Source of the DNA: Shigella phage ESh30
Sequence record: ON528740
Length of the DNA stretch: 64,000 nt
Reading direction: 5' to 3' (one strand)
The notes below the pieces were generated by a model. The model ran no database searches. It was not told where the DNA came from and saw only the letters and a list, made by a program, of their open reading frames with translations. The translations under genes were made by a program, and so were the position numbers. Numbering within the stretch: position 1 is the first letter of the stretch; the number at the start of each line of letters is the position of its first letter. Shown here piece by piece: positions 1-64,000 of this stretch.

Positions 1-342
1 GTAGAAACTTACGGTGATGATGAATATTATCGTGAAAAGATTAAAATAATTTCATCTGATGAAGAGTTATATAAGTTTAACCTATTTTTAGGTAAAACGG
101 CAGAAACTTATAAAAATTGGAACAAAGGCGGAAAAGCTCCGTGGAGTGATTTTTGGGATGCTAAATCACAGTTCAGTAAAGTGAAAGCACTTCCTGCATC
201 AACATTCCATAAAGCTCAGGGTATGTCTGTAGACCGTGCTTTCATTTATACGCCTTGTATTCATTATGCAGATGCTGAATTGGCCCAACAACTTCTTTAT
301 GTTGGTGTTACCCGTGGTCGTTATGATGTATTTTATGTATGA
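1..342 (+). CDS. dda: DNA helicase Dda, C-terminal fragment (5' end lies outside window)
   Basis: In-frame coding from window edge to stop at 340-342; translation ends ...ALPASTFHKAQGMSVDRAFIYTPCIHYADAELAQQLLYVGVTRGRYDVFYV, recognised as T4 Dda C-terminus. Confidence 0.85.
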   Translation, partial: VETYGDDEYYREKIKIISSDEELYKFNLFLGKTAETYKNWNKGGKAPWSDFWDAKSQFSKVKALPASTFHKAQGMSVDRAFIYTPCIHYADAELAQQLLYVGVTRGRYDVFYV

Positions 343-348
343 TTAAAT

Positions 349-609
349 TTGAGGAAGCTATTCGTGGAAATAACTAAAGATCAGTTTTATCTTCTTCAAG
401 ATAAAGTAAGCGAAATTTATGAAATAGCTTATAGCAAAAATCGCAAAAATGTGAAAACTGAATCAGGCAAGTTAATGCTTCAATTGGAAGAAATTGAACG
501 AGATTTGATTGCGTTAGAATTCTTTTGTGGTGAAGTAAAAACTGTTACAATCAGTGATTACATTTTAGGTGAAATTAGCCATCTTTATAAGGCGGTTATT
601 AATGATTGA
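349..609 (+). CDS. hypothetical small early protein (86 aa)
   Basis: ORF track; tight packing immediately downstream of dda. Confidence 0.45.
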   Translation: MRKLFVEITKDQFYLLQDKVSEIYEIAYSKNRKNVKTESGKLMLQLEEIERDLIALEFFCGEVKTVTISDYILGEISHLYKAVIND

Positions 610-844
610 ATTAAGTTGGTATCAGTTTAAATCTCTTATGGCAAATGTTAAAGCTGTCATTGAAGAAAATCCAGGACCTGAAAATGTAACTATTCGTGAA
701 AAAGCTTCAAAGATAGTATACAGTCTTGAAGAGATGCAAAAAGATATTGAATCTATGGCAAAATTTATTGATGAGCCCATTAATAAAGTTTATATCCAAG
801 ATTATACTGTAGGTCAAATTCGCGATTTAGCGAGGAAAGTTTAA
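602..844 (+). CDS. hypothetical small early protein (~80 aa)
   Basis: ORF track 569..844; likely start at ATG 602 overlapping upstream stop; stop overlaps dexA start (TAATG). Confidence 0.4.
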   Translation: MIELSWYQFKSLMANVKAVIEENPGPENVTIREKASKIVYSLEEMQKDIESMAKFIDEPINKVYIQDYTVGQIRDLARKV

Positions 845-1527
845 TGTTTGATTTTATTATAGATTTTGAAACGATGGGAAGCGGTGAAAAAGCAGCTGTT
901 ATTGATTTGGCTGTAATTGCTTTTGACCCTAACCCGGAAGTTGTTGAAACATTCGATGAACTAGTTTCACGTGGCATTAAAATTAAATTTGACTTAAAAA
1001 GTCAAAAAGGACATCGTCTTTTTACTAAAAGCACTATCGAATGGTGGAAGAATCAATCTCCTGAAGCTAGAAAAAATATTGCACCATCAGATGAAGATGT
1101 AAGCACTATCGATGGTATTGCAAAATTCAATGATTACATCAATGCACATAACATCGATCCTTGGAAATCTCAAGGTTGGTGCCGTGGAATGTCGTTTGAT
1201 TTTCCAATTTTAGTCGATCTCATTCGCGATATTCAACGTCTTAACGGCGTTTCCGAGAATGAGCTTGACACATTTAAGTTAGAACCATGTAAATTCTGGA
1301 ATCAGCGTGATATTCGTACCAGAATTGAAGCACTTCTACTTGTTCGTGATATGACCACGTGTCCTCTTCCAAATGGAACTTTAGATGGATTCGTTGCACA
1401 TGATTCTATTCATGACTGTGCGAAAGACATCCTGATGATGAAGTATGCTTTGCGATACGCTATGGGTCTTGAAGATGCTCCGTCAGAGGAAGAGTGCGAT
1501 CCTCTATCTCTTCCAACAAAACGATAA
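844..1527 (+). CDS. dexA: exonuclease A (3'-5' DNA exonuclease), 227 aa
   Basis: 227-aa ORF MFDFIIDFETMGSG... with DEDD-type exonuclease N-terminal motif; position downstream of dda as in T4. Confidence 0.8.
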   Translation: MFDFIIDFETMGSGEKAAVIDLAVIAFDPNPEVVETFDELVSRGIKIKFDLKSQKGHRLFTKSTIEWWKNQSPEARKNIAPSDEDVSTIDGIAKFNDYINAHNIDPWKSQGWCRGMSFDFPILVDLIRDIQRLNGVSENELDTFKLEPCKFWNQRDIRTRIEALLLVRDMTTCPLPNGTLDGFVAHDSIHDCAKDILMMKYALRYAMGLEDAPSEEECDPLSLPTKR

Positions 1528-1533
1528 AAAGTT

Positions 1534-1566
1534 GTTTACTTCCTCGGTTAGTTGTGGTATTATAAC
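1534..1566 (+). promoter_or_regulatory. T4-type early promoter (-35 GTTTAC, extended -10 GTGGTATTATAAC)
   Basis: gttgtttacttcctcggttagttgtggtattataac matches T4 early promoter consensus; ORF-track start at 1552 lies inside it. Confidence 0.6.
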
Positions 1567-1590
1567 ACCATAGCTACTGAGGATAATAAA

Positions 1591-2091
1591 ATGAAAATTT
1601 ATCGTGTTGAATCATCGTTTAGTATTCTTGATTATGAAGATGCTATAACAATACGTCGAAATCTTTGTGTTCAAATAACGCCGTACAGGAGTATAATAGA
1701 TTCATGGAGCGAAGAGTGGCTATTACACGTAGGTTATGACAGACCTAATTTTATGCATCATAGCGATAATAATAAAAGAATTCCTTTACCACACGAAGAT
1801 AAACTATTAGTTAAAAACGCTAATATAGTAATTAATACTAAGTTCAAGAAAGATTATGTTGGAGTAGAATATCATATTCCAGGATGGTTTATAGGTCTTT
1901 ATCATTTTGCTTTCGCTAGTGAATATGATATGATGAGATGGTTCACACGAGAAGAGCGGGAAGAATTATCTTCTAAAGGATTTTATCTCGCTGTATACGA
2001 AGTTCCTGAAGATGAAGTTATCATTGGTGGGCACCAAGTAATGTTCCGCAAATCGCATGCTGAACTCGTAGATTTTATTGAAATGAGATAA
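1591..2091 (+). CDS. hypothetical protein (~166 aa)
   Basis: ORF track 1552..2091 trimmed to ATG 1591 preceded by RBS aggataataaa. Confidence 0.5.
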   Translation: MKIYRVESSFSILDYEDAITIRRNLCVQITPYRSIIDSWSEEWLLHVGYDRPNFMHHSDNNKRIPLPHEDKLLVKNANIVINTKFKKDYVGVEYHIPGWFIGLYHFAFASEYDMMRWFTREEREELSSKGFYLAVYEVPEDEVIIGGHQVMFRKSHAELVDFIEMR

Positions 2092-2093
2092 TT

Positions 2094-2633
2094 ATGAAAT
2101 TTAATTATAATCCTGAATACATACCAAATCCGGTAGCTAAACTGATTGATTTTGATGTTGTAAGCACTTATGTATGCCCTGTTAAACCACTGGAAATTAA
2201 GGAACCTACTATGACTACCGCTATTGAAATCGGCAAAACCTACAAACTGGTTGAAACTGAAATTAAAACTACTGAACTAAATTTAGGTTATAAAGCATTG
2301 ACTAATGCTTTTGGTGAAGGCGAGTTTGTGGTTAAAAGCTTTTCAAAAAGTAACTGGTATGATAAGAATAAAGCTTACGTGATTCGAGTACGCCGTTTAG
2401 ATAATGATGAAGTAATTAAAACTATAGTTTTTGAAGCAGAGTTCATCCTCTTTCAAGAATGCGATCCTACTGACCTTCTAACTCATGCGGTAGCTATCAA
2501 GACTCCATTTATTTCGGTCTGTGGTTGGGTAACAGACCAATGGATTGAAGATGGTGTTGAACTTCTGAACGTTGTTCATGCAGGTGATTTTAGCGTAGTA
2601 CCTCGTAGTGCAGTGGTAGCTATTTTGAATTAA
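2094..2633 (+). CDS. hypothetical protein (179 aa), paralog of the next ORF
   Basis: ORF track; C-terminal motif ITDQWIEDGVELLNVV shared with ORF 2710..3207. Confidence 0.5.
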   Translation: MKFNYNPEYIPNPVAKLIDFDVVSTYVCPVKPLEIKEPTMTTAIEIGKTYKLVETEIKTTELNLGYKALTNAFGEGEFVVKSFSKSNWYDKNKAYVIRVRRLDNDEVIKTIVFEAEFILFQECDPTDLLTHAVAIKTPFISVCGWVTDQWIEDGVELLNVVHAGDFSVVPRSAVVAILN

Positions 2634-2709
2634 TAGTTTACAAACTCTTGGGACCAGAGTATAATGGTCCTGTGGAGTATAAAATCTTTTTAACAAGTGA
2701 GAGATAACT

Positions 2710-3207
2710 ATGATTATTAATATTGGTGAAATTGCTCGTGTATCTGATAAATCCCGTTCTAAAGCAGCAGGAAAATTGGTCGAAATTGTAAGCATTCAGC
2801 TTAAACACGGCGTTAAAGATGAAGATTCTGAAGTAAAAGTGCGTATCATTCCTAAAGATGGAAAGTCTAAACCTCAGTTTGGCTATGTTCGTGCGAAATT
2901 TCTTGAATCTGCGTTTTTGAAAGCTGTTCCTGCTAAAGGAATTGAAACGATTGATACTTCGCATGTAGGTGTAGACTTTAAGTGGAAACTCGGTCAGGCT
3001 ATTAAGTTCGTTGCTCCTTATGAATTCGAATTTACTGAAGATGAGGAAGGGGTTGTTCAAAAACACCGTACTCGTGCTATGTGCGCATACATTACCGATC
3101 AGTGGGTAGAAGACGGTGTTAAGCTGTACAACGCGGTATTTTTAGGAACATACAAAGTCATTCCTGAAAGCTGGATTAAACACTATAGCAAAGCTCGCTG
3201 TGCATAA
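2710..3207 (+). CDS. hypothetical protein (165 aa), paralog of 2094..2633; in the position of T4 motB
   Basis: ORF track; RBS gagataact; C-terminal motif ITDQWVEDGVKLYNAV; assignment to motB is positional only. Confidence 0.5.
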   Translation: MIINIGEIARVSDKSRSKAAGKLVEIVSIQLKHGVKDEDSEVKVRIIPKDGKSKPQFGYVRAKFLESAFLKAVPAKGIETIDTSHVGVDFKWKLGQAIKFVAPYEFEFTEDEEGVVQKHRTRAMCAYITDQWVEDGVKLYNAVFLGTYKVIPESWIKHYSKARCA

Positions 3208-3239
3208 AGTTTAAATTTTTTTCATAAAACTATATACAT

Positions 3240-3278
3240 CAGTAGTTGATTATGGTACTATATCAATATCAACTACTG
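3240..3278 (+). promoter_or_regulatory. perfect 11-bp inverted repeat (cagtagttgat / atcaactactg) enclosing a -10-like GGTACTATAT element
   Basis: Seen directly in sequence upstream of ORF 3305..3574. Confidence 0.5.
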
Positions 3279-3304
3279 ATACAGAAAATAACTTGGAGAA
3301 TAAA

Positions 3305-3574
3305 ATGGAAAACTTAATTATCATCGAGCAATCTTTCAACGATTATGGTATGGCTTACGGTTATCGTGCGATAATGGAAGATTCTCGTGGATGTGTTATC
3401 GATATTGCTGAATGTAAAGATTTACTGCAGCTTTTGAAGATTGTTCGCAAAAATTGGGATTGTGAAAACATTAAAGCTCGTGTTGTAACGGAAGAAGAAA
3501 CTGTTTTTCATGATGTAAAATTCGCTAAAGGTGCTGCTACTCTTCTGAAACGCATCGCTCCACTGTTCAATTAA
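3305..3574 (+). CDS. hypothetical protein (~89 aa)
   Basis: ORF track 3293..3574 trimmed to ATG after RBS ggaga. Confidence 0.45.
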   Translation: MENLIIIEQSFNDYGMAYGYRAIMEDSRGCVIDIAECKDLLQLLKIVRKNWDCENIKARVVTEEETVFHDVKFAKGAATLLKRIAPLFN

Positions 3575-3587
3575 TGAGGAAATTGTA

Positions 3588-3803
3588 ATGAAACGTAAAA
3601 TTGTTCAGAATTGCACTAATGACGAATTTGAAGATGTATTATTTGATCCAAATCTTGTAGTAGTTCAAAAGGAACATACTAATAAGTTTACTCACTTGAC
3701 TTCGGTTTATGTGTACGAAAAAGTTGGTGATAAACAACCAATTTATGGTGTGTTTCGCGAAATTACTGAAGATGGTACAACTTATTGGAAGGAAACTTAT
3801 TAA
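3588..3803 (+). CDS. hypothetical protein (71 aa; size and position of T4 cef)
   Basis: ORF track; RBS gaggaaattgta. Confidence 0.45.
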
Positions 3804-4222
3804 TGGCTATTAAATTTGAAGTTAATAAATGGTATCAATTTAAAAATAAACAAGCTCAAGAAGATTTTATCAAGGACCATACTGAAAACGGAATTTATGC
3901 ACGACGTCTTGGTATGGAACCTTTTAGAGTTACAGATATTGACTATCTTGGTCGTCCTACTAAACTTGTGACATCTAGTGGAAAATTGGCGTTATCTTCT
4001 GGTAAAGATATTTTGGATGAAGATTTTATCTGGCTTTCAACGAGTGAAGCTGTGTTCTTTGATGAAGTGGAAAATCCCTACCAGGCTGCTGAAGAACAAG
4101 AGCAGGAAGAGCAAGAACAAATAGAAGATTTCACAGAATTCCCGATCATGAAAGTTACTATTGAAAATAATGAACAAGCATGGTCCTTGTATCAGATGTT
4201 GAAAGCTCACTTTAAGGAATAA
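3803..4222 (+). CDS. hypothetical acidic protein (~139 aa) with [10 protein letters not shown] tract
   Basis: ORF track 3785..4222; likely start ATG 3803 overlapping upstream stop. Confidence 0.45.
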
Positions 4223-4224
4223 TT

Positions 4225-4401
4225 ATGCCGCTTTATGATTATAAATGCCAATCCGAAGATTGCGGGCATGAATATGAAAAAATTAAAAAGATTTCTGAAC
4301 GAGAAAATGATGTTTGCCCTAAATGTCATCGTTTGTCTACTCGTCGGCCTTCTGCTCCTAAGCATGTGAATGGCGGTTTTTACGATTTACTTAAAGGGTG
4401 A
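4225..4401 (+). CDS. small zinc-ribbon protein (58 aa, two CxxC pairs)
   Basis: ORF below track threshold: MPLYDYKCQSEDCGHEYEKIKKISERENDVCPKCHRLSTRRPSAPKHVNGGFYDLLKG; fills a gap in dense coding. Confidence 0.5.
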   Translation: MPLYDYKCQSEDCGHEYEKIKKISERENDVCPKCHRLSTRRPSAPKHVNGGFYDLLKG

Positions 4402-4403
4402 TT

Positions 4404-4778
4404 ATGTTTAAAATCGGTAAGAAATATCGTGTTCGCGAAGGTGAAGAAAAGAAATATCTACTTTCTTCTAGTAATAGGAATGGTTCTATTAATGCCGTAA
4501 TATCTACAAGCGAATTTATCGTTGAAGATATGAAAGGTCATAATGTTACAATGATTAGTACAGCAACTAGCAGAAATGCTGGAAAAATTCTTCACAGTCT
4601 GCGGAGTGAAGTTCTAATTTATGATGAAGAATTTGACTTCTTCGAAGAAGTTCCCGAAGGTTTTGCTTTTGAATGCACTATCACTATGAAATCTGGTGAC
4701 CCTCTTTCTTTTACAGTTAAAGATGAAAGAAGCCGCTTGAGAGTTATTAGTCTTCTTCAAGCCATTAAATTTAAGTGA
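4404..4778 (+). CDS. hypothetical protein (~124 aa)
   Basis: ORF track 4398..4778 (GTG) trimmed to ATG 4404. Confidence 0.45.
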   Translation: MFKIGKKYRVREGEEKKYLLSSSNRNGSINAVISTSEFIVEDMKGHNVTMISTATSRNAGKILHSLRSEVLIYDEEFDFFEEVPEGFAFECTITMKSGDPLSFTVKDERSRLRVISLLQAIKFK

Positions 4779-4783
4779 AAATT

Positions 4784-5044
4784 ATGAAATATATTAATCG
4801 TTCTATCGCAGCATTAGTATTAGCAGTGTCTTTAGTAGGATGTACTGATGCTGATAATGCAACCAAAGTTTTGTCTTCAAGCGGTTTTACTAATATTGAA
4901 ATCACTGGATATAACTGGTTCGGTTGTTCTGAAAATGATTTCCAACATACTGGATTTCGTGCTATTGGACCTACTGGGCAGAAAGTAGAAGGAACAGTAT
5001 GTTCTGGGCTGTTCTTTAAGGATTCAACTATTCGTTTTAAATAA
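4784..5044 (+). CDS. predicted lipoprotein (signal peptide + lipobox LVGC)
   Basis: MKYINRSIAALVLAVSLVGCTD... N-terminus. Confidence 0.5.
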   Translation: MKYINRSIAALVLAVSLVGCTDADNATKVLSSSGFTNIEITGYNWFGCSENDFQHTGFRAIGPTGQKVEGTVCSGLFFKDSTIRFK

Positions 5045-5062
5045 AAGGCCTTCGGGCCTTTA
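5044..5062 (+). terminator. stem-loop aaggcc-UUCG-ggcctt, intrinsic-terminator-like
   Basis: GC stem with UUCG tetraloop followed by T-rich tract. Confidence 0.5.
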
Positions 5063-5113
5063 GCTTTATGATTGCCGGAGTATAATATTCCCGAAACCAA
5101 ACGAGGATAAGTG

Positions 5114-6931
5114 ATGATTAAGAATGAAATTAAAATTCTGAGCGATATTGAACATATCAAAAAGCGTAGCGGCATGTATATTGGCTCTTCTGCTAATGAA
5201 ATGCATGAGCGCTTTCTGTTTGGTAAATGGGAAAGTGTTCAGTATGTACCTGGTCTTGTTAAGCTTATTGATGAAATTATCGATAACTCAGTCGATGAAG
5301 GTATTCGTACTAAGTTTAAATTCGCGAATAAAATTAATGTTACCATTAAAAATAATCAGGTAACAGTTGAAGATAACGGTCGTGGTATTCCACAAGCGAT
5401 GGTTAAAACACCTACCGGTGAAGAAATTCCTGGTCCTGTTGCTGCCTGGACTATTCCAAAAGCAGGTGGTAACTTTGGTGATGATAAAGAACGTGTCACC
5501 GGTGGTATGAATGGTGTTGGTTCTAGTTTAACTAACATTTTTTCTGTGATGTTTGTCGGTGAAACTGGCGATGGTCAAAATAATATTGTAGTTCGTTGTT
5601 CAAATGGTATGGAAAATAAATCCTGGGAAACTATTCCTGGAAAATGGAAAGGAACTCGTGTTACTTTCATTCCTGATTTTATGTCATTTGAAACTAATGA
5701 GCTGTCCCAGGTTTATCTTGACATTACACTGGATCGTCTCCAGACACTTGCTGTCGTTTATCCTGATATTCAATTTACCTTTAATGGTAAAAAGGTTCAG
5801 GGTAATTTTAAGAAATATGCACGCCAATATGATGAGCATGCTATTGTTCAAGAACAAGAAAATTGTTCTATTGCGGTTGGTCGTTCACCGGATGGTTTTC
5901 GTCAATTAACATACGTCAATAACATTCATACTAAGAATGGTGGCCATCACATTGACTGTGTTATGGATGATATTTGCGAAGACCTTATTCCACAAATCAA
6001 ACGTAAATTCAAAATTGATGTAACTAAAGCACGCGTTAAAGAATGTTTGACTATCGTTATGTTTGTTCGTGATATGAAAAACATGCGATTTGATTCTCAA
6101 ACTAAAGAGCGTTTGACTTCTCCATTTGGCGAAATTCGTAGTCATATTCAGCTTGATGCTAAAAAGATTTCACGCGCTATTCTAAATAATGAAGCAATTC
6201 TAATGCCGATTATTGAAGCTGCTTTGGCTCGTAAATTGGCGGCAGAGAAAGCAGCAGAAACTAAAGCAGCTAAAAAGGCTTCTAAAGCTAAAGTTCATAA
6301 ACATATCAAAGCGAATCTTTGCGGTAAAGATGCTGATACTACTCTTTTCTTGACTGAGGGTGATTCGGCTATCGGATATCTTATTGATGTTCGTGATAAA
6401 GAACTTCATGGTGGTTATCCATTGCGCGGTAAAGTTCTCAACAGTTGGGGTATGTCATATGCTGATATGCTTAAAAACAAAGAACTATTTGATATTTGCG
6501 CAATCACTGGATTAGTTCTTGGTGAAAAAGCTGAAAACTTGAATTATCATAATATTGCTATTATGACTGATGCTGACCATGATGGTCTAGGAAGCATTTA
6601 TCCTTCTCTGCTCGGATTTTTTAGTAATTGGCCAGAATTGTTTGAGCAAGGACGAATTCGCTTTGTCAAAACTCCTGTAATCATCGCTCAGGTCGATAAA
6701 AAACAAGAATGGTTTTATACAGTCGCTGAATATGAGAGTGCTAAAGATGCTCTACCTAAACATAGCATCCGTTATATTAAGGGACTTGGCTCTTTGGAAA
6801 AATCTGAATATCGTGAGATGATTCAAAATCCAGTATATGATGTTGTTAAACTTCCTGAGAACTGGAAAGAGCTTTTTGAAATGCTCATGGGAGATAATGC
6901 TGACCTTCGTAAAGAATGGATGAGCCAGTAG
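5114..6931 (+). CDS. 39: DNA topoisomerase II large subunit (GyrB-like ATPase), uninterrupted 605 aa
   Basis: MIKNEIKILSDIEHIKKRSGMYIGS... GHKL ATPase and TOPRIM motifs; full-length single ORF, unlike T4 where the C-terminal part is the separate gene 60. Confidence 0.95.
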   Translation: MIKNEIKILSDIEHIKKRSGMYIGSSANEMHERFLFGKWESVQYVPGLVKLIDEIIDNSVDEGIRTKFKFANKINVTIKNNQVTVEDNGRGIPQAMVKTPTGEEIPGPVAAWTIPKAGGNFGDDKERVTGGMNGVGSSLTNIFSVMFVGETGDGQNNIVVRCSNGMENKSWETIPGKWKGTRVTFIPDFMSFETNELSQVYLDITLDRLQTLAVVYPDIQFTFNGKKVQGNFKKYARQYDEHAIVQEQENCSIAVGRSPDGFRQLTYVNNIHTKNGGHHIDCVMDDICEDLIPQIKRKFKIDVTKARVKECLTIVMFVRDMKNMRFDSQTKERLTSPFGEIRSHIQLDAKKISRAILNNEAILMPIIEAALARKLAAEKAAETKAAKKASKAKVHKHIKANLCGKDADTTLFLTEGDSAIGYLIDVRDKELHGGYPLRGKVLNSWGMSYADMLKNKELFDICAITGLVLGEKAENLNYHNIAIMTDADHDGLGSIYPSLLGFFSNWPELFEQGRIRFVKTPVIIAQVDKKQEWFYTVAEYESAKDALPKHSIRYIKGLGSLEKSEYREMIQNPVYDVVKLPENWKELFEMLMGDNADLRKEWMSQ

Positions 6932-6960
6932 TTTACTTTACCACAAGGATGTGGTATAAT
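6931..6960 (+). promoter_or_regulatory. T4-type early promoter (GTTTAC ... GTGGTATAAT)
   Basis: gtttactttaccacaaggatgtggtataat immediately downstream of gene 39 stop. Confidence 0.6.
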
Positions 6961-6985
6961 TAATTGGGCAAATGAGGATATTGAA

Positions 6986-7189
6986 ATGAAATCATATAGA
7001 GTAAATTTAGAACTTTTTGATAAAGCAGTTCATCGAGAATATAGAATCATTCAACGCTTTTTCGATATGGGAGAAGCCGAAGAATTTAAAAACCGCTTTA
7101 AAGATATTAGAGATAAAATTCAATCTGACACCGCAACTAAAGACGAACTACTAGAAGTTGCTGAAGTTATTAAGCGTAATATGAATTAA
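6986..7189 (+). CDS. hypothetical protein (67 aa), in the rIIA.1 position
   Basis: ORF track; lies between 39 and rIIA. Confidence 0.5.
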
Positions 7190-7199
7190 TGAGGAAATT

Positions 7200-9377
7200 A
7201 TGATTATCACCACTGAAAAAGAAACAATTCTTGGTAATGGTTCTAAATCAAAAGCATTTAGCATCACAGCATCTCCTAAAGTATTTAAAATCTTATCATC
7301 TGATTTGTATACAAATAAGATTCGCGCAGTTGTTCGTGAATTGATTACCAACATGATTGATGCCCATGCTCTCAATGGAAATCCTGAAAAATTTATCATT
7401 CAAGTTCCTGGACGTTTAGATCCACGATTTGTTTGTCGAGATTTTGGTCCGGGTATGAGTGATTTTGATATTCAGGGTGATGATAATTCTCCTGGGTTAT
7501 ATAATTCATACTTCAGTTCATCTAAGGCTGAATCTAATGACTTTATTGGCGGATTTGGTTTAGGTTCTAAATCTCCGTTTAGTTATACTGATACGTTTAG
7601 TATTACTTCGTATCATAAAGGTGAAATTCGTGGTTATGTAGCTTACATGGATGGTGATGGCCCACAGATTAAACCTACATTCGTAAAAGAAATGGGTCCA
7701 GATGATAAAACTGGTATTGAAATCGTAGTTCCAGTTGAAGAAAAAGACTTTAGAAACTTTGCTTATGAAGTTTCTTATATCATGCGACCATTCAAAGATT
7801 TGGCTATCATTAATGGTCTTGACCGCGAAATTGATTATTTTCCGGATTTTGATGACTATTACGGTGTAAATCCAGAAAGATACTGGCCTGATCGTGGTGG
7901 ATTATATGCTATCTATGGCGGTATTGTTTATCCTATCGATGGTGTTATTAGAGACCGTAACTGGCTAAGCATTCGCAATGAAGTGAATTACATTAAGTTT
8001 CCAATGGGTTCACTTGATATTGCTCCATCTCGCGAGGCTCTTTCACTGGATGATCGTACTCGTAAAAATATTATTGAACGAGTTAAAGAACTCAGTGAGA
8101 AAGCATTTAATGAAGATGTAAAACGATTTAAAGAATCCACATCTCCCCGTCATACATATCGTGAATTGATGAAGATGGGGTATTCTGCTCGAGATTATAT
8201 GATTAGTAATTCAGTCAAATTTACGACTAAAAATCTGTCATATAAGAAGATGCAAAGCATGTTTGAACCTGATAGTAAGTTATGCAATGCAGGAGTTGTG
8301 TATGAAGTAAATCTTGACCCTCGACTGAAGCGCATTAAGCAAAGTCATGAAACTTCAGCCGTTGCATCAAGTTATCGTCTGTTTGGTATTAATGCAACAA
8401 AAATTAATATCGTTATTGATAATATTAAAAATCGTGTTAATATTGTCCGTGGATTAGCACATGCGTTAGATGATAGTGAATTTAATAACACTTTGAATAT
8501 TCATCACAACGAACGCCTTCTGTTTATTAATCCAGAAGTAGAATCGCAGATTGATTTGCTTCCTGATATTATGGCGATGTTTGAAAGTGATGAAGTTAAC
8601 ATTCATTATCTGTCAGAAATTGAAACTTTAGTTAAAAGCTATATTCCAAAGGTAGTTAAAAGTAAAGCTCCTCGTCCTAAAGCTGCTACAGCATTTAAAT
8701 TTGAAATTAAAGATGGGCGATGGGAAAAAGAGGAACTATTTACACTTACGTCAGAAGCAGATGAAATTACTGGTTATGTAGCGTATATGCATCGTTCTGA
8801 TATTTTCTCTATGGATGGTACTACATCACTTTGTCATCCATCTATGAATATTTTGATTCGTATGGCTAATCTTATTGGCATTAATGAATTTTATGTTATT
8901 CGTCCGCTTTTACAGAAAAAGGTAAAAGAACTCGGTCAGTGCCAATGTATTTTTGAAGCTTTGCGTGATTTATATGTAGATGCTTTTGATGATGTAGATT
9001 ATGATAAGTATGTAGGTTATTCAAGTTCAGCTCAACGATATATTGATAAAATTATCAAGTATCCTGAGCTAGATTTTATGATGAAGTACTTCAGTACAGA
9101 TGAAGTTTCTGAAGAATATACACGACTCGCTAATATAGTTAGTTCATTGCGCGGTGTATATTTTAATGGTGGAAAAGATACCATCGGTCATGACATCTGG
9201 ACAGTAATTAATCTTTTTGATGTATTATCAAATAATGCTTCAAAAAACAGTGATAAAATGGTTGCTGAGTTTACCAAGAAATTCCGTATTGTTTCCGACT
9301 TCATCGGATATCGCAACTCTTTAAGTGATGATGAAGTTTCTCAAATCGCTAAAACTATGAAGGCCCTTGCGGCCTAA
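7200..9377 (+). CDS. rIIA: rIIA membrane-associated protein (725 aa, GHKL-ATPase-like N-terminal region)
   Basis: 725-aa ORF, same length as T4 rIIA; followed by rIIB. Confidence 0.93.
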
Positions 9378-9388
9378 TAAGGAAAATT

Positions 9389-10327
9389 ATGTACAATATT
9401 AAATGCCTGACCAAAAACGAACAAGCTGAAATTGTTAAGCTGTATTCAAGTGGTAATTACACCCAACAGGAATTGGCTGATTGGCAAGGTGTATCGGTTG
9501 ACACAATCCGTCGTGTTTTGAAAAATGCTGAAGAAGCTAAACGCTCTAAAGTTACTATTAGCGGTGATATTACAGTTAAAGTTAATAGCGATGTAGTTAT
9601 TGCTCCAGTTGCTAAATCTGACATTATTTGGAATGCATCTAAAAAATTCATTTCAATTACTGTTGATGGTGTAACTTATAATGCAACACCTAATACTCAT
9701 TCAAACTTCCAGGAAATTCTTAATCTGCTTGTAGCGGATAAGCTGGAAGAAGCAGCACAAAAAATTAATGTTCGTCGCGCTGTTGAAAAATATATTTCCG
9801 GTGATGTTCGAATTGAAGGTGGAAGCTTATTCTATCAAAATATTGAATTGCGGTCTGGTTTGGTTGATCGTATTCTTGATTCGATGGAAAAAGGCGAAAA
9901 CTTTGAATTTTATTTTCCGTTCTTGGAAAATCTGCTGGAAAACCCAAGCCAGAAAGCGGTATCTCGACTTTTTGATTTCTTGGTAGCAAACGATATTGAA
10001 ATTACAGAAGATGGTTACTTCTATGCTTGGAAAGTAGTTCGCAGTAATTACTTTGACTGTCACTCAAATACCTTTGATAACAGTCCTGGTAAAGTAGTTA
10101 AAATGCCGCGTACTCGTGTGAATGACGATGATACACAAACTTGTTCTCGTGGTCTGCATGTGTGTTCTAAATCTTATATTCGTCACTTCGGTAGTTCAAC
10201 CAGCCGAGTTGTAAAAGTTAAAGTTCATCCTCGTGATGTAGTATCAATTCCGATTGATTACAACGACGCTAAAATGCGTACCTGCCAATACGAAGTAATT
10301 GAAGACGTTACTGAACAATTTAAATAA
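9389..10327 (+). CDS. rIIB: rIIB protein (312 aa)
   Basis: 312-aa ORF MYNIKCLTKNEQAEIVKLYSSGNYTQQELADWQGVSVDTIRRVL...; length and position match T4 rIIB. Confidence 0.93.
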   Translation: MYNIKCLTKNEQAEIVKLYSSGNYTQQELADWQGVSVDTIRRVLKNAEEAKRSKVTISGDITVKVNSDVVIAPVAKSDIIWNASKKFISITVDGVTYNATPNTHSNFQEILNLLVADKLEEAAQKINVRRAVEKYISGDVRIEGGSLFYQNIELRSGLVDRILDSMEKGENFEFYFPFLENLLENPSQKAVSRLFDFLVANDIEITEDGYFYAWKVVRSNYFDCHSNTFDNSPGKVVKMPRTRVNDDDTQTCSRGLHVCSKSYIRHFGSSTSRVVKVKVHPRDVVSIPIDYNDAKMRTCQYEVIEDVTEQFK

Positions 10328-10341
10328 GGGCTTCGGCCCTT
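10326..10341 (+). terminator. stem-loop aaggg-CUUCGG-ccctt after rIIB
   Basis: Inverted repeat; the identical hairpin recurs at 10554..10569. Confidence 0.4.
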
Positions 10342-10355
10342 AACTAAGGAAAATT

Positions 10356-10550
10356 ATGTTAGGTTATCAAGCACGAGTAAAAGAAGAATACGATCAATTA
10401 ATGCTCAAAATTAATGCACTGAGCAAATTTTTAGAAAGCACAAAGTTTCTAACGGTTAGTGCAGTTGAGCAAGAACTGCTGCTTTCACAGTTCATCTCAA
10501 TGAAATCTTATGCTGAGTGTCTAGAGAAAAGAATTGCACAATTCAAATAA
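10356..10550 (+). CDS. hypothetical protein (64 aa)
   Basis: ORF track; flanked by two copies of the gggcttcggccc hairpin. Confidence 0.45.
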   Translation: MLGYQARVKEEYDQLMLKINALSKFLESTKFLTVSAVEQELLLSQFISMKSYAECLEKRIAQFK

Positions 10551-10553
10551 AAT

Positions 10554-10576
10554 AAGGGCTTCGGCCCTTTTGTTTT
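10554..10576 (+). terminator. intrinsic terminator (gggcttcggccc + TTTTGTTTT)
   Basis: GC hairpin with UUCG loop followed by T-run. Confidence 0.6.
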
Positions 10577-10586
10577 AAGGTGAATT

Positions 10587-10916
10587 ATGATTTATTGTAT
10601 GAATATCGGTGATTCCGACATAAAAGAAATTTCTCTACATGGTAATCATCACGCTAATATTGTGTACTGTAATAAATTTGAGTTTGGACACGAAAAACTT
10701 GGGTTTCTTTATTGCAATGATGTTATAGTCATGGATAAAAAGGAACTCGATGAACTTGACCGTGAGTCTTTAGATGAAAATGACCGAATTTATTACGGCA
10801 CTCTTAAAGTATATAACGCTTATCTCAGCGGTAAAAAGGAAAGTCTAAATGCAGAAAACGAATCCGGGTTTACAGAGACTATTTCAGATTCCGACATTTA
10901 CCCTATCGAACAGTGA
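10587..10916 (+). CDS. hypothetical protein (109 aa)
   Basis: ORF track; overlaps start of denB. Confidence 0.4.
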   Translation: MIYCMNIGDSDIKEISLHGNHHANIVYCNKFEFGHEKLGFLYCNDVIVMDKKELDELDRESLDENDRIYYGTLKVYNAYLSGKKESLNAENESGFTETISDSDIYPIEQ

Positions 10917-11406
10917 TTTGACTAGTGAAATGAAGGTCAAAATTGCTGATACAGCAAGATACTCTTTAAAACAAAACCCGAACCAGGATAAAGCAGAAGT
11001 TATCGAAAGATGCCGTATCGCGGTGTACGCAGAGTTTTTTGTAGCAGATTGGCTAAGCGGGTATGTTAACAAAGGCCAAGAGGACGTTAATGACCCGTAT
11101 ACATACGCATGGGATGTATTGGCGCATCCAAGATACTGCGGGCTTCGTGTAGAAGTTAAGACACATCAAACTGACTCGCGTTGGATTTCGGTAACAACGG
11201 GATGCAGCGGAGAGTATCCATATGGTTCTGGAATAAATCTAGGGCCTATTCTAAATCATCAAGTCGCTGACTGTATAATTATATTCAACACTAAAGAAAT
11301 TCATCCAGGTGTCATCCAATACACTCCGAAGTTCATCGGTGATAGAGAAGACCTTCGTAAGGTTGTAAGAAAAAGCAACTACAACGGATGGTATCTTTCC
11401 ATTTAA
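10849..11406 (+). CDS. denB: endonuclease IV (dC-specific ssDNA endonuclease), 185 aa
   Basis: 185-aa ORF, same length as T4 denB, in the position between rIIB and ndd. Confidence 0.7.
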   Translation: MQKTNPGLQRLFQIPTFTLSNSDLTSEMKVKIADTARYSLKQNPNQDKAEVIERCRIAVYAEFFVADWLSGYVNKGQEDVNDPYTYAWDVLAHPRYCGLRVEVKTHQTDSRWISVTTGCSGEYPYGSGINLGPILNHQVADCIIIFNTKEIHPGVIQYTPKFIGDREDLRKVVRKSNYNGWYLSI

Positions 11407-11422
11407 AAATTTTCACAAAACG

Positions 11423-11469
11423 GTTTACATGCCACAAGGACCGTGGTACTATACAACTATCAACTACGG
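11423..11469 (+). promoter_or_regulatory. T4-type early promoter with -10 embedded in an imperfect hairpin
   Basis: cggtttacat...ccgtggtactatacaactatcaactacgg; 5' UTR nearly identical to the one at 11929..11975. Confidence 0.55.
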
Positions 11470-11480
11470 AGGAGCAGAAA

Positions 11481-11744
11481 ATGAAATTTAAATTTTATTA
11501 CGCTAAACATAAAATAACTGATGAGTTTGTGTCAGTTGAATATTCTAGCGATGATGAAGGTATGATTTATACTCGCTTAGGATTATCACATTGGGAGTCT
11601 GATCAACCTTATTTTTCAACTCCCGAAGAAATTACACGCTTAGTTAATGGTCATATGAATGACCACTGGAATGTAATTCTTTCAGATAGTCTTAAAGCGG
11701 CTATTAATAGTAATGAAATGAAAATCGCTGAGATTGAGCTATGA
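11481..11744 (+). CDS. hypothetical protein (~88 aa)
   Basis: ORF track 11388..11744 trimmed to ATG after RBS ggagga. Confidence 0.45.
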   Translation: MKFKFYYAKHKITDEFVSVEYSSDDEGMIYTRLGLSHWESDQPYFSTPEEITRLVNGHMNDHWNVILSDSLKAAINSNEMKIAEIEL

Positions 11745-11827
11745 GTTCATTATGGTGGTGTTTCGTTTGGTTAATTAGTATTCCATTAATTTGTTTAACA
11801 TTTACTTTTGTGATGAGGTTATTATGA
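11741..11827 (+). CDS. small hydrophobic peptide (28 aa)
   Basis: MSSLWWCFVWLISIPLICLTFTFVMRLL; ATGA overlap with neighbours; below ORF-track cutoff. Confidence 0.35.
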   Translation: MSSLWWCFVWLISIPLICLTFTFVMRLL

Positions 11828-11922
11828 AAATTTTGAATTCTGTACTTATTGCTTGTGCGTGGTGGGTTGCACAGGTTTCAGCAGTGGTGATTGGTATTCA
11901 CATTTATTACGAATATTTTTAA
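11824..11922 (+). CDS. small hydrophobic peptide (32 aa)
   Basis: MKILNSVLIACAWWVAQVSAVVIGIHIYYEYF; translationally coupled (TTATGA overlap). Confidence 0.35.
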   Translation: MKILNSVLIACAWWVAQVSAVVIGIHIYYEYF

Positions 11923-11928
11923 AAAGTT

Positions 11929-11975
11929 GTTTACAAGACTGTTCTTCCGTGGTACTATTACCCTATCAACTACGG
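11929..11975 (+). promoter_or_regulatory. T4-type early promoter with hairpin
   Basis: gtttacaagactgttcttccgtggtactattaccctatcaactacgg; 5' UTR ctatcaactacggaggaRcagaaaatg shared with promoter at 11423. Confidence 0.55.
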
Positions 11976-11986
11976 AGGAACAGAAA

Positions 11987-12100
11987 ATGAAAAAGATTGT
12001 TAAAGCTATATGGAATGTAGTTATAATACTAATAGTTTTGAGTATATTCCCAATCGTTTTAATGATTGATGTATTAAACGTTTACTTTGGATTTATGTGA
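11987..12100 (+). CDS. small hydrophobic membrane peptide (37 aa)
   Basis: MKKIVKAIWNVVIILIVLSIFPIVLMIDVLNVYFGFM. Confidence 0.4.
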   Translation: MKKIVKAIWNVVIILIVLSIFPIVLMIDVLNVYFGFM

Positions 12101-12107
12101 GGAAAAT

Positions 12108-12305
12108 ATGAAGCGTAAACGCAGTGCTTTTACATTTATTGAATGGTTTTTCGATAATATTTTTCCGGCTTTATTCATTTTCATGCTGATTTTTGCCTTA
12201 GGTTCAGTTGTAGTTGGAATCTATTTGATGGCAGTAGTCGGAATGGATATTCATCAAAATGGTTTAAAATCTGTGGTTGAAACAATTTGGAATGGTGTAA
12301 AATGA
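12108..12305 (+). CDS. small membrane protein (65 aa)
   Basis: ORF track 12087..12305 trimmed to ATG 12108; hydrophobic core FPALFIFMLIFALGSVVVGIYLMAVVG. Confidence 0.45.
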   Translation: MKRKRSAFTFIEWFFDNIFPALFIFMLIFALGSVVVGIYLMAVVGMDIHQNGLKSVVETIWNGVK

Positions 12306-12412
12306 TGAATTTGTTGAGCGGTTGGTTTTATATTCTTATGTTTTACATTGGTGCAAATTTTCCATATTGGATGGGATGGTCAACAACTGCATTTGGATTT
12401 TATACTCCTTGA
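12302..12412 (+). CDS. small hydrophobic peptide (36 aa)
   Basis: MMNLLSGWFYILMFYIGANFPYWMGWSTTAFGFYTP. Confidence 0.35.
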   Translation: MMNLLSGWFYILMFYIGANFPYWMGWSTTAFGFYTP

Positions 12413-12420
12413 GGTGAATT

Positions 12421-12636
12421 ATGAAAAGTTTTAAAGATGTAAAAGTTGGTGAAATTTTCTGTTTAGATAACGGTGATCAGTTAATTCGTATTTCACCTCT
12501 TAAGAGCACTAGCGAGAAACCGACAGTTAACGCTACTTTAGCAAATAACAGTAATGAACGTTTCTGTATTGAAAATGATACTGAAACTTATACCGTAGAA
12601 GAGTTTTGGGAATTGAGCGTCGACTGCGACGATTAA
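12421..12636 (+). CDS. hypothetical protein (71 aa)
   Basis: ORF track. Confidence 0.45.
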
Positions 12637-12642
12637 TTTAAT

Positions 12643-12662
12643 GGCCGCGTATTCATGCGGCC
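12643..12662 (+). promoter_or_regulatory. stem-loop ggccgc-gtattcat-gcggcc
   Basis: 6-bp GC-rich inverted repeat between ORFs. Confidence 0.4.
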
Positions 12663-12694
12663 TTGGAGTAGAAAATAATTTAGAGGAAATTAAT

Positions 12695-13153
12695 ATGAAA
12701 TATATGACTGTTACTGATCTGAATGATGCAGGTGCTACTGTTATTGGTACAATCAAGGGTGGTGAGTGGTTTTTGGGAACTCCGCATAAAGATATTTTAT
12801 CTAAACCTGGATTTTACTTTTTAGTAAGTAAATTAGATGGTCGTCCATTTAGTAATCCATGTGTGTCAGCACGATTTTATGTAGGTAATCAGCGTTCTAA
12901 GCAAGGATTCAGTGCAGTTCTAAGTCATATTCGTCAACGTCGGTCTCAGCTTGCACGTACTATTGCAAATAACAATGTTCCATACACAGTGTTTTATCTG
13001 CCTGCTTCTAAGATGAAACCTCTGACGACGGGATTTGGAAAAGGACAGTTAGCTTTAGCGTTTACTCGTAATCATCATTCTGAGTATCAAACACTTGAAG
13101 AAATGAACCGTATGTTGGCTGATAACTTTAAATTCGTTTTGCAGGCATATTAA
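12695..13153 (+). CDS. ndd: nucleoid disruption protein Ndd (152 aa)
   Basis: [52 protein letters not shown]...; length and position (immediately upstream of stp) as in T4. Confidence 0.65.
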
Positions 13154-13233
13154 TGAGTAATTTCCATAACGAACATGTGATGCAGTTCTATCGTAATAAT
13201 TTTAAAACTAAAGGCGTCTTCGGACGCCAGTGA
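13153..13233 (+). CDS. stp: Stp peptide (26 aa), activator of host PrrC anticodon nuclease / restriction-modulating peptide
   Basis: [26 protein letters not shown] recognised as T4 Stp (one substitution from my recollection of the T4 sequence); not in ORF track. Confidence 0.8.
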
Positions 13234-13240
13234 GGAAAAT

Positions 13241-13393
13241 ATGAAATTTGTTTATGGTATAGCCTTTTTCTGCTGGTCCTTTTTATTCGCCGGAACAGTA
13301 ATAACTGGAGAAACTTCAGTATTTTTACAAGCAACAGCTCAAGGCGTATTAGCAATTTTATCATTGTTTTGGCTATTAAATGAAAATGATTAA
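13241..13393 (+). CDS. small membrane protein (50 aa; position of T4 ac)
   Basis: MKFVYGIAFFCWSFLFAGTVITGETSVFLQATAQGVLAILSLFWLLNEND. Confidence 0.45.
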   Translation: MKFVYGIAFFCWSFLFAGTVITGETSVFLQATAQGVLAILSLFWLLNEND

Positions 13394-13541
13394 GAAAATC
13401 TTGGGCTATTCATTAGCCCTTGCTACTTTATTAGTAGCACTATATTATGGAGTAATGTTCGGATTAATTCAAGTCGTGCTTTTCATTTCTGATGTTATTA
13501 TGGCACTACATTCACTAGTATGGGTAAATTTATGCAACTAA
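13386..13541 (+). CDS. small membrane protein (51 aa)
   Basis: MIKKILGYSLALATLLVALYYGVMFGLIQVVLFISDVIMALHSLVWVNLCN; overlaps gene 52 start. Confidence 0.4.
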   Translation: MIKKILGYSLALATLLVALYYGVMFGLIQVVLFISDVIMALHSLVWVNLCN

Positions 13542-14860
13542 ATAATCGCGATTTAAAAAGTATCATTGATAATGAAGCATTGGCTTATGCTATGTACACG
13601 GTTGAAAATCGTGCTATCCCAAATATGATTGATGGATTTAAGCCAGTTCAACGATTTGTTATTTCTCGAGCTCTTGATTTGGCACGAGGAAATAAAGATA
13701 AGTTTCACAAACTCGCTTCTATTGCAGGTGGTGTAGCAGACCTTGGATATCATCATGGTGAAAACTCTGCACAAGACGCAGGTGCTTTGATGGCTAACAC
13801 TTGGAATAATAATTTTCCTCTGTTAGATGGTCAAGGAAACTTTGGTTCTCGTACCGTCCAAAAAGCAGCAGCAAGTCGTTATATTTTTGCTCGTGTAAGT
13901 AAAAATTTCTATAACGTATATAAAGATACTGAATATGCTCCGGTACATCAAGATAAAGAACACATTCCGCCTGCTTTCTATTTGCCTATTATTCCTACTG
14001 TTCTTCTTAACGGTGTTTCCGGTATTGCAACTGGTTATGCAACTTACATTCTTCCTCATAGCGTTTCTTCTGTCAAGAAAGCTGTATTGCAAGCTCTTCA
14101 AGGAAAGAAAGTAACTAAACCGAAGGTAGAATTCCCAGAATTTCGTGGTGAAGTCGTTGAGATTGATAGCCAATATGAAATTCGTGGAACATATAAGTTT
14201 ACTTCACGAACTCAAATGCATATCACTGAGATTCCGTATAAGTATGATCGTGAAACTTATGTGAGTAAAATCTTAGACCCACTTGAAGATAAAGGCTTCA
14301 TTACATGGGATGATGCTTGTGGTGAGCATGGTTTTGGATTCAAAGTTAAATTCCGCAAAGAATATTCTTTGAGCGATAATGAAGAAGAACGTCATGCAAA
14401 AATTATGAAAGACTTCGGGTTGATTGAGCGTCGTTCTCAGAATATTACGGTTATTAATGAGAAAGGAAAATTACAAGTTTACGATAACGTAGTTGATTTA
14501 ATTAAAGACTTTGTTGAAGTTCGTAAAACTTATGTCCAAAAACGAATTGATAACAAAATTAAAGAAACTGAGTCCGCTTTTCGTTTAGCCTTTGCCAAGG
14601 CACATTTCATTAAGAAAGTAATTTCAGGTGAAATCGTTGTGCAGGGTAAAACTCGTAAAGAACTGACCGAAGAACTTTCGAAAATCGATATGTATTCTTC
14701 TTATGTTGATAAACTAGTCGGAATGAACATTTTTCATATGACTTCCGACGAAGCAAAGAAACTTGCTGAAGAAGCTAAAGCCAAAAAAGAAGAAAACGAA
14801 TATTGGAAAACTACTGATGTAGTTACAGAATACACCAAAGATTTAGAGGAAATCAAATGA
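13532..14860 (+). CDS. 52: DNA topoisomerase II medium subunit (GyrA-like), 442 aa
   Basis: MQLNNRDLKSIIDNEALAYAMYTVENRAIPNMIDGFKPVQRFVISRAL... (GyrA-type PVQR motif); ORF track 13520..14860 trimmed to ATG 13532. Confidence 0.93.
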   Translation: MQLNNRDLKSIIDNEALAYAMYTVENRAIPNMIDGFKPVQRFVISRALDLARGNKDKFHKLASIAGGVADLGYHHGENSAQDAGALMANTWNNNFPLLDGQGNFGSRTVQKAAASRYIFARVSKNFYNVYKDTEYAPVHQDKEHIPPAFYLPIIPTVLLNGVSGIATGYATYILPHSVSSVKKAVLQALQGKKVTKPKVEFPEFRGEVVEIDSQYEIRGTYKFTSRTQMHITEIPYKYDRETYVSKILDPLEDKGFITWDDACGEHGFGFKVKFRKEYSLSDNEEERHAKIMKDFGLIERRSQNITVINEKGKLQVYDNVVDLIKDFVEVRKTYVQKRIDNKIKETESAFRLAFAKAHFIKKVISGEIVVQGKTRKELTEELSKIDMYSSYVDKLVGMNIFHMTSDEAKKLAEEAKAKKEENEYWKTTDVVTEYTKDLEEIK

Positions 14861-15006
14861 GTCCATTCATTGGTATCACAAGCGCTGCATTAGTATCTGG
14901 TGGCATTTTACTGGCGGGTTTAGGTGTTGTTCCTGCCGTAGCAGGAGGTCTTCTTGCGTTCGGAATTCAACGTGTTATCATGACAGTTATCACAGTCATG
15001 CAGTAA
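14857..15006 (+). CDS. small membrane protein (49 aa)
   Basis: MSPFIGITSAALVSGGILLAGLGVVPAVAGGLLAFGIQRVIMTVITVMQ; ATGA overlap with gene 52 stop. Confidence 0.4.
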   Translation: MSPFIGITSAALVSGGILLAGLGVVPAVAGGLLAFGIQRVIMTVITVMQ

Positions 15007-15010
15007 TTTT

Positions 15011-15037
15011 AGGGAGAGCCTCGGCTCTCCCTTTTTT
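15011..15037 (+). terminator. intrinsic terminator (agggagagcc-tcg-gctctccct + T6)
   Basis: Perfect GC hairpin followed by TTTTTT. Confidence 0.7.
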
Positions 15038-15062
15038 ATTTCAAAAATTTTTTCACAAAACG

Positions 15063-15092
15063 GTTTACAACCAAAGCATACTGTGGTACTAT
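15063..15092 (+). promoter_or_regulatory. T4-type early promoter (GTTTAC ... GTGGTACTAT)
   Basis: Part of a terminator+promoter module repeated at 32420..32499. Confidence 0.6.
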
Positions 15093-15141
15093 ACAACTAT
15101 CAAATAAATGAACTGAAACAAACAACCCGGAGATACAAAAA

Positions 15142-15369
15142 ATGAAATTTAAAATCGAAAACGAAATCGTTAAAGCTAAAAATGCTCTGACTGCTAACAA
15201 ACTGGTTGTAGATGGTATTGAATATGATATCTGTGGAGTTCGTGAAGAAAAACCTGGTGTTCTGACTTTCTTCACAATGATTTTTAAATTTAAAGGTGAC
15301 ACAGAATTCAAACAGTTTGATTTTGCCCATGAAGACGAAATCGAAGTTCGTAATCTGAACATTAAGTAA
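15142..15369 (+). CDS. hypothetical protein (75 aa), in the motA.1 position
   Basis: ORF track. Confidence 0.5.
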   Translation: MKFKIENEIVKAKNALTANKLVVDGIEYDICGVREEKPGVLTFFTMIFKFKGDTEFKQFDFAHEDEIEVRNLNIK

Positions 15370-15408
15370 GTACTTTATTAGAGCTCTTGAAAAAGAGTGC
15401 AAAAAAGT

Positions 15409-15437
15409 GTTTACTTCTGCTTTAAACATGATACTAT
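15409..15437 (+). promoter_or_regulatory. T4-type early promoter upstream of motA
   Basis: gtttacttctgctttaaacatgatactat; 5' UTR ctatcaaataaatgaactgaaac shared with promoter at 15063. Confidence 0.55.
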
Positions 15438-15474
15438 AGACCTATCAAATAAATGAACTGAAACGGAGATTAAA

Positions 15475-16110
15475 ATGTCTAAAGTAACTTACATCATCAA
15501 AGCTTCTAACGATGTTCTGAATGAAAAAACTGCTGCGATTTTAATTACCATTGCTAAGAAAGATTTCATTACAGCCGCAGAAGTTCGTGAGGTGCATCCA
15601 GATTTAGGTAACGCAGTAGTTAATAGTAATATTGGGGTATTGATTAAAAAAGGCCTGGTGGAGAAATCTGGTGATGGATTAATCATTACTGGTGAAGCTC
15701 AGGATATTATTTCAAATGCGGCAACTTTATATGCACAGGAAAATGCTCCTGAACTACTGAAAAAACGAGCAACTCGTAAAGCTCGTGAGATTACTTCCGA
15801 TATGGAAGAAGATAAAGACCTTATGCTAAAACTTTTAGATGAAAATGGATTTGTTCTTAAAAAGGTTGAAACTTACCGCAGTAACTATCTTGCTATTTTA
15901 GAAAAACGCACTCACGGAATTCGTAATTTTGAAATTAATAACAATGGAAATATGCGAATTTTTGGATACAAAATGATGGAACACCATATTCAGAAATTTA
16001 CTGATATTGGAATGTCATGTAAAATCGCTAAAAACGGCAATGTGTATCTTGACATTAAACGCTCGGCAGAAAACATTGAAGCCGTAATCACTGTAGCATC
16101 TGAACTGTGA
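15475..16110 (+). CDS. motA: middle-transcription activator MotA (211 aa)
   Basis: MSKVTYIIKASNDVLNEKTAAILITIAKKDFITAAEVREVHPDLGNAVVNSNIGVLIKKGLVEKSGDGLIITGEAQ... recognised as T4 MotA. Confidence 0.9.
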   Translation: MSKVTYIIKASNDVLNEKTAAILITIAKKDFITAAEVREVHPDLGNAVVNSNIGVLIKKGLVEKSGDGLIITGEAQDIISNAATLYAQENAPELLKKRATRKAREITSDMEEDKDLMLKLLDENGFVLKKVETYRSNYLAILEKRTHGIRNFEINNNGNMRIFGYKMMEHHIQKFTDIGMSCKIAKNGNVYLDIKRSAENIEAVITVASEL

Positions 16111-16120
16111 GGAATAAATA

Positions 16121-16450
16121 ATGAACAAGTTAGAAATTGTCAATGAACTTCGTCGTTGTGTAGAACCTACTCAAGAGGGTTGGGACATCTGGTACCATGG
16201 AGCTTATCTTGGAACTATCGTAAAGATTAAGACTGGTAAATACATGATTATTCGTGAAAGTAAAGATGCTCCAGTAGGTATTCGCAATAATTTTATGGCA
16301 GCGATAAGTTCATTTACGGATGCAGCTTACGAAATTTACCTTGCTGATTATAAAGAATTCCAGGAATCTCAACCAGTTATTCGCTCAATTGGTGTTAACA
16401 AAGCTCAACAGAAAACTTTGTGGCAGCGTATTAAAGGATGGTTTAAATGA
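16121..16450 (+). CDS. hypothetical protein (109 aa)
   Basis: ORF track. Confidence 0.45.
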
Positions 16451-16908
16451 ACCCATTTATTAATCGTTTAAAAATGCTGAATGTTCCTTTATGTCGTGAA
16501 ACTCCAGAAAGTCTTGTTGAAAAATTTAAAGCGCATGGTTATAAATGCACAGAAGAAGATATTCTAAAAGAAGTTCCTGAAATCTGTTGGCAGACCGCAT
16601 ACTGGGATGAAAACCAAAAGTATCAACGACGAATTGTTTGTGCCGCCAACCGTTTTAAATTAAAAGATGGACGAACTCTTGTTATTCCAGGTGCTCGTCA
16701 TTATTCTAAAGATATGGCAGAAGTTTTAGATGCAGTTAAACCCCAATTAGTTACTCAGCAAGTTTGTGATGATGACCAAGGGTTTATTGATCAGTATAGC
16801 AATTACTGGACACGTGAAGAAGCAATGATTATTGCAACTTACGCCGGACAAGTACGTATTGAACGCGGTGGTAGTGAAAAAGAACTTTACTCTGAGGACC
16901 TTTACTAA
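16447..16908 (+). CDS. hypothetical protein (153 aa)
   Basis: ORF track; ATGA overlap. Confidence 0.45.
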
Positions 16909-17204
16909 TGAATATTAAAAAGTTTCAAATTGATGGAATTAAGAATCAAATCCAGGCGTTGGAATATGCCAATAAAATGATGTCAACTAATTGGGGAATT
17001 TATGCCAATGAACCGGCATTTCAGTTCTGTGATATGGAATTCACTAAAAAGCTCGTAGGAAAAAATTATGTATGTCCATTTAGTTCTCCAGTAAATGGAA
17101 TGCTAAAACCTGCTTTACGCGATCTTTATATTGCGATGAACGAAGAAATGATAAAAGAATTAAAACGTCAACTGAAGGTGATTCAATTTGGCCAGGGAAA
17201 TTAA
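16908..17204 (+). CDS. hypothetical protein (98 aa)
   Basis: ORF track. Confidence 0.45.
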   Translation: MNIKKFQIDGIKNQIQALEYANKMMSTNWGIYANEPAFQFCDMEFTKKLVGKNYVCPFSSPVNGMLKPALRDLYIAMNEEMIKELKRQLKVIQFGQGN

Positions 17205-17412
17205 TTCAAAATCCGATTATTTTAATTCTCTCAATGATAAAGATAAAAATTTAATAAGACATTTTATCGTTGAGATGGGATATACTGACACACGTGATTT
17301 AAGAGAACATATATTTGAATGTGGTGTAGCTAAAAAGTTTTCATTCACATGCAAATGTTTGAGAGAGGTAATTCAGCACTATGAACAATTTAGTCGCAAA
17401 ACACAATTTTAA
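17188..17412 (+). CDS. hypothetical protein (74 aa)
   Basis: ORF track. Confidence 0.4.
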   Translation: MAREINSKSDYFNSLNDKDKNLIRHFIVEMGYTDTRDLREHIFECGVAKKFSFTCKCLREVIQHYEQFSRKTQF

Positions 17413-17489
17413 TAAAGCTTCTGTCCATAAGGATAAGAAGAAAGCGTTTAAAGAATCTAATCGCAAACAGAAACATAAGGGGAAGGTCT

Positions 17490-17768
17490 ATGATTATTGA
17501 TTCTCAGTCCGTGGTTCAATACACAATCAAAATTGATATTCTAGAAAAGCTATATAAGTTTCTACCAAACCTATACCATTCAATTGTCAATGAATTAGTT
17601 GAAGAGTTACATCTTGAGAATAATGATTTCTTGATTGGAACTTATAAAGACCTCTCAAAAGCAGGATATTTTTACGTAATTCCAGCTCCAGGAAAAAGTA
17701 TTGATGATGTATTAAAAACTATAATGATTTATGTCCATGATTACGAAATTGAAGATTATTTCGAATGA
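17490..17768 (+). CDS. arn: anti-restriction protein Arn (McrBC inhibitor), 92 aa
   Basis: 92-aa acidic ORF, same length as T4 Arn, located between motA and asiA. Confidence 0.6.
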   Translation: MIIDSQSVVQYTIKIDILEKLYKFLPNLYHSIVNELVEELHLENNDFLIGTYKDLSKAGYFYVIPAPGKSIDDVLKTIMIYVHDYEIEDYFE

Positions 17769-17902
17769 GTCATAATCTTGAAAAGGTAATCGAGCATAAT
17801 GTAGCTCAGGAACGCGAGTCGTTCAAGGAATTCGTAGAAAAAATTTTTTTGAAGAAAATAACACAGACCAGTTTACAAATCAAGCGTCTGATGATATTAT
17901 AA
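17765..17902 (+). CDS. small ORF (45 aa)
   Basis: ATGA-coupled to arn; MSHNLEKVIEHNVAQERESFKEFVEKIFLKKITQTSLQIKRLMIL. Confidence 0.3.
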   Translation: MSHNLEKVIEHNVAQERESFKEFVEKIFLKKITQTSLQIKRLMIL

Positions 17903-17931
17903 CAAAGTCAACTAATTGAGTGGTATAGTTA

Positions 17932-18204
17932 ATGAATAAAAACATTGATACAGTTCGTGAAATTATTACTGTTGCATCTATTTTGATTAAATTTTCCAGA
18001 GAAGATATTGTTGAGAATCGTGCTAATTTTATTGCATTTCTTAATGAGATTGGAGTAACGCATGAAGGTAGAAAATTAAATCAGAATTCATTCCGTAAAA
18101 TTGTTTCTGAATTAACTCAAGAAGATAAGAAAACCCTCATCGACGAATTCAACGAGGGTTTTGAGGGTGTATATCGATATCTAGAGATGTATACGAACAA
18201 ATAA
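17932..18204 (+). CDS. asiA: anti-sigma-70 factor AsiA (90 aa)
   Basis: MNKNIDTVREIITVASILIKFSREDIVENRANFIAFLNEIGVTHEGRKLNQNSFRKIVSELTQEDKKTLIDEFNEGFEGVYRYLEMYTNK recognised as T4 AsiA. Confidence 0.92.
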   Translation: MNKNIDTVREIITVASILIKFSREDIVENRANFIAFLNEIGVTHEGRKLNQNSFRKIVSELTQEDKKTLIDEFNEGFEGVYRYLEMYTNK

Positions 18205-18861
18205 TTATTTAGCCCTTCCTAATATTCTGGCCGCCTGAGCACATATTGATTCAAGGCGGTCATTACTTATATGATCATTTCTATACCAGTACATGGTTAT
18301 CGTTCCAGCATAGATATTATCCAAATTAAAATATGGACAACTGTACATGTAGTTTATTTCGGGAGTAGGCTTTTTAGTTGGTAAAAAAGCAAATTTTGAG
18401 TCAGAATAATAATGACGTCCATTTAAATGAACTGTATATTCATCCATAGTTTTATCAACAGGATATCCTCCAAGTGATTTTTCACTTATTGTTGAAGGTA
18501 ATTTTCCTTCATATGCTATAATATCAACAAAATAGTTTAAGTTTTTAGGGCGGAAAGAATACACCGCACTAAAGTCTGCCTCAGATGATATATGAACTAT
18601 CTGGAGTTGTTCCAGGGCGACAGATTCAAAGCGTGCATTTCTTTCCTTTTCAATAATTTCACTGTATGTTTCATACTTTGATTGCTTATAGTACTCAAAG
18701 AAACTATCTCCCCTATACCAAACAATCGCCATCATAAATAAAAGAATTACGACAGCTACCCGGGAAGCAAGAACTTTCCCGGTAGCGTTATCTTTGAACA
18801 AGCGATCTAGAACACCAAACAGAATATCAGAGGGCGAAAATGATATTCTAGGTGCTGCCAT
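18205..18861 (-). CDS. t: holin T (218 aa)
   Basis: MAAPRISFSPSDILFGVLDRLFKDNATGKVLASRVAVVILLFMMAIVWYRGDSFFEYY...; single TM segment + large periplasmic domain; convergent with asiA with zero spacer. Confidence 0.92.
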   Translation of the reverse strand: MAAPRISFSPSDILFGVLDRLFKDNATGKVLASRVAVVILLFMMAIVWYRGDSFFEYYKQSKYETYSEIIEKERNARFESVALEQLQIVHISSEADFSAVYSFRPKNLNYFVDIIAYEGKLPSTISEKSLGGYPVDKTMDEYTVHLNGRHYYSDSKFAFLPTKKPTPEINYMYSCPYFNLDNIYAGTITMYWYRNDHISNDRLESICAQAARILGRAK

Positions 18862-18892
18862 AGACCCTCCTTTTAAGGATATTTATTCAAAA

Positions 18893-19693
18893 TTATACCC
18901 TTGGACCATATATTACTCCAACATTTTGCCATGTTGGAGCTGATCCTATAACAGCATATCCGGCAGCGCCACCAGCTCCAACTTTTAGAACTTTACCGCC
19001 ATCATACCAGGCATTTTGTCCATTTGCGCCAGCATCACCACCCTGGCCAGAGTGAGCATTACCATAATTATAACCACCTCCTGGGCCATCATAAGAAGCT
19101 GCGCCGCCGGAATAACCTCCGCCTCCTCCTGGGCCAAATGGTCTTCCTCCACCACCACTAATATCTTGCCAATTTGCACCAGAGTGAGGACGATAAGCGA
19201 TACCACCTCCACCTCCACCTCCACCACAAATTACTCCACCGTTATTAATTCTTAATCGTCCACCGATGTCATTTTGAATACAATGACCACCTTGTTGACC
19301 ATTACCATCTCCGCCGGAATGAGTCCATCCACCCTGTCCACCTCTACCCCACATATGGACGCCGCCACCAATATTCAACTGAACATATTCATTAGGTGTA
19401 TCTCCGTACATGAAGAATAAAGGAACGTCTCTAGAATATGATACCAAATTTCCGGTAATATTAAACACTATAGGTGCACTACCTGCCTCAAAACATCTAT
19501 CTCGGAACCATTGACCATTGAAGTTATGGTCTGCTCCAAGTGTATGAATAATTTCTCGTGAGCGACCTGCAAATTGACTCATCCAGCAAGGAACACCCAA
19601 TCTTAATTGACCAGCCGCTTGACTCATCCATCGTTGCCCTGTTTCATTTGCGGCTGAACTTCCAATCCAACCAGGAACACCAACTACTGCCAT
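18893..19693 (-). CDS. 38: long-tail-fibre tip adhesin gp38, T2-type (glycine-rich motifs separating variable segments), ~266 aa
   Basis: Start taken at [13 protein letters not shown] (ORF track extends to 19762); poly-Gly runs GGGGGGGG / GGGG / GGGGG typical of T2-family gp38 adhesins. Confidence 0.8.
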
Positions 19694-19704
19694 AATTATC
19701 TCCA

Positions 19705-19723
19705 AAGGGGGCGTTGCCCCCTT
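19705..19723 (-). promoter_or_regulatory. GC hairpin (agggggc-gtt-gccccct) in the 37-38 intergenic spacer
   Basis: Inverted repeat between gp37 stop (19728) and gp38 RBS. Confidence 0.4.
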
Positions 19724-19727
19724 GTTG

Positions 19728-22700
19728 TTAGAATTTAAAGTATTTACCAATTTTGCGAGCAATTTTAGTGAAGAAAGGCGTTTTCAATTCTTTAATTTCT
19801 TCACTCATTTCCTGAATGGCCTTAATTAAAAGAGCATTCACAGCAGAGTTAGAAATTGTCAGAACTTCGTCTGGTTTATCAAGGTTGCCAATTTTCGAAA
19901 TATTAATCGCTTCTGGTAATATTTCTTGTAAATCCTGTGCGATAATGCCAATCTCATGACCGATAATTTCACGGTCCTTAAGAGATTTAACTTTATCGTA
20001 AGTTTTAACTTTCAGTTTACCGATTAAATCGGTTGCATTTCCTATATAATCTTCGATGTTTTCTTTGAGGCGACGGTCTGATCGAATATAAACATCGTTA
20101 AAGTTTCCGTTACCAGTGGCATGAAATTCTCCACTTGCATTGAATTGATAATTAGCATCCTGAACATGGAGAACCGCTGACGCAGTATTATTACTATTAC
20201 CGGGCATATGAACGTCCAGAGCAGCGATGTAGTTACGCCCCCAATCAACCGCTTTCCAAATAGCATGAGCACTATCAACGCTTTGTTGACAGTCAAGCAA
20301 CAAACCAGCAGGGCGGTCTCTCCAATTCGCATAAGCACCACCAGAAACTTCACCGCGAATAAGCCCTTGATCTCCGGCATAAGGAACACGCTCTCCCGTT
20401 TTAATCATTGCACCCCGGAAGTGATGACTAAATGAACCCCCATAATTATTTCGTATATGTAAAATACCATCATCGGTCGCCCAAATAACAGCCTTTTCTG
20501 TTTCGCTATCATCTCTAAACCAGATATGGCGTGCACCAGTTGAGTTTTTGATGGTTATTCCGTTAGGTCCATGCACGGTCAAAGCACCAGATACATCAAA
20601 TAAAACGGTGTTATCTGTTCTACGTTCCGTATAGAAGTGATAACCTTTGGAATCACCGATTTCCATCACTGCCGCGCGACCAACTTCTGAATTTCCCCAA
20701 TTATTGATATGGAATCGTTCAGAGCTATTATTCATCTGATTTAGGTGTAATGTACCATCAGTGAATGTTTCGCCAAAGAAACGAGTTTTAATTGCACCAG
20801 TCGCTAAAGTACGTTCAGTGGAAAAATGAACGCCTTTGCTGTCTTCTAACTGAATAATGTTATCGCGCGCATTATTACTATCACCCCAATGGTTAAATTT
20901 AAAATAATCTCGTGATCCTAAACGTCCGGCATCAAAAGTCATCAAGCCTTTTATATTAATATCACCACCAAAAAATGCGGTGAGAGAATCGCGTTTTAAA
21001 ATTAAAACGTTAGCACCACTAGCACCACCCAAAATAACATCGCCAGTTTTTAATTGATAGCGGAAAGGTCTATTTGTATTAAAGTTTCCATCTTGATCAT
21101 TTTCGTCGGTGGAAAGAATATAAAGACTCTCTCCATCATTACGGAAAATTGTACCAAATTTTCCGCCATACATACGGAATGCATTAGATGAGCGGAATTT
21201 AACTTCTGTTTTAAATGTGGTAGTGTTATTAAGGTTAACAGTAGAGTTAAAATTGGTAGGAGCACCGAAGTTAACAGCACCATTAAAATCTTGTTGAGCT
21301 GTCCATGTGTGGCGACCATCTTCAAGAACAACACGGCGGACTGTGCAAGTTCTATTTCCAGAATTACCGAACACACGAACGACAAAATAACGGTAGTTTG
21401 TCTGGGATACAGTACCGCGCCAAACCTGAACAGTACGCCCTGTGCTAGTGTGTTCGCTAGGACCAACGGAAAACATAACCAGGTTTCCGTCAATCGTCCC
21501 CCAATCCATATTTGCTGGCATGTTCTTGACTTTATTCAGCGGTACGCTAAACATACTACCAGGAACAAAATCAAATGTTTGCCAATCTAACTCTGTTAAT
21601 TGAGATTTAACACCACCCATACCCAAAGTAATTGGCAGAGAATAAGATGTATATACTTCGTTCCATGCGCCCCACGCATCACCAGTATATGCACGCTCAA
21701 AAATACGTCCGCGAGTAGTTGCACCCGTTCCGGCAGTAGTAAATTTTTGGAAAATAGCACCACCAGAAGCACGCTGTTTAACTTCCAGCAAACCAACAAT
21801 AACAGGCGGCAAACCTTCACCTGTAGGGCAGTTAATAACGGCATCAGTGCCTAAAATATTATATAAACCAGGAGTTTTAAAATCATTCAGGTTTCCGTCA
21901 TAGAAAGTCGCTGGTGTGCCATGACCAACCTGCTTCCATTCCTCCCACTTAGGCGCACTAGCATCCCATGCAGCAGCGAGACAACGAGTATATACAACAC
22001 CAAATCTGGTTGTATATCTTTGTGTACGAGAATAGTTTCCACCTTCATATACTTCCAAAAGACCTTGAGCTGACGACCCCTCTTCTGGGAAATTTCTGTC
22101 AAAGGTAGCAATGGAACTTGAACTATTTCGCCACAAACCAAAGTGTTCAGCGCCTCCTAGATCATTAAGATCAATTGTTGTTGACAGTGGACGAGTACCG
22201 GATTGAATATTGCGCCACGGACCCCATGGACCATCGACGCCATTCCATTTAGCAGATAAGGAACGAATATAGACGTTACCAGATCTTACAGTATAACGCT
22301 GAGTGCCAGCAAATTGGCCGGCCACAAATACTTCTAGTACACCTACGGCATTTTCTTCTGGGAATTTATTTGCTGGTTGCGCATTTGTTGAAGTAGATTT
22401 CGACCAAACACCAAGATATTCTTCAATGGGCCCATACGTATCTAAATTAGCATCAGTAGGTAATTCGCCATTATTTTTTATAAATGTTGTGCTATTGACA
22501 TTTATGTCAGATGGAGTTAAGGTAATGTCCTTTGACCCATCAAAAGATATACCATTAATTTTCCTAGGTGTTTGCAATTTAGTAGCTGTGCTAGAATTTC
22601 CAATTAAAGTTCCAGTTATATTTTCTGTAACCTCTAAAGACCCATTTATAGTTCCTCCATATTTTAAACCTAATTCTATAACACTACCTGAGTCATCTTT

Positions 22701-22820
22701 TGTGAAAATTGTTTTATCTTTTAAGTTTATAGCCAATTCACCTTCGGCTAATACTGAAGCAGCAGGACGTTGACCTGCAGTTTTGCTTCTTTTAAATTGT
22801 ATTTGTTTTAAAGTAGCCAT
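19728..22820 (-). CDS. 37: long tail fibre distal subunit gp37 (1030 aa) with C-terminal intramolecular-chaperone-like domain
   Basis: 1030-aa ORF downstream of gp36; C-terminus [14 protein letters not shown]...[19 protein letters not shown] resembles the self-cleaving chaperone domain of phage fibres. Confidence 0.88.
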
Positions 22821-22828
22821 AAGTCCTC

Positions 22829-23479
22829 TTAATAATAGCCGAAATCTTGAACAGAATCCTTCATTACGATTTGGTCAAATCGTGGAACGTGTGAAGGTTG
22901 AGATGCAGGATTCTGTGAAAAAAGGTTTGGCGCAGTTAAATTTCCTGTCATAGTGTCTCCAGAGCGTAATACCCTAGAGTTTGCATTTGCTGTAACAGTA
23001 TTTATTGCTCCATCAACATAATCTTTGCGAGTAACATCAGATGCTGCGGAAGGAGTAGATGTAACAGTTACAGATGGAGCCGTTACAGCTTTGGTAAATG
23101 TTGTCAAACCTTCTGGCGTAATAGTAATTTGTCCAGTAGTGATTTCACTACCTGCTGGTCTAAAACTAATACCGCCAGAAGAGCCACCAACTACAAGAGT
23201 ATTACCAGTGCCGCCACCAGAACGAATTCGGATAGGGGTTTCATTATTACTTAATTGAAGATAACTATTTACCCCGTAATTAATAGTAATTGGACCGGCG
23301 TAAGTACCACCATTAGCTTTAGAAACGAAATCGTTATCAGCTGCCTGCGGTTTATTATATTCTGAATATATTTTAAATGATTTGTAGAGTACATCGTCAC
23401 CGGCTGAATTCAATGGAAAATTTCCTTGATGCCAAATGACAGATCCACCCACAGTTGAACCTACTTTTAAATCAGCCAT
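22829..23479 (-). CDS. 36: long tail fibre distal connector gp36 (216 aa)
   Basis: Length and position between 35 and 37. Confidence 0.82.
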
Positions 23480-23502
23480 TATATGCCCCTTTATTTTAAT
23501 AT

Positions 23503-23510
23503 TATTTATA
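23503..23510 (-). promoter_or_regulatory. T4 late promoter TATAAATA (on - strand) upstream of gene 36
   Basis: tatttata on + strand = TATAAATA on - strand, 24 nt upstream of gp36 start codon. Confidence 0.65.
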
Positions 23511-23517
23511 AAGAAAA

Positions 23518-23540
23518 AGGGAACCCGAAGGCTCCCTCAG
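23518..23540 (-). terminator. hairpin gggagcc-UUCG-ggttccc followed by T-run (- strand) after gene 35
   Basis: Inverted repeat with one G-U pair and TTTTT on the minus strand. Confidence 0.5.
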
Positions 23541-23541
23541 T

Positions 23542-24657
23542 TTAAACTTCTCTAAATTCCTGTCCAAACACTTTGCCAGTTTTAGAAGAGGCTTGTGTAG
23601 GAAGTACCATTATATCTGGAGGTGAAGCCGATTCACAGACATAATTAACGCGAATACCGTTGACGCCAAATTCGGCAGGTTTTGAAATGCCGCCATTTCT
23701 TGATACTTCAGAAAAACTTAAATTTCTCATGCCGCCTTGACCTGCTTGAGCAGTTCTTTGTGCATATATCGTAAATCCTACGGCGTTTTCTGGAACAACT
23801 ACATAGTCTTCTTTTAATTCCCAAGACCCAGCTTGCCCAGTAAACTCAGCTTGGGTCGAAGAAATATATCCATTTGATGCATCATAAAAACGAATAGATA
23901 TATTTGTAGTTCCAAGATCAAGTAAATCAGAATCAGCATATAGTTGTGCTTTAAGATAAAGAACATCACCAGGAATTAAATTGTAGTCAGAAAGTTTACT
24001 TATAGCAGCTGAAGTTGGCAATCGCGCAATTTCATTATTAGTTCCTCCAACCGCAGACATAAATTGCTCAACGCTTTCGTATGTTCTTTTAGGAAATCCT
24101 GTAGCTCCGACGTCTTCTAAACTATCAAATACAACATCTAAAATAGTTTGATAATCATCTGTGCTTTTTCTATTACTTAGTTTAACATGCTCTAATGCAA
24201 TAGCTCTTTTAGAAGAAGTATAAAAAGCAGCATATGACACGTCAAATCTTGACAATACTGAATCTGATGGAAAAACTGAAGTTCCTGCTCCCCTTAACCA
24301 AGATACCACTTCAGGAGGAAAATTAACCTTTCCGCTAGTTAATATAGCAACAAGTCTATTGTTTGACAAAGAATTCATGAAACTGACAAAAGCGGCAGAT
24401 GTTGTATTGTTTGAAGCAGAAAAAGCATATGACTTGCTATCAACTAATGCTCCCGTAGAAGGGTCAAAAACTCTTAAATGAAGACCTGCACTAAATGTTT
24501 GATTTCCAACGGGACTATCCTGAAATTTAACATATGGCCCCGCAGTAGAAAGCGGGCAAGAACCCGCTATGCTTATTTTATATCTTACTGAATTGCTTTC
24601 CGATAAAAATGGCGTTTGGACATATCCTTGTCCAAACTCTGCCATAAATTTTTCCAT
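23542..24657 (-). CDS. 35: long tail fibre hinge connector gp35 (371 aa)
   Basis: Length and position between 34 and 36. Confidence 0.82.
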   Translation of the reverse strand: MEKFMAEFGQGYVQTPFLSESNSVRYKISIAGSCPLSTAGPYVKFQDSPVGNQTFSAGLHLRVFDPSTGALVDSKSYAFSASNNTTSAAFVSFMNSLSNNRLVAILTSGKVNFPPEVVSWLRGAGTSVFPSDSVLSRFDVSYAAFYTSSKRAIALEHVKLSNRKSTDDYQTILDVVFDSLEDVGATGFPKRTYESVEQFMSAVGGTNNEIARLPTSAAISKLSDYNLIPGDVLYLKAQLYADSDLLDLGTTNISIRFYDASNGYISSTQAEFTGQAGSWELKEDYVVVPENAVGFTIYAQRTAQAGQGGMRNLSFSEVSRNGGISKPAEFGVNGIRVNYVCESASPPDIMVLPTQASSKTGKVFGQEFREV

Positions 24658-24665
24658 AATACCTC

Positions 24666-27600
24666 TTATTCAATCCACTCAAATTTAACAGTTTTATTCA
24701 CTGGGTCAGGAATAATGCGAACATTACCAATTCGCAAGAAATCGCGAATAGTAAGATTACCTATTATTCCATTATCAGATGGGATCGCTCCTATATCTGA
24801 AGGTTGAGGAGGGTTACCTCCGTCAAATACCTGAACAAAACTTGACCAAGAGTTTTTGGTTTTCTGCCATGTACGTGTCCAGCGAGTGGTACGTGCTTCT
24901 GGGGTCGTTGGATAAGTAATCCAATCTTGGTAAAGTGAATCAAGTGTGTTACCAAACTGAGTCAATGTACCAGGAGATTTAACTTCTTCACCACGTTCTA
25001 AGTATGGAAGTCCAGTCACTTCATTAGTTTTTTCAACCATTTTAAAATAACCCGGGAACTGGTTATAAGTGGCTGAATCATTAATATCGATTGACCAGAA
25101 TCCTACTGTATCAGATGTTGGCGCACGGGTATATAAATCAGAGGTTTTAGTACCCTGAGAACGAATTCTCGAGTTAACAGTCAAACCACCCGAACTTATA
25201 GTAGCACCTTTTGCAATGATTAAGCTTTCACCAATCGTTACTTGGCCAGATGCATTATTAATAGCTAAAGGACGCAATCCATTAAATCCGCCAGTCTGAT
25301 CACCCGATGCAGTAAGCATAAAATTCGTTACTGACCCGTCATTGCGAACAATGAAACCATAATTTCCGCTAATAGCACGGAAAGCATTTGCGCTTCGAGA
25401 AATAATTTCACCAGTTGCAGTGACTGAATTACCAAATGTTGCTACACCATTTGCATTCAATGTTCCTGAAGCATTCACATTTATCGGCGTTACTGTACCG
25501 TTGATATTAAATGTTATATTTCCAGCTTTATTACGCTGAGAATAAAAATGACTAGACGTTTCATCACTAACTTCAAATACGGTAGAACGTGTTGTGTCTG
25601 ATTCCCCACTAAATTGATTTCCCCACACTCTGACTGTCATCGTTTGAGCTGGGTTTGTTCCAGTTTGAGGTCCTTTCTCAAAAATCAGACGAGTTGCCGT
25701 TCCAGTATTAGAAATAGTTAATGTACTATTTGCTGAAACTGATCCACCGAATGTAGCAGTACTAGATGATACAAGAGGGGCACTCAGATTCGTTTGTTGG
25801 GTTAAGGTTAGTGAACCATTAACTGTTTGTGCAATGTCCCTACGAATGAACTGGAGCGAATCTAGACCATCTAATAAATTACTATCTACAGCTTTTGCTT
25901 TTAATGGCAAATAATTTGCTAATACGCGATTTAATTCATATGGTGATACTGCATAACCATTTTTCTCATATGATTCTAATGGCTGTGTTGAACCTACCGT
26001 ATCATTACCAACGAATGTAATTGAACCAGATGAAGTTTTAACAAAACCTCTTATTGCAGTAGTAGCTGCCCAAGTAGGTTCACTCTGCACAATCCATTTT
26101 AAATTTTTTGGAGATACAGCAGTATTTGCTGACGTTCCAGCCACAGTTTCAGACTGAGTTGCAACTTTAATGACACCTTCCTGTGCTTCAGTAGATTTAG
26201 TACCTAAAAGCTTTTTAGGAGTTATTAAAACATTATCTAATGTTCCTGCAGCAGCTTCAACTTGTGTAGCTACACGAAGTGTACCACGCTGTGTCTCATT
26301 TGCTTCAAGAATATTAAGGGTATAATGGTCCCAGAGAGTTCCTGATTCAACTAATCCAGATAGAGCAACAACAGAAGTACGATCAGTACTATTAAATCTG
26401 GTTTTAATTTTTAATGGTGTAGAGATACGAGTATCGTCGACGCCTGCGTCGAATTCAACCTGTGTAGCAATTTCAGCTATACCACTTAAACTTTCAGTTG
26501 CTCTACGGTCATTTAAAGTTTTAGGAGTGACTGCACGAGTATAATCAGTTCCTGTATTAACTTCACTTTGTGTAGCAATTTCAATTAAACCAATTCTTGC
26601 ATCAGTTGATGTCTTTTTATGTAACGTTTCTGGCGTTACAACCGCATTTGCCCATCCTTCTTGGCTTTGTCCAGCAATTACTTCACTTTCAACTGCTAAA
26701 ATTACTGCGCCTTGTTGCGTTGGAGTAGCTTTATACTGATCCAAAGCTTTAGGTGAAACAACTAAATTATTAGTGTTTTTATTATAAACATTCGTACCAT
26801 TTAATTCACGACTAGAAGCTGGAGTAGCTCCTGCGGTAGATACAAAAGTTACAATACCCGATAATGTTTCAGAACCTTGACGAGCTTGAAGCTTTTTAGG
26901 AGTGATGATTGTAGTATCATCGATACCTGTATTAGTTTCCTGCTGCGTAGCAATTTCAGCAACACCTCTGCGAGTTTCTGTAGCAGTTCTTTCATTCAGC
27001 TTTTTAGGAGTGATGATAAGGTCATCAGCAAAAGAGAATGTAGTGTTCTGATTTACTTGAGCAGTAGTTGCTATTCTTGCGATACCTCTGCGAGTTTCTG
27101 TAGCAGTACGATTAGCTAACGTTTCTGGAGTAATTGCCAATTCTTTTTGCGGAGAATTTTCTAAATCAGCATTTGCTTGAGCTTGCGTAGCTAAAGCAAT
27201 TACGCCTAATCTTGCTCTAGTAGAAGCATTTAAAGAGTCTACTCTTTCTACAGTTGGAACGTTTTGCTGTACAACCCAGTATTTTCCATCAGAATCTTCT
27301 ATATAAGCAAGTTGTAAAACTGGAACATAATTAGTTTCACCGTTAAAAACTAATTCTTGAACTGTTACCCATTCAGCTTCAGGCGGATATTCTGAACGTT
27401 TTGGGAATTGCAGCAATTGAACTGAAGAAGCAATTTTATCTTCACCAGCAGCTTTGATTTTAACTGTTTGTCCTTTTCTCATGTAATTCATGGAAATTTT
27501 AACAGTATCACCAACAGAAATATCAGTCGGAAGCTGAAGTTCAATTGTTTGGGTTGTTCCATTATTCGCGCCAAATACCATGACTTCTTCATTTGGACGA

Positions 27601-28535
27601 ATATTTGAATTAGTTGTTATAATGCGTAAACGTGCTTTACTATCCCCGTCAAACAATCTCCACAATTTCTCATTATCGTCAAACATCAAGAAACCGTCAA
27701 TCGATGTACGGCCTTCAATGGAATGAGTTCCAACTTCTTGTACTGAAGTCGTTTCATCGTATGTAGTAACAATTGTATGATAAAGTGGATTCAGTTTATC
27801 TAAATCAACGAAATTAATAATATCGCCATGATTAGCAAATCTCGGAAGTTTAACATTAATTGGTGCAGCAGAAGTAAATCTACGTACGATAAAATCATTA
27901 GATTGTGCTTGATACGCAGTCGATGGAGTAACAATCGCAGCTTCTCTGCTATAATCAGCAATATACATTTGCCACAAACGATTATTAAAAATGAATACCA
28001 TCTGTGACTTTGGATGAGTCATTAAAACTGAACGTACCTGTTCACCTCTAAAATTGACAATACTCTGATTTGAAGAATTTATTTTAACCTGATTTATGCC
28101 AGGTTTTCCACCGATATCTTGAATTATTACGGTTTCTCCATCAAGCGGAGAAGGTGGTAAAGTAAACTCAATGTCATTGCCAACTGATGTATCTACTGAA
28201 ATTGCTTCTCCGGATTTTAATTGATATGGTCCAGATGATACGGTTGTATATACGGCATCAGTACGTAATGCTTTCCAACGAATTCTATTAAAATTTCCAG
28301 CAGGTTTTGGAATATTATCCGTTGCTGCCCAAAAACGATTATTATAAATGATTACAAAATCTTTTAAATATCCACGAGTTGGATCATATTGCTGAACTGT
28401 GTTTTCTTGAATTAAGTAATCAACGTTAACACCGTCAGTTCCTACGGTACGGTCAGCTAAAGCTACGTTGATTATTTTATCGCCACCTGCGTCCAGACCA
28501 TCTTCTGCTCTGAACTTTCTTTTAATCTCGGCCAT
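24666..28535 (-). CDS. 34: long tail fibre proximal subunit gp34 (1289 aa)
   Basis: 1289 aa, identical in length to T4 gp34; N-terminus MAEIKRKFRAEDGLDAGGDKIINVALADRTVGTDGVNVDYL; internal ATETRRG repeat units. Confidence 0.92.
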   Translation of the reverse strand: MAEIKRKFRAEDGLDAGGDKIINVALADRTVGTDGVNVDYLIQENTVQQYDPTRGYLKDFVIIYNNRFWAATDNIPKPAGNFNRIRWKALRTDAVYTTVSSGPYQLKSGEAISVDTSVGNDIEFTLPPSPLDGETVIIQDIGGKPGINQVKINSSNQSIVNFRGEQVRSVLMTHPKSQMVFIFNNRLWQMYIADYSREAAIVTPSTAYQAQSNDFIVRRFTSAAPINVKLPRFANHGDIINFVDLDKLNPLYHTIVTTYDETTSVQEVGTHSIEGRTSIDGFLMFDDNEKLWRLFDGDSKARLRIITTNSNIRPNEEVMVFGANNGTTQTIELQLPTDISVGDTVKISMNYMRKGQTVKIKAAGEDKIASSVQLLQFPKRSEYPPEAEWVTVQELVFNGETNYVPVLQLAYIEDSDGKYWVVQQNVPTVERVDSLNASTRARLGVIALATQAQANADLENSPQKELAITPETLANRTATETRRGIARIATTAQVNQNTTFSFADDLIITPKKLNERTATETRRGVAEIATQQETNTGIDDTTIITPKKLQARQGSETLSGIVTFVSTAGATPASSRELNGTNVYNKNTNNLVVSPKALDQYKATPTQQGAVILAVESEVIAGQSQEGWANAVVTPETLHKKTSTDARIGLIEIATQSEVNTGTDYTRAVTPKTLNDRRATESLSGIAEIATQVEFDAGVDDTRISTPLKIKTRFNSTDRTSVVALSGLVESGTLWDHYTLNILEANETQRGTLRVATQVEAAAGTLDNVLITPKKLLGTKSTEAQEGVIKVATQSETVAGTSANTAVSPKNLKWIVQSEPTWAATTAIRGFVKTSSGSITFVGNDTVGSTQPLESYEKNGYAVSPYELNRVLANYLPLKAKAVDSNLLDGLDSLQFIRRDIAQTVNGSLTLTQQTNLSAPLVSSSTATFGGSVSANSTLTISNTGTATRLIFEKGPQTGTNPAQTMTVRVWGNQFSGESDTTRSTVFEVSDETSSHFYSQRNKAGNITFNINGTVTPINVNASGTLNANGVATFGNSVTATGEIISRSANAFRAISGNYGFIVRNDGSVTNFMLTASGDQTGGFNGLRPLAINNASGQVTIGESLIIAKGATISSGGLTVNSRIRSQGTKTSDLYTRAPTSDTVGFWSIDINDSATYNQFPGYFKMVEKTNEVTGLPYLERGEEVKSPGTLTQFGNTLDSLYQDWITYPTTPEARTTRWTRTWQKTKNSWSSFVQVFDGGNPPQPSDIGAIPSDNGIIGNLTIRDFLRIGNVRIIPDPVNKTVKFEWIE
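26965..27107 (-). repeat. exact 24-bp direct repeat (acctctgcgagtttctgtagcagt) 120 bp apart inside gene 34, encoding the repeated TATETRRG motif
   Basis: Copies at 26965..26988 and 27084..27107 on the + strand. Confidence 0.7.
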
Positions 28536-28569
28536 TCTCCCGGGCTCCTATTGTGTTTTCAATAATAAG

Positions 28570-28577
28570 TATTTATA
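28570..28577 (-). promoter_or_regulatory. T4 late promoter TATAAATA (- strand) upstream of gene 34
   Basis: tatttata on + strand, about 35 nt upstream of gp34 start codon. Confidence 0.65.
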
Positions 28578-28580
28578 CCT

Positions 28581-28610
28581 GTTTACTTTAAGATTTAGAT
28601 AGTATATAAT
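28581..28610 (+). promoter_or_regulatory. T4-type early promoter (GTTTAC ... TATATAAT) upstream of rnh, divergent from the gene 34 late promoter
   Basis: gtttactttaagatttagatagtatataat. Confidence 0.55.
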
Positions 28611-28639
28611 AGAAATCTCACTAATTGAACGAGGTTCAT

Positions 28640-29557
28640 ATGGATTTAGAAATGATGCTGGATGAAGATTACAAAGAAGGAATTTGCTTTATTGACTTTA
28701 GTCAAATTGCTCTTTCAACTGCTCTGGTAAACTTCCCAGATAAAGAAAAAATTAATTTATCAATGGTTCGTCATTTGATATTGAACTCAATTAAGTTTAA
28801 TGTCAAAAAAGCAAAAACGCTTGGATACACTAAAATTGTACTGTGTATTGATAACGCGAAATCTGGATACTGGCGTCGTGATTTCGCTTATTATTATAAG
28901 AAAAACCGTGGAAAAGCACGAGAAGAATCTACTTGGGACTGGGAAGGTTATTTTGAATCCAGCCATAAAGTTATAGATGAATTGAAAGCTTATATGCCAT
29001 ACATTGTTATGGATATTGATAAGTATGAAGCAGATGACCATATTGCTGTTCTTGTTAAAAAGTTCTCTTTAGAAGGACACAAGATTTTAATCATTTCGTC
29101 GGATGGTGACTTTACACAGCTTCACAAATATCCAAATGTTAAGCAATGGTCACCGATGCATAAGAAATGGGTTAAAATTAAAAGCGGTTCTGCTGAAATT
29201 GATTGTATGACTAAAATTCTTAAGGGTGACAAAAAGGATAACGTTGCTTCAGTTAAAGTACGTTCTGACTTTTGGTTTACCAGAGTTGAAGGTGAACGGA
29301 CTCCTTCAATGAAAACTTCAATCGTTGAAGCTATTGCTAATGATCGTGAGCAAGCTAAGGTGCTTCTCTCAGAATCTGAGTATAATCGTTATAAAGAAAA
29401 TTTAGTTCTAATTGATTTTGATTATATTCCTGATAATATTGCTTCAAACATTGTGAATTACTATAATTCATATAAATTACCACCGCGTGGCAAAATTTAT
29501 TCATATTTTGTAAAAGCGGGTCTTTCTAAATTAACTAATAGCATTAATGAATTTTGA
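28640..29557 (+). CDS. rnh: RNase H / 5'-3' flap exonuclease (305 aa)
   Basis: MDLEMMLDEDYKEGICFIDFSQIALSTALVNFPDKEKINLSMVRHL... recognised as T4 RNase H; ORF track 28625 trimmed to ATG 28640. Confidence 0.9.
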   Translation: MDLEMMLDEDYKEGICFIDFSQIALSTALVNFPDKEKINLSMVRHLILNSIKFNVKKAKTLGYTKIVLCIDNAKSGYWRRDFAYYYKKNRGKAREESTWDWEGYFESSHKVIDELKAYMPYIVMDIDKYEADDHIAVLVKKFSLEGHKILIISSDGDFTQLHKYPNVKQWSPMHKKWVKIKSGSAEIDCMTKILKGDKKDNVASVKVRSDFWFTRVEGERTPSMKTSIVEAIANDREQAKVLLSESEYNRYKENLVLIDFDYIPDNIASNIVNYYNSYKLPPRGKIYSYFVKAGLSKLTNSINEF

Positions 29558-29565
29558 GGTGAATA

Positions 29566-29835
29566 ATGGCTAAAAAAGAAATGGTTGAATTTGATGAAGC
29601 TATCCATGGCGAAGACTTGGCTAAATTTATTAAAGAAGCATCTGATCATAAACTGAAAATTTCCGGTTATAATGAATTGATTAAAGATATTCGAATTCGT
29701 GCCAAAGATGAACTTGGCGTTGATGGTAAGATGTTTAATCGTCTATTAGCTTTGTATCATAAAGATAACCGTGATGTGTTTGAAGCTGAAACTGAAGAGG
29801 TAGTTGAACTTTATGACACAGTTTTCTCTAAATGA
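29566..29835 (+). CDS. dsbA: dsDNA-binding protein DsbA (89 aa)
   Basis: 89-aa ORF between rnh and gene 33, as in T4. Confidence 0.75.
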   Translation: MAKKEMVEFDEAIHGEDLAKFIKEASDHKLKISGYNELIKDIRIRAKDELGVDGKMFNRLLALYHKDNRDVFEAETEEVVELYDTVFSK

Positions 29836-30151
29836 TATTCGTCCGGTCGATGAGACCGGTCTTTCAGAAAAAGAACTTTCAATTAAGAAAGAAAAGGATG
29901 AAATAGCAAAGCTTCTTGATCGTCAAGAAAATGGATTTATTATTGAAAAAATGGTAGAAGAGTTTGGAATGAGTTATCTTGAAGCTACGACAGCATTCTT
30001 GGAAGAAAACTCTATTCCTGAAACTCAATTTGCTAAATTTATTCCTTCGGGTATAATTGAAAAAATTCAGTCAGAAGCTATTGACGAAAATCTTTTACGT
30101 CCTTCTGTTGTTCGTTGTGAAAAAACTAATACATTAGATTTTCTACTATGA
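29813..30151 (+). CDS. 33: late transcription co-activator gp33 (112 aa)
   Basis: MTQFSLNDIRPVDETGLSEKELSIKKEKDEIAKLLDRQENGFIIEKMVEEFGMSYLEATTAFLEEN...; ORF track 29804 (TTG) trimmed to ATG 29813. Confidence 0.8.
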   Translation: MTQFSLNDIRPVDETGLSEKELSIKKEKDEIAKLLDRQENGFIIEKMVEEFGMSYLEATTAFLEENSIPETQFAKFIPSGIIEKIQSEAIDENLLRPSVVRCEKTNTLDFLL

Positions 30152-30801
30152 TTAAACTCCGCATGCCTGCTGGTGGTGAAAGATACATTGATGGTAAATC
30201 AGTTTATAAATTATACTTAATGATAAAACAGCATATGAATGGAAAGTATGATGTTATTAAGTATAATTGGTGCATGCGGGTGTCTGATGCCGCTTATCAA
30301 AAGCGAAGGGATAAGTATTTTTTCCAGAAGTTATCAGAAAAATATAAATTAAAGGAACTTGCTTTAATCTTTATAAGCAATCTTGTTGCTAACCAGGATG
30401 CTTGGATTGGCGACATCTCTGACGCTGATGCACTTGTGTTTTATCGTGAATATATCGGACGCTTAAAGCAAATTAAATTTAAGTTTGAAGAAGATATTCG
30501 CAACATTTATTATTTTAGTAAGAAAGTTGAAGTTTCTGCTTTTAAAGAAATCTTTGAGTATAATCCAAAAGTTCAATCAAGTTATATTTTTAAACTACTT
30601 CAATCGAATATAATTTCGTTTGAAACGTTTATCTTGCTTGATTCGTTTTTAAATATAATTGATAAACACGATGAACAGACTGATAATTTAGTCTGGAATA
30701 ATTATTCTATAAAGTTAAAGGCTTATAGAAAAATTTTAAATATTGATTCACAGAAAGCTAAAAATGTTTTCATTGAAACTGTGAAATCTTGTAAGTATTG
30801 A
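30148..30801 (+). CDS. 59: helicase loader gp59 (217 aa)
   Basis: 217-aa ORF, same length as T4 gp59, immediately downstream of 33. Confidence 0.82.
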   Translation: MIKLRMPAGGERYIDGKSVYKLYLMIKQHMNGKYDVIKYNWCMRVSDAAYQKRRDKYFFQKLSEKYKLKELALIFISNLVANQDAWIGDISDADALVFYREYIGRLKQIKFKFEEDIRNIYYFSKKVEVSAFKEIFEYNPKVQSSYIFKLLQSNIISFETFILLDSFLNIIDKHDEQTDNLVWNNYSIKLKAYRKILNIDSQKAKNVFIETVKSCKY

Positions 30802-30802
30802 T

Positions 30803-31435
30803 ATGAATATAGTATATTGGTTTACATTTGAAGACCGTGTCAAAAATAAGACTCCGCCATACTACTATATCGGTAGTAAATTAAATTGCTCATTTGAGAA
30901 CGGAATAATATATGACTCTTCCGGAAAGGAATACTGGAGCTCATGTAAACAAAAAAGATTTTTGAATGCGCTAATGCTTCAAAAACCGAGCGTTAAAATA
31001 ATTCAAATTGATGATGACTTGGATGTTATTGAAGCAGAACGAAAATACCAACTTGAAGTAAATGCCAGAGATAATCCAGACTATTTTAATCTGGTATATG
31101 CTGGTGGTGGATTTGGTGTGAGTGGTGAAACTCATCCAGCCAAAGACCCGGAAGTTAGAGAGCATATGAGATTGGCTAATTATATGAACCGTGACGATTT
31201 TAGACCTTGGAAAACATCACGAGCTAATATAGAGTCTTGGAAATTATCTCATATTGCTTACGAGAATTATGTGTTATTATTATCCTCTAATCTGTACGGT
31301 AAAACTCCCGGATGGCGAAGAGTTAAAGGTAATATAAATATAACTGATACAACTGCTAAATCGATGGTAAAGTATTTCAACTCAGGTTGGATACCTCTCG
31401 AAGACCCAGAGTATTGCGAATTATGCCAGCTATGA
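30803..31435 (+). CDS. segG: GIY-YIG homing endonuclease, SegG-like (210 aa)
   Basis: N-terminal GIY-YIG-like motif IVYWFTF...YYIGSK; located between 59 and 32 where T4 carries segG. Confidence 0.6.
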   Translation: MNIVYWFTFEDRVKNKTPPYYYIGSKLNCSFENGIIYDSSGKEYWSSCKQKRFLNALMLQKPSVKIIQIDDDLDVIEAERKYQLEVNARDNPDYFNLVYAGGGFGVSGETHPAKDPEVREHMRLANYMNRDDFRPWKTSRANIESWKLSHIAYENYVLLLSSNLYGKTPGWRRVKGNINITDTTAKSMVKYFNSGWIPLEDPEYCELCQL

Positions 31436-31489
31436 GGTAAAGTGTCATAGCACCAACTGTTAATTAAATTAAATTAAAAAGGAAATAAA

Positions 31490-32395
31490 ATGTTTAAACG
31501 TAAATCTACTGCTGAACTTGCTGCACAAATGGCTAAACTGAATGGCAATAAAGGTTTTTCTTCTGAAGATAAAGGCGAGTGGAAGCTGAAACTCGATAAT
31601 GCGGGTAACGGTCAAGCAGTAATTCGTTTTCTTCCGTCTAAAAATGATGAACAAGCACCATTCGCAATTCTTGTAAATCACGGTTTCAAGAAAAATGGTA
31701 AATGGTATATTGAAACATGTTCATCTACCCATGGTGATTACGATTCTTGTCCAGTATGTCAGTACATCAGTAAAAATGATCTGTACAACACTGACAATAA
31801 AGAGTACAGTCTTGTTAAACGTAAAACTTCTTACTGGGCTAATATTCTTGTTGTAAAAGACCCAGCTGCTCCAGAAAATGAAGGTAAAGTATTTAAATAT
31901 CGTTTCGGTAAGAAAATCTGGGATAAAATCAACGCGATGATTGCGGTTGATGTTGAAATGGGTGAAACTCCGGTTGATGTAACTTGTCCGTGGGAAGGTG
32001 CTAACTTTGTACTGAAAGTTAAACAAGTTTCTGGTTTTAGTAACTACGACGAATCTAAATTCCTGAATCAATCTGCGATTCCAAACATTGACGATGAATC
32101 TTTCCAGAAAGAACTGTTCGAACAAATGGTTGACCTTTCTGAAATGACTTCTAAAGATAAATTCAAATCGTTTGAAGAACTGAGCACTAAATTCGGTCAA
32201 GTTATGGGAACTGCTGTGATGGGCGGTGCTGCTGCAACTGCTGCTAAGAAAGCTGATAAAGTTGCTGATGATTTGGATGCATTCAATGTTGATGACTTCA
32301 ATACAAAAACTGAAGATGATTTTATGAGCTCAAGCTCTGGCAGTTCATCTAGTGCTGATGACACGGACCTGGATGACCTTTTGAATGACCTTTAA
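31490..32395 (+). CDS. 32: single-stranded DNA-binding protein gp32 (301 aa)
   Basis: [92 protein letters not shown]... recognised as T4 gp32 with Zn-binding Cys/His cluster and acidic C-terminus. Confidence 0.95.
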
Positions 32396-32419
32396 TAGAT
32401 TATATTACTAATTAATTGG

Positions 32420-32445
32420 GGACCCTAGAGGTCCCCTTTTTTATT
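32420..32445 (+). terminator. intrinsic terminator (ggggaccc-taga-ggtcccc + T6) after gene 32
   Basis: Perfect GC hairpin followed by TTTTTT. Confidence 0.7.
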
Positions 32446-32468
32446 TCAAAAATTTTTCATAAAACGGT

Positions 32469-32499
32469 TTACATCCTTGTCCTTCCATGGTACTATACA
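32469..32499 (+). promoter_or_regulatory. T4-type early promoter (GTTTAC ... ATGGTACTAT)
   Basis: Part of the terminator+promoter module also present at 15011..15092. Confidence 0.6.
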
Positions 32500-32539
32500 A
32501 CTATCGGCAATACTGCTGATAATTAAAGAGGAAAATAAT

Positions 32540-32767
32540 ATGGCTAAAGTTGATATTGACATCGTTGATTTTGAATATATTGAAGAAATTATTCGTAATC
32601 GTTATCCTGAACTTAGTATCACAAGTGTACAAGATTCTAAGTTTTGGAGTATTCAAATCGTTATTGAAGGTCCTTTAGAAGTTCTTGAGCGGTTTATGGC
32701 TAATGAATACTGCGATGGTATGGATGCTGAAGACGTAGAATTTTACATGGGACTGATTGAACAATAA
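32540..32767 (+). CDS. hypothetical protein (75 aa)
   Basis: ORF track 32477..32767 trimmed to ATG after RBS gagga. Confidence 0.45.
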
Positions 32768-32774
32768 TTATCAA

Positions 32775-32791
32775 GGGGCTATTAAGCCCCT
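32775..32791 (+). promoter_or_regulatory. stem-loop ggggc-tattaa-gcccc
   Basis: Inverted repeat between ORFs, no T-run. Confidence 0.35.
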
Positions 32792-32812
32792 ATTAAAATG
32801 AGGAAAATCAAA

Positions 32813-33199
32813 ATGGAAATCGGCAAAAAATACGAGTTAAATCCACACCGTATTAAATCTTTCATTGATATTAGTTCATCAAATGCTAATATGGTCGGCA
32901 TCATTCAAGAAAATGGTGGTTGGTTTGAAGTTAAATCAATATCAAGTTTAGATGGCTTTGATTATGTAACCGAAATCATTTGTGCTAATGGTGAAATCTA
33001 TAATGATGATGGTATGGGTGATGATTATTTTGAACTTAGTGAAGAAGAGTTTTATTGTTTCCGCGAATATAAAGAACCAACTTCTGAAGAAGATGAAGTC
33101 AAAGACAAGGTTTCTGGCGTAACAAAAATTCACTGCATTGTTGACGAAAACAATGTAGATGAAATCATTGAACTTTTGCGAAAAACTTTCAAAAAGTAG
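32813..33199 (+). CDS. hypothetical protein (~128 aa)
   Basis: ORF track 32798..33199 trimmed to ATG after RBS gaggaaaatcaaa. Confidence 0.45.
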   Translation: MEIGKKYELNPHRIKSFIDISSSNANMVGIIQENGGWFEVKSISSLDGFDYVTEIICANGEIYNDDGMGDDYFELSEEEFYCFREYKEPTSEEDEVKDKVSGVTKIHCIVDENNVDEIIELLRKTFKK

Positions 33200-33233
33200 T
33201 TTACATCAGGGTAGTAGTGTGATACTATTACCC
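33199..33233 (+). promoter_or_regulatory. T4-type early promoter with -10 inside hairpin gggtagta/tattaccc
   Basis: gtttacatcagggtagtagtgtgatactattaccc. Confidence 0.55.
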
Positions 33234-33258
33234 TATCAAAACTAATGGAGAAAAGAAA

Positions 33259-33327
33259 ATGTTAGCACCTTATATTATGGCAGCAGTTATGTTGGTTTGT
33301 TTATATCTTTTGATTAAAGCTTGCTAA
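33259..33327 (+). CDS. small hydrophobic peptide (22 aa)
   Basis: MLAPYIMAAVMLVCLYLLIKAC with RBS ggagaaaag; speculative. Confidence 0.3.
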   Translation: MLAPYIMAAVMLVCLYLLIKAC

Positions 33328-33337
33328 GGAGAATAAA

Positions 33338-33580
33338 ATGAGATTACAACGTCAGAGCATTAAAGATTCGGAAGTTAGAGGTAAATGGTATTTTAATATC
33401 ATCGGTAAAGATTCTGAACTTGTTGAAAAAGCTGAACATCTTTTACGTGACATGGGATGGGAAGATGAATGTGATGGGTGTCCGCTTTATGAAGACGGTG
33501 AAAGCGCAGGATTTTGGATTTATCACTCTGACGTCGATCAGTTTAAAGCTGATTGGAAAATTGTGAAAAAGTCTGTTTAG
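33338..33580 (+). CDS. hypothetical protein (80 aa)
   Basis: ORF track. Confidence 0.45.
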   Translation: MRLQRQSIKDSEVRGKWYFNIIGKDSELVEKAEHLLRDMGWEDECDGCPLYEDGESAGFWIYHSDVDQFKADWKIVKKSV

Positions 33581-33591
33581 GGGAAAATAAT

Positions 33592-34418
<827 letters not shown>

Positions 34419-34437
34419 AATAACGCGTGGCGGAAAT

Positions 34438-34785
34438 ATGAATTTTAATTATTACCCTATTCTATTAGAAAAAGACACGAAACAGCCAAAGTGGCAGGGT
34501 CCTCAGTTTATTAAAGGTGTCTATCAATTAGTAGTTCCTAAAGACAAGATTTATAGCAGTTGTTTCACTGAATCCGCTTGCAGTATTTTCGGTAATAGTT
34601 CTCCGTATTGGAATTTTGACATAAAGCTGGATAGAAATATCGATATTTGGTTGAAAGCTATGGATATTGGTAATATCATGTTTGATGAGAATAATTATCA
34701 TATTATTGGTCGCTTTTCCAAACGTGGTAAAGAATTATATTTCACACCTGAAATTGAGAGAAAATTTGATGCTAAACCGTATTGA
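34438..34785 (+). CDS. hypothetical protein (115 aa) carried on a cassette inserted between frd and td
   Basis: ORF track; own RBS ggcggaaat; no recognisable motif; not expected at this position from T4. Confidence 0.5.
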   Translation: MNFNYYPILLEKDTKQPKWQGPQFIKGVYQLVVPKDKIYSSCFTESACSIFGNSSPYWNFDIKLDRNIDIWLKAMDIGNIMFDENNYHIIGRFSKRGKELYFTPEIERKFDAKPY

Positions 34786-34830
34786 TTATTTAGCTTCATA
34801 AAATGTATTATAATTTATATAAGGTACTAA

Positions 34831-36011
34831 ATGAAACAATACCAAGATTTAATTAAAGACATTTTTGAAAATGGCTATGAAACCGATGACCGAACAGGCA
34901 CAGGAACAATTGCTTTATTCGGTACTAAATTACGCTGGGATTTAACTAAAGGTTTTCCTGCGGTAACAACTAAGAAGCTCGCCTGGAAAGCTTGCATTGC
35001 TGAGCTACTTTGGTTTTTATCAGGAAGCACAAATGTCAATGATTTACGATTAATTCAGCATGATTCGTTAATCCAAGGCAAAACAGTTTGGGATGAAAAT
35101 TACGAAAATCAGGCAAAAGATTTAGGATACCATAGTGGTGAACTTGGCCCAATTTATGGAAAACAGTGGCGCGATTTTGGCGGTGTAGACCAAATTATAG
35201 AAGTTATTGATCGTATTAAAAAACTACCAAGTGATAGGCGTCAAATTGTTTCTGCGTGGAATCCAGCTGAACTTAAATATATGGCATTACCACCTTGTCA
35301 TATGTTCTATCAGTTTAATGTGCGTAATGGTTATCTTGATTTACAATGGTATCAACGCAGTGTAGATGTTTTCTTGGGTTAATTGAGGCCTAGGTATAAG
35401 GTGACTTATACTTGTAATCTATCTAAACGGGGGACCTCTCTAGTAGACAATCCCGTGCTAAATTGTAGGACTACCCTTTAATAATTTCATCAGGATTAGT
35501 TACTTACCGTGTAAAATCTGATAAATGGAATTGGTTCTACATAAATGCCTAACGACTATCCCTTTGGGGAGTAGGGTCAAGTGACTCGAAACGATAGACA
35601 ACTTGCTTTAACAAGTTGAAGATATAGTCTGATCTGCATGGTGACATGCAGCTGGATATAATTCCGGGGTAAGATTAACGACCTTATCTGAACATAATGC
35701 TTCCATTTAATATTGCATCATATGCTACGTTAGTTCATATTGTAGCTAAGATGTGTAATCTTATTCCGGGAGATTTGATATTTTCCGGTGGTAATACTCA
35801 TATCTATATGAATCACGTAGAACAATGTAAAGAAATTTTGCGTCGTGAACCTAAAGAGCTTTGTGAACTGGTAATAGGCGGATTGCCTTATAAATTCCGC
35901 TATCTTTCTACTAAAGAACAATTGGAATACATTCTTAAACTCAGGCCTAAAGATTTCGTTCTCAAAGATTATCAGTCCCACGGCGTCTTGAAAGGAAAAA
36001 TGGCGGTGTAA
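34831..36011 (+). CDS. td: thymidylate synthase, interrupted by a group I intron: join(34831..35379, 35700..36011), 286 aa
   Basis: Exon 1 MKQYQDLIKDIFENGYETDDRTGTG...QRSVDVFLG and exon 2 LPFNIASYATLVHIVAKMCNLIPGD...KGKMAV join in frame to give a 286-aa thymidylate synthase. Confidence 0.92.
35380..35699 (+). ncRNA. self-splicing group I intron in td (320 nt), lacking an intact homing-endonuclease ORF
   Basis: Begins UAAUUGAGGCC right after exon-terminal U, ends ...CUGAACAUAAUG (terminal G); conserved core segments of the T4 td intron recognisable. Confidence 0.88.
35484..35552 (+). pseudogene. 3'-terminal remnant of homing endonuclease I-TevI (last ~22 codons)
   Basis: Translation IISSGLVTYRVKSDKWNWFYINA* matches the C-terminus of T4 I-TevI; no start codon or GIY-YIG domain upstream. 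Confidence 0.75.
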
Positions 36012-36034
36012 TTTTAATTTAATTGTGAGGATTT

Positions 36035-36298
36035 ATGATTTTACGATTTAAAGATACTTCTGGTGTAGTTCTTTTTACACTTCCTAACCCAAGTGAGTTA
36101 GAAGTTCCAGGACCAAATCAGCCTATTATCATTTATGGCAAAAAATATTATACTCATAAAATGACTCGTGAGTATTTTGATAATAAAATTTCCACAGTTA
36201 AAACTTCTTCTGACTGTTACTACGATATTACTGTTTTAACGGAAAAACAATATGCCGAATTATCACCGCGCGGGCCGTCTATGTCGGGTAGTGAATAA
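36035..36298 (+). CDS. hypothetical protein (87 aa)
   Basis: ORF track; between td and nrdA. Confidence 0.45.
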
Positions 36299-36578
36299 AT
36301 ACAAATCCGACTTTGATGTGAATATTCACCGTGGTACATTTTGGGGAAATTACGTCGGTAAAGATGCTGGCAGCCGGGAGGCTGCCATTGAATTATTCAA
36401 AAAAGATTTTATACGTCGAATTAAATCCGGAGAAATAACTAAAGCACATTTAGAGCCTTTACGTGGAATGAGGCTAGGATGCACATGTAAACCAAAGCCG
36501 TGTCATGGTGATATAATAGCTCATATAGTTAACCGATTGTTTAAAGACGATTTTCAAGTTGAGGACTTATGCAATTAA
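36252..36578 (+). CDS. hypothetical protein (108 aa) with Cys/His motif [12 protein letters not shown]
   Basis: ORF track; possible metal-binding motif. Confidence 0.45.
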
Positions 36579-38833
36579 TTAATGTTATCAAAAGTAGTGG
36601 TGTTTCTCAGAGCTTTGACCCACAAAAAATTATTAAAGTTTTATCTTGGGCAGCTGAGGGAACATCAGTAGATCCTTATGAATTATATGAAAATATTAAA
36701 TCTTATCTCCGTGATGGAATGACAACTGATGATATTCAGACTATTGTCATTAAGGCCGCTGCGAATTCTATTTCGGTTGAAGAGCCTGATTATCAATATG
36801 TAGCTGCACGTTGTCTAATGTTCGCTCTTCGTAAGCATGTTTATGGGCAGTATGAACCGCGTTCATTTATTGACCATATTTCTTACTGTGTAAATGAAGG
36901 TAAATACGACCCTGAACTGTTGTCAAAATATTCAGCAGAAGAAATTACATTTTTAGAATCAAAAATTAAGCACGAACGGGATATGGAATTTACTTATTCC
37001 GGGGCGATGCAATTAAAAGAAAAATATCTAGTTAAAGATAAAACCACTGGTCAAATTTATGAAACTCCACAGTTTGCATTTATGACTATTGGAATGGCCT
37101 TGCATCAAGATGAACCTGTTGATAGATTAAAACACGTTATTCGTTTTTATGAAGCAGTATCTACTCGACAGATTTCATTGCCAACTCCTATTATGGCTGG
37201 TTGTCGTACTCCGACTCGACAGTTCAGTTCATGCGTTGTTATTGAGGCAGGTGATTCATTGAAGTCTATCAATAAGGCTTCCGCTTCAATTGTTGAATAT
37301 ATCTCTAAACGCGCTGGAATTGGTATTAATGTTGGCATGATTCGTGCCGAAGGTTCTAAGATTGGCATGGGTGAAGTACGTCATACTGGTGTTATTCCTT
37401 TTTGGAAACATTTTCAGACTGCAGTTAAATCATGTTCACAGGGTGGAATTCGTGGCGGCGCTGCTACTGCTTATTATCCTATTTGGCATTTGGAAGTTGA
37501 AAATCTTCTCGTTTTGAAAAATAACAAAGGCGTAGAAGAAAACCGCATTCGTCATATGGATTATGGCGTTCAACTGAATGATTTGATGATGGAACGTTTT
37601 GGAAAGAACGATTACATTACTTTGTTCAGTCCCCATGAAATGGGTGGAGAGCTTTATTATTCTTATTTTAAAGACCAAGACCGTTTCCGTGAATTATACG
37701 AAGCAGCAGAAAAAGACCCTAATATTCGTAAAAAGCGTATTAAAGCCCGTGAACTATTTGAATTGCTCATGACTGAACGCTCAGGAACAGCAAGAATTTA
37801 TGTACAGTTCATTGATAATACGAATAACTATACTCCGTTTATTCGTGAAAAGGCACCTATTCGTCAGAGTAACTTGTGCTGTGAAATTGCTATTCCAACA
37901 AATGATGTGAATAGTCCTGATGCTGAAATTGGATTGTGCACGTTATCTGCATTTGTGTTGGATAACTTCGATTGGCAAGACCAAGATAAAATTAATGAAT
38001 TGGCAGAAGTCCAAGTTCGTGCTCTTGATAATCTTTTGGATTACCAAGGATATCCAGTTCCTGAAGCAGAAAAAGCTAAAAAGCGTCGTAACCTTGGTGT
38101 AGGTGTTACTAACTATGCAGCTTGGCTGGCAAGTAACTTTGCTTCTTATGAAGATGCTAACGATTTAACACATGAACTATTTGAGAGATTACAGTATGGA
38201 CTCATTAAAGCATCCATTAAGCTCGCCAAAGAAAAAGGACCTTGCGAATATTATTCAGACACTCGTTGGTCTCGAGGCGAATTACCTATCGACTGGTACA
38301 ATAAAAAGATTGACCAAATCGCAGCTCCAAAATACGTTTGTGACTGGTCGTCGCTGCGGGAAGACCTTAAGCTCTTTGGCATCCGTAATAGCACATTATC
38401 GGCACTTATGCCATGTGAGTCATCTTCCCAAGTTTCTAACAGTACAAACGGTATCGAGCCTCCACGTGGACCAGTCTCTGTTAAAGAATCAAAAGAGGGC
38501 TCCTTTAATCAAGTCGTGCCCAATATTGAGCATAACATAGACCTATATGATTATACGTGGAAATTAGCTAAGAAAGGTAATAAACCTTATCTTACGCAGG
38601 TAGCTATTATGCTGAAATGGGTATGTCAATCAGCTTCAGCGAATACATACTATGACCCGCAGATTTTTCCAAAAGGAAAGGTTCCAATGTCAATAATGAT
38701 TGATGACATGCTATACGGATGGTATTATGGCATTAAAAATTTCTATTATCATAATACCCGTGATGGTTCTGGTACTGATGATTATGAAATAGAAACTCCA
38801 AAAGCTGAAGATTGTTCATCCTGTAAATTATGA
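36569..38833 (+). CDS. nrdA: aerobic ribonucleoside-diphosphate reductase large subunit (754 aa)
   Basis: 754 aa, same length as T4 NrdA; N-terminal ATP-cone and class I RNR catalytic core. Confidence 0.95.
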   Translation: MQLINVIKSSGVSQSFDPQKIIKVLSWAAEGTSVDPYELYENIKSYLRDGMTTDDIQTIVIKAAANSISVEEPDYQYVAARCLMFALRKHVYGQYEPRSFIDHISYCVNEGKYDPELLSKYSAEEITFLESKIKHERDMEFTYSGAMQLKEKYLVKDKTTGQIYETPQFAFMTIGMALHQDEPVDRLKHVIRFYEAVSTRQISLPTPIMAGCRTPTRQFSSCVVIEAGDSLKSINKASASIVEYISKRAGIGINVGMIRAEGSKIGMGEVRHTGVIPFWKHFQTAVKSCSQGGIRGGAATAYYPIWHLEVENLLVLKNNKGVEENRIRHMDYGVQLNDLMMERFGKNDYITLFSPHEMGGELYYSYFKDQDRFRELYEAAEKDPNIRKKRIKARELFELLMTERSGTARIYVQFIDNTNNYTPFIREKAPIRQSNLCCEIAIPTNDVNSPDAEIGLCTLSAFVLDNFDWQDQDKINELAEVQVRALDNLLDYQGYPVPEAEKAKKRRNLGVGVTNYAAWLASNFASYEDANDLTHELFERLQYGLIKASIKLAKEKGPCEYYSDTRWSRGELPIDWYNKKIDQIAAPKYVCDWSSLREDLKLFGIRNSTLSALMPCESSSQVSNSTNGIEPPRGPVSVKESKEGSFNQVVPNIEHNIDLYDYTWKLAKKGNKPYLTQVAIMLKWVCQSASANTYYDPQIFPKGKVPMSIMIDDMLYGWYYGIKNFYYHNTRDGSGTDDYEIETPKAEDCSSCKL

Positions 38834-38884
38834 TATAATTTGACTCACGGACGAGTCACCAACTATTAACTAAGTGGAAAATTT

Positions 38885-40063
38885 ATGAGCACAGTTTTTA
38901 ATACAAACCCAGTTGATGTTTTAAAAGAACCTATGTTTTTTGGTTCAGGTCTTGGTATTGCGCGTTATGATATTCAACGGCATCGAGTATTTGAAGAACT
39001 TACAGAGAAGTCCTTATCATTTTTCTGGCGCCCGGAAGAAGTAAACTTAATGATGGATGCTGCACAGTTTAATAAGCTTCCTCAGTATCAGCAAAATATT
39101 TTTACTAACAACTTGAAGTATCAATCACTTTTGGATAGCATTCAGGGTCGTGCGCCGTCTGCTGTACTTATGTCATTAATTTCAAACCCAAGCCTTGATA
39201 CGTGGGTTGCTACATGGACTTTTAGTGAAACTATTCACAGTCGTTCATATACACATATCATGCGAAATCTTTATACTGATCCATCGAAGGTATTTGATGA
39301 GATTGTATTAGATGAAGCTATTATGAAACGTGCTGAATCCATTGGACGTTATTATGATGATGTTCTGATTAAAACTCGTGAATGGGAAAATGCTAAAGAA
39401 TTTGTAGAACTATCTAAAGAATCTCCTGATGCCGACTTTCGTTTAAACCGAGCTATTAAACAAGAAGCCGAAGCTAAACGTGCTTTAATGAAATCTCTTT
39501 ACCTCTGTTTGCACGTTATTAATGCCTTAGAAGCTATTCGTTTTTATGTATCTTTCGCATGCACTTTTAACTTCCATAAGAACATGGAAATCATGGAAGG
39601 TAATGCCAAGATTATGAAGTTCATTGCGCGTGATGAGCAGCTTCATCTTAAAGGCACCCAATATATTATTCGTCAACTTCAACTTGGCACTGATGGCGAT
39701 GAATGGGTTAAAATTGCTCAAGAGTGTGAACAAGAAGCAGTTGATATTTTCATGGAAGTTAACCGCCAAGAAAAAGATTGGGCAGTTCATTTATTTAAAG
39801 ATGGAGATGTTCCTGGATTAAATACAAATAGCATGTGGAGCTTTATTGATTACTTAACTGTATCTCGTATGAAGCAGTGTGGTCTTCCATGCCCAATTAC
39901 CGATGCTCCGGTTAAACATCCATATCCTTGGATTCGTGAATATCTTAATTCTGATAATGTTCAATCTGCGCCACAAGAAGTAGAATTGTCATCTTACCTT
40001 GTTGCACAGATTGATAATGATGTTGATGATAAAGTTATGATGAGTTTTAAAAAATACTTTTAA
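38885..40063 (+). CDS. nrdB: ribonucleoside-diphosphate reductase small subunit (392 aa), uninterrupted
   Basis: Di-iron/tyrosyl-radical R2 protein; single continuous ORF with no intron. Confidence 0.92.
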   Translation: MSTVFNTNPVDVLKEPMFFGSGLGIARYDIQRHRVFEELTEKSLSFFWRPEEVNLMMDAAQFNKLPQYQQNIFTNNLKYQSLLDSIQGRAPSAVLMSLISNPSLDTWVATWTFSETIHSRSYTHIMRNLYTDPSKVFDEIVLDEAIMKRAESIGRYYDDVLIKTREWENAKEFVELSKESPDADFRLNRAIKQEAEAKRALMKSLYLCLHVINALEAIRFYVSFACTFNFHKNMEIMEGNAKIMKFIARDEQLHLKGTQYIIRQLQLGTDGDEWVKIAQECEQEAVDIFMEVNRQEKDWAVHLFKDGDVPGLNTNSMWSFIDYLTVSRMKQCGLPCPITDAPVKHPYPWIREYLNSDNVQSAPQEVELSSYLVAQIDNDVDDKVMMSFKKYF

Positions 40064-40067
40064 GGAG

Positions 40068-40090
40068 TGGGCCGCAAGGCCCATTTTATT
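40068..40090 (+). terminator. hairpin tgggcc-gcaa-ggccca + T-rich tract after nrdB
   Basis: Inverted repeat followed by TTTTATT, abutting denA start. Confidence 0.5.
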
Positions 40091-41678
<1,588 letters not shown>

Positions 41679-41681
41679 GCT

Positions 41682-41735
41682 GTTTACAAGTCCCTCGTGT
41701 TGTGTTACAGTAGTCTTACTGACATAACATGAGGA
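41682..41735 (+). promoter_or_regulatory. early promoter / 5' UTR module, copy A of a 54-bp near-identical repeat (other copy 55903..55956)
   Basis: gtttacaagtccctcgtgttgtgttacagtagtcttactgacataacatgagga; 1 mismatch to copy B. Confidence 0.6.
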
Positions 41736-41742
41736 CTTTATG

Positions 41743-42246
41743 ATGGATTTGCAGCTAATTACTACTGAAATGGTCGTTGAAGCATACGGTGATACTACAG
41801 ATGGGATTTCTGTATTTAAAGGAAACCGTCGAGTTGGATATATCACCGATCTTAAGAAAGATTTAGCTAAGCAAGTCAAGCGGAAAACGACCATTAAAGA
41901 ATATCGAAATCGTCGTCTTGAGCAAGCCCGTGATATGCTTCCTGATGCGGTTGAAGAGATGAAAGTCTTTTTAGAAAATCAGCTTGCGAAATATGATTGT
42001 GATGTATTTATTAATCAGACTCAACCTAATGTTCATATCAATAGTTGTAAATGCTATATCATCGTTAATCCTTTGACTGGAAAGCATCGTCTTGGAATTA
42101 GTAATCCAAATCGTAGTGCATCGGATATGGCAGAAGATGTTGAGGCATGCTTTAAAATTTCTAAATCTCCAGCTGAACATCATATTTTAATTAACGGTCT
42201 TTCTCAAGACGATATTATAGAGGTTATTAAAACTTTATGCATGTAA
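41743..42246 (+). CDS. alc: Alc, inhibitor of host transcription elongation on C-containing DNA (167 aa)
   Basis: MDLQLITTEMVVEAYGDTTDGISVFKGNRRVGYITDLKKDLAKQVKRKT...; position after rnlA as in T4. Confidence 0.8.
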   Translation: MDLQLITTEMVVEAYGDTTDGISVFKGNRRVGYITDLKKDLAKQVKRKTTIKEYRNRRLEQARDMLPDAVEEMKVFLENQLAKYDCDVFINQTQPNVHINSCKCYIIVNPLTGKHRLGISNPNRSASDMAEDVEACFKISKSPAEHHILINGLSQDDIIEVIKTLCM

Positions 42247-42590
42247 GTAATTTTACAGCTGGATTGCTATTACTTGTAATAGCATTTGGCGGAACATCTA
42301 TTATTTTAAAAAATAAGGTAGAAAGATTAGAAACATCAGTTACTGAAATTACAAAAACGGCCAATGAAAACGCCTTAGCATTAAATAATTTGCGAATTCA
42401 GTATAATTATATTGATGCGATGAATAATAAAAATCGTGAGGCAATTGCTGCTATTGAGCGTGAAAATGAAAAACTGCGCAAAGATGCAAAGAAGGCGGAT
42501 GTGGTGGCTCATAAGCCAGGATTGGTTGAAAAACAAATCAACAACTCCTTCAACAAGTTCGCAGAAGACATCCAGGACCTTTCTAAATGA
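42237..42590 (+). CDS. hypothetical membrane-anchored protein (117 aa)
   Basis: ORF track; N-terminal TM segment then coiled-coil-like region. Confidence 0.45.
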   Translation: MHVSNFTAGLLLLVIAFGGTSIILKNKVERLETSVTEITKTANENALALNNLRIQYNYIDAMNNKNREAIAAIERENEKLRKDAKKADVVAHKPGLVEKQINNSFNKFAEDIQDLSK

Positions 42591-42886
42591 TTAAACTATC
42601 AGCAGTAATATTATCTATTGGTCTTCTAGTTGGTTGTTCGACAAAGCCTCTAGAAGTAAAGAAAGAAACAGTTCATCCTAATTGGCCTGTACAAATAAAG
42701 TCATATGACGAAGCTAAATTATCTTGGCAAGTTAAAGTTATTGATGGTAAAGCTTGGGTCGGTATGCCATTTGAAGATTCTCAGGAATTTCGTATTTGGC
42801 TTAATGATGTAAAACGATATGTACACGACCAGAAAACTATGATATGTTATTATCGTCAAGAGTTAAAAGAGGATAAATGTAAATGA
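42587..42886 (+). CDS. predicted lipoprotein (99 aa)
   Basis: MIKLSAVILSIGLLVGCSTK signal peptide + lipobox. Confidence 0.5.
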   Translation: MIKLSAVILSIGLLVGCSTKPLEVKKETVHPNWPVQIKSYDEAKLSWQVKVIDGKAWVGMPFEDSQEFRIWLNDVKRYVHDQKTMICYYRQELKEDKCK

Positions 42887-43110
42887 TTTCATGGCATCAA
42901 TTTGAACATCTCAAAGGATTGATTTATGAATCCGAGATGGCTGCAATGATTTATGGACGCCAGATTCAGCGATTAGAATCTTTACCTCCAACTAATGATG
43001 TTTTATTAGCTCAATCACGTGCTAATCTTAAAAATGAATACCAAAATAAGTGGGGCAAAGCATCTAAAGATCTGCATGATTATATTCAATCATTAGTTGA
43101 GAAAAAATAA
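42883..43110 (+). CDS. hypothetical protein (75 aa)
   Basis: ORF track. Confidence 0.45.
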   Translation: MISWHQFEHLKGLIYESEMAAMIYGRQIQRLESLPPTNDVLLAQSRANLKNEYQNKWGKASKDLHDYIQSLVEKK

Positions 43111-44335
<1,225 letters not shown>

Positions 44336-44336
<1 letters not shown>

Positions 44337-44533
44337 TGGCTTGGCACCATGAAACTTGGGCTATTGTTATTGTAAATAGCAGTTTAGTTGGTACTAGTAA
44401 TGGGCAATTTTGTGTATTTACTAGTGAAAATAGAGCATGGGAGGAATGCCTTAAATTAAGAGAAAAGAATCCTGATGTTGAACTAGTAGTAAAGAAAACT
44501 AAACTGCCTTTACCATGGAAAACGTATGAATAA
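44336..44533 (+). CDS. hypothetical protein (~65 aa)
   Basis: ORF track 44306..44533 trimmed to ATG 44336. Confidence 0.4.
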
Positions 44534-44726
44534 CCTAGAAAAGATTTATCGTCTTTGTGATAAAATTGAAAAAGAAAAGAAATATCTATTTTGTCTATGG
44601 CCTATTGTTGACGGAAGAGTAGGCCTAGATGTTCTTGATTATGAAACAGAAGACAAAGTAGATGGCGCAACTTTTGATAACGCTTTGGATGTTATTGATT
44701 GGCTCGAAGAAAATTATGTGAGGTAA
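44526..44726 (+). CDS. hypothetical protein (66 aa)
   Basis: ORF track. Confidence 0.4.
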   Translation: MNNLEKIYRLCDKIEKEKKYLFCLWPIVDGRVGLDVLDYETEDKVDGATFDNALDVIDWLEENYVR

Positions 44727-44728
44727 AT

Positions 44729-45004
44729 ATGTTTCCGACTTACTCTAAAATCGTAGAAGTAGTGTTTAGCCAAATTATCGCTAATAATATGTTTGAAAAA
44801 CTTGATAACGCAGCTGAGCTTCGAATCCACGCTCAAGTGACTCATGTATTGAACACTTTGCTTCCAGACCAGGTGGATTCTATTGCCATTACGTTGTATC
44901 CAGGTTCCGCGCATATCATTGTTGTATTCGGTCTTGATGCTGAGCTAGTTATCAAAGGCGACATTCGCTTTGAATCTCAAACTGCGGAATTCAAAGCGAT
45001 TTAA
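44729..45004 (+). CDS. hypothetical protein (~91 aa)
   Basis: ORF track 44699..45004 trimmed to ATG 44729. Confidence 0.4.
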   Translation: MFPTYSKIVEVVFSQIIANNMFEKLDNAAELRIHAQVTHVLNTLLPDQVDSIAITLYPGSAHIIVVFGLDAELVIKGDIRFESQTAEFKAI

Positions 45005-45006
45005 TG

Positions 45007-45045
45007 GTTTACTTTACGGTAGAGTTGTGATATTATAGCTCTACC
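45007..45045 (+). promoter_or_regulatory. T4-type early promoter with -10 (TATTAT) inside hairpin ggtagag/ctctacc
   Basis: gtttactttacggtagagttgtgatattatagctctacc. Confidence 0.55.
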
Positions 45046-45066
45046 AAAACAAATGAGGAAATTGAA

Positions 45067-45594
45067 ATGAGCGAATGGTTTGAAGAAGATAAGGTTTATC
45101 GCTTTAAAACTGGGTATAAAGATATTTTTAATGAAACTTGCGGGGCTAATAAACGAATCGCCCAGTTTATTGGGGAAAATTCATTTAAAGTAAAAATTGA
45201 CCCTGCAAAGAATGTTATTAGCATTAAACGTGAAATTGATGATTGTTGGTATAAAGCTGTTGATGTAATGGGTGAATCCTATAAAGTTAGCCCGTTATTT
45301 TCAATTGCTTATATGTTAGAATATTCTTTTTTCGAAGAAGTTCAAAAAGATGATTCTGTAAGTAAATTTGAAATTAAAACTGATAAAGAAATTAAGTGGA
45401 AAGTAGTAGGTATTACTGGTTGTATGTTTTATATCTATGCTCAAACTGATACGAAGGAAGAAGCTAAAAAGAAAGCTCTAGAATATCTTGAAGAGTATGA
45501 AGAAGGCCCGGTAATGATTACTCAAGATGCTGAATTAGTTTCTGTCAAATTAGTTAAAAACGTTGAAAGTAAGGAGCTGGGATCAACATGCTAA
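45067..45594 (+). CDS. hypothetical protein (175 aa)
   Basis: ORF track. Confidence 0.5.
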   Translation: MSEWFEEDKVYRFKTGYKDIFNETCGANKRIAQFIGENSFKVKIDPAKNVISIKREIDDCWYKAVDVMGESYKVSPLFSIAYMLEYSFFEEVQKDDSVSKFEIKTDKEIKWKVVGITGCMFYIYAQTDTKEEAKKKALEYLEEYEEGPVMITQDAELVSVKLVKNVESKELGSTC

Positions 45595-45824
45595 GTGAAA
45601 AACCAATTACTGTTAAAGAATTCCAAGAAAAAGTTAAACTATTTGCTCAGGAATTGGTAAATAAGGTTTCTGAACGATTTCCTGAAACATCGGTTCGTGT
45701 TATTACCGAAACTCCTCGTTCAGTATTAGTAATTGTGAATCCAGGTGATGGTGATCAAATAACACATCTCAAATTGGATTTTGATGGATTAGTTGAAGCA
45801 CAAAGGGTGTATGGCGTACTATGA
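45588..45824 (+). CDS. hypothetical protein (78 aa)
   Basis: ORF track. Confidence 0.45.
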   Translation: MLSEKPITVKEFQEKVKLFAQELVNKVSERFPETSVRVITETPRSVLVIVNPGDGDQITHLKLDFDGLVEAQRVYGVL

Positions 45825-46159
45825 TGAATTTAACTGATATAATTAATAATTGTCTTGAAAATGATACTGGCGATCATAGAGCGCTTGACTCTGACACAGC
45901 ACAGTTCATTAGAATAACTTTAATGAATGACACTCTAGTGAATAGTATTCATCCTTCTGTGTATGATGCTATTATTGTGACGAAGTATCCTGTTGAGCTT
46001 CACAAAAAGATGGTTGGTGCAATTTTTATTGATAAGAAAAACCGCTTTAAAGATGGGCAGAATATAATTAGTTCTGTTATTAAAAGTATAACTAAACTTC
46101 GTCACGAAATTTATCGTGTTGAAACTGCTAAATCTGCTTATCTGGTGATTATGAAATGA
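45821..46159 (+). CDS. hypothetical protein (112 aa)
   Basis: ORF track. Confidence 0.45.
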   Translation: MMNLTDIINNCLENDTGDHRALDSDTAQFIRITLMNDTLVNSIHPSVYDAIIVTKYPVELHKKMVGAIFIDKKNRFKDGQNIISSVIKSITKLRHEIYRVETAKSAYLVIMK

Positions 46160-46737
46160 AAGCGAGTACAGTACTTCAAATTGCATATTTAGTATCACAA
46201 GAATCAAAATGTTGCTCCTGGAAGGTAGGAGCAGTAATTGAAAAGAATGGACGTATTATTTCTACTGGGTATAATGGTTCACCCGCAGGAGGTGTGAACT
46301 GTTGTGATTATGCTGCTGAGCAAGGTTGGTTGCTAAATAAACCTAAACATACTATCATTCAAGGTCATAAGCCTGAATGCGTATCATTTGGTTCAACTGA
46401 TCGTTTTGTTTTGGCGAAAGAACATCGTAGTGCTCACTCGGAATGGTCATCTAAAAATGAAATTCATGCTGAACTAAATGCAATTTTGTTTGCTGCACGA
46501 AATGGTTCTTCTATTGAAGGTGCTACTATGTATGTAACACTTTCTCCTTGCCCAGATTGCGCAAAAGCGATAGCTCAATCTGGTATTAAAAAGCTGGTTT
46601 ATTGTGAAACATACGACAAAAATAAACCTGGTTGGGATGATATTCTGCGAAATGCAGGTATTGAAGTGTTTAATGTTCCTAAGAAAAACTTGAATAAGTT
46701 AAACTGGGAAAATATCAACGAATTCTGCGGTGAATAA
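46156..46737 (+). CDS. cd: dCMP deaminase (193 aa)
   Basis: MKASTVLQIAYLVSQESKCCSWKVGAVIEKNGRIISTGYNGSPAGG...HAELNAILFAARNG...TLSPCPDCAKAI zinc-dependent deaminase motifs (HAE, PCxxC); recognised as T4 Cd. Confidence 0.92.
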   Translation: MKASTVLQIAYLVSQESKCCSWKVGAVIEKNGRIISTGYNGSPAGGVNCCDYAAEQGWLLNKPKHTIIQGHKPECVSFGSTDRFVLAKEHRSAHSEWSSKNEIHAELNAILFAARNGSSIEGATMYVTLSPCPDCAKAIAQSGIKKLVYCETYDKNKPGWDDILRNAGIEVFNVPKKNLNKLNWENINEFCGE

Positions 46738-46973
46738 TGAAATTTCGTTTGGTAAAGCTCACAGCAATTAGTTCTTATTCTAACGAGAACATTTCATTTG
46801 CTGTAGAGTATAAGAAGTATTTTTTCTCTAAATGGAAGCAGTATTATAAGTCAAACTGGGTTTGTATTGATAGACCACATAGTTGGAAATCTGATTTAGA
46901 AAAATGCCAAAAATTACTTTCCACTCTTAAAGAACGTGGAACAACTCATATTAAAACTGTAATAGGTAAATAA
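46737..46973 (+). CDS. hypothetical protein (78 aa)
   Basis: ORF track. Confidence 0.45.
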   Translation: MKFRLVKLTAISSYSNENISFAVEYKKYFFSKWKQYYKSNWVCIDRPHSWKSDLEKCQKLLSTLKERGTTHIKTVIGK

Positions 46974-47282
46974 ATGAAACTGACGACTGAACAAAAAGTA
47001 GCAATTCGTGAAATTTTGAAAACTAAATTGTCCATGGGTGTTTCAAACGTAGTTTTTGAAAAGTCTGACGGTACTATTCGTGTTATGAAAGGTACTCGCG
47101 ACGCGGACTTTATGCCAACCATGCAAACTGGCAAATTGACTGAATCTACTCGGAAAGAATCTACTGACATGATTCCGGTATTTGATGTTGAGCTTGGTGC
47201 ATGGCGAGGTTTTTCTATTGACAAATTGATTTCCGTTAATGGTATGAAAGTTGAGCATTTGCTCCAATTTATTGGTAAATAA
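46974..47282 (+). CDS. hypothetical protein (102 aa)
   Basis: ORF track. Confidence 0.45.
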   Translation: MKLTTEQKVAIREILKTKLSMGVSNVVFEKSDGTIRVMKGTRDADFMPTMQTGKLTESTRKESTDMIPVFDVELGAWRGFSIDKLISVNGMKVEHLLQFIGK

Positions 47283-47338
47283 ATGCTTTAAGAATTATTT
47301 GTTATTATTAATTCATCTGTTAACAAAAAGGAAAAACG

Positions 47339-47674
47339 ATGTCTGAAGTACAACAGTTACCAATTCGTGCTGTCGGTGAATATGTTATTTTAGTTTCTGA
47401 ACCCGCACAAGCCGGTGATGAAGAAGTTACAGAATCAGGACTTATTATCGGTAAACGTGTTCAAGGTGAAGTTCCTGAACTGTGTGTAGTTCACTCTGTC
47501 GGTCCTGATGTTCCTGAAGGTTTCTGCGAAGTTGGTGATTTGACTTCTCTTCCAGTTGGTCAAATTCGAAATGTTCCGCATCCTTTTGTAGCTCTGGGTC
47601 TTAAGCAGCCAAAAGAAATTAAACAAAAATTCGTTACTTGTCACTATAAAGCTATTCCGTGTCTTTATAAGTGA
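47339..47674 (+). CDS. 31: co-chaperonin gp31 (GroES-like, capsid folding), 111 aa
   Basis: [68 protein letters not shown]... recognised as T4 gp31. Confidence 0.93.
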
Positions 47675-47675
47675 T

Positions 47676-47683
47676 ATAAATAA
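47676..47683 (+). promoter_or_regulatory. possible T4 late promoter TATAAATA between 31 and rIII
   Basis: Exact TATAAATA on + strand; about 140 nt from rIII start so assignment is tentative. Confidence 0.35.
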
Positions 47684-47821
47684 TAATATGAATTGGGTGT
47701 CGGAATAATAAGTTAACCGAACAATTCTATGTGGTAGTCTACAACTGAGAGATCTGTCGAAAGAAGATGAAATTCAGAAGAACGTGACTACCGAGTTTTA
47801 ATCTCTAACGAGAATTTTTAA

Positions 47822-48070
47822 ATGATTAAACAATTACAACACGCTCTTGAACTGCAACGAAACGCATGGAATAATGGTCACGAAAACTATGGCGCATCTA
47901 TTGATGTTGAAGCCGAAGCTCTTGAAATCCTGCGTTATTTCAAACATCTGAATCCTGCTCAAACTGCATTAGCTGCTGAGCTTCAGGAAAAAGATGAACT
48001 TAAATATGCTAAGCCTCTGGCTTCTGCTGCACGAAAAGCAGTTCGTCACTTTGTGGTAACACTGAAGTAA
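47822..48070 (+). CDS. rIII: rIII lysis-inhibition accessory protein (82 aa)
   Basis: MIKQLQHALELQRNAWNNGHENYGASIDVEAEALEILRYFKHLNPAQTALAAELQEKDELKYAKPLASAARKAVRHFVVTLK recognised as T4 rIII. Confidence 0.9.
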   Translation: MIKQLQHALELQRNAWNNGHENYGASIDVEAEALEILRYFKHLNPAQTALAAELQEKDELKYAKPLASAARKAVRHFVVTLK

Positions 48071-48468
48071 TTTATTGGAGATTCACTGCCTTAGTGTGAG
48101 CTAAAATCGAGGAGCCGTCGAACTGTCTGATTAATGATTTGCGAATCATTATAGTTTTAAGACCCCGGCAGTTTTACGGTGTACCTCTTGAATGTTATTC
48201 TTATAGCGGCAAGTGCATGCTACCCCGAGGTGATGGCCAATCGGGAGTACGCCTCAAGGCCTATATATCCATCAGTATATATCTTATCCTCGAGAAATCG
48301 AACCCGGAACCTTTAAGCTAACGGTGTGCAACAGATAAGAGCTATAAGGTATGATGACGGGTTTATGGTTATCCTGGTCGTTAAATATCAAAAAACCTAT
48401 GTTCCCCTTGAGGGCTTGCGCAGGCAATGCCAATAAGTCCTGCATTTTCATTTAAAAGAGAATTTATA
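48071..48468. other. ~400-bp GC-rich noncoding island with multiple short inverted repeats; candidate structured RNA or decayed element
   Basis: No ORF over 60 aa on either strand except one low-complexity frame; local GC clearly above flanking AT-rich coding; hairpin taatgatt-tgcg-aatcatta at about 48131..48150. Confidence 0.4.
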
Positions 48469-48645
48469 ATGGCAAAACAAGCTAAAGCAAAGAAAGCAGT
48501 TGAAAAGAAAGTTGGTGATTCTAAACGCGCTGGCTACAAGCGTGGGTCGAACTCTCGTATCAATCAAACTGTTGAGAAGATCATGCGCCGAGCACGTGCG
48601 GTTCTTCGAGATGATGCTTCTCGTTTTGGTAAGCAGAAAGCATAA
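48469..48645 (+). CDS. hypothetical basic protein (~58 aa)
   Basis: ORF track 48427..48645 trimmed to ATG 48469; MAKQAKAKKAVEKKVGDSKRAGYKRGSNSRINQTVEK... Confidence 0.45.
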   Translation: MAKQAKAKKAVEKKVGDSKRAGYKRGSNSRINQTVEKIMRRARAVLRDDASRFGKQKA

Positions 48646-48649
48646 GTTG

Positions 48650-48676
48650 AGGACTCCTTCGGGAGTCCTTTTTTAT
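48650..48676 (+). terminator. intrinsic terminator (aggactcc-UUCG-ggagtcct + T7)
   Basis: Perfect 8-bp stem, UUCG loop, TTTTTTATTTT. Confidence 0.7.
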
Positions 48677-48698
48677 TTTCCAAAGATTGCATAAAGTT

Positions 48699-48731
48699 GT
48701 TTACAGTATGGTTCCTTTGTGATAGTATTAT
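48699..48731 (+). promoter_or_regulatory. T4-type early promoter (GTTTAC ... TAGTATTAT)
   Basis: gtttacagtatggttcctttgtgatagtattat. Confidence 0.55.
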
Positions 48732-48755
48732 CTTACACAAACAAAGGAGAATAAA

Positions 48756-49088
48756 ATGAAAACGATTAATCTGAACGCTGCAGTTAAAACTAAATGCTTC
48801 AATGGTAAATATGATGAAACTATGTGGTTCTTAATGGCAGTTGAAGGTGATATTATTGAAGTAGAAACAACAGAAGGTATGGGAACAGATTTCACCTTTA
48901 CAATTCAAGTTCATAATTTCTTTACTGGTTGGATTTATGAATTGAATACAGTAATCGTTGGAAAAATTGAACAAAATGAATTAGGTGAATGGTATTATGT
49001 TACAGCTCGCCAACGTGCCGAACGCTTAATTGAGAAGATGAAAAAAGTTGGTAAACTTGACATGCAGCATTGGAAAGTAGTAAAATAA
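48756..49088 (+). CDS. hypothetical protein (110 aa)
   Basis: ORF track. Confidence 0.5.
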   Translation: MKTINLNAAVKTKCFNGKYDETMWFLMAVEGDIIEVETTEGMGTDFTFTIQVHNFFTGWIYELNTVIVGKIEQNELGEWYYVTARQRAERLIEKMKKVGKLDMQHWKVVK

Positions 49089-49090
49089 TT

Positions 49091-49130
49091 GTTTACTTTG
49101 GTACAGGATATGATATTATATACCTGTACC
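49091..49130 (+). promoter_or_regulatory. T4-type early promoter with -10 (TATTAT) inside 8-bp hairpin ggtacagg/cctgtacc
   Basis: gtttactttggtacaggatatgatattatatacctgtacc. Confidence 0.55.
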
Positions 49131-49155
49131 GCAATTAAACATCTTGGAGAATAAA

Positions 49156-49521
49156 ATGAACTACATCAACTTTGAACGTAAATATGTTTCTAACGGTATT
49201 GCAGGTTCTATTGATACTATTTGCCTTTGGAAACATCAAAATGGATCAGTATGCGAAATTGAGCAGTATATGACTCCTAATTACGTTTATATGCGATTTG
49301 AAAACGGTATCACGGTTTCAATCACGATGGAAGGTTCCAACTTTAAAATCGCTCTGGATGATGATTTCCGTGAACGCGATTTAGGGACTCATCCTTGCTG
49401 GAATGGCGTTAATCGCAAGCTTTTGGTTAAAACTTGGATTCGTCATATTCTGAGTAACAGAGCTAAACCTGAGCATCTTGAAGCAATCTTTGATGTAGTT
49501 CTTAACGAATTTGATATTTAA
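49156..49521 (+). CDS. hypothetical protein (~121 aa)
   Basis: ORF track 49144..49521 (TTG) trimmed to ATG 49156. Confidence 0.45.
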   Translation: MNYINFERKYVSNGIAGSIDTICLWKHQNGSVCEIEQYMTPNYVYMRFENGITVSITMEGSNFKIALDDDFRERDLGTHPCWNGVNRKLLVKTWIRHILSNRAKPEHLEAIFDVVLNEFDI

Positions 49522-49528
49522 AATAAAT

Positions 49529-49544
49529 GAGGGGCTTTGGCCCC
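49529..49544 (+). promoter_or_regulatory. stem-loop aggggc-tttg-gcccct
   Basis: GC inverted repeat between ORFs. Confidence 0.4.
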
Positions 49545-49561
49545 TTACTGAGGAAAATGTT

Positions 49562-49849
49562 ATGTTTATGACTACTTATTTTGATACCCGTAAAAACTTC
49601 TGCGAAGTAGTTTTCTCAAAGGCGCCTAAAGACCTTCCTGCACATTTGCAACCTATCAGTGAATCGATTAAAAACTACGTTAATGTAGTCTGCCCTTTAG
49701 AGTTCCGTACTGTAAATGGGCGCGATACTTTAGCTATCACTAAACTCAATCGCGAAATTGACATTGATCCCTCAATTGCACGTGAAATTAATAGTTCTGA
49801 TATTAATGGCGGTAATGTTAAATCGCACGGTTTTCAGATGAGGTTTTAA
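49562..49849 (+). CDS. hypothetical protein (~95 aa)
   Basis: ORF track 49511..49849 trimmed to ATG 49562 after RBS gaggaaaat. Confidence 0.45.
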   Translation: MFMTTYFDTRKNFCEVVFSKAPKDLPAHLQPISESIKNYVNVVCPLEFRTVNGRDTLAITKLNREIDIDPSIAREINSSDINGGNVKSHGFQMRF

Positions 49850-50046
49850 TGAAATTCTTTTTAGGTCAAACTGTTGAATTAAAGGGAGTTGGTATACCTG
49901 GATTAATTTCTAAGGTTCTACCTCCGTTTAAATGGAGTGGTATTCAAATAAAAGAGGCTTATATTGTTTTCTGGGTAGATGGAAATGAAGACCTTCGTAT
50001 GGGTGATGAATTATCTCCTATCTACGGATTAAAGGAAATAGTATGA
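49849..50046 (+). CDS. hypothetical protein (65 aa)
   Basis: ORF track. Confidence 0.4.
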   Translation: MKFFLGQTVELKGVGIPGLISKVLPPFKWSGIQIKEAYIVFWVDGNEDLRMGDELSPIYGLKEIV

Positions 50047-50249
50047 ATATAATTAATAAGATTTTTGGAATTCAGTACATTAAGGTCACATATAAAGTAA
50101 CAGATAAAAATCCGTATACTGATGAACATGAAGAACCGCAAGTTGAGTCTATTATATTAGAAAAGGACCCTAACTGGCCAGTTGAATTTCGTCTTCCTTG
50201 CTATGGTCATTGGGCTGATGTTGAAATTATAAGCATTGAAAATGTCTGA
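50043..50249 (+). CDS. hypothetical protein (68 aa)
   Basis: ORF track. Confidence 0.4.
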   Translation: MNIINKIFGIQYIKVTYKVTDKNPYTDEHEEPQVESIILEKDPNWPVEFRLPCYGHWADVEIISIENV

Positions 50250-50700
50250 GTTAGAGATTAGAAGCAATTTTAGGTGGCCATCATGTGCATTAAGTAATTT
50301 CGCCCATTGGCCTTTCGTTATGGATGGCATTCAATTTGGAGGTCTTGAAGGATTCCTCCAAGGATGCAAAGTGAAAAATGTTGAACAACAACGTCGTATA
50401 TTTGGGTTATCCGGGCTTGCCGCCCAACAAGCTGGAAGGTCTTATGCAAGAGCTCAGGACCGTGGGACCCTCTTCTGGCTTGGAGTTCCATTTTCAAGAT
50501 ACTCCCCGGCGTGGAAAGAATTATACACAAATGCATATTTTGAAGCAGCGATCCAAAACAAGGGCTTCCGTGATGCATTACAAGCCTCGAAAGGAAAAGT
50601 TTTGAAGCACAGCATGGCTAGTGGTCTAACAAAAGATGATACAATACTAACCGAAGCTGAATTTATTGATGTGTTAAACCTATTAAGAGACTCTCTATGA
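50242..50700 (+). CDS. NADAR / YbiA-like (DUF1768-type) domain protein (~152 aa)
   Basis: Motif block SNFAHWPFVMDGIQFGGLEGFLQGCK resembles the conserved SNFAAWP...DG...E.FQ..K signature of E. coli YbiA-type NADAR domains; locally GC-rich, giving spurious overlapping ORFs 50318..50578(-) and 50378..50605(+). Confidence 0.55.
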   Translation: MSELEIRSNFRWPSCALSNFAHWPFVMDGIQFGGLEGFLQGCKVKNVEQQRRIFGLSGLAAQQAGRSYARAQDRGTLFWLGVPFSRYSPAWKELYTNAYFEAAIQNKGFRDALQASKGKVLKHSMASGLTKDDTILTEAEFIDVLNLLRDSL

Positions 50701-51527
50701 AGCCTACTATTTTAACTGATATTGATGGAGTATGTTTAAGCTGGCAATCAGGCCTTCCTTATTTTGCTCAGAAATATAATCTTCCGTTAGAACATATTTT
50801 AAAAATGATCCAGGATGAGAAATTTATTTCTCCTGGTAAACTATTTAATTGCGATGAAGAACTTGGCGTTAAGCTAATTGAAAAATACAATCGTTCGGAT
50901 TTTATTCGATACTTGTCTCCATATAAAGATGCCCTGTGTGTAATTAACAAATTAAAAGAAGATTATAATTTTGTAGCTGTTACAGCATTGGGTGATTCTA
51001 TTGACGCTCTGCTGAATCGTCAATTTAATTTGAATGCTCTTTTTCCTGGTGCCTTCTCAGAAGTACTGATGTGTGGTCATGATTCTTCAAAAGAAGAGTT
51101 GTTCAAAAAGGCAAAAGAAAAATATAACGTAATTTGTTATATTGACGATCTCGCTCACCACTGCGATCACGCAAGTGAAATATTAAATGTTCCGGTTTAT
51201 TGGATGGCTCGAGGAGAGCGTGACAATATTCCAAAAACTGCGCAGCGAGTTTATACATGGAATGATGTAGAAAATAAGCTTTTTTCGCCGAAGGAAAATA
51301 AAGAAAGTTTTGATAGTGAAAAAGCTATAAAAGATTTAATTGAGAAGATGGTTAAAAACGATTCTTTTCCTTGGAACACTACCTGGAGAACGCCTGGATT
51401 TAATCCTTATAATCATCCATATCAGACACATCCGTTTCAGACATGGAACTATATTAAACCTGGTGGCATAGAGTATTTGTATAATAGACCTACTTGTGGT
51501 GATAATATTTTCCAAGGAGCATTCTAA
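50697..51527 (+). CDS. HAD-superfamily hydrolase-like protein (276 aa)
   Basis: N-terminal motif ILTDIDGV (HAD motif I, DxDxV). Confidence 0.5.
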   Translation: MKPTILTDIDGVCLSWQSGLPYFAQKYNLPLEHILKMIQDEKFISPGKLFNCDEELGVKLIEKYNRSDFIRYLSPYKDALCVINKLKEDYNFVAVTALGDSIDALLNRQFNLNALFPGAFSEVLMCGHDSSKEELFKKAKEKYNVICYIDDLAHHCDHASEILNVPVYWMARGERDNIPKTAQRVYTWNDVENKLFSPKENKESFDSEKAIKDLIEKMVKNDSFPWNTTWRTPGFNPYNHPYQTHPFQTWNYIKPGGIEYLYNRPTCGDNIFQGAF

Positions 51528-51796
51528 TGTTTGTTGTTCACACTATTTATGAAAATGAAGGTAATACTACACGTGATTACGGTCACGTAAATCAATTTTT
51601 TAGATGTAATCCAGAATTCCGAGCTCAAAAAGACGAACGAATTTTTAAAAAATGTGTAGAGCAAGGTTTCATTTACGTTAAGCACTGGATGCAAGGAAAT
51701 AAAGTTAGAACTACATATCATAAGTCTTTGCCTGAGCTTAATGATGAATTGATTTATAATAGAGCTGTAAACCAAACCTTGAAGGATGAGCAATGA
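51527..51796 (+). CDS. hypothetical protein (89 aa)
   Basis: ORF track; ATG overlaps upstream stop. Confidence 0.45.
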   Translation: MFVVHTIYENEGNTTRDYGHVNQFFRCNPEFRAQKDERIFKKCVEQGFIYVKHWMQGNKVRTTYHKSLPELNDELIYNRAVNQTLKDEQ

Positions 51797-53256
51797 TTCT
51801 TAAAATTCTGAATGAAATAGCATCTATTGGATCAACTAAGCAGAAGCAAGCAATTCTTGAAAAGAATAAAGATAATGAATTGCTTAAACGAGTATATCGT
51901 CTGACTTATTCTCGTGGGTTACAGTATTATATCAAGAAATGGCCTAAACCTGGTATTGCTACCCAGAGTTTTGGAATGCTGACTATTACCGATATGCTTG
52001 ACTTCATTGAATTCACGTTAGCTACTCGGAAATTGACTGGAAATGCTGCAATTGAGGAATTAACTGGATATATCACTGATGGTAAAAAGGATGATGTTGA
52101 AGTTTTGCGTCGGGTGATGATGCGAGACCTTGAATGCGGTGCTTCAGTATCTATTGCAAACAAAGTTTGGCCAGGTTTAATTCCTGAACAACCTCAAATG
52201 CTTGCAAGTTCTTATGATGAAAAAGGCATTAATAAGAATATCAAATTTCCAGCCTTTGCCCAGTTAAAAGCTGATGGAGCTCGGTGTTTTGCCGAAGTCA
52301 GAGGTGATGAATTAGATGATGTTCGTCTTTTATCACGAGCCGGTAATGAATATCTAGGATTAGATCTTCTTAAGGAAGAATTAATCAAAATGACCGCTGA
52401 AGCCCGCCAGATTCATCCAGAAGGCGTGTTAATTGATGGCGAATTGGTATACCATGAGCAAGTTAAAAAGGAGCCAGAAGGCCTAGATTTTCTTTTTGAT
52501 GCTTATCCTGAAATTAGTAAAGCCAAAGAATTCGCCGAAGTAGCTGAATCACGTACTACTTCTAATGGAATCGCTAATAAATCTTTAAAGGGAACCATTT
52601 CTGAAAAAGAAGCTCAATGCATGAAGTTTCAGGTCTGGGATTATGTTCCATTGGTAGAAATATACGGTCTTCCTGCATTTCGTTTGAAATATGATGTACG
52701 TTTTTCTAAACTAGAACAAATGACATCAGGCTATGATAAAGTAATTTTAATTGAAAACCAGGTAGTAAATAACCTAGATGAAGCTAAGGTAATTTATAAA
52801 AAGTATATTGACCAAGGTCTTGAAGGTATTATTCTCAAAAATATCGATGGATTATGGGAAAATGCTCGTTCAAAAAATCTCTATAAATTTAAAGAAGTAA
52901 TTGATGTTGATTTAAAAATTGTAGGAATTTATCCTCACCGTAAAGACCCTACTAAAGCGGGTGGATTTATTCTTGAATCAGAGTGTGGAAAAATTAAAGT
53001 AAATGCTGGTTCAGGCTTAAAAGATAAAGCCGGTGTAAAATCGCATGAACTTGACCGTACTCGCATTATGGAAAACCAAAATTATTATATTGGAAAAATT
53101 CTAGAGTGCGAATGTAATGGTTGGTTAAAATCTGATGGCCGCACTGATTACGTTAAATTATTTCTTCCGATTGCGATTCGTTTGCGTGAAGATAAAACTA
53201 AAGCTAATACATTCGAGGATGTATTTGGTGATTTTCATGAGGTAACTGGTCTATGA
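51793..53256 (+). CDS. 30: ATP-dependent DNA ligase (487 aa)
   Basis: MILKILNEIASIGSTKQKQAILEKNKDNELLKRVYRLTYSRGLQYYIKKW... with adenylation lysine motif KADGAR; recognised as T4 DNA ligase. Confidence 0.95.
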   Translation: MILKILNEIASIGSTKQKQAILEKNKDNELLKRVYRLTYSRGLQYYIKKWPKPGIATQSFGMLTITDMLDFIEFTLATRKLTGNAAIEELTGYITDGKKDDVEVLRRVMMRDLECGASVSIANKVWPGLIPEQPQMLASSYDEKGINKNIKFPAFAQLKADGARCFAEVRGDELDDVRLLSRAGNEYLGLDLLKEELIKMTAEARQIHPEGVLIDGELVYHEQVKKEPEGLDFLFDAYPEISKAKEFAEVAESRTTSNGIANKSLKGTISEKEAQCMKFQVWDYVPLVEIYGLPAFRLKYDVRFSKLEQMTSGYDKVILIENQVVNNLDEAKVIYKKYIDQGLEGIILKNIDGLWENARSKNLYKFKEVIDVDLKIVGIYPHRKDPTKAGGFILESECGKIKVNAGSGLKDKAGVKSHELDRTRIMENQNYYIGKILECECNGWLKSDGRTDYVKLFLPIAIRLREDKTKANTFEDVFGDFHEVTGL

Positions 53257-53441
53257 AAGCTTACTTAGAAACAATTGTCGTGGCTCAAAAAGAAGGTGGA
53301 GATGTTTCTACTTCTGTATCACAAGTCATTCTCGAATTTGTAGATGCATACGCTTATAATAAATTTACAGAAACATTTGATGCCTATGAAAAAGGACCAA
53401 AGTTTGAAATATATCGTACTCTCTTACCACTAGATTACTAA
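53253..53441 (+). CDS. hypothetical protein (62 aa)
   Basis: ORF track; ATGA-coupled to ligase. Confidence 0.45.
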   Translation: MKAYLETIVVAQKEGGDVSTSVSQVILEFVDAYAYNKFTETFDAYEKGPKFEIYRTLLPLDY

Positions 53442-53456
53442 AGGCCTTCGGGCCTT
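53441..53456 (+). terminator. stem-loop aaggcc-UUCG-ggcctt
   Basis: Same hairpin sequence as at 5044..5062. Confidence 0.5.
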
Positions 53457-53462
53457 TAATTT

Positions 53463-53470
53463 TATAAATA
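53463..53470 (+). promoter_or_regulatory. T4 late promoter TATAAATA upstream of alt
   Basis: Exact TATAAATA about 23 nt upstream of alt start; alt encodes a virion-packaged protein in T4. Confidence 0.6.
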
Positions 53471-53493
53471 GAATAAACACTAGAGAGGCTATG

Positions 53494-55542
53494 ATGGAAC
53501 TTATTACAGAATTATTTGACGAAGATACTACTCTTCCGATTACAAACTTAAATCCAAAGAAGAAAATACCGCAAATTTTTTCAGTTCATGTTGATGATGC
53601 AATTGAACAACCAGGCTTTCGTTTATGTACCTATACATCTGGAGGTGATACTAATCGCGATTTAAAAATGGGCGATAAAATGATGCATATTGTTCCTTTT
53701 ACATTAACTGCTAAAGGTTCAATTGCTAAATTAAAAGGTCTTGGTCCAAGCCCAATTAATTATATCAATTCAGTTTTTACTGTTGCAATGCAAACAATGC
53801 GTCAGTATAAAATTGATGCTTGTATGCTTCGTATTCTTAAGTCTAAAACCGCTGGTCAAGCTCGACAAATTCAAGTTATTGCTGATAGACTTATCCGTAG
53901 TCGTTCAGGTGGCAGATACGTCCTTCTTAAGGAACTCTGGGATTACGATAAAAAGTATGCATATATTCTTATACATCGCAAAAATGTATCACTAGAAGAC
54001 ATTCCAGGGGTTCCGGAAATTAGTACCGAGCTCTTTACTAAAGTTGAATCGAAGGTCGGTGATGTTTATATCAATAAAGATACTGGAGCTCAAGTAACTA
54101 AAAATGAGGCAATTGCAGCATCTATTGCACAAGAAAATGATAAACGTTCTGATCAAGCTGTAATCGTTAAAGTTAAAATTTCCCGTAGAGCAATTGCACA
54201 AAGTCAGTCGTTGGAATCTTCTAGATTTGAAACACCGATGTTTCAAAAATTTGAGGCTTCAGCGGCAGAATTAAATAAACCAGCGGACGCTCCTTTAATT
54301 TCTGATTCTAATGAATTAACGGTAATTTCTACTTCAGGATTTGCACTAGAGAATGCTCTTAGCAGTGTTACAGCTGGGATGGCATTCAGAGAAGCTTCTA
54401 TAATTCCTGAAGATAAAGAATCCATTATTAATGCAGAAATAAAAAATAAAGCTTTAGAAAAATTACGAAAAGAATCTATTACTTCAATAAAAACTTTAGA
54501 AACTATTGCTTCTATCGTCGATGATACTTTAGAAAAATATAAAGGTGCTTGGTTTGAAAGAAATATTAACAGACATTCGCATTTAAACCAAGATGCTGCA
54601 AATGAGTTAGTACAAAATTCTTGGAATGCAATAAAAACAAAGATTATTCGAAGAGAATTACGTGGATATGCTCTTACCGCTGGATGGTCATTACATCCTA
54701 TAGTCGAAAATAAAGATTCATCTAAATACACACCAGCACAAAAACGCGGAATTCGTGAATACGTAGGTTCAGGATATGTAGACATAAATAATGCTCTTTT
54801 GGGATTATATAATCCAGATGAGCGTACAAGTATTTTAACAGCACCTGAAATAGAACAAGCCATTGATAATTTAGATTCAGCCTTTAAAAATGGTGAACGA
54901 TTACCAAAAGGTATTACTTTGTATCGTTCACAACGAATGTTACCTTCAATATACGAAGCAATGGTAAAAAATCGAGTTTTTTATTTTAGAAACTTTGTGT
55001 CAACATCATTATATCCAAATATTTTTGGTACTTGGATGACTGATTCATCTGTGGGTGTTTTACCAGATGAAAAGCGTCTAAACATTTCTATCGATAAAAA
55101 TGATGAAGGGCTTGTTAATTCTAGCGATAATTTAGTCGGAATTGGATGGGTTATTACTGGGGCTGATAAAGTCAACGTTGTTTTACCCGGTGGAAGTTTA
55201 GCGCCTTCAAATGAAATGGAAGTCATTTTGCCACGTGGATTAATGGTCAAAGTTAATAAAATAACTGATGCATCTTACAATGATGGAACAGTCAAAACTA
55301 ACAACAAGCTTATTCAAGCTGAAGTTATGACCACCGAAGAACTCACCGAATCAGTAATTTATGACGGTGACCGTTTAATGGAAACCGGCGAAGTAGTTAC
55401 AATGACAGGTGATATAGAAGATAGAGTTGACTTTGCATCATTTGTTTCATCAAATGTTAAACAGAAAGTAGAATCATCTCTTGGAATTATTGCGTCTTGC
55501 ATAGATATTGCAAACATGCCTTACAAGTTCGTTCAAGGATAA
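53494..55542 (+). CDS. alt: ADP-ribosyltransferase Alt (682 aa), modifies host RNA polymerase
   Basis: MELITELFDEDTTLPITNLNPKKKIPQIFSVHVDDAIEQPGFRLCTYTSGGDTNRDLKMGDKMMHIVPF...; length and position between 30 and 54 as in T4. Confidence 0.88.
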   Translation: MELITELFDEDTTLPITNLNPKKKIPQIFSVHVDDAIEQPGFRLCTYTSGGDTNRDLKMGDKMMHIVPFTLTAKGSIAKLKGLGPSPINYINSVFTVAMQTMRQYKIDACMLRILKSKTAGQARQIQVIADRLIRSRSGGRYVLLKELWDYDKKYAYILIHRKNVSLEDIPGVPEISTELFTKVESKVGDVYINKDTGAQVTKNEAIAASIAQENDKRSDQAVIVKVKISRRAIAQSQSLESSRFETPMFQKFEASAAELNKPADAPLISDSNELTVISTSGFALENALSSVTAGMAFREASIIPEDKESIINAEIKNKALEKLRKESITSIKTLETIASIVDDTLEKYKGAWFERNINRHSHLNQDAANELVQNSWNAIKTKIIRRELRGYALTAGWSLHPIVENKDSSKYTPAQKRGIREYVGSGYVDINNALLGLYNPDERTSILTAPEIEQAIDNLDSAFKNGERLPKGITLYRSQRMLPSIYEAMVKNRVFYFRNFVSTSLYPNIFGTWMTDSSVGVLPDEKRLNISIDKNDEGLVNSSDNLVGIGWVITGADKVNVVLPGGSLAPSNEMEVILPRGLMVKVNKITDASYNDGTVKTNNKLIQAEVMTTEELTESVIYDGDRLMETGEVVTMTGDIEDRVDFASFVSSNVKQKVESSLGIIASCIDIANMPYKFVQG

Positions 55543-55545
55543 ATC

Positions 55546-55931
55546 ATGGAACTTATTACATAATTATTTGACGGCGCTTCGGCGCCGGTTATTAACTTAA
55601 ATCCTAAGCATAAAATACCACAAATTTTTGCTATTCAAGCCGGCGAAGAAAGCGTGCTTCCTGGATTTAGATTTTGTACATACACCTCTGGCGGTGATAC
55701 AAATAAAACGTTAAACCAGGCGATAAAATGATGCATATCGTAATGATAGGTGTTAATGAGAAACTATCATTAGTTAAGCTTAAAAACTTGAGTGGAAATC
55801 CAATTGGTGTCATTAATGCTGTTTTTGATACTGCTCTTCAAACAATGAAACAGTATAAAATCGACGCATGCCTATTACGCGTACTAAAAAGTTCAAAATG
55901 TAGTTTACAAGTCCCTCGTGTTGTGTTATAG
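55546..55931 (+). pseudogene. disrupted partial paralog of the alt 5' region (nonsense codon at codon 6 and a 1-nt deletion); distal part is a 67-aa ORF
   Basis: atggaacttattacaTAA... aligns to alt atggaacttattacaGAA...; downstream frame MMHIVMIGVNEKLSLVKLKNLSGNPIGVINAVFDTALQTMKQYKIDACLLRVLKS parallels Alt residues 64-120. Confidence 0.6.
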
Positions 55932-55956
55932 TAGTCTTACTGACATAACATGAGGA
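55903..55956 (+). promoter_or_regulatory. early promoter / 5' UTR module, copy B of the 54-bp repeat (copy A at 41682..41735)
   Basis: gtttacaagtccctcgtgttgtgttatagtagtcttactgacataacatgagga. Confidence 0.6.
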
Positions 55957-55963
55957 ACACAAA

Positions 55964-56254
55964 ATGAAATCTTCTTTACGCTTTTTAGGTCAAGAACTTG
56001 TAGTTGAAGGCGTTATTCCTGCTGATAATGCTTTTAATGAAGCAGTTTATGATGAATTTATCAAAATTTTCGGAACAGATAAAAAGTTTGGAATTTTTCC
56101 TTCTGAAAATTTTTCAAAGCCAGAACAGACTGAAAGTATTTTTCAGGGTGTAGTAACAGGTAAATTTGAGTCAGAAGCTCCGGTAAAAATTGAAGTTTAT
56201 ATTGAAGACAGTTTAGTTGCTTCAGTTGCTGCTTTTATTTCATTCCGTAAATAA
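55964..56254 (+). CDS. hypothetical protein (96 aa)
   Basis: ORF track; RBS gagga. Confidence 0.5.
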   Translation: MKSSLRFLGQELVVEGVIPADNAFNEAVYDEFIKIFGTDKKFGIFPSENFSKPEQTESIFQGVVTGKFESEAPVKIEVYIEDSLVASVAAFISFRK

Positions 56255-56259
56255 AAATA

Positions 56260-56279
56260 TGGGGACCGAAAGGTCCCCA
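56260..56279. terminator. bidirectional terminator hairpin (tggggacc-gaaa-ggtcccca) between convergent genes
   Basis: Perfect 8-bp GC stem with GAAA loop between + strand ORF and - strand gene 54. Confidence 0.65.
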
Positions 56280-56282
56280 TTG

Positions 56283-57248
56283 TTATATTGCTCCTAATAT
56301 TTTACTTTGCGAATTGACAATTCCTGTCATAGTATTAATGTTTGAAATGCTTCCTGCAGTTCCACCTAATCTACTGAGTCGTGAAAGCGAATTAGATAGT
56401 CCAGTAACACCTCCACTATTTCCGAGAACGCTTTGAATACCGTTTATGGCAGCAGATTCAAGCCATTCAAGCGCAGCTTGCCTATCAACTGCTCCAGCCT
56501 GCATCACTCTATACGCAAAAGTAACATCAAATGTAGTTATTTGGTTATCTCCATCATATGATAACTCAGGAGCGCTCACTGATATTGGAATGCATCCGGT
56601 GAACATCACTGCAGTATGAGGTAATCCATTACGAGCATGAAGATTAACCTGAATATCTGCCTCGACATCTTGCGGCAAAGCACGTAGTCCAGTTACTGGG
56701 TCTTGAACAGAGTTAACCCAGTCTTGCATTGCACGATAGTTACAAGCTTCTGAATCCATTCTAAATGAAATAACCAAAGGGTCTAATTCTCTTCCAGTTA
56801 TACGAATATTAGGAGAATTATAGTTCCAGTCAGTTTCATAGGATAATCTATTCTCTGGCATTTTTACAGAATATATCATCAATCCAGATGAGTTATATGC
56901 CATGTTAAAGAAGTCAATTAAATATGTACCAACTGTAAATGAGCCTAATAAACTTTGAACTGTACGTTGACTCATGGCACCAATAAGATATTTACTAACC
57001 CCTGATTTTCTTATCAGTTTTTGTGTGCCAGCGGTAATTAGCGTGGTAATTCCCTGATTAATATCACCTTGAGTTAATCCCAACCAATCTGAATTTAGAC
57101 CCAAGTTATTATAAGCAAAGTTACTAATTGAGCTTATTAACGATGAGCTTTTAGTTGATGGAGTTGTAGCAAAAACACAGCTGAACATATTATTACGTTG
57201 GAAGTCTGCGTTTATTGCTTGATTATTAAATTCCTCTAAAGAATACAT
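56283..57248 (-). CDS. 54: baseplate-tail tube initiator gp54 (321 aa)
   Basis: Length and position (alt side of the 48-29-28-27-51 cluster) as in T4. Confidence 0.82.
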   Translation of the reverse strand: MYSLEEFNNQAINADFQRNNMFSCVFATTPSTKSSSLISSISNFAYNNLGLNSDWLGLTQGDINQGITTLITAGTQKLIRKSGVSKYLIGAMSQRTVQSLLGSFTVGTYLIDFFNMAYNSSGLMIYSVKMPENRLSYETDWNYNSPNIRITGRELDPLVISFRMDSEACNYRAMQDWVNSVQDPVTGLRALPQDVEADIQVNLHARNGLPHTAVMFTGCIPISVSAPELSYDGDNQITTFDVTFAYRVMQAGAVDRQAALEWLESAAINGIQSVLGNSGGVTGLSNSLSRLSRLGGTAGSISNINTMTGIVNSQSKILGAI

Positions 57249-58342
57249 TAGAAAGTCCCCGTATATAAAGAAGCACGGTTTAACGTAATAATCTCTCTCA
57301 TAGTAATCTCGAGTGTAAAAGAACTTGGAAGGTTAGGAGCAATAGCTAATCCATTAAAGTTACCATTTGGTGTTTTGTCAAATCTGATACTCTGGATTTG
57401 ACATGGACCGAATATTTCCGTTTTTCCATCAAACTTAGATGTTGCACCAAAGTTTTTCACCATCCAAATTGTCGGGTTTGAAACTACAAGAACGTTCGTT
57501 AAACTCGATGTCATTTTTTCAAATAACGTCTTGTTTTTAATCGCGTCTTCTGGCGTTAATGGTTCAATAAATGTAGAACGATACCACTCATCTAAATATC
57601 CTTTTATTTCAGCAGCATATTGAGATTTACCAGTTTCACCGTAAGAAAAATAGTTAAAATACTGATAGATATTAATAATAGCCATTAAATCTTCTGTTGA
57701 GCGCGGAGTCAAATCCCAAGTGAACACTTTAGTTCTATTCTCAGCACCACCATACATACTTCTGGCTGTCGTATAAATCTGTTCATTATTATCAGCCATT
57801 ATACCTTGTGTTATACTTTCCAGTGCTCCAAATACTGCAGTTGAAGCCATATTGCTTAACACGCCAGTAGCAGTACCTCCACCTTTTGTAATAAGACTAT
57901 CTTGAACATCGTTAAATCTATGTGATGATGTATCAACATCAGATTTAGATCTCGGTAAAAGAATATTTGCAACAGGAACTTTACTTATTGTTCCTGAATT
58001 ATTATCTGATATTAATCCATTTGACAGTTTTGATACTGTATTACTGATAGTGTTTCTGGCTGTACGTAAAATACTAGAAGATGAAGAAGAGTAGTTAGAT
58101 CTCATCGTTCTGAGACTTCCAGAATCCCTAGATGACATATTGTATGCAGTAAATAATAATCCATTCTTATATAGATCTGTTACCTGGAAGTCCCCTGTAG
58201 TGTCATTCCCACTAGCACGCCCAGTTGGAAACTGGGCTGTGTATGTTTTAGTTCCTACTTCTGATTTAGTACTCTGCCCGGCTGAAATTTTCTCACCGGA
58301 CTTTTTAATTAAATCAGCAGTTATTTCTTTAACAATTGCCAT
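57248..58342 (-). CDS. 48: baseplate tail-tube junction protein gp48 (364 aa)
   Basis: 364 aa, same length as T4 gp48. Confidence 0.82.
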   Translation of the reverse strand: MAIVKEITADLIKKSGEKISAGQSTKSEVGTKTYTAQFPTGRASGNDTTGDFQVTDLYKNGLLFTAYNMSSRDSGSLRTMRSNYSSSSSSILRTARNTISNTVSKLSNGLISDNNSGTISKVPVANILLPRSKSDVDTSSHRFNDVQDSLITKGGGTATGVLSNMASTAVFGALESITQGIMADNNEQIYTTARSMYGGAENRTKVFTWDLTPRSTEDLMAIINIYQYFNYFSYGETGKSQYAAEIKGYLDEWYRSTFIEPLTPEDAIKNKTLFEKMTSSLTNVLVVSNPTIWMVKNFGATSKFDGKTEIFGPCQIQSIRFDKTPNGNFNGLAIAPNLPSSFTLEITMREIITLNRASLYTGTF

Positions 58343-58350
58343 ATTATTCC

Positions 58351-60123
58351 TTAATTAACTCCAGTCGCGCCAAATACACCAGGAGCAGTTGTGCTCGTTA
58401 CGGGTGTCATATTATGAACGACAGTATTTTTCTTAATAACATTATTAGTATTATTGATTGAAGGAGATGCTTGTTGAACAGGAGCTTGTTGTGCTTTGTT
58501 CTTTTCTATTACCTGGACTTGTTTTGCTTCTGGCGATTTAGCAGAAGTTTCAGGTTTGGCCTCAGGTTGATTTTTCTTAAGCTCTTGATAAGTAGCATCA
58601 ATTTTAGCAAATCTAGAAGCAAGCTCCTTTTTAACTGCAGGTGAATTATTTAAATCCGGGTCATTCATCCGTTTTTTAAGGTCTTCATGAGCGGCTTCAA
58701 TTGATTTAACTGTTGAGTCTTTACTCATATCAGCTGAATCAGCATATTTTTCAAAACGAATCATCGCGGCACGGGCTTCATTAGCCTTCATTAAAGCGTT
58801 TTTTCTTTCTTCTGGTGAAAGTTGCTTTAATTTTTCTTCTTCTGCTGCGCGTTCTTCATCAGTTGTCAATGCTTCTTTATTATCAACACCACGAATCCAG
58901 TTAGATGCACGGGTTTTCCAATTAGCAATTTTATCTAATCCTTTTGCTATTGGACCAAGATCGTCATTCATTCGTTTATCTTGATAATTTGCTACTTTTT
59001 CTTGGTCTTCTTTATTGAGAGATGCTCCAGTAGAATTTTGGAAATTTTCTAATGCTCTTCCTTCTACTTCATCAGCAGTATCTTTCATACCAGGAATAAC
59101 TCGAAGAATTGCTGCTGATAATTTAGCCATTCCAAGTTGAATAAGTTCTCCTAAATTATAAAGAACACTTCCAAGTCCTTCCACAATAGCTACTGTCAAT
59201 CCACCCCAGTCTCCAGCTTCCCAGAACTTTTTAATTTCATCAATAGATTCAAAGATGCTCTGTAATAAAGGACCCCAAGTTCCGGTTTCGCTTGAAAAAG
59301 TTTTAAAATCAGTGCTAAACAAATCCCAGGCTTTTGAAAATTTATCTGACCAATATTTAAAATGAACCATCAGTAGGTCTATTCCAATAACAACAGCCAT
59401 TATTAATGCAACCATTTTAGCAGCTTCAATAGCAGCACTGACAGTATACTTAAATAGCATGCTTGATATTTTATCAGTAATTGAAATGGATTTTTTAAAT
59501 CCAAAATCAACAGTCTTTGTTAATTTATCTAAAGCTTGAGATAATTTTAAATTAAATGCTTCTTTTTTCTGTTTTTCTTCCGGTGACTCTCGCTTAGGTT
59601 CAACTGGTTGAGGGGCAGGGAAAAAATCAGCGTCAGGATCATTATTAACTGCTTCAGGAGCTGGTAATAATGGACCAACAAATTCAGCTGTATCATCCTC
59701 AACAACTTTAACGGGAATAGCACTTTCGACTACAGCTAAGCTGGTTCCTGTCTGTTGAATTCCAGCTGTTTGAATTTTTTGTTCTAGTAAACTCGTTAAT
59801 TTATCTAATTTACTTCCGAGTGATTCACCGATTTCTTTATTAATATTGTTGCCAATTTCTACAGTTTCAGCAATTAACTCAGAACCAGCAGTAGTATCAC
59901 TCACTGCGCTTTCTACATTGTCAATTGCTCCAATTATTTCATTCGATTTTTCTTCAACGGTTTGAGCTATTAATTCAGAAGCAGCTTGAGCATCATCCAA
60001 TTTTGTAGAAATGTCATTAAGCCCAGATAAAGTGTTAGAAGCGGATTTAGCCGCTTCCTGTGTTGGTTTATTATCTGAAATAACTTTTCTACGCATCGTT
60101 TGCATTTCTTGTGGCTTTTTCAT
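58351..60123 (-). CDS. 29: tail tape-measure / baseplate hub protein gp29 (590 aa)
   Basis: 590 aa, same length as T4 gp29; Ala/Glu-rich coiled-coil-like composition. Confidence 0.85.
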   Translation of the reverse strand: MKKPQEMQTMRRKVISDNKPTQEAAKSASNTLSGLNDISTKLDDAQAASELIAQTVEEKSNEIIGAIDNVESAVSDTTAGSELIAETVEIGNNINKEIGESLGSKLDKLTSLLEQKIQTAGIQQTGTSLAVVESAIPVKVVEDDTAEFVGPLLPAPEAVNNDPDADFFPAPQPVEPKRESPEEKQKKEAFNLKLSQALDKLTKTVDFGFKKSISITDKISSMLFKYTVSAAIEAAKMVALIMAVVIGIDLLMVHFKYWSDKFSKAWDLFSTDFKTFSSETGTWGPLLQSIFESIDEIKKFWEAGDWGGLTVAIVEGLGSVLYNLGELIQLGMAKLSAAILRVIPGMKDTADEVEGRALENFQNSTGASLNKEDQEKVANYQDKRMNDDLGPIAKGLDKIANWKTRASNWIRGVDNKEALTTDEERAAEEEKLKQLSPEERKNALMKANEARAAMIRFEKYADSADMSKDSTVKSIEAAHEDLKKRMNDPDLNNSPAVKKELASRFAKIDATYQELKKNQPEAKPETSAKSPEAKQVQVIEKNKAQQAPVQQASPSINNTNNVIKKNTVVHNMTPVTSTTAPGVFGATGVN

Positions 60124-60653
60124 TCAAATAATCCAATAATATTGCCAATTCCAGTTATTGGACCATTAGGGCCAGGAATTGCTAAAGTTGTAAAAATATC
60201 ATTTGCCCATTTTAAAACGAATGCTGGCATCTCAAGAAAATTAATTTCTTTAACTTCATCGTTGACCTTAAGCAAGCATTTAGATAACATATCGCTCACC
60301 GTTAAAAATTGTTCAAATTTTCCAGGAGGTCTAAAATAAAATGTATTTCCTTGGTATTGAAATTCTAATCTTTGGCATACATAAACATCATTAATGTCAT
60401 AAGTATAGCCATCTATTTCTTTACGGGATTTAATCTTTCCATTAAATTCCAATAAATGAATGGAAACGAAATCAACTTCTGCTGGTGATAAATTCGGACA
60501 AATAGAATCAATAAGAAGTTTTAAATTTTCATCAGGACCTTTAACATCTTTTAAAATGTTATAATGTTTAAGACCCATTTTAGGAATAGAAACTTCTTTA
60601 TTGCTTATTGGAAGAACTATTTTCTTCAGTGGTAGTATCAGATTTAAATTCAT
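60120..60653 (-). CDS. 28: baseplate hub distal subunit gp28 (177 aa)
   Basis: ORF track 60120..60695 trimmed to internal ATG to give T4-like 177 aa; overlaps gene 27 3' end. Confidence 0.7.
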
Positions 60654-61773
60654 TTTTAACCTTAACTGGGTCGATTGTTTCCAGTTTCGTTGCATTAGTG
60701 AACATATAAAGATGAGTTACGGAATTATTATTTGATAATTCGTGAATAACTTCATCAACGTAAAATTCTGTTTTAAATTGGTTTTTACTATCATTAAAAA
60801 TAATTTTAACGCCAGGAGTCAAGTTAAAATTACCGACAGTAGAACATTTAGCGTAACCATCATACTGCGCCATAGTCTGAAGACGAATAGCTTCTTCATA
60901 TCCATTTCTATAAGTCATTTCAGAATAAGCACCTGACCTTGACACTACAATAGAGTTTTCACCCTTTCCTGTAGTAATCATTGGTAATGAAGAATCTAAA
61001 AATGAATGAGCATAGATAGTAGCATTTTTCATTGGATCACGTTTATGCGGGTTTGATTTAGTCAACCAAACAAAATCATATGCCAATGGATATTTCAATT
61101 CTTGGACGAATTGACCTATTAAAGTTGGCTCACCTACAATCATTGGATATGGTTCTTGATTTATCATCATATCATAGTCCATCATGTTAACTCCCATGAT
61201 GTCTTGCCATACAAATACGAACTTATCGCTTCCTACCGCTAGAGCAACTTCTCTTACATAGGACAAATAATTTTCAAATGTACTAGTCCATGGAATATCA
61301 GGAACATAAGCATTTATAGCATTTATTGCTGGAGTTAATAATGTGCGGTCTTGATAAATGACACCAAGCATTTCTTTTATAGATTCACCTGCATCAGGGA
61401 AAAATGGTCTACCAAATTTAAGATTTTCTATAGAATGAATAGTTCCCAATTCAATAGCAATGATGTTATCGCCTTTTGAATCTACTGACACGGAAAAATG
61501 CTTACATCCATAAATTCGTGTTTTAACATTATTAATATCGTTTGCATTAGCTACAGAAATCTGAATTATTTCATTTCCATCCATTTTTGTATGAATGTTT
61601 TTAGAATCATAAAATTGTAGCATTCCTTCATTTCGACCATAAAGAGAGTCACGCATAGTTAATGTGGTAATAGTAGCAGCTAATTCAACAAATCTATTAT
61701 TACTCCAAGCGTCATAACTCTCAAATAATTTAACGCTGAGATTTGGATATCCGGGGCGTTGCAACATACTCAT
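60598..61773 (-). CDS. 27: baseplate hub subunit gp27 (391 aa)
   Basis: 391 aa, same length as T4 gp27. Confidence 0.85.
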
Positions 61774-62522
61774 TATTGTTTATCCTTCTCAATCAGTTTT
61801 AATACGAATCCGCGCTCGGCAGGAATCATTTTCATTATTGAATTTAAGCTATAATTACTTTTTACAAGCGTGTGATTAATTTGATAAAAAGTAAATATCT
61901 CATCTGGATTAACTAATAGCTTAAACACATCTACTATATCAGTGTATTTTTTAATGTACTTATCACAACACGACATGTGCAATGTTAAATTAATAGGATT
62001 CATTGCATCGAGAATTTTTTCTAATGTTTCTATCTCGATGGCGTCAACAAGTTCTATTTGACTTGATTCACTAATTTCCTTCCAATCATACCACATTTCA
62101 TCTACTTGAACAGAATGAATATTTTCAGTAATCATCTTTGCTTTATTTTCATAAAACTCAGAAGGAAAATTTAATTTAATTTTAACATTAGCTACATCAA
62201 AAACAGGTTCCTTTAATTCTTTTTGATATATTTCAAATGGAACTGTCTTTTCTTTTTTGCATTTTGGACATATGAATGTGACTGGTACTTTAGTTTTACC
62301 TATTGAACCTACAAATACCTGCAAAAATATAAATGGTTGCCAAGTCTTTGGATAGTCTCCAAAATAATCAGCAATTAAATCAGCAATTACTTCTTTTTGT
62401 TCTTGTGATGACCGATGTTCTATATCGTTTCGAACTAACAAAAAATCTCGATAATCTTCTACCGTAAATGGTTTAAAACGATGAACACCATCAGGTAATT
62501 TACAACGAATAATGTTTGCCAT
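61773..62522 (-). CDS. 51: baseplate hub assembly catalyst gp51 (249 aa)
   Basis: 249 aa, same length as T4 gp51; Cys-rich CPKCKK motif. Confidence 0.82.
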
Positions 62523-62539
62523 AGATGCTCCTTTTATTC

Positions 62540-62551
62540 TATTTATAAATA
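62540..62551. promoter_or_regulatory. overlapping divergent late promoters (TATTTATAAATA: TATAAATA on both strands) for gene 51 (-) and gene 26 (+)
   Basis: tatttataaata at 62540..62551 in the 50-bp spacer between divergent late genes. Confidence 0.65.
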
Positions 62552-62572
62552 TGATAAATAAAGGAGCTAAAT

Positions 62573-63199
62573 ATGTATGAATACAAATTTGACGTGAGAG
62601 TTGGTTCTAAAATAATCAACTGTCGTGCATTTACTCTTAAAGAATATCTAGAACTTATTACTGCCAAAAATAATGGTTCCGTAGAAGTAATTGTTAAAAA
62701 GCTAATCAAAGACTGCACAAATGCAAAAGATTTAAACCGCCAAGAATCAGAACTATTACTGATTCATTTATGGGCGCATTCTCTTGGAGAAGTTAATCAC
62801 GAAAACTCCTGGAAGTGCACCTGTGGAACTGAAATACCAACCCATATAAATCTATTACATACACAAATAGATGCACCAGAAGACCTCTGGTATACACTGG
62901 GTGACATTAAAATTAAATTCCATTACCCTAAAATTTTTGATGATAAAAATATAGCCCACATGATAGTATCATGTATAGAAACGATTCATGCTAACGGTGA
63001 AAGCATTCCAGTTGAAGACTTAAATGAAAAAGAATTGGAAGATTTATATTCTATCATCACAGAGTCAGATATTGTAGCTATAAAAGATATGCTTTTAAAG
63101 CCTACTGTTTATTTGGCTGTTCCAATTAAGTGTCCAGAGTGTGGAAAAACTCACGCTCATGTAATAAGAGGACTCAAAGAATTCTTTGAGCTATTGTAA
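62573..63199 (+). CDS. 26: baseplate hub subunit gp26 (208 aa)
   Basis: 208 aa, same length as T4 gp26. Confidence 0.82.
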
Positions 63200-63597
63200 T
63201 GGCAAATATTAATAAGCTTTATTCTGACATTGACCCAGAAATGAAAATGGATTGGGACAAAGATGTTTCAAGATCTCTTGGATTAAGGTCAATTAAAAAT
63301 AGCCTTTTAGGAATTATTACAACCAGGAAAGGGTCAAGGCCATTTGACCCAGAATTTGGATGCGATTTATCTGATCAGCTTTTTGAGAATATGACTCCTC
63401 TTACTGCTGATACCGTTGAGCGTAACATTGAAAGCGCAGTAAGAAACTACGAGCCACGTATTGATAAATTAGCAGTTAATGTAATACCGGTTTATGATGA
63501 TTATACTCTGATAGTAGAAATACGCTTTTCAGTCATCGATAACCCTGATGATATTGAGCAGATAAAACTACAACTGGCTTCCAGTAACAGAGTATAA
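63199..63597 (+). CDS. 25: baseplate wedge subunit gp25 (132 aa)
   Basis: 132 aa, same length as T4 gp25; ATG overlaps gp26 stop. Confidence 0.85.
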   Translation: MANINKLYSDIDPEMKMDWDKDVSRSLGLRSIKNSLLGIITTRKGSRPFDPEFGCDLSDQLFENMTPLTADTVERNIESAVRNYEPRIDKLAVNVIPVYDDYTLIVEIRFSVIDNPDDIEQIKLQLASSNRV

Positions 63598-63623
63598 TGC
63601 TTCACGTATAAACGTGGTATAAT
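63596..63623 (+). promoter_or_regulatory. MotA-dependent middle promoter of uvsY (MotA box TGCTTCA at about -30, -10 TATAAT)
   Basis: aatgcttcacgtataaacgtggtataat. Confidence 0.65.
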
Positions 63624-63663
63624 GAATCTAAGTCCATCCAATAACAATTGAATAGAGAACAAT

Positions 63664-64000
63664 ATGAAATTAGAAGATCTTCAAGAAGAATTGAAGAAAG
63701 ATGTGTTTATAGATTCGACTAAATTACAGTATGAAGCAGCTAATAATGTGATGTTATATAGTAAATGGCTTAATAAGCATTCAAGTATTAAAAAGGAAAT
63801 GCTTAGAATTGAAGCACAGAAAAAAGTTGCTCTTAAAGCTAAATTAGACTACTACTCGGGACGAGGAGATGGTGATGAATTTAGTATGGACCGTTATGAG
63901 AAATCAGAAATGAAGACAGTTCTATCAGCTGATAAGGATGTTTTAAAGGTTGATACTTCATTACAATATTGGGGAATTTTATTAGATTTCTGTAGCGGAG
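63664..64000 (+). CDS. uvsY: recombination mediator UvsY, N-terminal 112 codons (3' end outside window)
   Basis: MKLEDLQEELKKDVFIDSTKLQYEAANNVMLYSKWLNKHSSIKKEMLRIEAQKKVALKAKLDYYSGRGDGDEFSMDRYEKSEMKTVLSADKDVLKVDTSLQYWGILLDFCSG recognised as T4 UvsY. Confidence 0.9.
   Translation, partial: MKLEDLQEELKKDVFIDSTKLQYEAANNVMLYSKWLNKHSSIKKEMLRIEAQKKVALKAKLDYYSGRGDGDEFSMDRYEKSEMKTVLSADKDVLKVDTSLQYWGILLDFCSG

Follow-up and report, generated by a model that had tools for sequence, protein, structure and literature searches.

NrdA.1 of a T4-like Shigella phage is a stand-alone DUF4326 protein that carries the Cys/His signature of its family

Introduction

The C-terminal domain of RapZ (RapZ-C) is a ligand-binding domain and is not catalytic. 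A 2023 abstract by Burroughs and Aravind reportedly defines a clade composed of RapZ-C, DUF488, and DUF4326, and is said to predict the transfer of sugar or nucleotide phosphates and the processing of DNA ends. DUF4326 has also been proposed to form a clade of rhodanese-phosphatases with a role in processing the terminal phosphates that ADPr products carry on their ribose (PMC9503650), and Iyer et al. 2021 (PMC7824862) called it “enigmatic” and predicted it to be an enzymatic domain linking NAD+ signaling with DNA modification. In addition, a 2025 preprint reports amoeba-virus homologues of an anti-Avs protein that are fused to DUF4326.

Both the nrdA.1 gene and the DUF4326 family are already known. 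The T4/T6 gene was catalogued long ago, and NrdA.1 is one of the many T4 proteins whose genes were sequenced decades ago without an assigned function. The name nrdA.1 appears in the literature only in two genome-annotation tables. Searches for PF14216, for NP_049846/T4p235, and for DUF488 together with RapZ returned nothing, and no biochemical or genetic data on any DUF4326 protein were found in the searchable literature.

We analyzed a 64,000-nucleotide stretch of Shigella phage ESh30 (sequence record ON528740; hereafter, the window). A sequence-only reading of the window had singled out a small ORF upstream of nrdA with a Cys/His motif, suggestive of a metal-binding or catalytic site, and had called its function unknown. 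That description is correct for experimental work but not for the published predictions, in which ribose-linked phosphates have been proposed as targets of a rhodanese-phosphatase-type activity (PMC9503650, PMC7824862).

Results

Identity of the nrdA.1 gene

The ORF at positions 36,252–36,578 on the plus strand starts with ATG, encodes a protein of 108 aa, and was identified as the nrdA.1 CDS from the ORF list, the Pfam and PHROG matches, and its identity to the T4 and T6 genes. The Pfam model DUF4326 (PF14216) matched the protein with 78.7 bits (E = 5.5e-22; gathering cut-off, 25 bits) over profile positions 1–81 of 82, and the protein is a stand-alone DUF4326 domain spanning residues 11–90. 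PHROG 464, which is labeled “unknown function”, matched with an E value of 4e-49. NrdA.1 of phage T6 (ABI48941), annotated with the same 108-aa reading, was 100% identical to the window protein. NrdA.1 of phage T4 (NP_049846, “hypothetical protein”) was 96% identical, and its four differences all fell in residues 2–7 of the non-conserved N-terminus. The region was 99.9% identical to that of Escherichia phage ACG-C40 and also matched hundreds of Tequatrovirus genomes; judged by these matches, the window is Tequatrovirus DNA.

The T4/T6 gene and the window gene have the same length, the same position in the order td-nrdA.2-nrdA.1-nrdA-nrdB, and identical overlaps with nrdA.2 and nrdA, and no material difference was found between them. 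On sequence grounds, the window protein certainly belongs both to DUF4326 and to the nrdA.1 orthologous group. What had been read as an anonymous small ORF is T4/T6 nrdA.1, a member of a Pfam family. The DUF4326 match, the phage homologues (tblastn matches in 1,962 phage records), and the invariant motif described below indicate that nrdA.1 is a real gene and rule out a spurious or chance ORF.

DUF4326 was the only Pfam match in the protein, and neither NCBIfam nor PADLOC gave a match. An identity as an RNR large subunit (“NrdA-like”) was rejected because none of the RNR large-subunit domains (ATP-cone, all-alpha, and barrel) was matched in Pfam. PHROG 24867 also matched the protein (E = 1.4e-6), and “NrdA-like” labels were found on ORFs that contain only DUF4326 (H40, H58, and H62). 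This naming looks like name propagation from “NrdA.1”.

Start codon, overlaps, and transcription unit

The upstream neighbor in the same transcription unit is nrdA.2 (36,035–36,298, plus strand), which encodes 87 aa and matches DUF5496 (Pfam PF17600, E = 1.9e-57). By tblastn, nrdA.2 was found only in the closest relatives (L001–L007), apart from one 36% match in L029, where it sits downstream of the DUF4326 gene. According to the ORF coordinates, the last 47 nt of nrdA.2 (36,252–36,298, plus strand) are shared, out of frame, with the beginning of nrdA.1, as in T4 and T6. At the other end, nrdA.1 runs over the ribosome-binding site and start of nrdA (36,561–36,578, plus strand): the nrdA Shine-Dalgarno sequence GAGGA (36,561–36,565) lies within nrdA.1, the nrdA ATG is at 36,569, and the nrdA.1 stop codon (36,576–36,578) is located 10 nt inside nrdA. 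The class Ia RNR genes that follow on the plus strand, nrdA (36,569–38,833; 754 aa) and nrdB (38,885–40,063), were identified from the ORF list and the annotation of ACG-C40. The placement of the ORF directly before the RNR genes, as originally read, was accordingly correct.

No ATG, GTG, or TTG codon occurs between the start at 36,252 and the codon of C11. The RefSeq start of the ACG-C40 orthologue, a GTG that corresponds to window position 36,318 and gives 86 aa, was rejected because it loses the conserved N15 and D22. Since no alternative start lies before the conserved block, the 108-aa reading is the correct one.

Scans for promoters, terminators, and MotA boxes directly upstream of nrdA.1 gave nothing specific, and a private promoter was rejected because no promoter-like feature was present there. 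These results suggest that nrdA.1 is transcribed as part of a td-nrdA.2-nrdA.1-nrdA-nrdB message, and its translation is apparently coupled to that of nrdA.

Conservation of the Cys/His motif

The putative active-site or metal-binding loop, C77-T-C79-K-P81-K-P-C84-H85-G86-D87, is encoded at 36,480–36,512 on the plus strand by the codons TGC (36,480) ACA TGT AAA CCA AAG CCG TGT CAT GGT GAT (36,510–36,512). Reading of the codons confirmed the 12-residue string reported earlier for this protein, except that the spacing given for it, CxC-x5-CH-x-D, was off by one; the residues KPKP separate C79 from C84, and the spacing is CxC-x4-CH-x-D. A second conserved block, recognized by comparison with the homologues, lies in the N-terminal half (C11-R-V-V-N15...D22-V-N-I-H-R27-G...W31-G32-N33; 36,282–36,350, plus strand).

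Among 27 homologues with identities down to 46%, C77, C79, P81, C84, H85, G86, and D87 were invariant. Among 61 homologues with identities down to 42%, the motif was again invariant, with G86 and D87 conserved in at least 90%. When 1.84 billion cluster representatives were searched with a profile, 10,718 DUF4326 representatives (50%-identity clusters) were retrieved at E ≤ 1e-3, and the best 150 of these provided 152 domain copies. In the 152 copies, the conservation was 100% for C77 and C84, 99% for C79, P81, and H85, 94% for G86, and 93% for D87; in the N-terminal half it was 90% for N15, 92% for D22, 96% for R27, 93% for G32, and 99% for N33. Lack of conservation in homologues had been named beforehand as the result that would refute the motif. 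With 93–100% conservation in diverse copies it was not refuted, and the view of the Cys/His cluster as a functional site is supported.

The family signature, N, D, R, and [WF]GN followed by L-G-C-x-C-x-P-x2-C-H-G-D, is wholly present in the window protein. The sole deviation is Y34 (WGNY), a position at which 90% of the members have Pro (WGNP). The T4 clade thus differs from the wider family in Y34 and in an additional cysteine, C11, which is kept only within the T4-like clade. As judged from these alignments, C-x-C-x-P-x2-C-H-G-D is the invariant signature of DUF4326, a family of approximately 10,700 clusters at 50% identity.

We considered two main explanations for this signature. The one that we prefer, at roughly even chances of being right, is that DUF4326/NrdA.1 is a Cys-dependent phosphoesterase or phosphotransferase whose target is a ribose-linked phosphate. 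The other, which is possible though we lean against it, is that C77, C79, C84, and H85 form a Cys3His site for zinc or another metal, structural or catalytic, and that there is no Cys nucleophile; in that case, N15, D22, R27, N33, and D87 would bind the substrate and carry out the chemistry. All four candidate ligands are 99–100% conserved, whereas Cys-phosphatases and rhodaneses need one Cys, and a set of three invariant Cys and one His within nine residues is what one would sooner expect of a metal site than of a phosphate-binding loop, in which usually a single Cys is invariant; this counts against the phosphoesterase that we prefer. Against the metal site, one metal is seldom bound by two neighboring residues such as C84 and H85, NrdA.1 has no match among the Pfam zinc-finger models, and the published analysis derives the clade from the rhodanese-phosphatases (PMC9503650).

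Predicted structure

The AlphaFold2 (AF2) model of NrdA.1, based on the 61-sequence alignment, had a pLDDT of 88.2 and a pTM of 0.80. It contained strands at residues 12–15 and 74–77 and helices at 42–59, 64–70, 85–96, and 103–106. The motif is a strand-to-helix loop: C77 is the last residue of a strand, residues 78–84 are the loop, and the next helix begins at H85. In the AF2 secondary structure, to which this comparison is confined, the Cys closes a core strand and precedes a loop and then a helix, as in the active sites of Cys-phosphatases and rhodaneses. The small size of the domain, with approximately three short strands, is in turn compatible with the Cys3His site, since Zn sites often stabilize domains of such sizes.

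Searches of PDB sequences with the protein and with the 61-sequence profile gave only chance matches (E ≥ 0.66), and a Foldseek search of the model against the PDB gave nothing below E = 3. The top candidate for a structural match in the PDB was the C-terminal domain of RapZ (5O5S/5O5Q), with 74–78 residues superimposed at 2.9–3.0 Å. RapZ-C binds its ligand rather than catalyzing a reaction, which counts against the phosphoesterase. DUF4326 might instead be a non-catalytic module that senses or binds a small molecule, as RapZ-C does for GlcN6P, or an N-glycosidase-type enzyme related to NADAR/YbiA; we consider either improbable. In regards to the viral models in BFVD, Foldseek retrieved DUF4326 proteins of phages, haloarchaeal viruses, pandoraviruses, pithoviruses, and marseilleviruses. 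All of the named matches above the first outsider were DUF4326 or fusion proteins, and that outsider was a DUF488 protein (E = 1.5).

Relationship to DUF488 and comparison with Cys-phosphatases

An hhalign comparison of 355 DUF4326 sequences with 44 operonic DUF488 proteins gave an E value of 1.6e-3. When 16 YeaO-type sequences were added to give a mixed N3a and YeaO profile of DUF488, the probability was 62%, the E value 7.5e-5, and the score 31.8; the scores of the controls were 12.1 for the reversed template and 8.3–16.0 for 20 column-shuffled templates. No signal was obtained against E. coli YeaO alone (0.2%) or against a shallow YeaO-only DUF488 profile (0.4%). A large protein search with YeaO retrieved only close Cys-less orthologues.

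The alignment paired C77 with Cys, C79 with Glu, P81 with Pro, C84-H85 with Cys-His, and G86-D87 with Arg-Arg, so that the motif region corresponds to C-x-E-x-x-P-x-x-C-H-R-R of DUF488, and D22..R27 was paired with “DvR”. DUF488 (PF04343, which includes E. coli YeaO and the “active N3a” subclade) accordingly shares the Cys at the strand end, the loop Pro, the Cys-His that opens the helix, and the upstream D-x-R, but has Glu in place of C79 and Arg-Arg in place of G86-D87, and the N-terminal halves of the two families could not be aligned with confidence. These results give moderate support to a remote homology of DUF4326 and DUF488 over the motif region in the C-terminal half, and the profile alignment is independent evidence for grouping DUF4326 with DUF488 and RapZ-C, as published. 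The Cys, Glu, and Cys-His found at the equivalent positions in DUF488 are also capable of binding a metal, as the Cys3His explanation would have it.

The C-x5-R-[ST] signature with its invariant Arg was not found in NrdA.1. The loop has an invariant Pro but no Arg, and it is H85 that is spaced by five residues from C79. This composition weighs against the phosphoesterase, and the lack of Arg would be in keeping with a metal site. No PTP/DSP Pfam match and no other sequence-level match to Cys-phosphatases or rhodaneses was obtained for NrdA.1. Cys-based PTP/DSP enzymes and rhodaneses usually have one invariant Cys, whereas DUF4326 has three, together with the loop Pro and a much smaller domain.

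Domain fusions and the bacterial operon

Among 42 multidomain DUF4326 representatives, the partner was mSLOG in 7, YAcAr-SLOG in 6, and NADAR in 4, and Macro, TIR, DNA polymerase A, RNase H, and a phage-type RNA polymerase fragment were found once each. A scan of 185,579 species genomes confirmed 393 DUF4326 sites. The bacterial context was counted in 75 loci with a callable gene, of which 57 encoded products of at least 180 aa (55 of 180–255 aa and two of 473 and 486 aa), and DUF4326 was C-terminal in 54 of these 57. Both of the bacterial products that were domain-scanned consisted of mSLOG and DUF4326. A DUF488 gene was near the DUF4326 gene in 44 of the 75 loci, immediately upstream in 41, and the operonic DUF488 protein carried the motif C-x-E-x5-C-H-R. 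A dual-OB (DuOB) gene was found nearby, before the DUF488 gene, in 46 of the 75 loci (35 + 11). The bacterial operon is DuOB-DUF488-mSLOG-DUF4326, and it is probably the origin of the recent Pfam entries DuOB, mSLOG, and DUF488-N3a.

The bacterial mSLOG-DUF4326 proteins have the same signature as NrdA.1 (...LGCHCKPLxCHGDVI...) at 40–50% identity. They differ from the T4 protein, which is a solo domain, in the minimal SLOG domain at the N-terminus and in the neighboring DUF488 and dual-OB genes; no DuOB, DUF488, or SLOG-type partner was present among the neighbors of nrdA.1 in the frd–rnlA block. The fusions and the operon match the published computational predictions (Aravind group, 2021–2023).

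Gene neighborhoods in phages

The order in the T4-like genera was frd-td-(nrdA.2)-nrdA.1-nrdA-nrdB-denA-rnlA. Slopekvirus-like phages had frd-td-nrdA-nrdB-DUF4326-denA-rnlA, in which the DUF4326 gene overlaps the end of nrdB, and Aeromonas T4-like phages had td-HAD (RNA-repair type)-DUF4326-GIY-YIG (denA)-Rnl1 (rnlA), a block without nrdAB. In the Asteriusvirus jumbo phages the DUF4326 gene lay between nrdD and nrdG and overlapped nrdG, and in the metagenomic contig L050 it directly preceded a gene for an RNR large subunit of 1,223 aa that is 29% identical to T4 NrdA. The link to RNR suggested by the position of the window gene recurs in this way: Straboviridae carry the DUF4326 gene before or after nrdAB, and in Asteriusvirus it is flanked by nrdD and nrdG.

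Elsewhere, the DUF4326 gene adjoined NAMPT together with a CCA-adding/HD enzyme (L072 and L078), NAMPT together with an Rnl1-like ligase (L063, L065, L068, and L069), NAMPT alone (L070, L079, and L082), or PhoH-ClpP (L058–L062, with a DNA ligase in L061). An RNA polymerase fragment was adjacent to DUF4326 in L057 and fused to it in L080. In small phages the gene was found among small unannotated early genes. The common theme of the phage neighbors is nucleotide, NAD, and RNA-end metabolism, within which the RNR link is recurrent and not universal.

A further explanation is that NrdA.1 is an RNR accessory that works physically together with NrdAB or, in jumbo phages, with NrdDG. It would be either a thiol-disulfide Cys relay, for which the triple-cysteine relay of pI258-type ArsC offers an analogue, or a nucleotide-phosphate enzyme that tunes the substrates or effectors of RNR. 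The overlap with nrdA in T4-like phages, the move to the far side of nrdAB in the Slopekvirus-like phages, the association with a different RNR class in Asteriusvirus, the position ahead of a divergent RNR large subunit in L050, and the three invariant cysteines all speak for such a role. However, most of the non-T4-like loci had no RNR gene within 6 kb, the Aeromonas T4-like phages keep the block in the absence of nrdAB, and the main cellular context, the DuOB operon, is unrelated to RNR. Moreover, NrdA.1 has neither a CxxC motif nor a match to the thioredoxin fold, as would be expected of RNR reductants of the thioredoxin/glutaredoxin type. Large phages cluster nucleotide-metabolism genes in any case, and two to three adjacencies in approximately 20 lineages are only suggestive. 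We consequently judge a role of NrdA.1 as an RNR accessory to be unlikely, and it is similarly unlikely that DUF4326/NrdA.1 is a dedicated, unrecognized phage RNR accessory enzyme, tied through gene overlaps to both the class Ia nrdAB and the class III nrdD-nrdG operons, that would act as a redox relay or would remove or transfer phosphate on the substrates or effectors of RNR. If an RNR-accessory role were true, the NAD/ADPr-linked role given in the literature would be only one branch of DUF4326.

Discussion

According to the phosphoesterase or phosphotransferase model, NrdA.1 would belong, as a small enzyme, to the rhodanese/Cys-phosphatase-like RapZ-C/DUF488/DUF4326 clade. The thiolate of C77, at the strand end, or of C79 would attack a phosphate that the loop and the N-terminus of the following helix hold in place; C79 is a candidate nucleophile because its five-residue spacing from H85 is that of a CX5R loop. 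H85 and D87, together with N15, D22, R27, and N33, would complete the pocket. The substrate may be a phosphate on a nucleotide, on a breakdown product of ADP-ribose or NAD, or on an RNA or DNA end. This range of substrates is drawn wholly from gene context, which varies between lineages, and this counts against the model. In T4-like phages, NrdA.1 would be made with the products of td, nrdA, and nrdB, its synthesis coupled to that of NrdA, and its gene would be a part of an early nucleotide-metabolism and RNA-repair block, frd-td-nrdA.1-nrdA-nrdB-denA-rnlA.

The result for the window is an ordinary one, namely a known gene with a known predicted family assignment, in which the motif is the family signature. 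DUF4326 is spread among phages, archaeal viruses, giant viruses, and bacteria, and computational work ties it to NAD+/ADP-ribose signaling, RNA/DNA-end processing, and virus-host conflict. NrdA.1 of T4 is the simplest form of the family, a lone domain in a phage amenable to genetics, and is a convenient entry to the chemistry of the family, including that of the bacterial DuOB-DUF488-mSLOG-DUF4326 systems.

Start codon and annotation of nrdA.1

The orthologue of NrdA.1 in Escherichia phage ACG-C40 is annotated in RefSeq as an 86-aa protein that begins at an internal GTG (6719–6979 of its locus, L001), which corresponds to window position 36318. This start removes N15 and D22, two conserved residues of the DUF4326 domain, and shortened gene calls of 87 aa were also present in the protein database (P0028 and P0046). 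The family alignment fits a start at the ATG at window position 36252, which gives the 108-aa protein, as in T4 and T6.

The label “ribonucleotide reductase NrdA-like” was carried by ORFs consisting only of DUF4326 in PHROG 24867 and in several GenBank/RefSeq phage records (H40, H58, and H62). A Pfam scan of the NrdA.1 protein found no RNR-domain similarity, and the label is apparently the gene name “NrdA.1” that has been propagated.

The nrd region of the window

The N-terminus of NrdA.1 is encoded in a second frame of the final 47 nt of nrdA.2 (36035–36298, plus strand), which encodes an 87-aa DUF5496 protein. The distribution of nrdA.2 was much narrower than that of nrdA.1 in tblastn searches; matches were obtained only in the closest relatives (L001–L007), together with one weak match in L029, which was located downstream of the DUF4326 gene.

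A group I intron (35370–35651, plus strand; Rfam RF00028, 70.3 bits) interrupts td, the thymidylate synthase gene, and is flanked by the exon ORFs at 34831–35382 and 35697–36011. The intron is only approximately 280 nt long and lacks a homing-endonuclease ORF, whereas I-TevI is located inside the td intron of T4 and of ACG-C40, the latter being otherwise 99.9% identical. In regards to the interval between nrdA and nrdB (38833–38885), the ORF list contained neither mobE nor nrdB.1, and nrdB (38885–40063, plus strand) is one unbroken ORF of 392 aa. In contrast, T4 carries both mobE and nrdB.1 in its nrdA-nrdB region, together with an I-TevIII-containing intron, and T6 carries mobE there. The absence of mobE and nrdB.1 and the uninterrupted nrdB therefore indicate that the nrd region of the window has fewer mobile-element insertions.

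Downstream of nrdB, the denA (endonuclease II) ORF at 40067–40501 (plus strand) matched GIY-YIG and encodes 144 aa from a GTG start. The annotated length is 144 aa in T4 but 136 aa in ACG-C40, and the true start in the window is likely the internal ATG at codon 9 (MKEIATEY...).

DUF4326 genes in other phages and in bacteria

In Asteriusvirus jumbo phages, the anaerobic RNR genes nrdD and nrdG are separated by a DUF4326 gene, which shares 29 nt with nrdG. Genes with 60% or higher identity to this DUF4326 gene were present in approximately 50 phage records, and the gene order was examined in two loci, Salmonella phage SD-1_S14 (L088, 1687–4122) and L071 (4106–6757). In T4-like Aeromonas phages (L041, L044, L046, and L047), nrdAB is missing at the DUF4326 position; a “Swiss Army Knife RNA repair”-type HAD phosphatase gene (PF18143; L041, 5541–6038) is directly upstream, and genes for a GIY-YIG protein and RNA ligase 1 are downstream.

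In bacteria, a three-gene unit of DuOB (dual OB), DUF488 (C-x-E-x5-CHR), and mSLOG-DUF4326 was strongly conserved (L153, 4240–5297; L109, 3515–5315; and approximately 44 more loci among L091–L170), and was common in Methylococcales, Pseudomonas, and other Proteobacteria. At L152, a HEPN protein of 236 aa replaces DUF488 immediately upstream. DUF488 and DUF4326, which are paralogous members of one clade, are encoded by adjoining genes in the bacterial unit.

Follow-up and report, generated by a model that had tools for sequence, protein, structure and literature searches.

Why should a phage carry one promoter and leader sequence twice, in front of two genes some 14 kb apart? In the 64,000-nucleotide stretch of Shigella phage ESh30 (ON528740) analysed here, which we call the window and which derives from a Tequatrovirus (the T4 genus), the sequence GTTTACAAGTCCCTCGTGTTGTGTTAYAGTAGTCTTACTGACATAACATGAGGA occurs at 41682-41735 (Y=C) and again at 55903-55956 (Y=T). 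Both copies lie on the + strand as direct repeats separated by 14,221 bp, and they are identical at 53 of 54 positions. None of 100 dinucleotide-preserving shuffles contained a match to the 54-bp repeat, even with up to three mismatches, so that no such pair is expected by chance. This confirms the near-identical repeat reported in a preliminary description of this DNA. Its placement of one copy upstream of alc also holds; the other, which it assigned to the ORF after alt, lies in front of alt.-3, which is not the ORF adjoining alt. The identity ends abruptly on both sides, the flanks being unrelated upstream (ggatactaagct and gttcaaaatgta) as well as downstream (ctttatgatgg and acacaaaatg).

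The two copies and their surroundings

The features of the two loci are as follows.

40554..41678, + strand: rnlA (T4 gene 63; annotation), whose transcripts read into copy 1; its start is taken from the Sf21 annotation offset (L001 position + 23999)
41682..41735, + strand: repeat copy 1, the alc early promoter/leader cassette, the ancestral copy (same architecture upstream of alc in eight genera)
41683..41711, + strand: copy 1 promoter, with -35 TTTACA (41683-41688), 17-nt spacer, TG at -15/-14 and -10 TACAGT (41706-41711)
41693..41705, + strand: copy 1 hairpin 5' arm, CCTCGTGTTGTGT, within the promoter spacer
41722..41735, + strand: copy 1 hairpin 3' arm, ACATAACATGAGG, including the Shine-Dalgarno (SD) sequence GAGGA (41731-41735)
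41743..42246, + strand: alc, host transcription inhibitor, served by copy 1 (Pfam ALC, 4e-92; annotation)
53463..53470, + strand: late-promoter motif TATAAATA, about 20 nt before the alt ATG (motif search)
53491..55542, + strand: alt, RNA polymerase ADP-ribosyltransferase, upstream of copy 2 (annotation)
55543..55931, + strand: remnant of a second Alt paralogue (alt.-1/alt.-2-like), with the alt start repeated at 55543-55573 (T4 notes)
55903..55956, + strand: repeat copy 2, the alt.-3 early promoter/leader cassette, the derived, Tequatrovirus-specific copy (an ordinary, different promoter in outgroups)
55904..55932, + strand: copy 2 promoter, with -35 TTTACA, 17-nt spacer containing TG and -10 TATAGT
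55914..55926, + strand: copy 2 hairpin 5' arm (folding prediction)
55943..55956, + strand: copy 2 hairpin 3' arm with SD GAGGA at 55952-55956 (folding, SD accessibility)
55964..56254, + strand: alt.-3 homologue, DUF5498 (Pfam profile match), served by copy 2
56259..56280, both strands: terminator-like hairpin between alt.-3 and gene 54, the end of copy 2's transcription unit

The repeat had been described as a promoter and 5'-UTR module, and its elements bear this out: -35 TTTACA, a 17-nt spacer, TGn, -10 TAYAGT and the SD sequence GAGGA. The promoter matches 9 of 12 consensus positions in copy 1 and 10 of 12 in copy 2, each with the TG, and transcription is predicted to start at about A41718, judging from the -10 spacing, and at about A55939. 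GAGGA stands 7 nt upstream of the annotated ATG in both cases, and in alc another ATG, in frame, follows it after 4 nt. As originally claimed, the identity from the -35 to the ribosome-binding site exceeds what promoter consensus accounts for: the seven members of the early-promoter family in the window are 60-78% alike over 58 nt and have unrelated spacers and leaders, whereas the two repeat copies share 98% identity over the span from -35 to SD.

The rnlA stop is at 41678 and the alc ATG at 41740/41743; copy 1 occupies the interval in between, in which no terminator-like site was called. Copy 2 adjoins a locus that varies, the second alt paralogue being either intact, as annotated in Sf21, or truncated. 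The last ORF of the remnant in the window (alt.-2-like, 67 aa, 55728-55931) ends inside copy 2, and its TAG stop codon (55929-55931) contains the single mismatched base of the repeat. Further upstream, a terminator-like hairpin at 53439-53458 precedes the alt late-promoter motif, which is the likely source of late transcripts reading through copy 2.

A predicted hairpin between promoter spacer and Shine-Dalgarno sequence

The preliminary description missed a long hairpin that pairs the promoter spacer with the SD sequence, and this pairing is the likely reason why the identity has to span the whole region from -35 to ribosome-binding site. In each copy the sigma-70 early promoter (-35, TGn, -10) lies within a nearly perfect stem of about 18-22 bp, whose 5' arm is the spacer and whose 3' arm is the leader covering the SD, with the -10 and the start site enclosed. 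In the alc context the stem reaches further out, to AAGTCC (41689-41694). Predicted minimum free energies (MFE) are -23.3 to -28.6 kcal/mol for copy 1 (z -4.2 to -4.6) and -22.0 to -23.3 kcal/mol for copy 2 (z -4.5 to -5.4), and in neither case was any of 200 shuffles as stable.

Since the 5' arm sits in the promoter spacer, it is present only in RNA started upstream. In such read-through RNA the predicted cost of opening the SD is 7.4 (alc) and 11.6 (alt.-3) kcal/mol, the probability that it is unpaired is 0.02-0.10 and that of its pairing to the spacer is 1.0, compared with opening costs of 0.9 (alc) and 1.5 (alt.-3) kcal/mol in RNA from the predicted start site; all these values, for structure as for accessibility, come from thermodynamic prediction, which takes no account of co-transcriptional folding or of ribosomes present on the upstream ORF.

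Natural variation within Tequatrovirus, a shallow genus of 95-99% identity, is consistent with maintenance of the pairing. The 3' arm and SD are invariant across the 29 copies examined, and an SD opening cost of at least 9.0 kcal/mol is kept in 18 of 18 natural haplotypes; one triple-substituted haplotype costs 14.0 kcal/mol to open, compared with a mean of 6.3 (90th percentile 9.7) for random triples. Three of four transition sites in the lower stem retain pairing (G.U/A-U or C-G/U.G), and pairing is lost at G18A (one genome) and at two C-to-A transversions in a redundant CCC run. Furthermore, the Tequatrovirus hairpin is 6-10 kcal/mol more stable on the sense than on the antisense strand. 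This bias is limited to the genus, the arms in other genera being Watson-Crick paired and folding equally well on either strand. Rfam covariance-model searches gave no match at either copy, even at E<=1, and the late-promoter motif TATAAATA was absent from both in a motif search.

The same design is found upstream of alc in eight genera (Tequatro-, Jiaoda-, Gelderland-, Dhaka-, Karam-, Braga-, Kanagawa- and Winklervirus; outgroups were sampled at one genome per genus), with the -10 in the hairpin loop in all eight. The arm sequences differ among these genera and co-vary. RNAalifold on the eight alc leaders returned 12 pairs, nine with compensatory changes. The covariation score is 0.527 against 0.254 +/- 0.05 for shuffles (0/500 reaching it) and at most 0.241 for slid registers. 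Duplexes between a genome's own spacer and own leader average -20.6 kcal/mol against -11.6 for cross-genus pairs, and the own combination is best in 7 of 8. Neither the Mosig-like phage NHEP11 nor Gaprivervirus, where an additional ORF lies in between, has this design before alc, and in Tegunavirus and phage PSTCR6 a hairpin forms around the -10 and leaves the SD free. Hence SD masking upstream of alc is common, not universal.

Distribution and origin of the alt.-3 copy

The repeat is present in 997 copies in 499 phage records, two per genome and always upstream of alc and alt.-3. It is genus-wide in Tequatrovirus, T4, T2 and T6 included, with 13-16 kb between the copies and a conserved intervening gene order that includes genes 30 and 31. 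The possibility, raised in the preliminary description, that this module is the standard early-promoter sequence genome-wide does not agree with the count of just two per genome.

The suggestion that one cassette was copied from the other is upheld. In seven outgroup genomes from six genera the alt.-3 promoter is ordinary and unrelated; its spacer forms a small hairpin, and the MFE fold leaves the SD unpaired (opening cost 0.6-3.6 kcal/mol, computed for four of the seven). Because the alc design occurs in eight genera and outgroup alt.-3 has this ordinary promoter with a free SD, sequence comparison identifies the alc cassette as ancestral and the alt.-3 copy as derived in the Tequatrovirus ancestor. 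The copying was not recent, as had been supposed: both copies are in all 499 matching Tequatrovirus-type records, so it predates the radiation of the genus. The alt.-3 flanks are common to Tequatrovirus and outgroups as far as the -35 and again from the SD on. A patch of about 38 nt of the alt.-3 promoter, from the -35 (GTTTACA) to the SD (ACATGAGGA), would then have been overwritten with alc sequence, most likely by conversion of a short patch or by template switching, with these two microhomologies as anchors.

Since then the copies have been kept alike by selection on promoter and hairpin, and probably also by occasional gene conversion between the loci. No fixed difference separates them; sites 16, 29 and 32 are polymorphic at both loci, and an A29-A32 haplotype is found at both. 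This common polymorphism suggests later gene conversion and is what argues for an ongoing process, and the change from TATAGT to TATAAT could also recur under selection. Copies differ at 2.43 positions within genomes against 2.65 between genomes, which is not significant (permutation p=0.25). The repeat had also been proposed as a homology tract for rearranging the intervening 14 kb. Homologous exchange between direct repeats cannot invert that interval, and its deletion would not be viable because genes 30 (DNA ligase) and 31 (co-chaperonin), both essential in established T4 genetics, would be lost. The only survivable exchange would be non-reciprocal, and the shared polymorphism suggests that such exchange does take place.

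Function, alternatives and known systems

The reading that we favour, and consider rather probable, is that the repeat is one cassette present twice, an early promoter set in an SD-hiding hairpin, transplanted to alt.-3 from alc. RNA begun at the embedded promoter (+1 at about 41718 or 55939) would lack the 5' arm and leave the SD free for translation of alc or alt.-3. RNA derived from upstream, that is from the transcription unit ending in rnlA at copy 1 and from the alt late promoter at copy 2, would contain both arms and fold, locking the SD. Read-through transcripts would thus probably have a hidden ribosome-binding site, and translation of the downstream gene would be tied to initiation at its own immediate-early promoter. 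In T4, alc and alt.-3 are early in RNA and protein, alt and the rnlA protein are late, and Alt.-2 protein was not detected (PMC9697503).

The stem-loop could instead terminate or attenuate upstream transcription and so shield alc and alt.-3 from it, SD pairing being a side effect of its position. The stem-loops of PeSL (promoter-early stem-loop) cassettes are reported either to occupy the interval from -35 to -10 or to overlap the latter (Arbiol et al. 2010, PMC2839356), and one from PeSL211/210 of RB49 acted as a terminator in a lacZ assay (PMC2839356). Termination would equally explain why T4 alt.-3 is early though alt is late, and it is compatible with SD masking. However, the 12 terminator-like sites called in 41000-57000 include neither copy, and no U-run follows the stem at either (tails CUUUAUGA and AACACAAA); copy 2 runs on as AACACAAAAUG, and the eight genera as UAUUGAAA, UUAACAAU, AAACAAAA and similar, all free of a U-tract. 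The co-varying part, moreover, is the SD complement at the very start of the spacer, for which a plain terminator would have no need, and we regard termination as unlikely to be the main function. Translational coupling, in which the SD on polycistronic RNA is opened only by ribosomes ending the upstream ORF (rnlA, alt paralogue, alt.-2) and the downstream gene is kept in step with the upstream one instead of being silenced, would fit an upstream stop codon 0-12 nt from the -35 in every genus. It would also fit the alt.-2 remnant ORF, which ends in the copy 2 loop both here and in T4; ribosomes translating it would open the copy 2 hairpin, which counts against an SD block there. Yet a ribosome with a stop codon in its A site unwinds only a few nucleotides past the stop, and the extended stem begins about 11 nt beyond the rnlA stop in this window. 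The T4 timing of Alc and Alt.-3 relative to RnlA and Alt is the reverse of coupling and Alt.-2 goes undetected, which together make this account quite improbable.

An RNA processing or stability element, whether a site of RNase III-type cleavage that parts the upstream and downstream messages or a hairpin protecting the 3' ends of rnlA and alt mRNA, would suit a nearly perfect stem that lies exactly at gene boundaries and falls within the sizes known for RNase III substrates. In several genera, however, the stem measures only 9-13 bp, short for RNase III, and it is SD complementarity and not stem length that is conserved; we give this reading a very small probability. Least credible, and hardly probable at all, is that the structure has no function, the likeness reflecting only common ancestry and the purifying selection that a strong promoter is under, with an incidental inverted repeat, or, in a variant, a DNA cruciform or recombination hotspot. 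The arms outside Tequatrovirus are indeed equally stable on either strand, and high similarity in so shallow a genus needs no special force. Against this, the spacer, normally unconstrained in sigma-70 promoters, co-varies with the SD across eight genera, and most 5'-arm transitions in Tequatrovirus exchange standard and G.U wobble pairs, which works only in sense RNA.

The favoured SD-hiding cassette can be set beside three known systems. Ordinary T4 early promoters consist of UP element, -35, TGn and -10 (PMC2988021), and the cassette resembles them in its GTTTAC -35, 17-nt spacer, TGn and TAnnnT -10. PeSL cassettes of T4-type phages are repeated within a genome and proposed to recombine, which inverse PCR shows in RB49; their stem-loops are short, often with a G-run and C-run, are interpreted as terminators, and are placed upstream of the promoter in descriptions of PST/T4 (PMC2839356; Comeau et al. 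2014, PMC4122927). Like PeSLs, the repeat is a compact intergenic module with a sigma-70-like early promoter, an overlapping or adjoining stem-loop and an SD and start codon on the 3' side, and the outgroup alt.-3 promoters with their small spacer hairpins resemble typical PeSLs. In contrast to PeSLs, its stem spans spacer to SD and encloses the -10 and start site, the obvious effect being on translation of read-through RNA. Instead of the many copies in hyperplastic regions, each of the 499 records holds just two. In the window these are 14 kb apart and flank essential genes and not a shuffled ORFan, and no mini-circle or indel with the pair as its endpoints was observed.

The third system is provided by T4 genes e, soc, 49 and I-TevI, in which the SD is paired in long upstream transcripts and RNA from an internal promoter, lacking the 5' arm, is translated; neither alc, alt.-3 nor any early-promoter case appears in the review of these hairpins (PMC3014915). 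The logic is the same, an SD-sequestering structure with a promoter inside. Their promoter is late (TATAAATA) and delays translation until late, whereas that of the 54-bp cassette is immediate-early sigma-70, and the predicted effect is the reverse of the gene e type, limiting translation to the time of early-promoter activity. It is possible, though we stop short of calling it probable, that T4-like phages possess a portable 'promoter-locked translation' cassette, its downstream gene silent on middle or late read-through RNA and translated only from own-promoter RNA. That wider reading includes conservation of the design, through covariation, before alc in at least eight genera, recurrence with unrelated sequences at other early genes (window positions 1535 and 48700) and transplantation of the whole cassette by short-patch conversion, as at alt.-3 in the T4 genus. 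If true, early genes would be under a general and hitherto undescribed level of temporal control that mirrors the late switch of gene e.

The repeat pair and its setting

The 54-mer GTTTACAAGTCCCTCGTGTTGTGTTAYAGTAGTCTTACTGACATAACATGAGGA is present twice in the window, at 41682-41735 (Y=C) and 55903-55956 (Y=T), with both copies on the + strand, the direction of T4 early transcription, and a spacing of 14,221 bp. The pair is real and far beyond chance, with no match in 100 shuffles when 3 mismatches were tolerated. The flanks of the two copies are unrelated both upstream and downstream, and hence the repeat is sharply bounded at the -35 hexamer and at the final base of the Shine-Dalgarno sequence (SD). 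The window belongs to Tequatrovirus, the T4 genus, and its alc neighbourhood is 100% identical to that of Shigella phage Sf21 and 97-99% identical to those of T4, T6 and many others.

Features at the two copies
41682-41735, + strand: copy 1, which fills the 61-nt gap from the rnlA stop (41678) to the first alc ATG (41740)
41743-42246: alc as annotated, Pfam ALC
55903-55956, + strand: copy 2
55964-56254: alt.-3 homologue (DUF5498), with copy 2 upstream

The genes between the copies are alc, the spanins, pseT, cd, 31, rIII, 30 and alt, in an order kept in every genome examined. Copy 2 overlaps the 3' end of a 67-aa ORF, an alt.-2-like remnant of a second Alt paralogue, whose TAG stop contains the one mismatched base. 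The first 31 nt of alt recur at 94% identity right after the alt stop (repeat D13, 53491-53521 versus 55543-55573), where the decayed second paralogue starts (55543-55931, alt.-1/alt.-2 as in T4); an undecayed version of about 685 aa is present in Sf21, T2, RB51, DalCa, EP01, UFV10 and 11B. The window is thus T4-like here yet Sf21-identical at alc, and therefore mosaic.

A sensitive BLAST search with the 54-mer against 50,697 phage records found 997 places in 499 records at 92.6-100% identity, with exactly two places in every record among the matches listed, T4, T2, RB51 and phiD1 included. The window's remaining early promoters group only loosely (family D1), at 60-78% likeness. The search for further copies suggested in the preliminary description thus returned two per record listed, and together with the lower likeness of the other promoters this rules out a generic sequence standing at many early promoters. 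That description had read the pair as a recently copied regulatory cassette and as a potential tract for deleting or inverting the interval. Copying of a cassette is borne out; a recent duplication is ruled out, as both copies occur in all 499 matching records, and the copying must be older than the Tequatrovirus radiation. Inversion fails because the repeats are direct. Deletion fares no better, since with a reciprocal crossover 13-16 kb would be lost or doubled, genes 30 and 31 included. By established T4 genetics these two genes are essential, so that only non-reciprocal events could persist. The structure that best explains identity from the -35 through to the RBS had been overlooked in the earlier reading.

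A predicted hairpin joining promoter spacer and leader

Both copies fit a strong sigma-70 promoter (TTTACA, 17-nt spacer, TG, and TACAGT or TATAGT), and each contains a long hairpin. Positions 12-24 in the spacer, CCTCGTGTTGTGT, form a 5' arm (which includes CTCGTGTTG) that pairs with a 3' arm at positions 41-53, ACATAACATGAGG, in the leader and including the SD, and an apical stem of 4-5 bp closes over part of the -10. The fold has a predicted energy of -22 to -29 kcal/mol (z -4.2 to -5.4), which none of 200 shuffles equalled. The -10 sits in the loop region, and consequently a transcript of the embedded promoter (predicted +1 at about 41718 or 55939) begins 3' of the 5' arm. The C/T mismatch (41708/55929) is a polymorphism rather than locus-specific: among 14 genomes, just three have C at alc (the window, Sf21 and a G8-like contig); C gives a weaker -10 (TACAGT versus TATAGT) and a stronger apical stem (C-G versus U.G).

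Opening the SD is predicted to cost 7.4 (alc) and 11.6 (alt.-3) kcal/mol in RNA begun 150 nt upstream, compared with 0.9 and 1.5 kcal/mol in RNA from the predicted embedded start site. Over the full length from SD to AUG the predicted values are about 13.5 kcal/mol in read-through RNA, which starts upstream of the cassette and contains both arms, and 2-4 kcal/mol from the embedded start. A cassette function in which translation would be locked to the embedded promoter is well supported by prediction and by the covariation described below. Among other accounts of the hairpin, an intrinsic terminator is not supported, neither copy being called terminator-like, and no known RNA family was recognised, with no Rfam match at either copy even at E<=1.

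From the sequence, upstream transcription into both copies is plausible. The window scan found no terminator-like site between rnlA and alc. Ahead of alt come a terminator-like hairpin (53439-53458) and, after it, a late-promoter motif, TATAAATA (53463-53470), so that late alt transcripts should cross copy 2 and end at the 56259-56280 terminator. At the latter site a 9-bp GC-rich hairpin, ATGGGGACCGAAAGGTCCCCAT, terminator-like on both strands, lies between the convergent alt.-3 and 54. T4 omics data place alc and alt.-3 early, for RNA as well as protein; alt and the RnlA protein are late, and alt.-1 and alt.-2 protein were not detected (PMC9697503). This timing fits an active early promoter at each copy with no late translation downstream, and is not proof of the mechanism.

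Of 11 extended -10 early-promoter cassettes in the window, four have a probability of 1.0 that the SD is paired to the spacer. Two of these are the repeat copies and two (1535, 48700) have unrelated arms, which suggests that spacer-SD pairing is a recurring trait of T4 early promoters.

Other cassettes and hairpins in the window
1535-1598: cassette, GTTTACTTCCTCGGTTAG...CTACTGAGGA, -23.7 kcal/mol, before a 166-aa ORF with no Pfam match
48700-48760: cassette, ...GGTTCCTTTGTG...CACAAACAAAGGAG, -12.5 kcal/mol, before gp30.8
45008-45075 and 49092-49165: early promoters with a hairpin around the -10 only, SD free
5044-5069, 10553-10578 and 53440-53465: UUCG-tetraloop terminator hairpins (D7 repeats)
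10316-10341 and 10544-10569: UUCG-tetraloop terminator hairpins (D19 repeats)

The -10-only hairpin is the same variant as that before alc in TG1 and PSTCR6. The near-identical UUCG-tetraloop hairpins (AAAGGCCTTCGGGCCTTTA, AAGGGCTTCGGCCCTT) mark several junctions between genes, and the 53440 hairpin directly precedes the alt late-promoter motif. Many early promoters, in outgroup alt.-3 upstream regions and at window 6932 and 11424, carry a spacer mini-hairpin between -35 and -10 with a loop of roughly A(A/T)GGA(A/T) (CCACAAGGATGTGG, ACACATGGATGTGT, TCCACATGGAAGTGGA, CACACGGAAGTGTG); the loop is kept across genera while the stems differ, and these structures resemble the stem-loops of the classic promoter-early stem-loop (PeSL) cassettes of T4-type phages. 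Upstream of the gp30.8 promoter, 48601-48684 gave a sub-threshold Rfam match to the Rhizobiales sRNA Atu_C8 (31.4 bits versus a gathering threshold of 50, E=0.006), which overlaps two terminator-like hairpins and is most likely due to chance.

Covariation, variation and origin of the alt.-3 copy

The alc upstream region was fetched and folded for one phage per genus in several genera. Eight genera share the same layout, namely GTTTACA, immediately an SD-complementary 5' arm, the -10, and a 3' arm with the SD, and the arm sequences vary from genus to genus.

Hairpin arms upstream of alc (genus: 5' arm; 3' arm)
Jiaodavirus: TCCTCATCAG; CTGATGAGGA
Gelderlandvirus: TCTCCGTTTAGTT; AACTAAACGGAGA
Dhakavirus: TCTCCTCAT; ATGAGGAGA
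Karamvirus: TCTCCATTTG; CAAATGGAGA
Bragavirus: AACCTCTCATTTT; AAAATGAGAGGTT
Kanagawavirus: ATCCCATTTTGTT; AACAAAATGGGGAT
Winklervirus: TCCTCATTTCGTT; AACGAAATGAGGA

From a plain MAFFT alignment RNAalifold derived 12 pairs, of which 9 show compensatory double changes, and 80% of cells pair on this structure compared with 65.6% in shuffles. The covariation score of 0.527 (shuffled, 0.254 +/- 0.05) was reached by none of 500 shuffles, and slid registers scored at most 0.241. When promoter halves were combined with leader halves, own pairs gave -20.6 and foreign pairs -11.6 kcal/mol, the own pair being best in 7 of 8 genera. The exceptions to the layout are the Mosig-like phage NHEP11, with a small spacer hairpin only; Tegunavirus TG1 and Providencia phage PSTCR6, with a hairpin around the -10 and the SD free; and Gaprivervirus, with an extra ORF between rnlA and alc. 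This 77-aa ORF, in VR7 (257-490 of the fetched region) and TH55, carries the annotation of a second 'inhibitor of host transcription' and may have arisen by partial duplication of alc; it comes with a terminator and promoter of its own, and an SD-covering hairpin downstream of the -10.

Variation within Tequatrovirus was followed in 29 copies, both from 14 genomes and one from a fifteenth (slur04 contributed one copy only), including IMG/VR additions of 10 loci from 5 sources picked by their 3'-arm pattern. Positions 41-54 (3' arm and SD) are identical in 29/29 copies, of which those from the five genomes found by that pattern are silent on 3'-arm invariance. Variable sites are confined to the 5' arm, the -10 or the loop. 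Three of the four lower-stem transition sites stay paired in sense RNA (G16A, G.U to A-U; C13T and C15T, C-G to U.G), as does C11T in the extended stem (C-G to U.G); a pair is lost with G18A (one genome) and with two C-to-A transversions in a redundant CCC run. Each of the 18 distinct locus-specific haplotypes has a predicted SD opening cost of at least 9.0 kcal/mol. For the triple-substituted haplotype T11/T15/A16 at alt.-3 (Sf21, T2 and one IMG/VR contig) the prediction is 14.0 kcal/mol, compared with a mean of 6.3 and a 90th percentile of 9.7 kcal/mol for random triples in the arm. The Tequatrovirus sense strand is 6-10 kcal/mol more stable than the antisense strand; this bias is absent in the other genera folded, so the strand argument holds for Tequatrovirus only, and sense/antisense stability was rejected as a general test of RNA versus DNA structure.

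The alt.-3 promoters of seven outgroup genomes from six genera (Jiaoda-, Gelderland-, Dhaka- (two), Mosig-like, Moon- and Karamvirus) are all ordinary early promoters with a small spacer mini-hairpin, e.g. CCACAAGGATGTGG. Their SD is unpaired in the MFE fold and opens at 0.6-3.6 kcal/mol (computed for four), and in none of the seven does the genome's own alc cassette stand at alt.-3. Dhakavirus has the same alt.-3 flanks as Tequatrovirus, matching exactly as far as the -35 (AAAATGTAGTTTACA) and resuming at the SD (ACATGAGGA). Given these shared flanks and ordinary outgroup promoters, only about 38 nt between the two short homologies were exchanged for alc sequence in the Tequatrovirus ancestor. 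Judged from these comparisons, copying ran from alc to alt.-3, probably by short-patch gene conversion or template switching.

No fixed difference separates the loci (14 genomes plus one copy). Paralogues differ on average by 2.43 within a genome and by 2.65 between genomes, and the means among orthologues are 2.14 (alc) and 2.95 (alt.-3). Sites 16, 29 and 32 are polymorphic at both loci, and both loci carry the linked A29-A32 haplotype. Such shared polymorphism is what conversion between the loci would be expected to leave in a recombining population; the greater likeness within genomes that concerted evolution predicts is not significant (p=0.25, 14 genomes). Alternatively, a shared site could reflect TATAGT to TATAAT recurring by selection for a better -10.

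Relation to known systems

PeSL cassettes are modules of early promoter, stem-loop and SD that recombine (Arbiol 2010, PMC2839356; Comeau 2014, PMC4122927). In RB49 the stem-loop is frequently placed in the -35 to -10 interval or overlapping the -10 (PMC2839356); in PST/T4 its described position is upstream of the promoter (PMC4122927). It has been read as a terminator (PMC2839356, PMC4122927). Long transcripts of T4 e, soc, 49 and I-TevI have the SD masked by a hairpin, and short, translatable ones come from a late promoter within the structure (PMC3014915). All hairpins gating translation by promoter choice in that review of T4 post-transcriptional control use late promoters, and an early-promoter case, alc and alt.-3 are absent from it. 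The 54-mer, alt.-3 with phage T4, and an early-promoter example of such gating all gave no match in the literature searched, a scope outside which lie the classic print compilations of T4 early promoters and the PST/T4 PeSL catalogue.

T4 is the reference system for phage gene regulation, and the overall view of T4 biology is unaltered here. If the predicted early version works, alc-type genes would be confined to the first minutes despite lasting upstream transcription, and the need for copy identity from -35 to RBS would be explained. The pair would also be a clear-cut case in nature of a regulatory cassette transferred from one locus to another via a conversion patch of about 38 nt. At least some PeSL stem-loops may be given a second reading as translational masks, not terminators. 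In composition this element is like PeSL. In mechanism it is like the e, soc, 49 and I-TevI hairpins, but its promoter is early rather than late, and the temporal logic would thus be reversed.

What the first reader, a model, noticed from the sequence alone, without database searches (positions are those of the whole stretch)
48071..48468. Unexplained ~400-bp GC-rich noncoding island between rIII and the 30.x ORF block
In a genome where genes are typically ATGA-coupled, this 398-bp stretch has no credible ORF on either strand. It is distinctly more GC-rich than its surroundings (for example gctaccccgaggtgatggccaatcgggagtacgcctcaaggcc) and has several short inverted repeats. Elevated GC with stem potential in an AT-rich phage is typical of structured RNA (as in the td intron). 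It could be an sRNA, a ribozyme fragment, or the decayed remnant of a mobile gene.
Basis: seen in the sequence. Interest (0 to 1): 0.5.

Follow-up and report, generated by a model that had tools for sequence, protein, structure and literature searches.

The report
Unrecognised folded RNA downstream of rIII
The 398-base gap between the T4-like phage genes rIII and 30.9 is a chain of conserved RNA folds, centred on a 143-nt intricately folded RNA that matches no catalogued RNA family, occurs in roughly a third of rIII-carrying phages of enteric bacteria but not in T4 itself, and has no known job.

Summary
Window 48071-48468 lies between the rIII stop codon and the 30.9 start codon, has no conserved reading frame, and is GC-enriched (0.42 against 0.358).

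It is structured RNA on the gene (+) strand, not a pseudogene. The centrepiece, 48203-48345, has seven helices around a four-way junction and a three-way junction, plus a 6-bp loop-loop kissing interaction.
- 24 of 44 pairs show compensatory changes, and 99% of cells are paired against 25-43% in slid controls.
- There are 64 G·U cells and no A·C cells.

This RNA matches none of the 4,227 Rfam families, even at E<=10. It also has no match in E. coli genomes, and no significant match in plasmids or GTDB genomes.

About 400 phage records carry it, against 1,116 with an rIII match. It is always single-copy and always in the order rIII -> RNA -> 30.9. T4 lacks it. In three lineage comparisons it is present or absent while its flanks stay unchanged.

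It is 83-96% identical between genera in which rIII third codon positions are 48-60% identical.

The rest of the gap is also folded: a long hairpin, an H-type pseudoknot that T4 shares, and small hairpins, one of which covers the 30.9 ribosome-binding site.

Function is unknown. I favour an autonomous, insulated functional RNA domain over a classical riboswitch.

The parts
47822..48070 (+). rIII (lysis-inhibition accessory protein, 82 aa). Upstream gene of the same transcription unit. A T4 late-promoter motif, TATAAATA, lies at 47675.
   Evidence: PHROG 1457, E 4.7e-44. Late-promoter motif. Same annotation in phage SA21RB.
48084..48098 (+). Module D. Small hairpin CAC-UGCCUUAGU-GUG with a conserved 9-10-nt loop, U(A/G)CC(U/A)UAAGU. 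The 3-bp stem changes CAC/GUG <-> CGC/GCG <-> UGC/GCA between genera.
   Evidence: Read by eye from the gap sequences. Not tested formally.
48109..48187 (+). Module E. Long hairpin of 25 predicted pairs with an apical 8-bp hairpin at 48132-48151. Shared with T4 and with the other loci aligned in A9.
   Evidence: RNAalifold on 9 distinct sequences: 7 of 25 pairs have compensatory changes. Coordinates.
48203..48345 (+). Core RNA, a new family of 143 nt.
- P1 48203-48207 / 48341-48345 (extendable to about 9 bp in this phage)
- P2 48208-48210 / 48259-48261
- P3 48219-48230 / 48237-48252
- P4 48262-48268 / 48275-48281
- P5 48282-48288 / 48334-48340
- P6 48290-48293 / 48298-48301 (GAAA loop)
- P7 48302-48306 / 48322-48327
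P1, P2, P4 and P5 meet in a four-way junction with no unpaired linker. P5, P6 and P7 meet in a three-way junction.
   Evidence: Consensus structure. Covariation: 17/44 pairs and 24/44 pairs with 99% paired. Covariance model R1. Single hit in the window at 179.5 bits. Coordinates.
48231..48236 (+). P3 loop UGAUGG, the 5' partner of the 6-bp kissing interaction.
   Evidence: 98.9% paired over 32 distinct sequences; C-G<->U-A (21:9), G-C<->U-A<->A-U, G-C<->A-U.
48269..48274 (+). P4 loop CCAUCA, the 3' partner of the kissing interaction.
48317..48336 (+). Most conserved block, GCUAACGGUGUGCAACAGAU. It covers the 3' part of the P7 loop, the P7 3' strand and the junction GCAACA. It is invariant except for two positions in all 25 distinct sequences of the first set.
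   Evidence: conservation line. Used as the scan pattern.
48349..48401 (+). Module A, an H-type pseudoknot. A hairpin at 48356-48379 with a loop UUUAUGGUUAUC; the loop (GGUU, 48367-48370) pairs with AACC at 48394-48397. Present in T4 as well. In Klebsiella, Edwardsiella and Serratia phages it lies upstream of the core instead of downstream.
   Evidence: Alignment A7 of 14 genus-level variants: 8 of 12 pairs compensatory; 85% paired against 36-50% in slid controls.
48404..48443 (+). Module C. Small hairpin H1 (CCCCUUGAGGG, 48404-48414), then CUUG, then hairpin H2 (GCAGG...CCUGC, 48420-48443). The interior of H2 varies freely between phages.
   Evidence: Seen. H1 changes CCCU/AGGG -> GCCU/AGGC in Erwinia phage IT22. 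Not tested formally.
48445..48462 (+). Hairpin UUUUC-AUUUAAAA-GAGAA that would sequester the 30.9 Shine-Dalgarno sequence. The equivalent is UCUCC...GGAAGA in most other genera and CCUC...GAGG in IT22.
   Evidence: Inference from the sequences. Forms in several single-sequence folds. Not tested formally.
48469..48645 (+). Gene 30.9, a 58-aa very basic protein of unknown function. Always the gene downstream of the RNA.
   Evidence: PHROG 1427 'unknown function', E 2.3e-31. No Pfam or PDB match.
48649..48680 (+). Intrinsic terminator ending the rIII-30.9 unit. A T4-type early promoter follows at 48700-48728.
   Evidence: Same features annotated in SA21RB.

Best explanation
SHOWN. The gap is transcribed-strand structured RNA. 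Its centrepiece (48203-48345) belongs to a previously uncatalogued family of compactly folded RNAs. It has seven helices, a linker-less four-way junction, a three-way junction and a 6-bp kissing interaction between the P3 and P4 loops. A sequence-variable stem, P1, closes it.

The family occurs once per genome, always between rIII and 30.9 on the gene strand. I found it only in T4-like phages of Enterobacterales. It is under stronger purifying selection than the neighbouring protein gene.

INFERRED.
- No promoter or terminator is predicted inside the gap, so the RNA is probably made as part of the rIII-30.9 transcript. That transcript would come from the late promoter at 47675 and from read-through of upstream promoters, and would end at the terminator at 48649-48680.
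- P1 insulates the fold. The element is present or absent in three lineage comparisons with no change at all in the flanking leader, and its order relative to the neighbouring pseudoknot is permuted between genera.
- I therefore conclude that it works as an autonomous functional RNA domain. Its invariant unpaired nucleotides, held in place by the junctions and the kissing loops, would form a binding or active site for a partner common to all these hosts or phages: a protein, another RNA, or a small molecule.
- It would not be the sensor of a dedicated downstream expression platform. It is an accessory, dispensable function.

The remaining modules (E, A, C and the SD hairpin) are a separate, older structured leader shared with T4. 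They most plausibly control translation or stability of 30.9.
For: Structure:
- 17/44 pairs compensatory on the MAFFT alignment (98.3% paired against 25-43% slid).
- 24/44 on the 30-sequence model alignment.
- Every helix, including P2 and P7, gains a compensatory change once fHe-Yen9-01, EcS1 and IT22 are added.
- Kissing loop: 98.9% paired with three covarying pairs.

Strand: 64 G·U and 0 A·C cells.

Non-coding: stop codons in every frame.

New family: no Rfam match at E<=10 with lax filters, for the window copy and for the most divergent copy.

Distribution:
- One copy in the window.
- 19 of 47 IMG/VR rIII loci, all on the + strand downstream of rIII, with no marginal hits in the others.
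- About 400 phage records, one place each, against 1,116 with an rIII match.
- All true metagenome hits score 174-183 bits, like the close relatives already collected.
- None in GTDB genomes or E. coli genomes, and only two insignificant 30-nt matches in plasmids.

Constraint: core 83-96% identical between genera, against rIII codon positions 1/2 at 74-84% and position 3 at 48-60%. The adjacent pseudoknot is only 43-72% identical.

Autonomy: clean presence/absence with identical flanks in the window phage vs T4, KMB20 vs CW742 and fHe-Yen9-01 vs phiR1-RT. Module order is permuted. P1 differs in sequence but stays paired.

Transcription: no promoter or terminator in the gap.
Against: There is no RNA-level evidence at all: no transcript ends, no abundance data, no processing data.

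The element always sits upstream of the same gene in the same orientation, which is the classical signature of a cis-regulator.

The very high between-genus identity could partly reflect recent lateral exchange among co-infecting phages rather than constraint alone.

The family is shallow: one virus subfamily and 32 distinct sequences, many of them close. The number of independent compensatory events is therefore smaller than the cell counts suggest, and model-fitted alignments lean towards the model.

No partner has been identified. 'Binds something conserved' is an inference from the conservation pattern only.
Confidence: 0.55

Rival explanations
1. Riboswitch-like or protein-responsive cis-regulator. 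The core is an aptamer in the 5' leader of gene 30.9. Binding of a metabolite, a signalling nucleotide or a protein (possibly the very basic gp30.9 itself) alters the downstream leader, including the SD-sequestering hairpin, and so sets 30.9 translation.
For: The core is always upstream of 30.9 and in the same orientation. It has aptamer-like architecture: a closing P1, multi-helix junctions, invariant junction nucleotides and a kissing loop. A hairpin covering the 30.9 SD is present in all genera examined. gp30.9 is small and very basic.
Against: No terminator or anti-terminator is present. The distance from the core to the start codon varies from about 54 to 179 nt, with independent conserved hairpins in between. 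The order of the core and the pseudoknot is permuted. The downstream leader is identical in relatives that lack the core (T4, phiR1-RT) or carry a plain hairpin instead (CW742), so no platform has co-evolved with it. The P1 3' strand is not conserved. Proteus phage phiP4-3 expresses a 30.9 homologue with no leader at all.
Confidence: 0.2
2. A new class of self-cleaving or otherwise catalytic RNA that cuts the rIII-30.9 transcript, uncoupling the fates of the two mRNAs or releasing a stable fragment.
For: From general knowledge, small self-cleaving ribozymes are often intergenic in phage operons and are insulated modules. The four-way junction, the tertiary loop-loop contact and the strictly invariant unpaired nucleotides fit such RNAs. 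The patchy, context-independent distribution also fits.
Against: There is no resemblance to any ribozyme family in Rfam. No candidate cleavage site can be named. The stems are much more conserved than catalysis alone would require.
Confidence: 0.12
3. A passive stability or processing element: a bulky fold that protects the rIII mRNA 3' end or the 30.9 mRNA 5' end from host or phage RNases, interchangeable with any stable hairpin.
For: At the same site CW742 carries a simple 33-nt hairpin and VR7 an unrelated 52-nt insert. The whole gap is a string of hairpins.
Against: A mere roadblock would not need about 60 invariant nucleotides, many of them unpaired, nor a covarying kissing loop, nor conservation exceeding that of protein-coding positions.
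Confidence: 0.08
4. A DNA-level or selfish element: a miniature inverted-repeat mobile element, a recombination or homing site, or the remnant of a mobile gene (pseudogene).
For: Presence/absence polymorphism among close relatives. Terminal inverted repeats (CTTATAGC...GCTATAAG in this phage).
Against: It is single-copy and always at one locus in one orientation. No target-site duplication is visible at the T4 / window junction. The 'inverted repeats' differ in sequence between genera but stay paired. Pairing includes 64 G·U and 0 A·C cells, which only makes sense in + strand RNA. There is no open frame and no protein-family match. It is more conserved than the neighbouring gene.
Confidence: 0.03

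Closest known systems
Multi-helix-junction riboswitch aptamers with a loop-loop kissing contact (lysine riboswitch L2-L3, purine riboswitch L2-L3; SAM-I for the four-way junction)
   Same: A closing P1, helices radiating from junctions, invariant nucleotides concentrated in junctions and internal loops, and a Watson-Crick kissing interaction between two hairpin loops. One of the two arms is much longer and must bend back. Located in a 5' leader. The resemblance to these aptamers is recalled from general knowledge.
   Different: No sequence or structure match to any of them in Rfam. No recognisable expression platform. Flanks are unchanged when the element is absent. The ligand is unknown.
Phage T4 small stable RNAs rnaC and rnaD (species 1 and 2 RNAs)
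   Same: Phage-encoded, about 120-140 nt, non-coding, function still unknown after decades, made from a longer transcript. Annotation; 'RNAs of yet unknown functions' in PMC9697503.
   Different: They lie in the tRNA cluster, not at rIII. The covariance model of the new RNA finds nothing there (best 7.5 bits, and not on the rnaC/rnaD strand). T4 lacks the new RNA altogether.
Small self-cleaving ribozymes built on four-way junctions (hairpin, four-way twister-sister)
   Same: Size range, four-way junction, a tertiary contact between arms, and an insulated module in an intergenic position of a phage operon (general knowledge).
   Different: No Rfam match. The internal-loop arrangement differs. 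Catalysis was not tested.
Leader pseudoknots in T4 mRNAs, such as the gene 32 autoregulatory pseudoknot (for module A only)
   Same: An H-type pseudoknot in the untranslated leader of a T4-type early/late mRNA. The pseudoknot is supported here by covariation in 14 variants. The gene 32 comparison is from general knowledge.
   Different: Different sequence, different gene, and no known binding protein. Not in Rfam.
Modular shuffling of small regulatory cassettes in T4-type genomes (PeSL, promoter-early stem-loop elements; recalled from the literature, not read here)
   Same: Short stem-loop modules that are gained, lost and re-ordered between genes in plastic regions. A terminator hairpin plus early promoter of that kind follows 30.9.
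   Different: The core carries no promoter, is single-copy, is far more complex than a stem-loop and is highly conserved.

Membership tests
Any Rfam 15 family (4,227 covariance models, including group I/II introns, riboswitches, ribozymes, sRNAs) | Score at or above the family gathering threshold, or at least a consistent sub-threshold match | tested here: not met
   No match overlapping 48071-48468 at E<=10 on 1.2 kb. Zero matches at E<=10 on the 161-nt core alone, for the window and for the divergent fHe-Yen9-01 copy. The whole-window gathering scan finds only a group I intron at 35370-35651.
tRNA / tmRNA | Cloverleaf recognised by ARAGORN | tested here: not met
   0 genes in the whole window. 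The four-way junction has no linkers, and the kissing contact is between adjacent arms.
T4 rnaC / rnaD stable RNAs | Sequence/structure homology to T4 70908-71171 | tested here: not met
   cmsearch with filters off: best 7.5 bits, none on the rnaC/rnaD strand and position.
Protein-coding gene or pseudogene | A reading frame conserved among homologues | tested here: not met
   Stops in all six frames in at least 31 of 32 distinct homologues.
Protein-coding gene or pseudogene | Similarity to a protein family | tested here: inconclusive
   The 60-aa ORF has no Pfam match. No frameshift-tolerant translated search of the whole gap against the large protein database was run.
Riboswitch | Conserved aptamer fold supported by covariation | tested here: met
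Riboswitch | Consistent position in the 5' leader of one gene class, same strand | tested here: met
   Always upstream of 30.9.
Riboswitch | Expression platform (terminator/anti-terminator or SD-sequestering helix) that overlaps and co-varies with the aptamer | tested here: not met
   No terminator. Variable spacing and intervening modules. The leader is identical in relatives without the core. Whole-leader MFE folds were uninformative.
Riboswitch | Specific ligand binding | not testable with these tools
   Needs in-line probing, ITC or reporter assays.
Self-cleaving ribozyme | Site-specific self-scission | not testable with these tools
   Needs in vitro transcription and cleavage assays. No similarity to known classes.
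Independent sRNA gene | Own promoter and terminator, or defined processed ends | tested here: inconclusive
   No sigma-70-like promoter or intrinsic terminator in the gap. Processing cannot be assessed without RNA data.
MITE-like mobile element | Multiple copies, target-site duplication, strand-neutral terminal inverted repeats | tested here: not met
   One copy per record. No duplication at the junction. Pairing is strand-specific, 64 G·U against 0 A·C.

The most novel reading that the evidence does not exclude
The core is the founding member of a new class of functional RNA with a biochemical activity of its own. It could be a new self-cleaving ribozyme. It could be an aptamer for a small molecule, such as a nucleotide-derived host signal, that T4-like phages carry as a dispensable accessory: a riboswitch, or an RNA 'sponge' or decoy acting against a host factor or defence. 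The conservation pattern (invariant unpaired nucleotides framed by covarying helices and a covarying kissing loop, tighter than the neighbouring protein) is what such RNAs look like. Nothing in the data excludes it.
Probability: 0.25. Interest if true: 0.85.

Novelty: new member of a known kind. Interest (0 to 1): 0.62.

Why it matters
T4 and its relatives are among the most intensively studied viruses, yet this RNA appears to have gone unnoticed. The type phage T4 lacks it, and genome annotators cover it with spurious 'hypothetical protein' ORFs or a 'terminator'.

A 143-nt RNA with a four-way junction, a three-way junction and a covarying 6-bp kissing loop, conserved more tightly than the adjacent protein, is the kind of object that has repeatedly turned out to be a riboswitch, a ribozyme or an RNP core.

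It is single-copy and naturally present or absent in otherwise near-identical phages. It also sits in genetically tractable E. coli phages. That makes it directly testable by deletion, by knock-in into T4, by probing and by pull-down.

The analysis also shows that the whole rIII-30.9 spacer, including the part T4 does have, is a chain of conserved RNA structures. These include a well-supported pseudoknot and give a concrete hypothesis for post-transcriptional control of the unstudied gene 30.9.

Practically, it provides a covariance-model-ready alignment for correcting the annotation of about 400 phage genomes.

Tried and rejected
1. Rfam scans at E<=10 on the region, the core alone and a divergent homologue: nothing. 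The only weak hits (Atu_C8, Phe_leader) lie on the 30.9 terminator and reflect a generic hairpin plus U-tract.
2. ARAGORN: no tRNA or tmRNA.
3. Homology to T4 rnaC/rnaD: none.
4. Coding potential: rejected.
5. Host or plasmid origin: no match in 5,426 E. coli genomes. Two insignificant 30-nt matches in plasmids. Four exact-pattern matches in GTDB genomes were chance, with no model hit.
6. Search for other genomic contexts. The metagenome scan gave 14 true hits scoring 174-183 bits, like the close relatives already held. A degenerate viral scan gave 68 new loci, of which only one was real, IT22-type.
7. Literature: exact-sequence search and several keyword searches found no description. The 2023 catalogue of about 10,000 phage RNA motifs (PMC10690425) has no supplementary text held, so I could not check whether the motif is listed there anonymously.
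8. Extra pseudoknots considered by eye had no consistent covariation and are not claimed. These were the 5' internal loop AAGUGCAU with GUGUGCAAC, and the 3' internal loop CUCAAG with the P7 loop.
9. K-turn and T-loop readings of the internal loops did not fit the consensus.
10. A resemblance of GGGAGUACG...CAAGG and GCUAACG to E. coli 16S rRNA (recalled from memory) is not colinear. A 9-mer match is about what chance gives, so it was dropped.
11. VR7's 52-nt insert at the same site was examined as a possible decayed copy. The similarity is marginal and it looks more like a partial duplicate of module A.
12. Whole-leader MFE folds looking for aptamer/platform alternatives were uninformative.
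13. Motif matches at 50405-50419 lie inside a coding gene and are chance.
14. ERROR CORRECTED. queried '30.9' as window:48470-48645, which is one base out of frame. The 30.9 results of those calls are void. The correct frame (48469-48642) was re-run against Pfam, PHROGs and PDB sequences but not against PADLOC.
15. One search (a script) returned no answer and was repeated.
Full report
**Setting.** The window is a T4-like (Tequatrovirus) genome read opposite to the T4 map. The local gene order is cd, 31.2, 31.1, 31, rIII (47822-48070), the gap, 30.9 (48469-48645), a terminator (48649-48680), an early promoter and then 30.8. The gap is exactly 48071-48468. The nearest records, Pinarejo and fPS-65, are 99.5-99.7% identical over it.

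**Observation.** The gap is GC-enriched: 0.42, and 0.476 in its core, against 0.358 for the window. Those values put it in the top 5.3% and top 1.7% of equal-sized windows. It is the largest ORF-free internal stretch of the window once a spurious antisense ORF is discounted. The small ORFs that some GenBank records annotate there (three 'hypothetical proteins') are not conserved. All six frames carry stops in at least 31 of 32 distinct homologues of the core.

**The gap is a mosaic.** BLAST against 50,697 phage records showed that different parts of the gap have different distributions. T4 itself has a 244-bp gap that matches the two ends of the window's gap but lacks about 150 bp in the middle. 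That middle piece recurs at 94-96% identity in Klebsiella, Enterobacter, Salmonella, Raoultella and Edwardsiella phages. It recurs at 80-91% identity in Serratia 4S, Citrobacter Merlin, Enterobacter KMB20 and Klebsiella Potts1. It is always between rIII and 30.9.

**The core RNA (48203-48345).** An alignment of 20 distinct copies gave an RNAalifold consensus of 44 pairs, 17 of them with compensatory changes.
- On a trimmed MAFFT alignment, 98.3% of cells are paired, against 25-43% when partners are slid by 1-3 columns. No shuffle out of 500 reaches the observed covariation score.
- A covariance model (R1) finds exactly one copy in the 64-kb window, at 179.5 bits.
- It recovered more divergent copies in Yersinia phage fHe-Yen9-01 (104 bits), Escherichia phage EcS1 (118 bits) and Erwinia phage IT22 (148 bits).
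- With these added, 24 of 44 pairs show compensatory changes and 99% of cells are paired. Every helix, including the 3-bp P2 (GGC/GCC -> GGU/ACC) and P7 (G-C -> A-U, A-U -> U-A), gains support. That alignment is model-fitted, so it leans towards the structure.

*Architecture.* P1 closes the fold. P1, P2, P4 and P5 meet in a four-way junction without a single unpaired linker nucleotide. P2 leads through an 8/6-nt internal loop into the long, bulged P3. P5 leads into a three-way junction with P6 (usually a GAAA loop) and P7, whose 15-nt loop tolerates a hairpin insertion in EcS1.

**A tertiary contact.** The six-nucleotide loop of P3 (UGAUGG) is fully complementary to the six-nucleotide loop of P4 (CCAUCA). 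Across 32 distinct sequences the six pairs are 98.9% paired, against 19-79% slid. Three of them covary:
- C-G <-> U-A (21:9);
- G-C <-> U-A <-> A-U;
- G-C <-> A-U.

In EcS1 and fHe-Yen9-01, whose P3 loops are longer, the complementarity extends to 6-7 bp in a new register. P3 is far longer than P4, so the P2-P3 arm must bend sharply for the loops to meet. This is an inference, by analogy with kissing-loop riboswitch aptamers.

**Strand and coding.** Within the pairs there are 64 G·U cells and no A·C cell, so the fold exists only in RNA of the + (gene) strand. No sigma-70-type promoter or intrinsic terminator is predicted in the gap. A T4 late-promoter motif, TATAAATA, lies upstream of rIII at 47675, and a strong terminator follows 30.9 (the same is annotated in SA21RB). 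I therefore infer co-transcription with rIII and 30.9.

**Constraint.** Between the window and six other genera the core is 83-96% identical. Over the same comparisons rIII is 74-84% identical at codon positions 1 and 2 and 48-60% at position 3. The pseudoknot next door is 43-72% identical. About 60 positions are invariant, many of them unpaired: AAG.GCAU in the P2/P3 internal loop, GA.CC and GCUAA in the P7 loop, and GCAACA in the three-way junction. This is the pattern of an RNA whose three-dimensional surface is under selection. Some contribution from lateral exchange cannot be excluded.

**Distribution.**
- 19 of 47 IMG/VR loci that encode rIII carry the RNA, all on the gene strand and close downstream of rIII. 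The other 28 give no hit even at E<=10.
- Among GenBank phages about 400 records carry it, one place per record, against 1,116 with an rIII match.
- It is absent from T4, CW742, phiP4-3, phiR1-RT, Abraxas, X20 and VR7.
- In three comparisons the flanks are the same with and without it. These are the window phage vs T4 (where 'GA' replaces it), Karamvirus KMB20 vs CW742 (a 33-nt hairpin instead) and fHe-Yen9-01 vs phiR1-RT.
- VR7 carries an unrelated 52-nt insert at the same site.
- Exact-pattern scans of metagenomes, GTDB genomes and IMG/VR, and BLAST against E. coli genomes and plasmids, found it only in T4-like phage contigs.

**Known families.** Rfam 15 has nothing, even with lax filters on the isolated core. 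ARAGORN finds nothing. It is not related to T4 rnaC/rnaD or to the group I intron elsewhere in the window. Literature searches, including one for the exact sequence, found no description. I could not inspect the motif lists of a 2023 bulk catalogue.

**The rest of the gap.**
- *Module E* (48109-48187) is a 25-pair hairpin. Seven pairs are compensatory among only nine close variants.
- *Module A* (48349-48401) is an H-type pseudoknot. Its hairpin stem covaries (GAC/GUC <-> GUC/GAC <-> GUGG/CCAC; UGG/CCA <-> UAG/CUA <-> AGG/CCU). Its loop pairs with a downstream stretch that changes in step (GGUAGU:ACUACU, GAAAGUU:AACUUUC, UUGUGAG:CUCACAA, GGUGGU:ACCACC, GAUGG:CCAUC). Eight of 12 pairs are compensatory, and 85% of cells are paired against 36-50% slid. 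T4 has this pseudoknot. In Klebsiella, Edwardsiella and Serratia phages it lies upstream of the core rather than downstream.
- *Modules D and C and a hairpin over the 30.9 Shine-Dalgarno sequence* are visible in all genera. I assessed them only by eye.
- *gp30.9* is a 58-aa very basic protein in a PHROG of unknown function, with no Pfam or PDB relative. Earlier queries were one base out of frame and are void.

**Mechanism.**
*Shown:* a conserved, compact, strand-specific RNA fold with a tertiary contact. It is single-copy, at a fixed locus, dispensable and insulated by a variable closing stem.
*Inferred:* it acts as a self-contained functional domain, whose conserved unpaired nucleotides form a binding or catalytic site. 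It does not act as the sensor of a dedicated expression platform, for three reasons:
- the leader around it is unchanged when it is missing;
- its spacing to the start codon varies from about 54 to 179 nt;
- its order relative to the neighbouring modules is permuted.

A cis-regulatory (riboswitch or gp30.9-operator) role remains the main rival, because the element is always upstream of the same gene. A new self-cleaving ribozyme is a serious third option. A passive roadblock and a DNA-level or selfish element are unlikely. No RNA data exist, so the choice among these is a matter of probability rather than demonstration.

**Verdict.** The object is a new RNA family of a known general kind: an orphan complex-fold RNA in a phage operon. 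It is accompanied by an older structured leader shared with T4.

Noticed in passing
window 48349-48401 (also T4 NC_000866, within 130541-130784, minus strand): A well-supported H-type pseudoknot (module A) sits in the rIII-30.9 spacer of essentially all T4-like phages examined, including T4 itself. It is not annotated and not in Rfam.
   Followed up: yes
window 48445-48462: The Shine-Dalgarno sequence of gene 30.9 appears to be sequestered in a small hairpin in every genus (UUUUC/GAGAA here; UCUCC/GGAAGA or CCUC/GAGG elsewhere). This suggests structure-controlled translation of 30.9.
   Followed up: partly
L001 1569-1866 (Pinarejo), L002 2011-2115 (Klebsiella phage TNG87), L089 730-768 (SA21RB): Public records annotate 'hypothetical protein' ORFs, or a 'rho-independent terminator', on top of the structured RNA. 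These are probably mis-annotations.
   Followed up: partly
L009 ~668-700 (CW742) and L039 ~1270-1325 (VR7): The exact site occupied by the core holds a plain 33-nt hairpin in CW742 and an unrelated 52-nt insert in VR7. The site behaves as a slot for alternative RNA inserts.
   Followed up: partly
window 35370-35651: A group I intron (Rfam RF00028, 70.3 bits), as expected for a T4-like phage. It is unrelated to the finding.
   Followed up: no
window 47675-47821: A 147-nt non-coding spacer between gene 31 and rIII that starts with a T4 late-promoter motif, TATAAATA. It was not examined for structure.
   Followed up: no
window 11745-12107 and 17205-17489: Two other ORF-free stretches (363 and 285 nt; AT-rich, GC about 0.31). 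They were not examined.
   Followed up: no
window 14861-15035: A GC-rich (0.47) stretch flagged as ORF-free by a 50-aa cut-off. It actually holds a roughly 49-aa hydrophobic ORF followed by a terminator, so it is coding, not RNA.
   Followed up: partly
L034 1134-1268 (Proteus phage phiP4-3): A 30.9-like ORF follows rIII after only 8 nt, with no structured leader at all. The leader is therefore not required for 30.9 expression in every lineage.
   Followed up: partly
L002 1885-1915, L035 ~1275-1300, L088 ~1050-1085: Another recurring small hairpin with a conserved UGUACGC loop and a covarying stem (CCAUG/CAUGG <-> CUUUG/CAAAG). It appears at different places in the spacer in different genera. 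Noted by eye only.
   Followed up: no

What the first reader, a model, noticed from the sequence alone, without database searches (positions are those of the whole stretch)
50242..50700. GC-rich NADAR/YbiA-like gene in the early region near alt (ADP-ribosyltransferase)
The ~152-aa ORF carries the block SNFAHWPFVMDGIQFGGLEGFLQGCK, which resembles the conserved core of NADAR (YbiA/DUF1768) domains. NADAR proteins are linked to NAD/ADP-ribose metabolism and have been reported to reverse ADP-ribosylation of guanine bases. The gene is compositionally distinct (higher GC, spurious overlapping ORFs on other frames), suggesting horizontal acquisition. In a phage that also encodes Alt it is a candidate ADP-ribosylation eraser or counter-defence factor.
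Basis: partly seen in the sequence, partly recalled or inferred. Interest (0 to 1): 0.55.

Follow-up and report, generated by a model that had tools for sequence, protein, structure and literature searches.

The report
T4 gene 30.3: known anti-DarT NADAR
This is the T4-type phage gene 30.3, already shown in 2024-2025 to encode AdfN, a small NADAR enzyme that strips ADP-ribose off phage DNA to defeat the bacterial DarTG1 defence.

Summary
The ORF at 50242..50700 (+) is real. It encodes 152 aa and contains the quoted motif at residues 18-43. It is gene 30.3 of a Tequatrovirus, 150/152 identical to T4 gp30.3, sitting in the T4 order 30.4-30.3-30.2-30.1-ligase-alt.1-alt.

It matches Pfam PF08010 (Phage_30_3) at E=7e-70, not PF08719 (NADAR) directly. 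The NADAR assignment still holds:
- A family profile against a YbiA profile gives 97.4% probability, E=1.4e-11.
- E36 and K43 (mutated in T4 AdfN), the subfamily's H123 and the C-terminal helix are all present.

The function is published. T4 gp30.3 is AdfN, a guanine-specific DNA ADP-ribosylglycohydrolase needed for growth on DarTG1 hosts (PMC11825919; PMC11125620).

Two side claims are weak. GC is only modestly raised (42.5% vs 35.8%, z=2.1) and the gene is old and syntenic in T4-like phages. Nothing links it functionally to Alt.

Verdict: observation confirmed, interpretation supported, already known.

The parts
50242..50700 (+). Gene 30.3 / adfN: 152-aa phage-type NADAR, a DNA guanine ADP-ribosylglycohydrolase. 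E36, K43 and H123 are present and the C-terminal helix 138-151 is intact.
50293..50370 (+). Codons 18-43 (SNFAHWPFVMDGIQFGGLEGFLQGCK): the conserved NADAR core motif, holding catalytic Glu36 and Lys43.
   Evidence: S18, N19, F20, F25, E36, G37, F38 and Q40 are invariant and K43 is >=90% conserved in 67 family members. The motif aligns to YbiA S30-N31-F32...E48...K55.
50608..50610 (+). Codon for His123, which the cited papers give as the phage-subfamily replacement for the third catalytic acidic residue (Glu in YbiA-type, Asp in DarG1-type NADARs).
   Evidence: Invariant in alignment A1. Equivalence to the Glu is stated in PMC11543638 and PMC11125620. The hhalign register here is two residues off YbiA E125, so the equivalence was not independently confirmed.
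50653..50697 (+). Last 15 codons (part of the C-terminal helix). This segment is lost in the frameshifted, DarTG1-sensitive RB69 allele; it is intact here.
   Evidence: Helix 138-151 in the model. Full-length alignment to T4. RB69 truncation and reduced activity in PMC11825919.
50043..50249 (+). Gene 30.4 (68 aa, unknown function). Its stop overlaps the 30.3 start (ATGTCTGA, 8-nt overlap), suggesting translational coupling.
   Evidence: Sequence. Same arrangement in the T4 annotation.
50697..51527 (+). Gene 30.2 (276 aa, HAD-like phosphatase signature LTDxDG). Its start overlaps the 30.3 stop (ATGA). It is a neighbour and is not shown to be part of the mechanism.
   Evidence: Weak PHROG polynucleotide-kinase hit, E=0.0027. 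Conserved LTDxDG in 21 homologues. Adjacent to 30.3 only in T-even-like loci.
50378..50605 (+). 30.3' of the T4 annotation: a 75-aa +1-frame ORF inside 30.3. Probably not a conserved gene.
   Evidence: Annotated in T4. p about 0.06 against synonymous shuffles. Of 8 alleles at about 86% protein identity, 7 have lost the ATG and the one that keeps it has an internal stop. Median open +1 stretch is 45 codons in 66 divergent homologues.
49057..49086 (+). Sigma-70-like promoter match (TTGACA-18-TAAAAT, 11/12) upstream of 30.7. Candidate early promoter for the 30.7...alt.1 unit that contains 30.3.
   Evidence: This is a consensus match only; the overall count of such sites equals the shuffle expectation.
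53439..53458 (+). Terminator-like hairpin after alt.1 and before alt. It suggests that 30.3 and alt are not one obligatory transcription unit.
   Evidence: pattern match only.

Best explanation
The ORF is gene 30.3 (adfN) of a T4-type phage. It encodes a stand-alone, minimal NADAR-fold N-glycosidase.

The published mechanism for the T4 protein is as follows. When the phage infects a cell carrying the DarTG1 toxin-antitoxin defence, the DarT1 toxin ADP-ribosylates guanine bases in phage DNA and blocks replication. AdfN hydrolyses the guanine-ADP-ribose bond and restores replicable DNA. It acts as an orphan copy of the DarG1 antitoxin and does not bind the toxin.

In this protein the ADP-ribose is expected to be held by Glu36 and Lys43, with His123 in the place of the third catalytic acidic residue of other NADARs. 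The C-terminal helix is needed for full activity.

What is shown here: identity with T4 AdfN, the fold, the conserved residues, full length and synteny. What is taken from the literature on the 99%-identical T4 protein: the enzymatic activity and the anti-DarTG1 phenotype. What is inferred: that this allele, with Q22H and I125M, behaves the same way.
For: - 150/152 identical to T4 gp30.3; the differences are Q22H and I125M. Both are at variable columns, and Met is the family consensus at position 125.
- Identical proteins occur in phages Shinka (annotated 'NADAR domain containing protein') and SHFML-26.
- PF08010 at E=7e-70.
- hhalign of the gp30.3 family against the YbiA family: probability 97.4%, E=1.4e-11, 125 columns. 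E36 aligns to YbiA E48 and K43 to K55.
- AF2 model pLDDT 92.9, pTM 0.88.
- E36 and H123 are invariant and K43 is >=90% conserved in 67 homologues.

From the literature:
- Deleting adfN makes T4 and T2 unable to plaque on DarTG1 hosts.
- Ectopic AdfN-T4 rescues RB69.
- E36A and K43A impair the rescue.
- Purified protein removes ADP-ribose from DarT1-modified DNA.
- There is no two-hybrid interaction with DarT1 and no activity against DarTG2 (PMC11825919).
- The T4 NADAR hydrolyses guanine-ADPr but not thymidine-ADPr in vitro (PMC11125620; PMC12945103).
Against: - There is no direct PF08719 or NCBIfam hit for this sequence, so NADAR membership rests on profile-profile and fold evidence.
- The hhalign register around His123 is two residues off YbiA E125, so the His/Glu equivalence was not verified here.
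- AdfN-T4 does not neutralise DarT1 in uninfected E. coli and only weakly rescues T5 and Bas25. The mechanism is therefore incomplete, and an unknown T-even factor is suspected (PMC11825919 section 10; PMC11125620).
- Nothing was measured for this particular allele.
Confidence: 0.93

Rival explanations
1. It is an eraser for the phage's own ADP-ribosyltransferases (Alt, ModA, ModB). It would remove ADP-ribose or RNA-linked ADP-ribose from host proteins or nucleic acids and so tune the phage's own modifications.
For: alt lies 2.8 kb downstream on the same strand. Iyer et al. [quoted passage not shown]
Against: - Every substrate reported for NADARs in the papers read here is a nucleobase-ADP-ribose N-glycosidic bond: guanine, and cytosine for some families.
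- The T4 deletion phenotype is specifically loss of DarTG1 resistance.
- alt is within 5 kb of the gp30.3 homologue in only 15 of 80 loci, all with inherited T-even synteny.
- A terminator-like hairpin separates alt.1 from alt.
Confidence: 0.04
2. It is a metabolic or small-molecule N-glycosidase. One version is YbiA-like, clearing reactive riboflavin-pathway intermediates. The other degrades soluble ADP-ribose-derived immune signals, as proposed for phage NADARs by Iyer et al. 2022.
For: The closest sequence-detectable solved relative is YbiA, which RefSeq names 'N-glycosidase YbiA'. The soluble-signal hypothesis is in PMC9503650.
Against: - The YbiA-defining Glu is replaced by an invariant His in this family.
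- The T4 protein acts on ADP-ribosylated DNA in vitro and is necessary for DarTG1 resistance in vivo.
- No NAD-salvage or riboflavin genes turned up among the neighbours clustered in 75 loci.
Confidence: 0.03
3. The compositional bump marks an overlapping gene (30.3' in the +1 frame, or an antisense ORF) that carries a function of its own.
For: T4's record annotates 30.3' as an internal translation product. The +1 frame stays stop-free in 14 of 15 close alleles. The longest other-frame ORF exceeds 96.5% of synonymous shuffles.
Against: - The 30.3' ATG is replaced by ATT, ATC or ACG in 8 of the 15 alleles, and one allele has an internal stop.
- The antisense ORFs have stops in T4 itself.
- Divergent homologues have a median open +1 stretch of only 45 codons.
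- Higher GC alone lowers stop-codon density.
Confidence: 0.03

Closest known systems
AdfN-T4 (T4 gp30.3, NP_049816.1; Pfam PF08010 Phage_30_3), anti-DarT factor NADAR (Johannesman et al., Nat Commun 2025, PMC11825919)
   Same: 150/152 residues identical and the same length. E36, K43, H123 and the C-terminal helix are all present. It has the same genomic slot between 30.4 and 30.2, with the same overlapping start and stop codons.
   Different: Two substitutions, Q22H and I125M, both at positions that vary within the family. The exact allele is also present in other sequenced phages.
DarG1 antitoxin NADARs of DarTG1 systems (e.g. Geobacter lovleyi NADAR 8bat; E. coli C7 DarG1)
   Different: - It is an orphan with no adjacent DarT toxin.
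- It is a minimal core domain without the N-terminal extension of DarG1 (152 aa against 219; PMC12945103).
- His replaces the Asp in the last strand.
- The T4 protein cannot replace DarG1 in uninfected cells.
E. coli YbiA (2b3w; Pfam PF08719 NADAR/DUF1768)
   Different: About 20% identity. The YbiA-type Glu125 is not conserved; the phage family has His123. This sequence gives no direct PF08719 hit. According to the papers read, the YbiA family is linked to riboflavin metabolism and swarming rather than phage counter-defence.
AdfN-Bas32 and AdfN-Bas60 (NADARs of T5-like and Vequintavirinae phages)
   Same: Phage-encoded NADARs that counter DarTG1 and are specific for guanine-ADP-ribose.
   Different: They belong to other NADAR clades and were acquired independently. 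They neutralise DarT1 without phage infection, whereas the gp30.3-type needs the T-even context.

Membership tests
gp30.3 / AdfN phage NADAR family (PF08010) | Significant match to the Phage_30_3 profile above the gathering score | tested here: met
   233.6 bits against a cut-off of 36, E=7.4e-70, covering profile positions 1-138 of 138.
gp30.3 / AdfN phage NADAR family (PF08010) | Histidine in place of the third catalytic acidic residue (last strand) | tested here: met
   H123 is present and invariant in 67 homologues. The model has a strand at 120-122 immediately before it. The His-for-Glu/Asp rule is stated in PMC11125620 and PMC11543638.
gp30.3 / AdfN phage NADAR family (PF08010) | Full-length protein with the C-terminal helix (lost in the inactive RB69 allele) | tested here: met
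   152 aa, aligned end to end with T4. Helix 138-151 in the model.
gp30.3 / AdfN phage NADAR family (PF08010) | DNA guanine ADP-ribosylglycohydrolase activity and DarTG1 counter-defence | not testable with these tools
   Shown experimentally for the 99%-identical T4 protein (PMC11825919; PMC11125620). Inferred for this allele.
NADAR superfamily (YbiA/DUF1768, PF08719) | Direct match of this sequence to the PF08719 profile | tested here: not met
   No PF08719 hit at E<=1. However, 8 of 67 family members hit it (best E=1.5e-7), and several YbiA-family proteins carry both PF08010 and PF08719 hits.
NADAR superfamily (YbiA/DUF1768, PF08719) | Profile-level homology to bona fide NADARs | tested here: met
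   hhalign probability 97.4%, E=1.4e-11 over 125 columns. The A1 profile hits the YbiA structure 2b3w at E=0.005.
NADAR superfamily (YbiA/DUF1768, PF08719) | NADAR fold (helical core flanked by small beta-hairpins) | tested here: met
NADAR superfamily (YbiA/DUF1768, PF08719) | Catalytic Glu and Lys of the E-x6-K motif that bind ADP-ribose | tested here: met
   E36 aligns to YbiA E48 and K43 to YbiA K55. E36 is invariant and K43 is >=90% conserved. These are the same residues mutated in T4 AdfN.
NADAR superfamily (YbiA/DUF1768, PF08719) | Structural equivalence of His123 with the Glu125 position of YbiA/PnNADAR | tested here: inconclusive
   hhalign places H123 opposite YbiA T127, two residues from E125, in a gapped low-confidence segment. 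No residue-level structural superposition was available.
DarTG1 toxin-antitoxin system (DarG1 antitoxin) | NADAR gene adjacent to a DarT1 ADP-ribosyltransferase toxin gene | tested here: not met
   The flanking genes are 30.4 and 30.2, with no Pfam family at E<=1. No toxin-like protein was among the largest neighbour clusters in 75 loci. It is an orphan, as the literature describes.

The most novel reading that the evidence does not exclude
The literature leaves one gap. AdfN-T4 works fully only during T-even infection, and an unidentified phage 'potentiating factor' is suspected.

The most novel reading my data do not exclude is that this factor is the translationally coupled downstream gene 30.2, a HAD-like phosphatase with a conserved LTDxDG motif. 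Alternatively it could be another gene of the 30.7-alt.1 unit. 30.2 might, for example, process the released ADP-ribose or the DNA end, or localise the NADAR.

For: the ATGA overlap, adjacency in all T-even-like loci, and nearly the same spread across phage records (1452 against 1510).

Against: in 66 divergent loci the two genes are not neighbours and no partner is conserved. 30.2 keeps company with the ligase instead.
Probability: 0.06. Interest if true: 0.45.

Novelty: already known. Interest (0 to 1): 0.1.

Why it matters
The gene decides whether a T4-type phage can grow on bacteria armed with DarTG1, which is relevant to phage host range and phage therapy. That conclusion, the fold, the catalytic residues and the knockout phenotype are already published for a protein that differs at 2 of 152 positions.

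The practical value here is annotation. In most of the close relatives listed this ORF is still labelled 'hypothetical protein'. It should be labelled adfN, a phage NADAR and DNA ADP-ribosylglycohydrolase, and this phage can be predicted to be DarTG1-resistant. The only open biology nearby is the unidentified T-even cofactor of AdfN.

Tried and rejected
1. Direct family scans for NADAR.
   - Pfam at E<=1 gave only PF08010.
   - NCBIfam gave nothing.
   - Single-sequence phmmer against PDB gave only a chance hit.
   - I therefore moved to profile-profile and fold comparison, which were decisive.

2. Recent horizontal acquisition.
   - The GC excess is +6 to +7 points in Tequatrovirus loci, +1.5 to +2 in the 86%-identity group, and +1.3 on average in 66 divergent loci.
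   - Nucleotide identity to the 86%-protein-identity group is only about 80%, so synonymous sites have diverged.
   - I rejected recent transfer. An ancient co-option from DarG1-like NADARs, as proposed in PMC11825919, is compatible with the data.

3. Conserved gene neighbourhood as a clue to a partner.
   - I clustered the three ORFs on each side of the gene in 75 loci.
   - Only inherited T-even synteny appeared; no cluster is shared by more than 4 divergent loci.

4. Overlapping genes (30.3' and the antisense ORFs). They are not conserved.

5. RNA structure at the 30.4/30.3 junction: z=0.35, nothing there. Rfam has no hit in the region.

6. Promoter scan. The number of sites equals the shuffle expectation, so individual sites are only suggestive.

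7. 30.2 against PDB by sequence gave only a chance hit.

Full report
**1. What is in the sequence**

The window carries an ORF from the ATG at 50242 to the TGA ending at 50700 on the + strand, encoding 152 aa.

The start codon overlaps the stop of the upstream 68-aa ORF (ATGTCTGA). The stop overlaps the start of the downstream 276-aa ORF (ATGA).

The surrounding genes are those of phage T4 in T4 order: 30.7, 30.6, 30.5, 30.4, 30.3, 30.2, 30.1 (DUF3045), DNA ligase gp30, alt.1 and alt. Alt at 53491..55542 is 98% identical to T4 Alt. A 2-kb stretch around the gene is 97-98.7% identical to many Tequatrovirus genomes.

**2. Composition and other-frame ORFs**

The gene is 42.5% GC against 35.8% for the window. 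That is z=2.1, the 96th percentile of equal-sized windows, and about ten other stretches of the window are equally GC-rich. Third-position GC is 0.34, against 0.19-0.26 in the neighbours.

Across 80 related loci the picture varies:
- The excess is +6 to +7 points only in Tequatrovirus loci.
- It is +1.5 to +2 points in the group with 86% protein identity.
- It averages +1.3 points in 66 divergent homologues.

Against the 86% group the nucleotide identity is only about 80%, so synonymous sites have diverged and a recent transfer is unlikely. The gene family occurs in 1510 phage records across hosts including Escherichia, Klebsiella, Aeromonas, Acinetobacter and Vibrio. Any acquisition is therefore ancient.

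The other-frame ORFs are real. The +1-frame ORF at 50378..50605 is the one that T4's record.3'. They are only marginally longer than synonymous-codon shuffles produce (p about 0.06, 0.016 and 0.09).

They are also poorly conserved:
- The antisense ORFs carry stops in T4 itself.
- The 30.3' ATG is lost in 8 of 15 close alleles.
- Divergent homologues have a median open +1 stretch of 45 codons.

I read these ORFs as a by-product of lower stop-codon density in a GC-richer gene.

**3. What it is**

hmmscan against Pfam gives PF08010 (Phage_30_3) at E=7.4e-70 and no PF08719 (NADAR) hit even at E<=1. NCBIfam gives nothing.

The protein is 150/152 identical to T4 gp30.3, differing by Q22H and I125M. 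Both positions vary within the family, and Met is the family consensus at 125. Identical proteins exist in phages Shinka, where it is annotated 'NADAR domain containing protein', and SHFML-26.

*Sequence profiles*
- A profile of 67 family members hits the YbiA structure 2b3w at E=0.005.
- 8 of the 67 members hit PF08719 directly, best E=1.5e-7.
- hhalign of the family against an alignment of 37 YbiA-family proteins gives probability 97.4% and E=1.4e-11 over 125 columns.

*Fold*
- An AlphaFold2 model built on the family alignment has mean pLDDT 92.9 and pTM 0.88.
- Foldseek returns the same three.

*Residues*
- E36 aligns with YbiA E48 and K43 with YbiA K55.
- E36 is invariant and K43 is >=90% conserved.
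- H123 is invariant. The literature identifies a His at this point as the phage-subfamily replacement for the Glu (YbiA type) or Asp (DarG1 type) of the last strand (PMC11125620; PMC11543638).
- My hhalign register in that segment is two residues off, so I could not confirm the His/Glu equivalence independently.

**4. How it works**

This is published. Johannesman et al. (Nat Commun 2025, PMC11825919) mapped DarTG1 resistance of T2 and T4 to gene 30.3 by recombination into RB69, and renamed it adfN, for anti-DarT factor NADAR. Their results:
- Deleting it abolishes plaquing of T4 and T2 on DarTG1 hosts.
- Ectopic AdfN-T4 rescues RB69.
- The E36A and K43A variants, and a truncation of the last 15 residues (the natural RB69 frameshift), all weaken the rescue.
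- AdfN does not bind DarT1.
- Purified AdfN removes ADP-ribose from DarT1-modified DNA.
- It does not counter the thymidine-specific DarTG2.

Independent biochemistry shows that the T4 NADAR hydrolyses guanine-ADP-ribose but not thymidine-ADP-ribose (PMC11125620; PMC12945103). The computational assignment of gp30.3 proteins to the NADAR superfamily is credited in those papers to an earlier bioinformatic study by de Souza and Aravind.

The window allele has everything the published work found necessary: E36, K43, H123 and the intact C-terminal helix 138-151. The best explanation is that it is a functional AdfN and that this phage is DarTG1-resistant. The activity of this exact allele is inferred, not measured.

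**5. The link to Alt and the neighbourhood**

I find no support for a functional link:
- alt, 30.2 and the ligase lie within 5 kb of the gp30.3 homologue in only 15, 20 and 20 of 80 loci respectively. Nearly all of these have inherited T-even-like gene order.
- Clustering the three ORFs on each side in 75 loci found no neighbour shared by more than 4 divergent loci.
- A terminator-like hairpin at 53439-53458 separates alt.1 from alt. A strong promoter-like site at 49057-49086 precedes 30.7. Both are pattern matches only.

**6. What remains open**

AdfN-T4 does not protect uninfected cells from DarT1 and only weakly rescues T5 and Bas25. The authors suspect an additional T-even factor.

The translationally coupled downstream gene 30.2 has a conserved LTDxDG HAD-type motif and nearly the same spread across phage records as 30.3 (1452 against 1510). 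It is a cheap candidate. The lack of conserved adjacency outside T-even relatives argues against it, and I give it about 6%.

**7. Verdict**

The horizontal-acquisition and Alt-link side claims are weak. The feature is already known as AdfN (T4 gp30.3). Interest is low. The useful outcome is a correct annotation of an ORF that most close relatives listed here still label 'hypothetical protein'.

Noticed in passing
window 50697-51527 (+), gene 30.2: The 276-aa protein downstream of adfN has no Pfam or NCBIfam hit. It has a conserved N-terminal LTDxDG motif (HAD phosphatase motif I) and a weak PHROG hit to polynucleotide kinase (E=0.0027). In more distant T4-like phages it stays next to the DNA ligase rather than next to 30.3. 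That hints at a DNA-end phosphatase working with the ligase, or possibly the unknown AdfN cofactor.
   Followed up: partly
window 50378-50605 (+): This is the T4-annotated 30.3', a +1-frame ORF of 75 aa inside 30.3. The frame stays open in 14 of 15 close alleles. Its ATG is replaced in 8 of them, and the ORF is not conserved in divergent homologues.
   Followed up: yes
loci L007-L013, L049 (IMG/VR genomes of about 170-172 kb) compared with window 48756-55542: In this phage group gp30.3 (84-86% identity) and gp30.7 (91-94%) are much better conserved than their immediate neighbours: 30.4 at 39-49%, 30.1 at 45-47%, ligase at 62-70% and alt at 35-57%. This suggests strong purifying selection on these two small early genes.
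   Followed up: partly
window 35370-35651 (+): An Rfam group I catalytic intron (RF00028, 70.3 bits, E=8e-16) is the only Rfam hit in the window. By position it is probably one of the classical T4 introns (td or nrdB); the host gene was not checked.
   Followed up: no
PMC11125620, Methods section 4.2 (not a window feature): The Toxins 2024 paper lists its T4 phage NADAR construct as 'gp30.3; residues 1-208'. T4 gp30.3 and the window protein are 152 aa. PHROG 652, which this protein matches at positions 126-272 of 296, evidently contains longer members. The construct used there may not be the 152-aa T4 protein.
   Followed up: no
window 48649-48670 (+), 49057-49086 (+) and 53439-53458 (+): Two GC-rich hairpins followed by T-runs and a near-consensus sigma-70 promoter bracket the genes 30.7 to alt.1. 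This suggests one early transcription unit that contains adfN and excludes alt.
   Followed up: no
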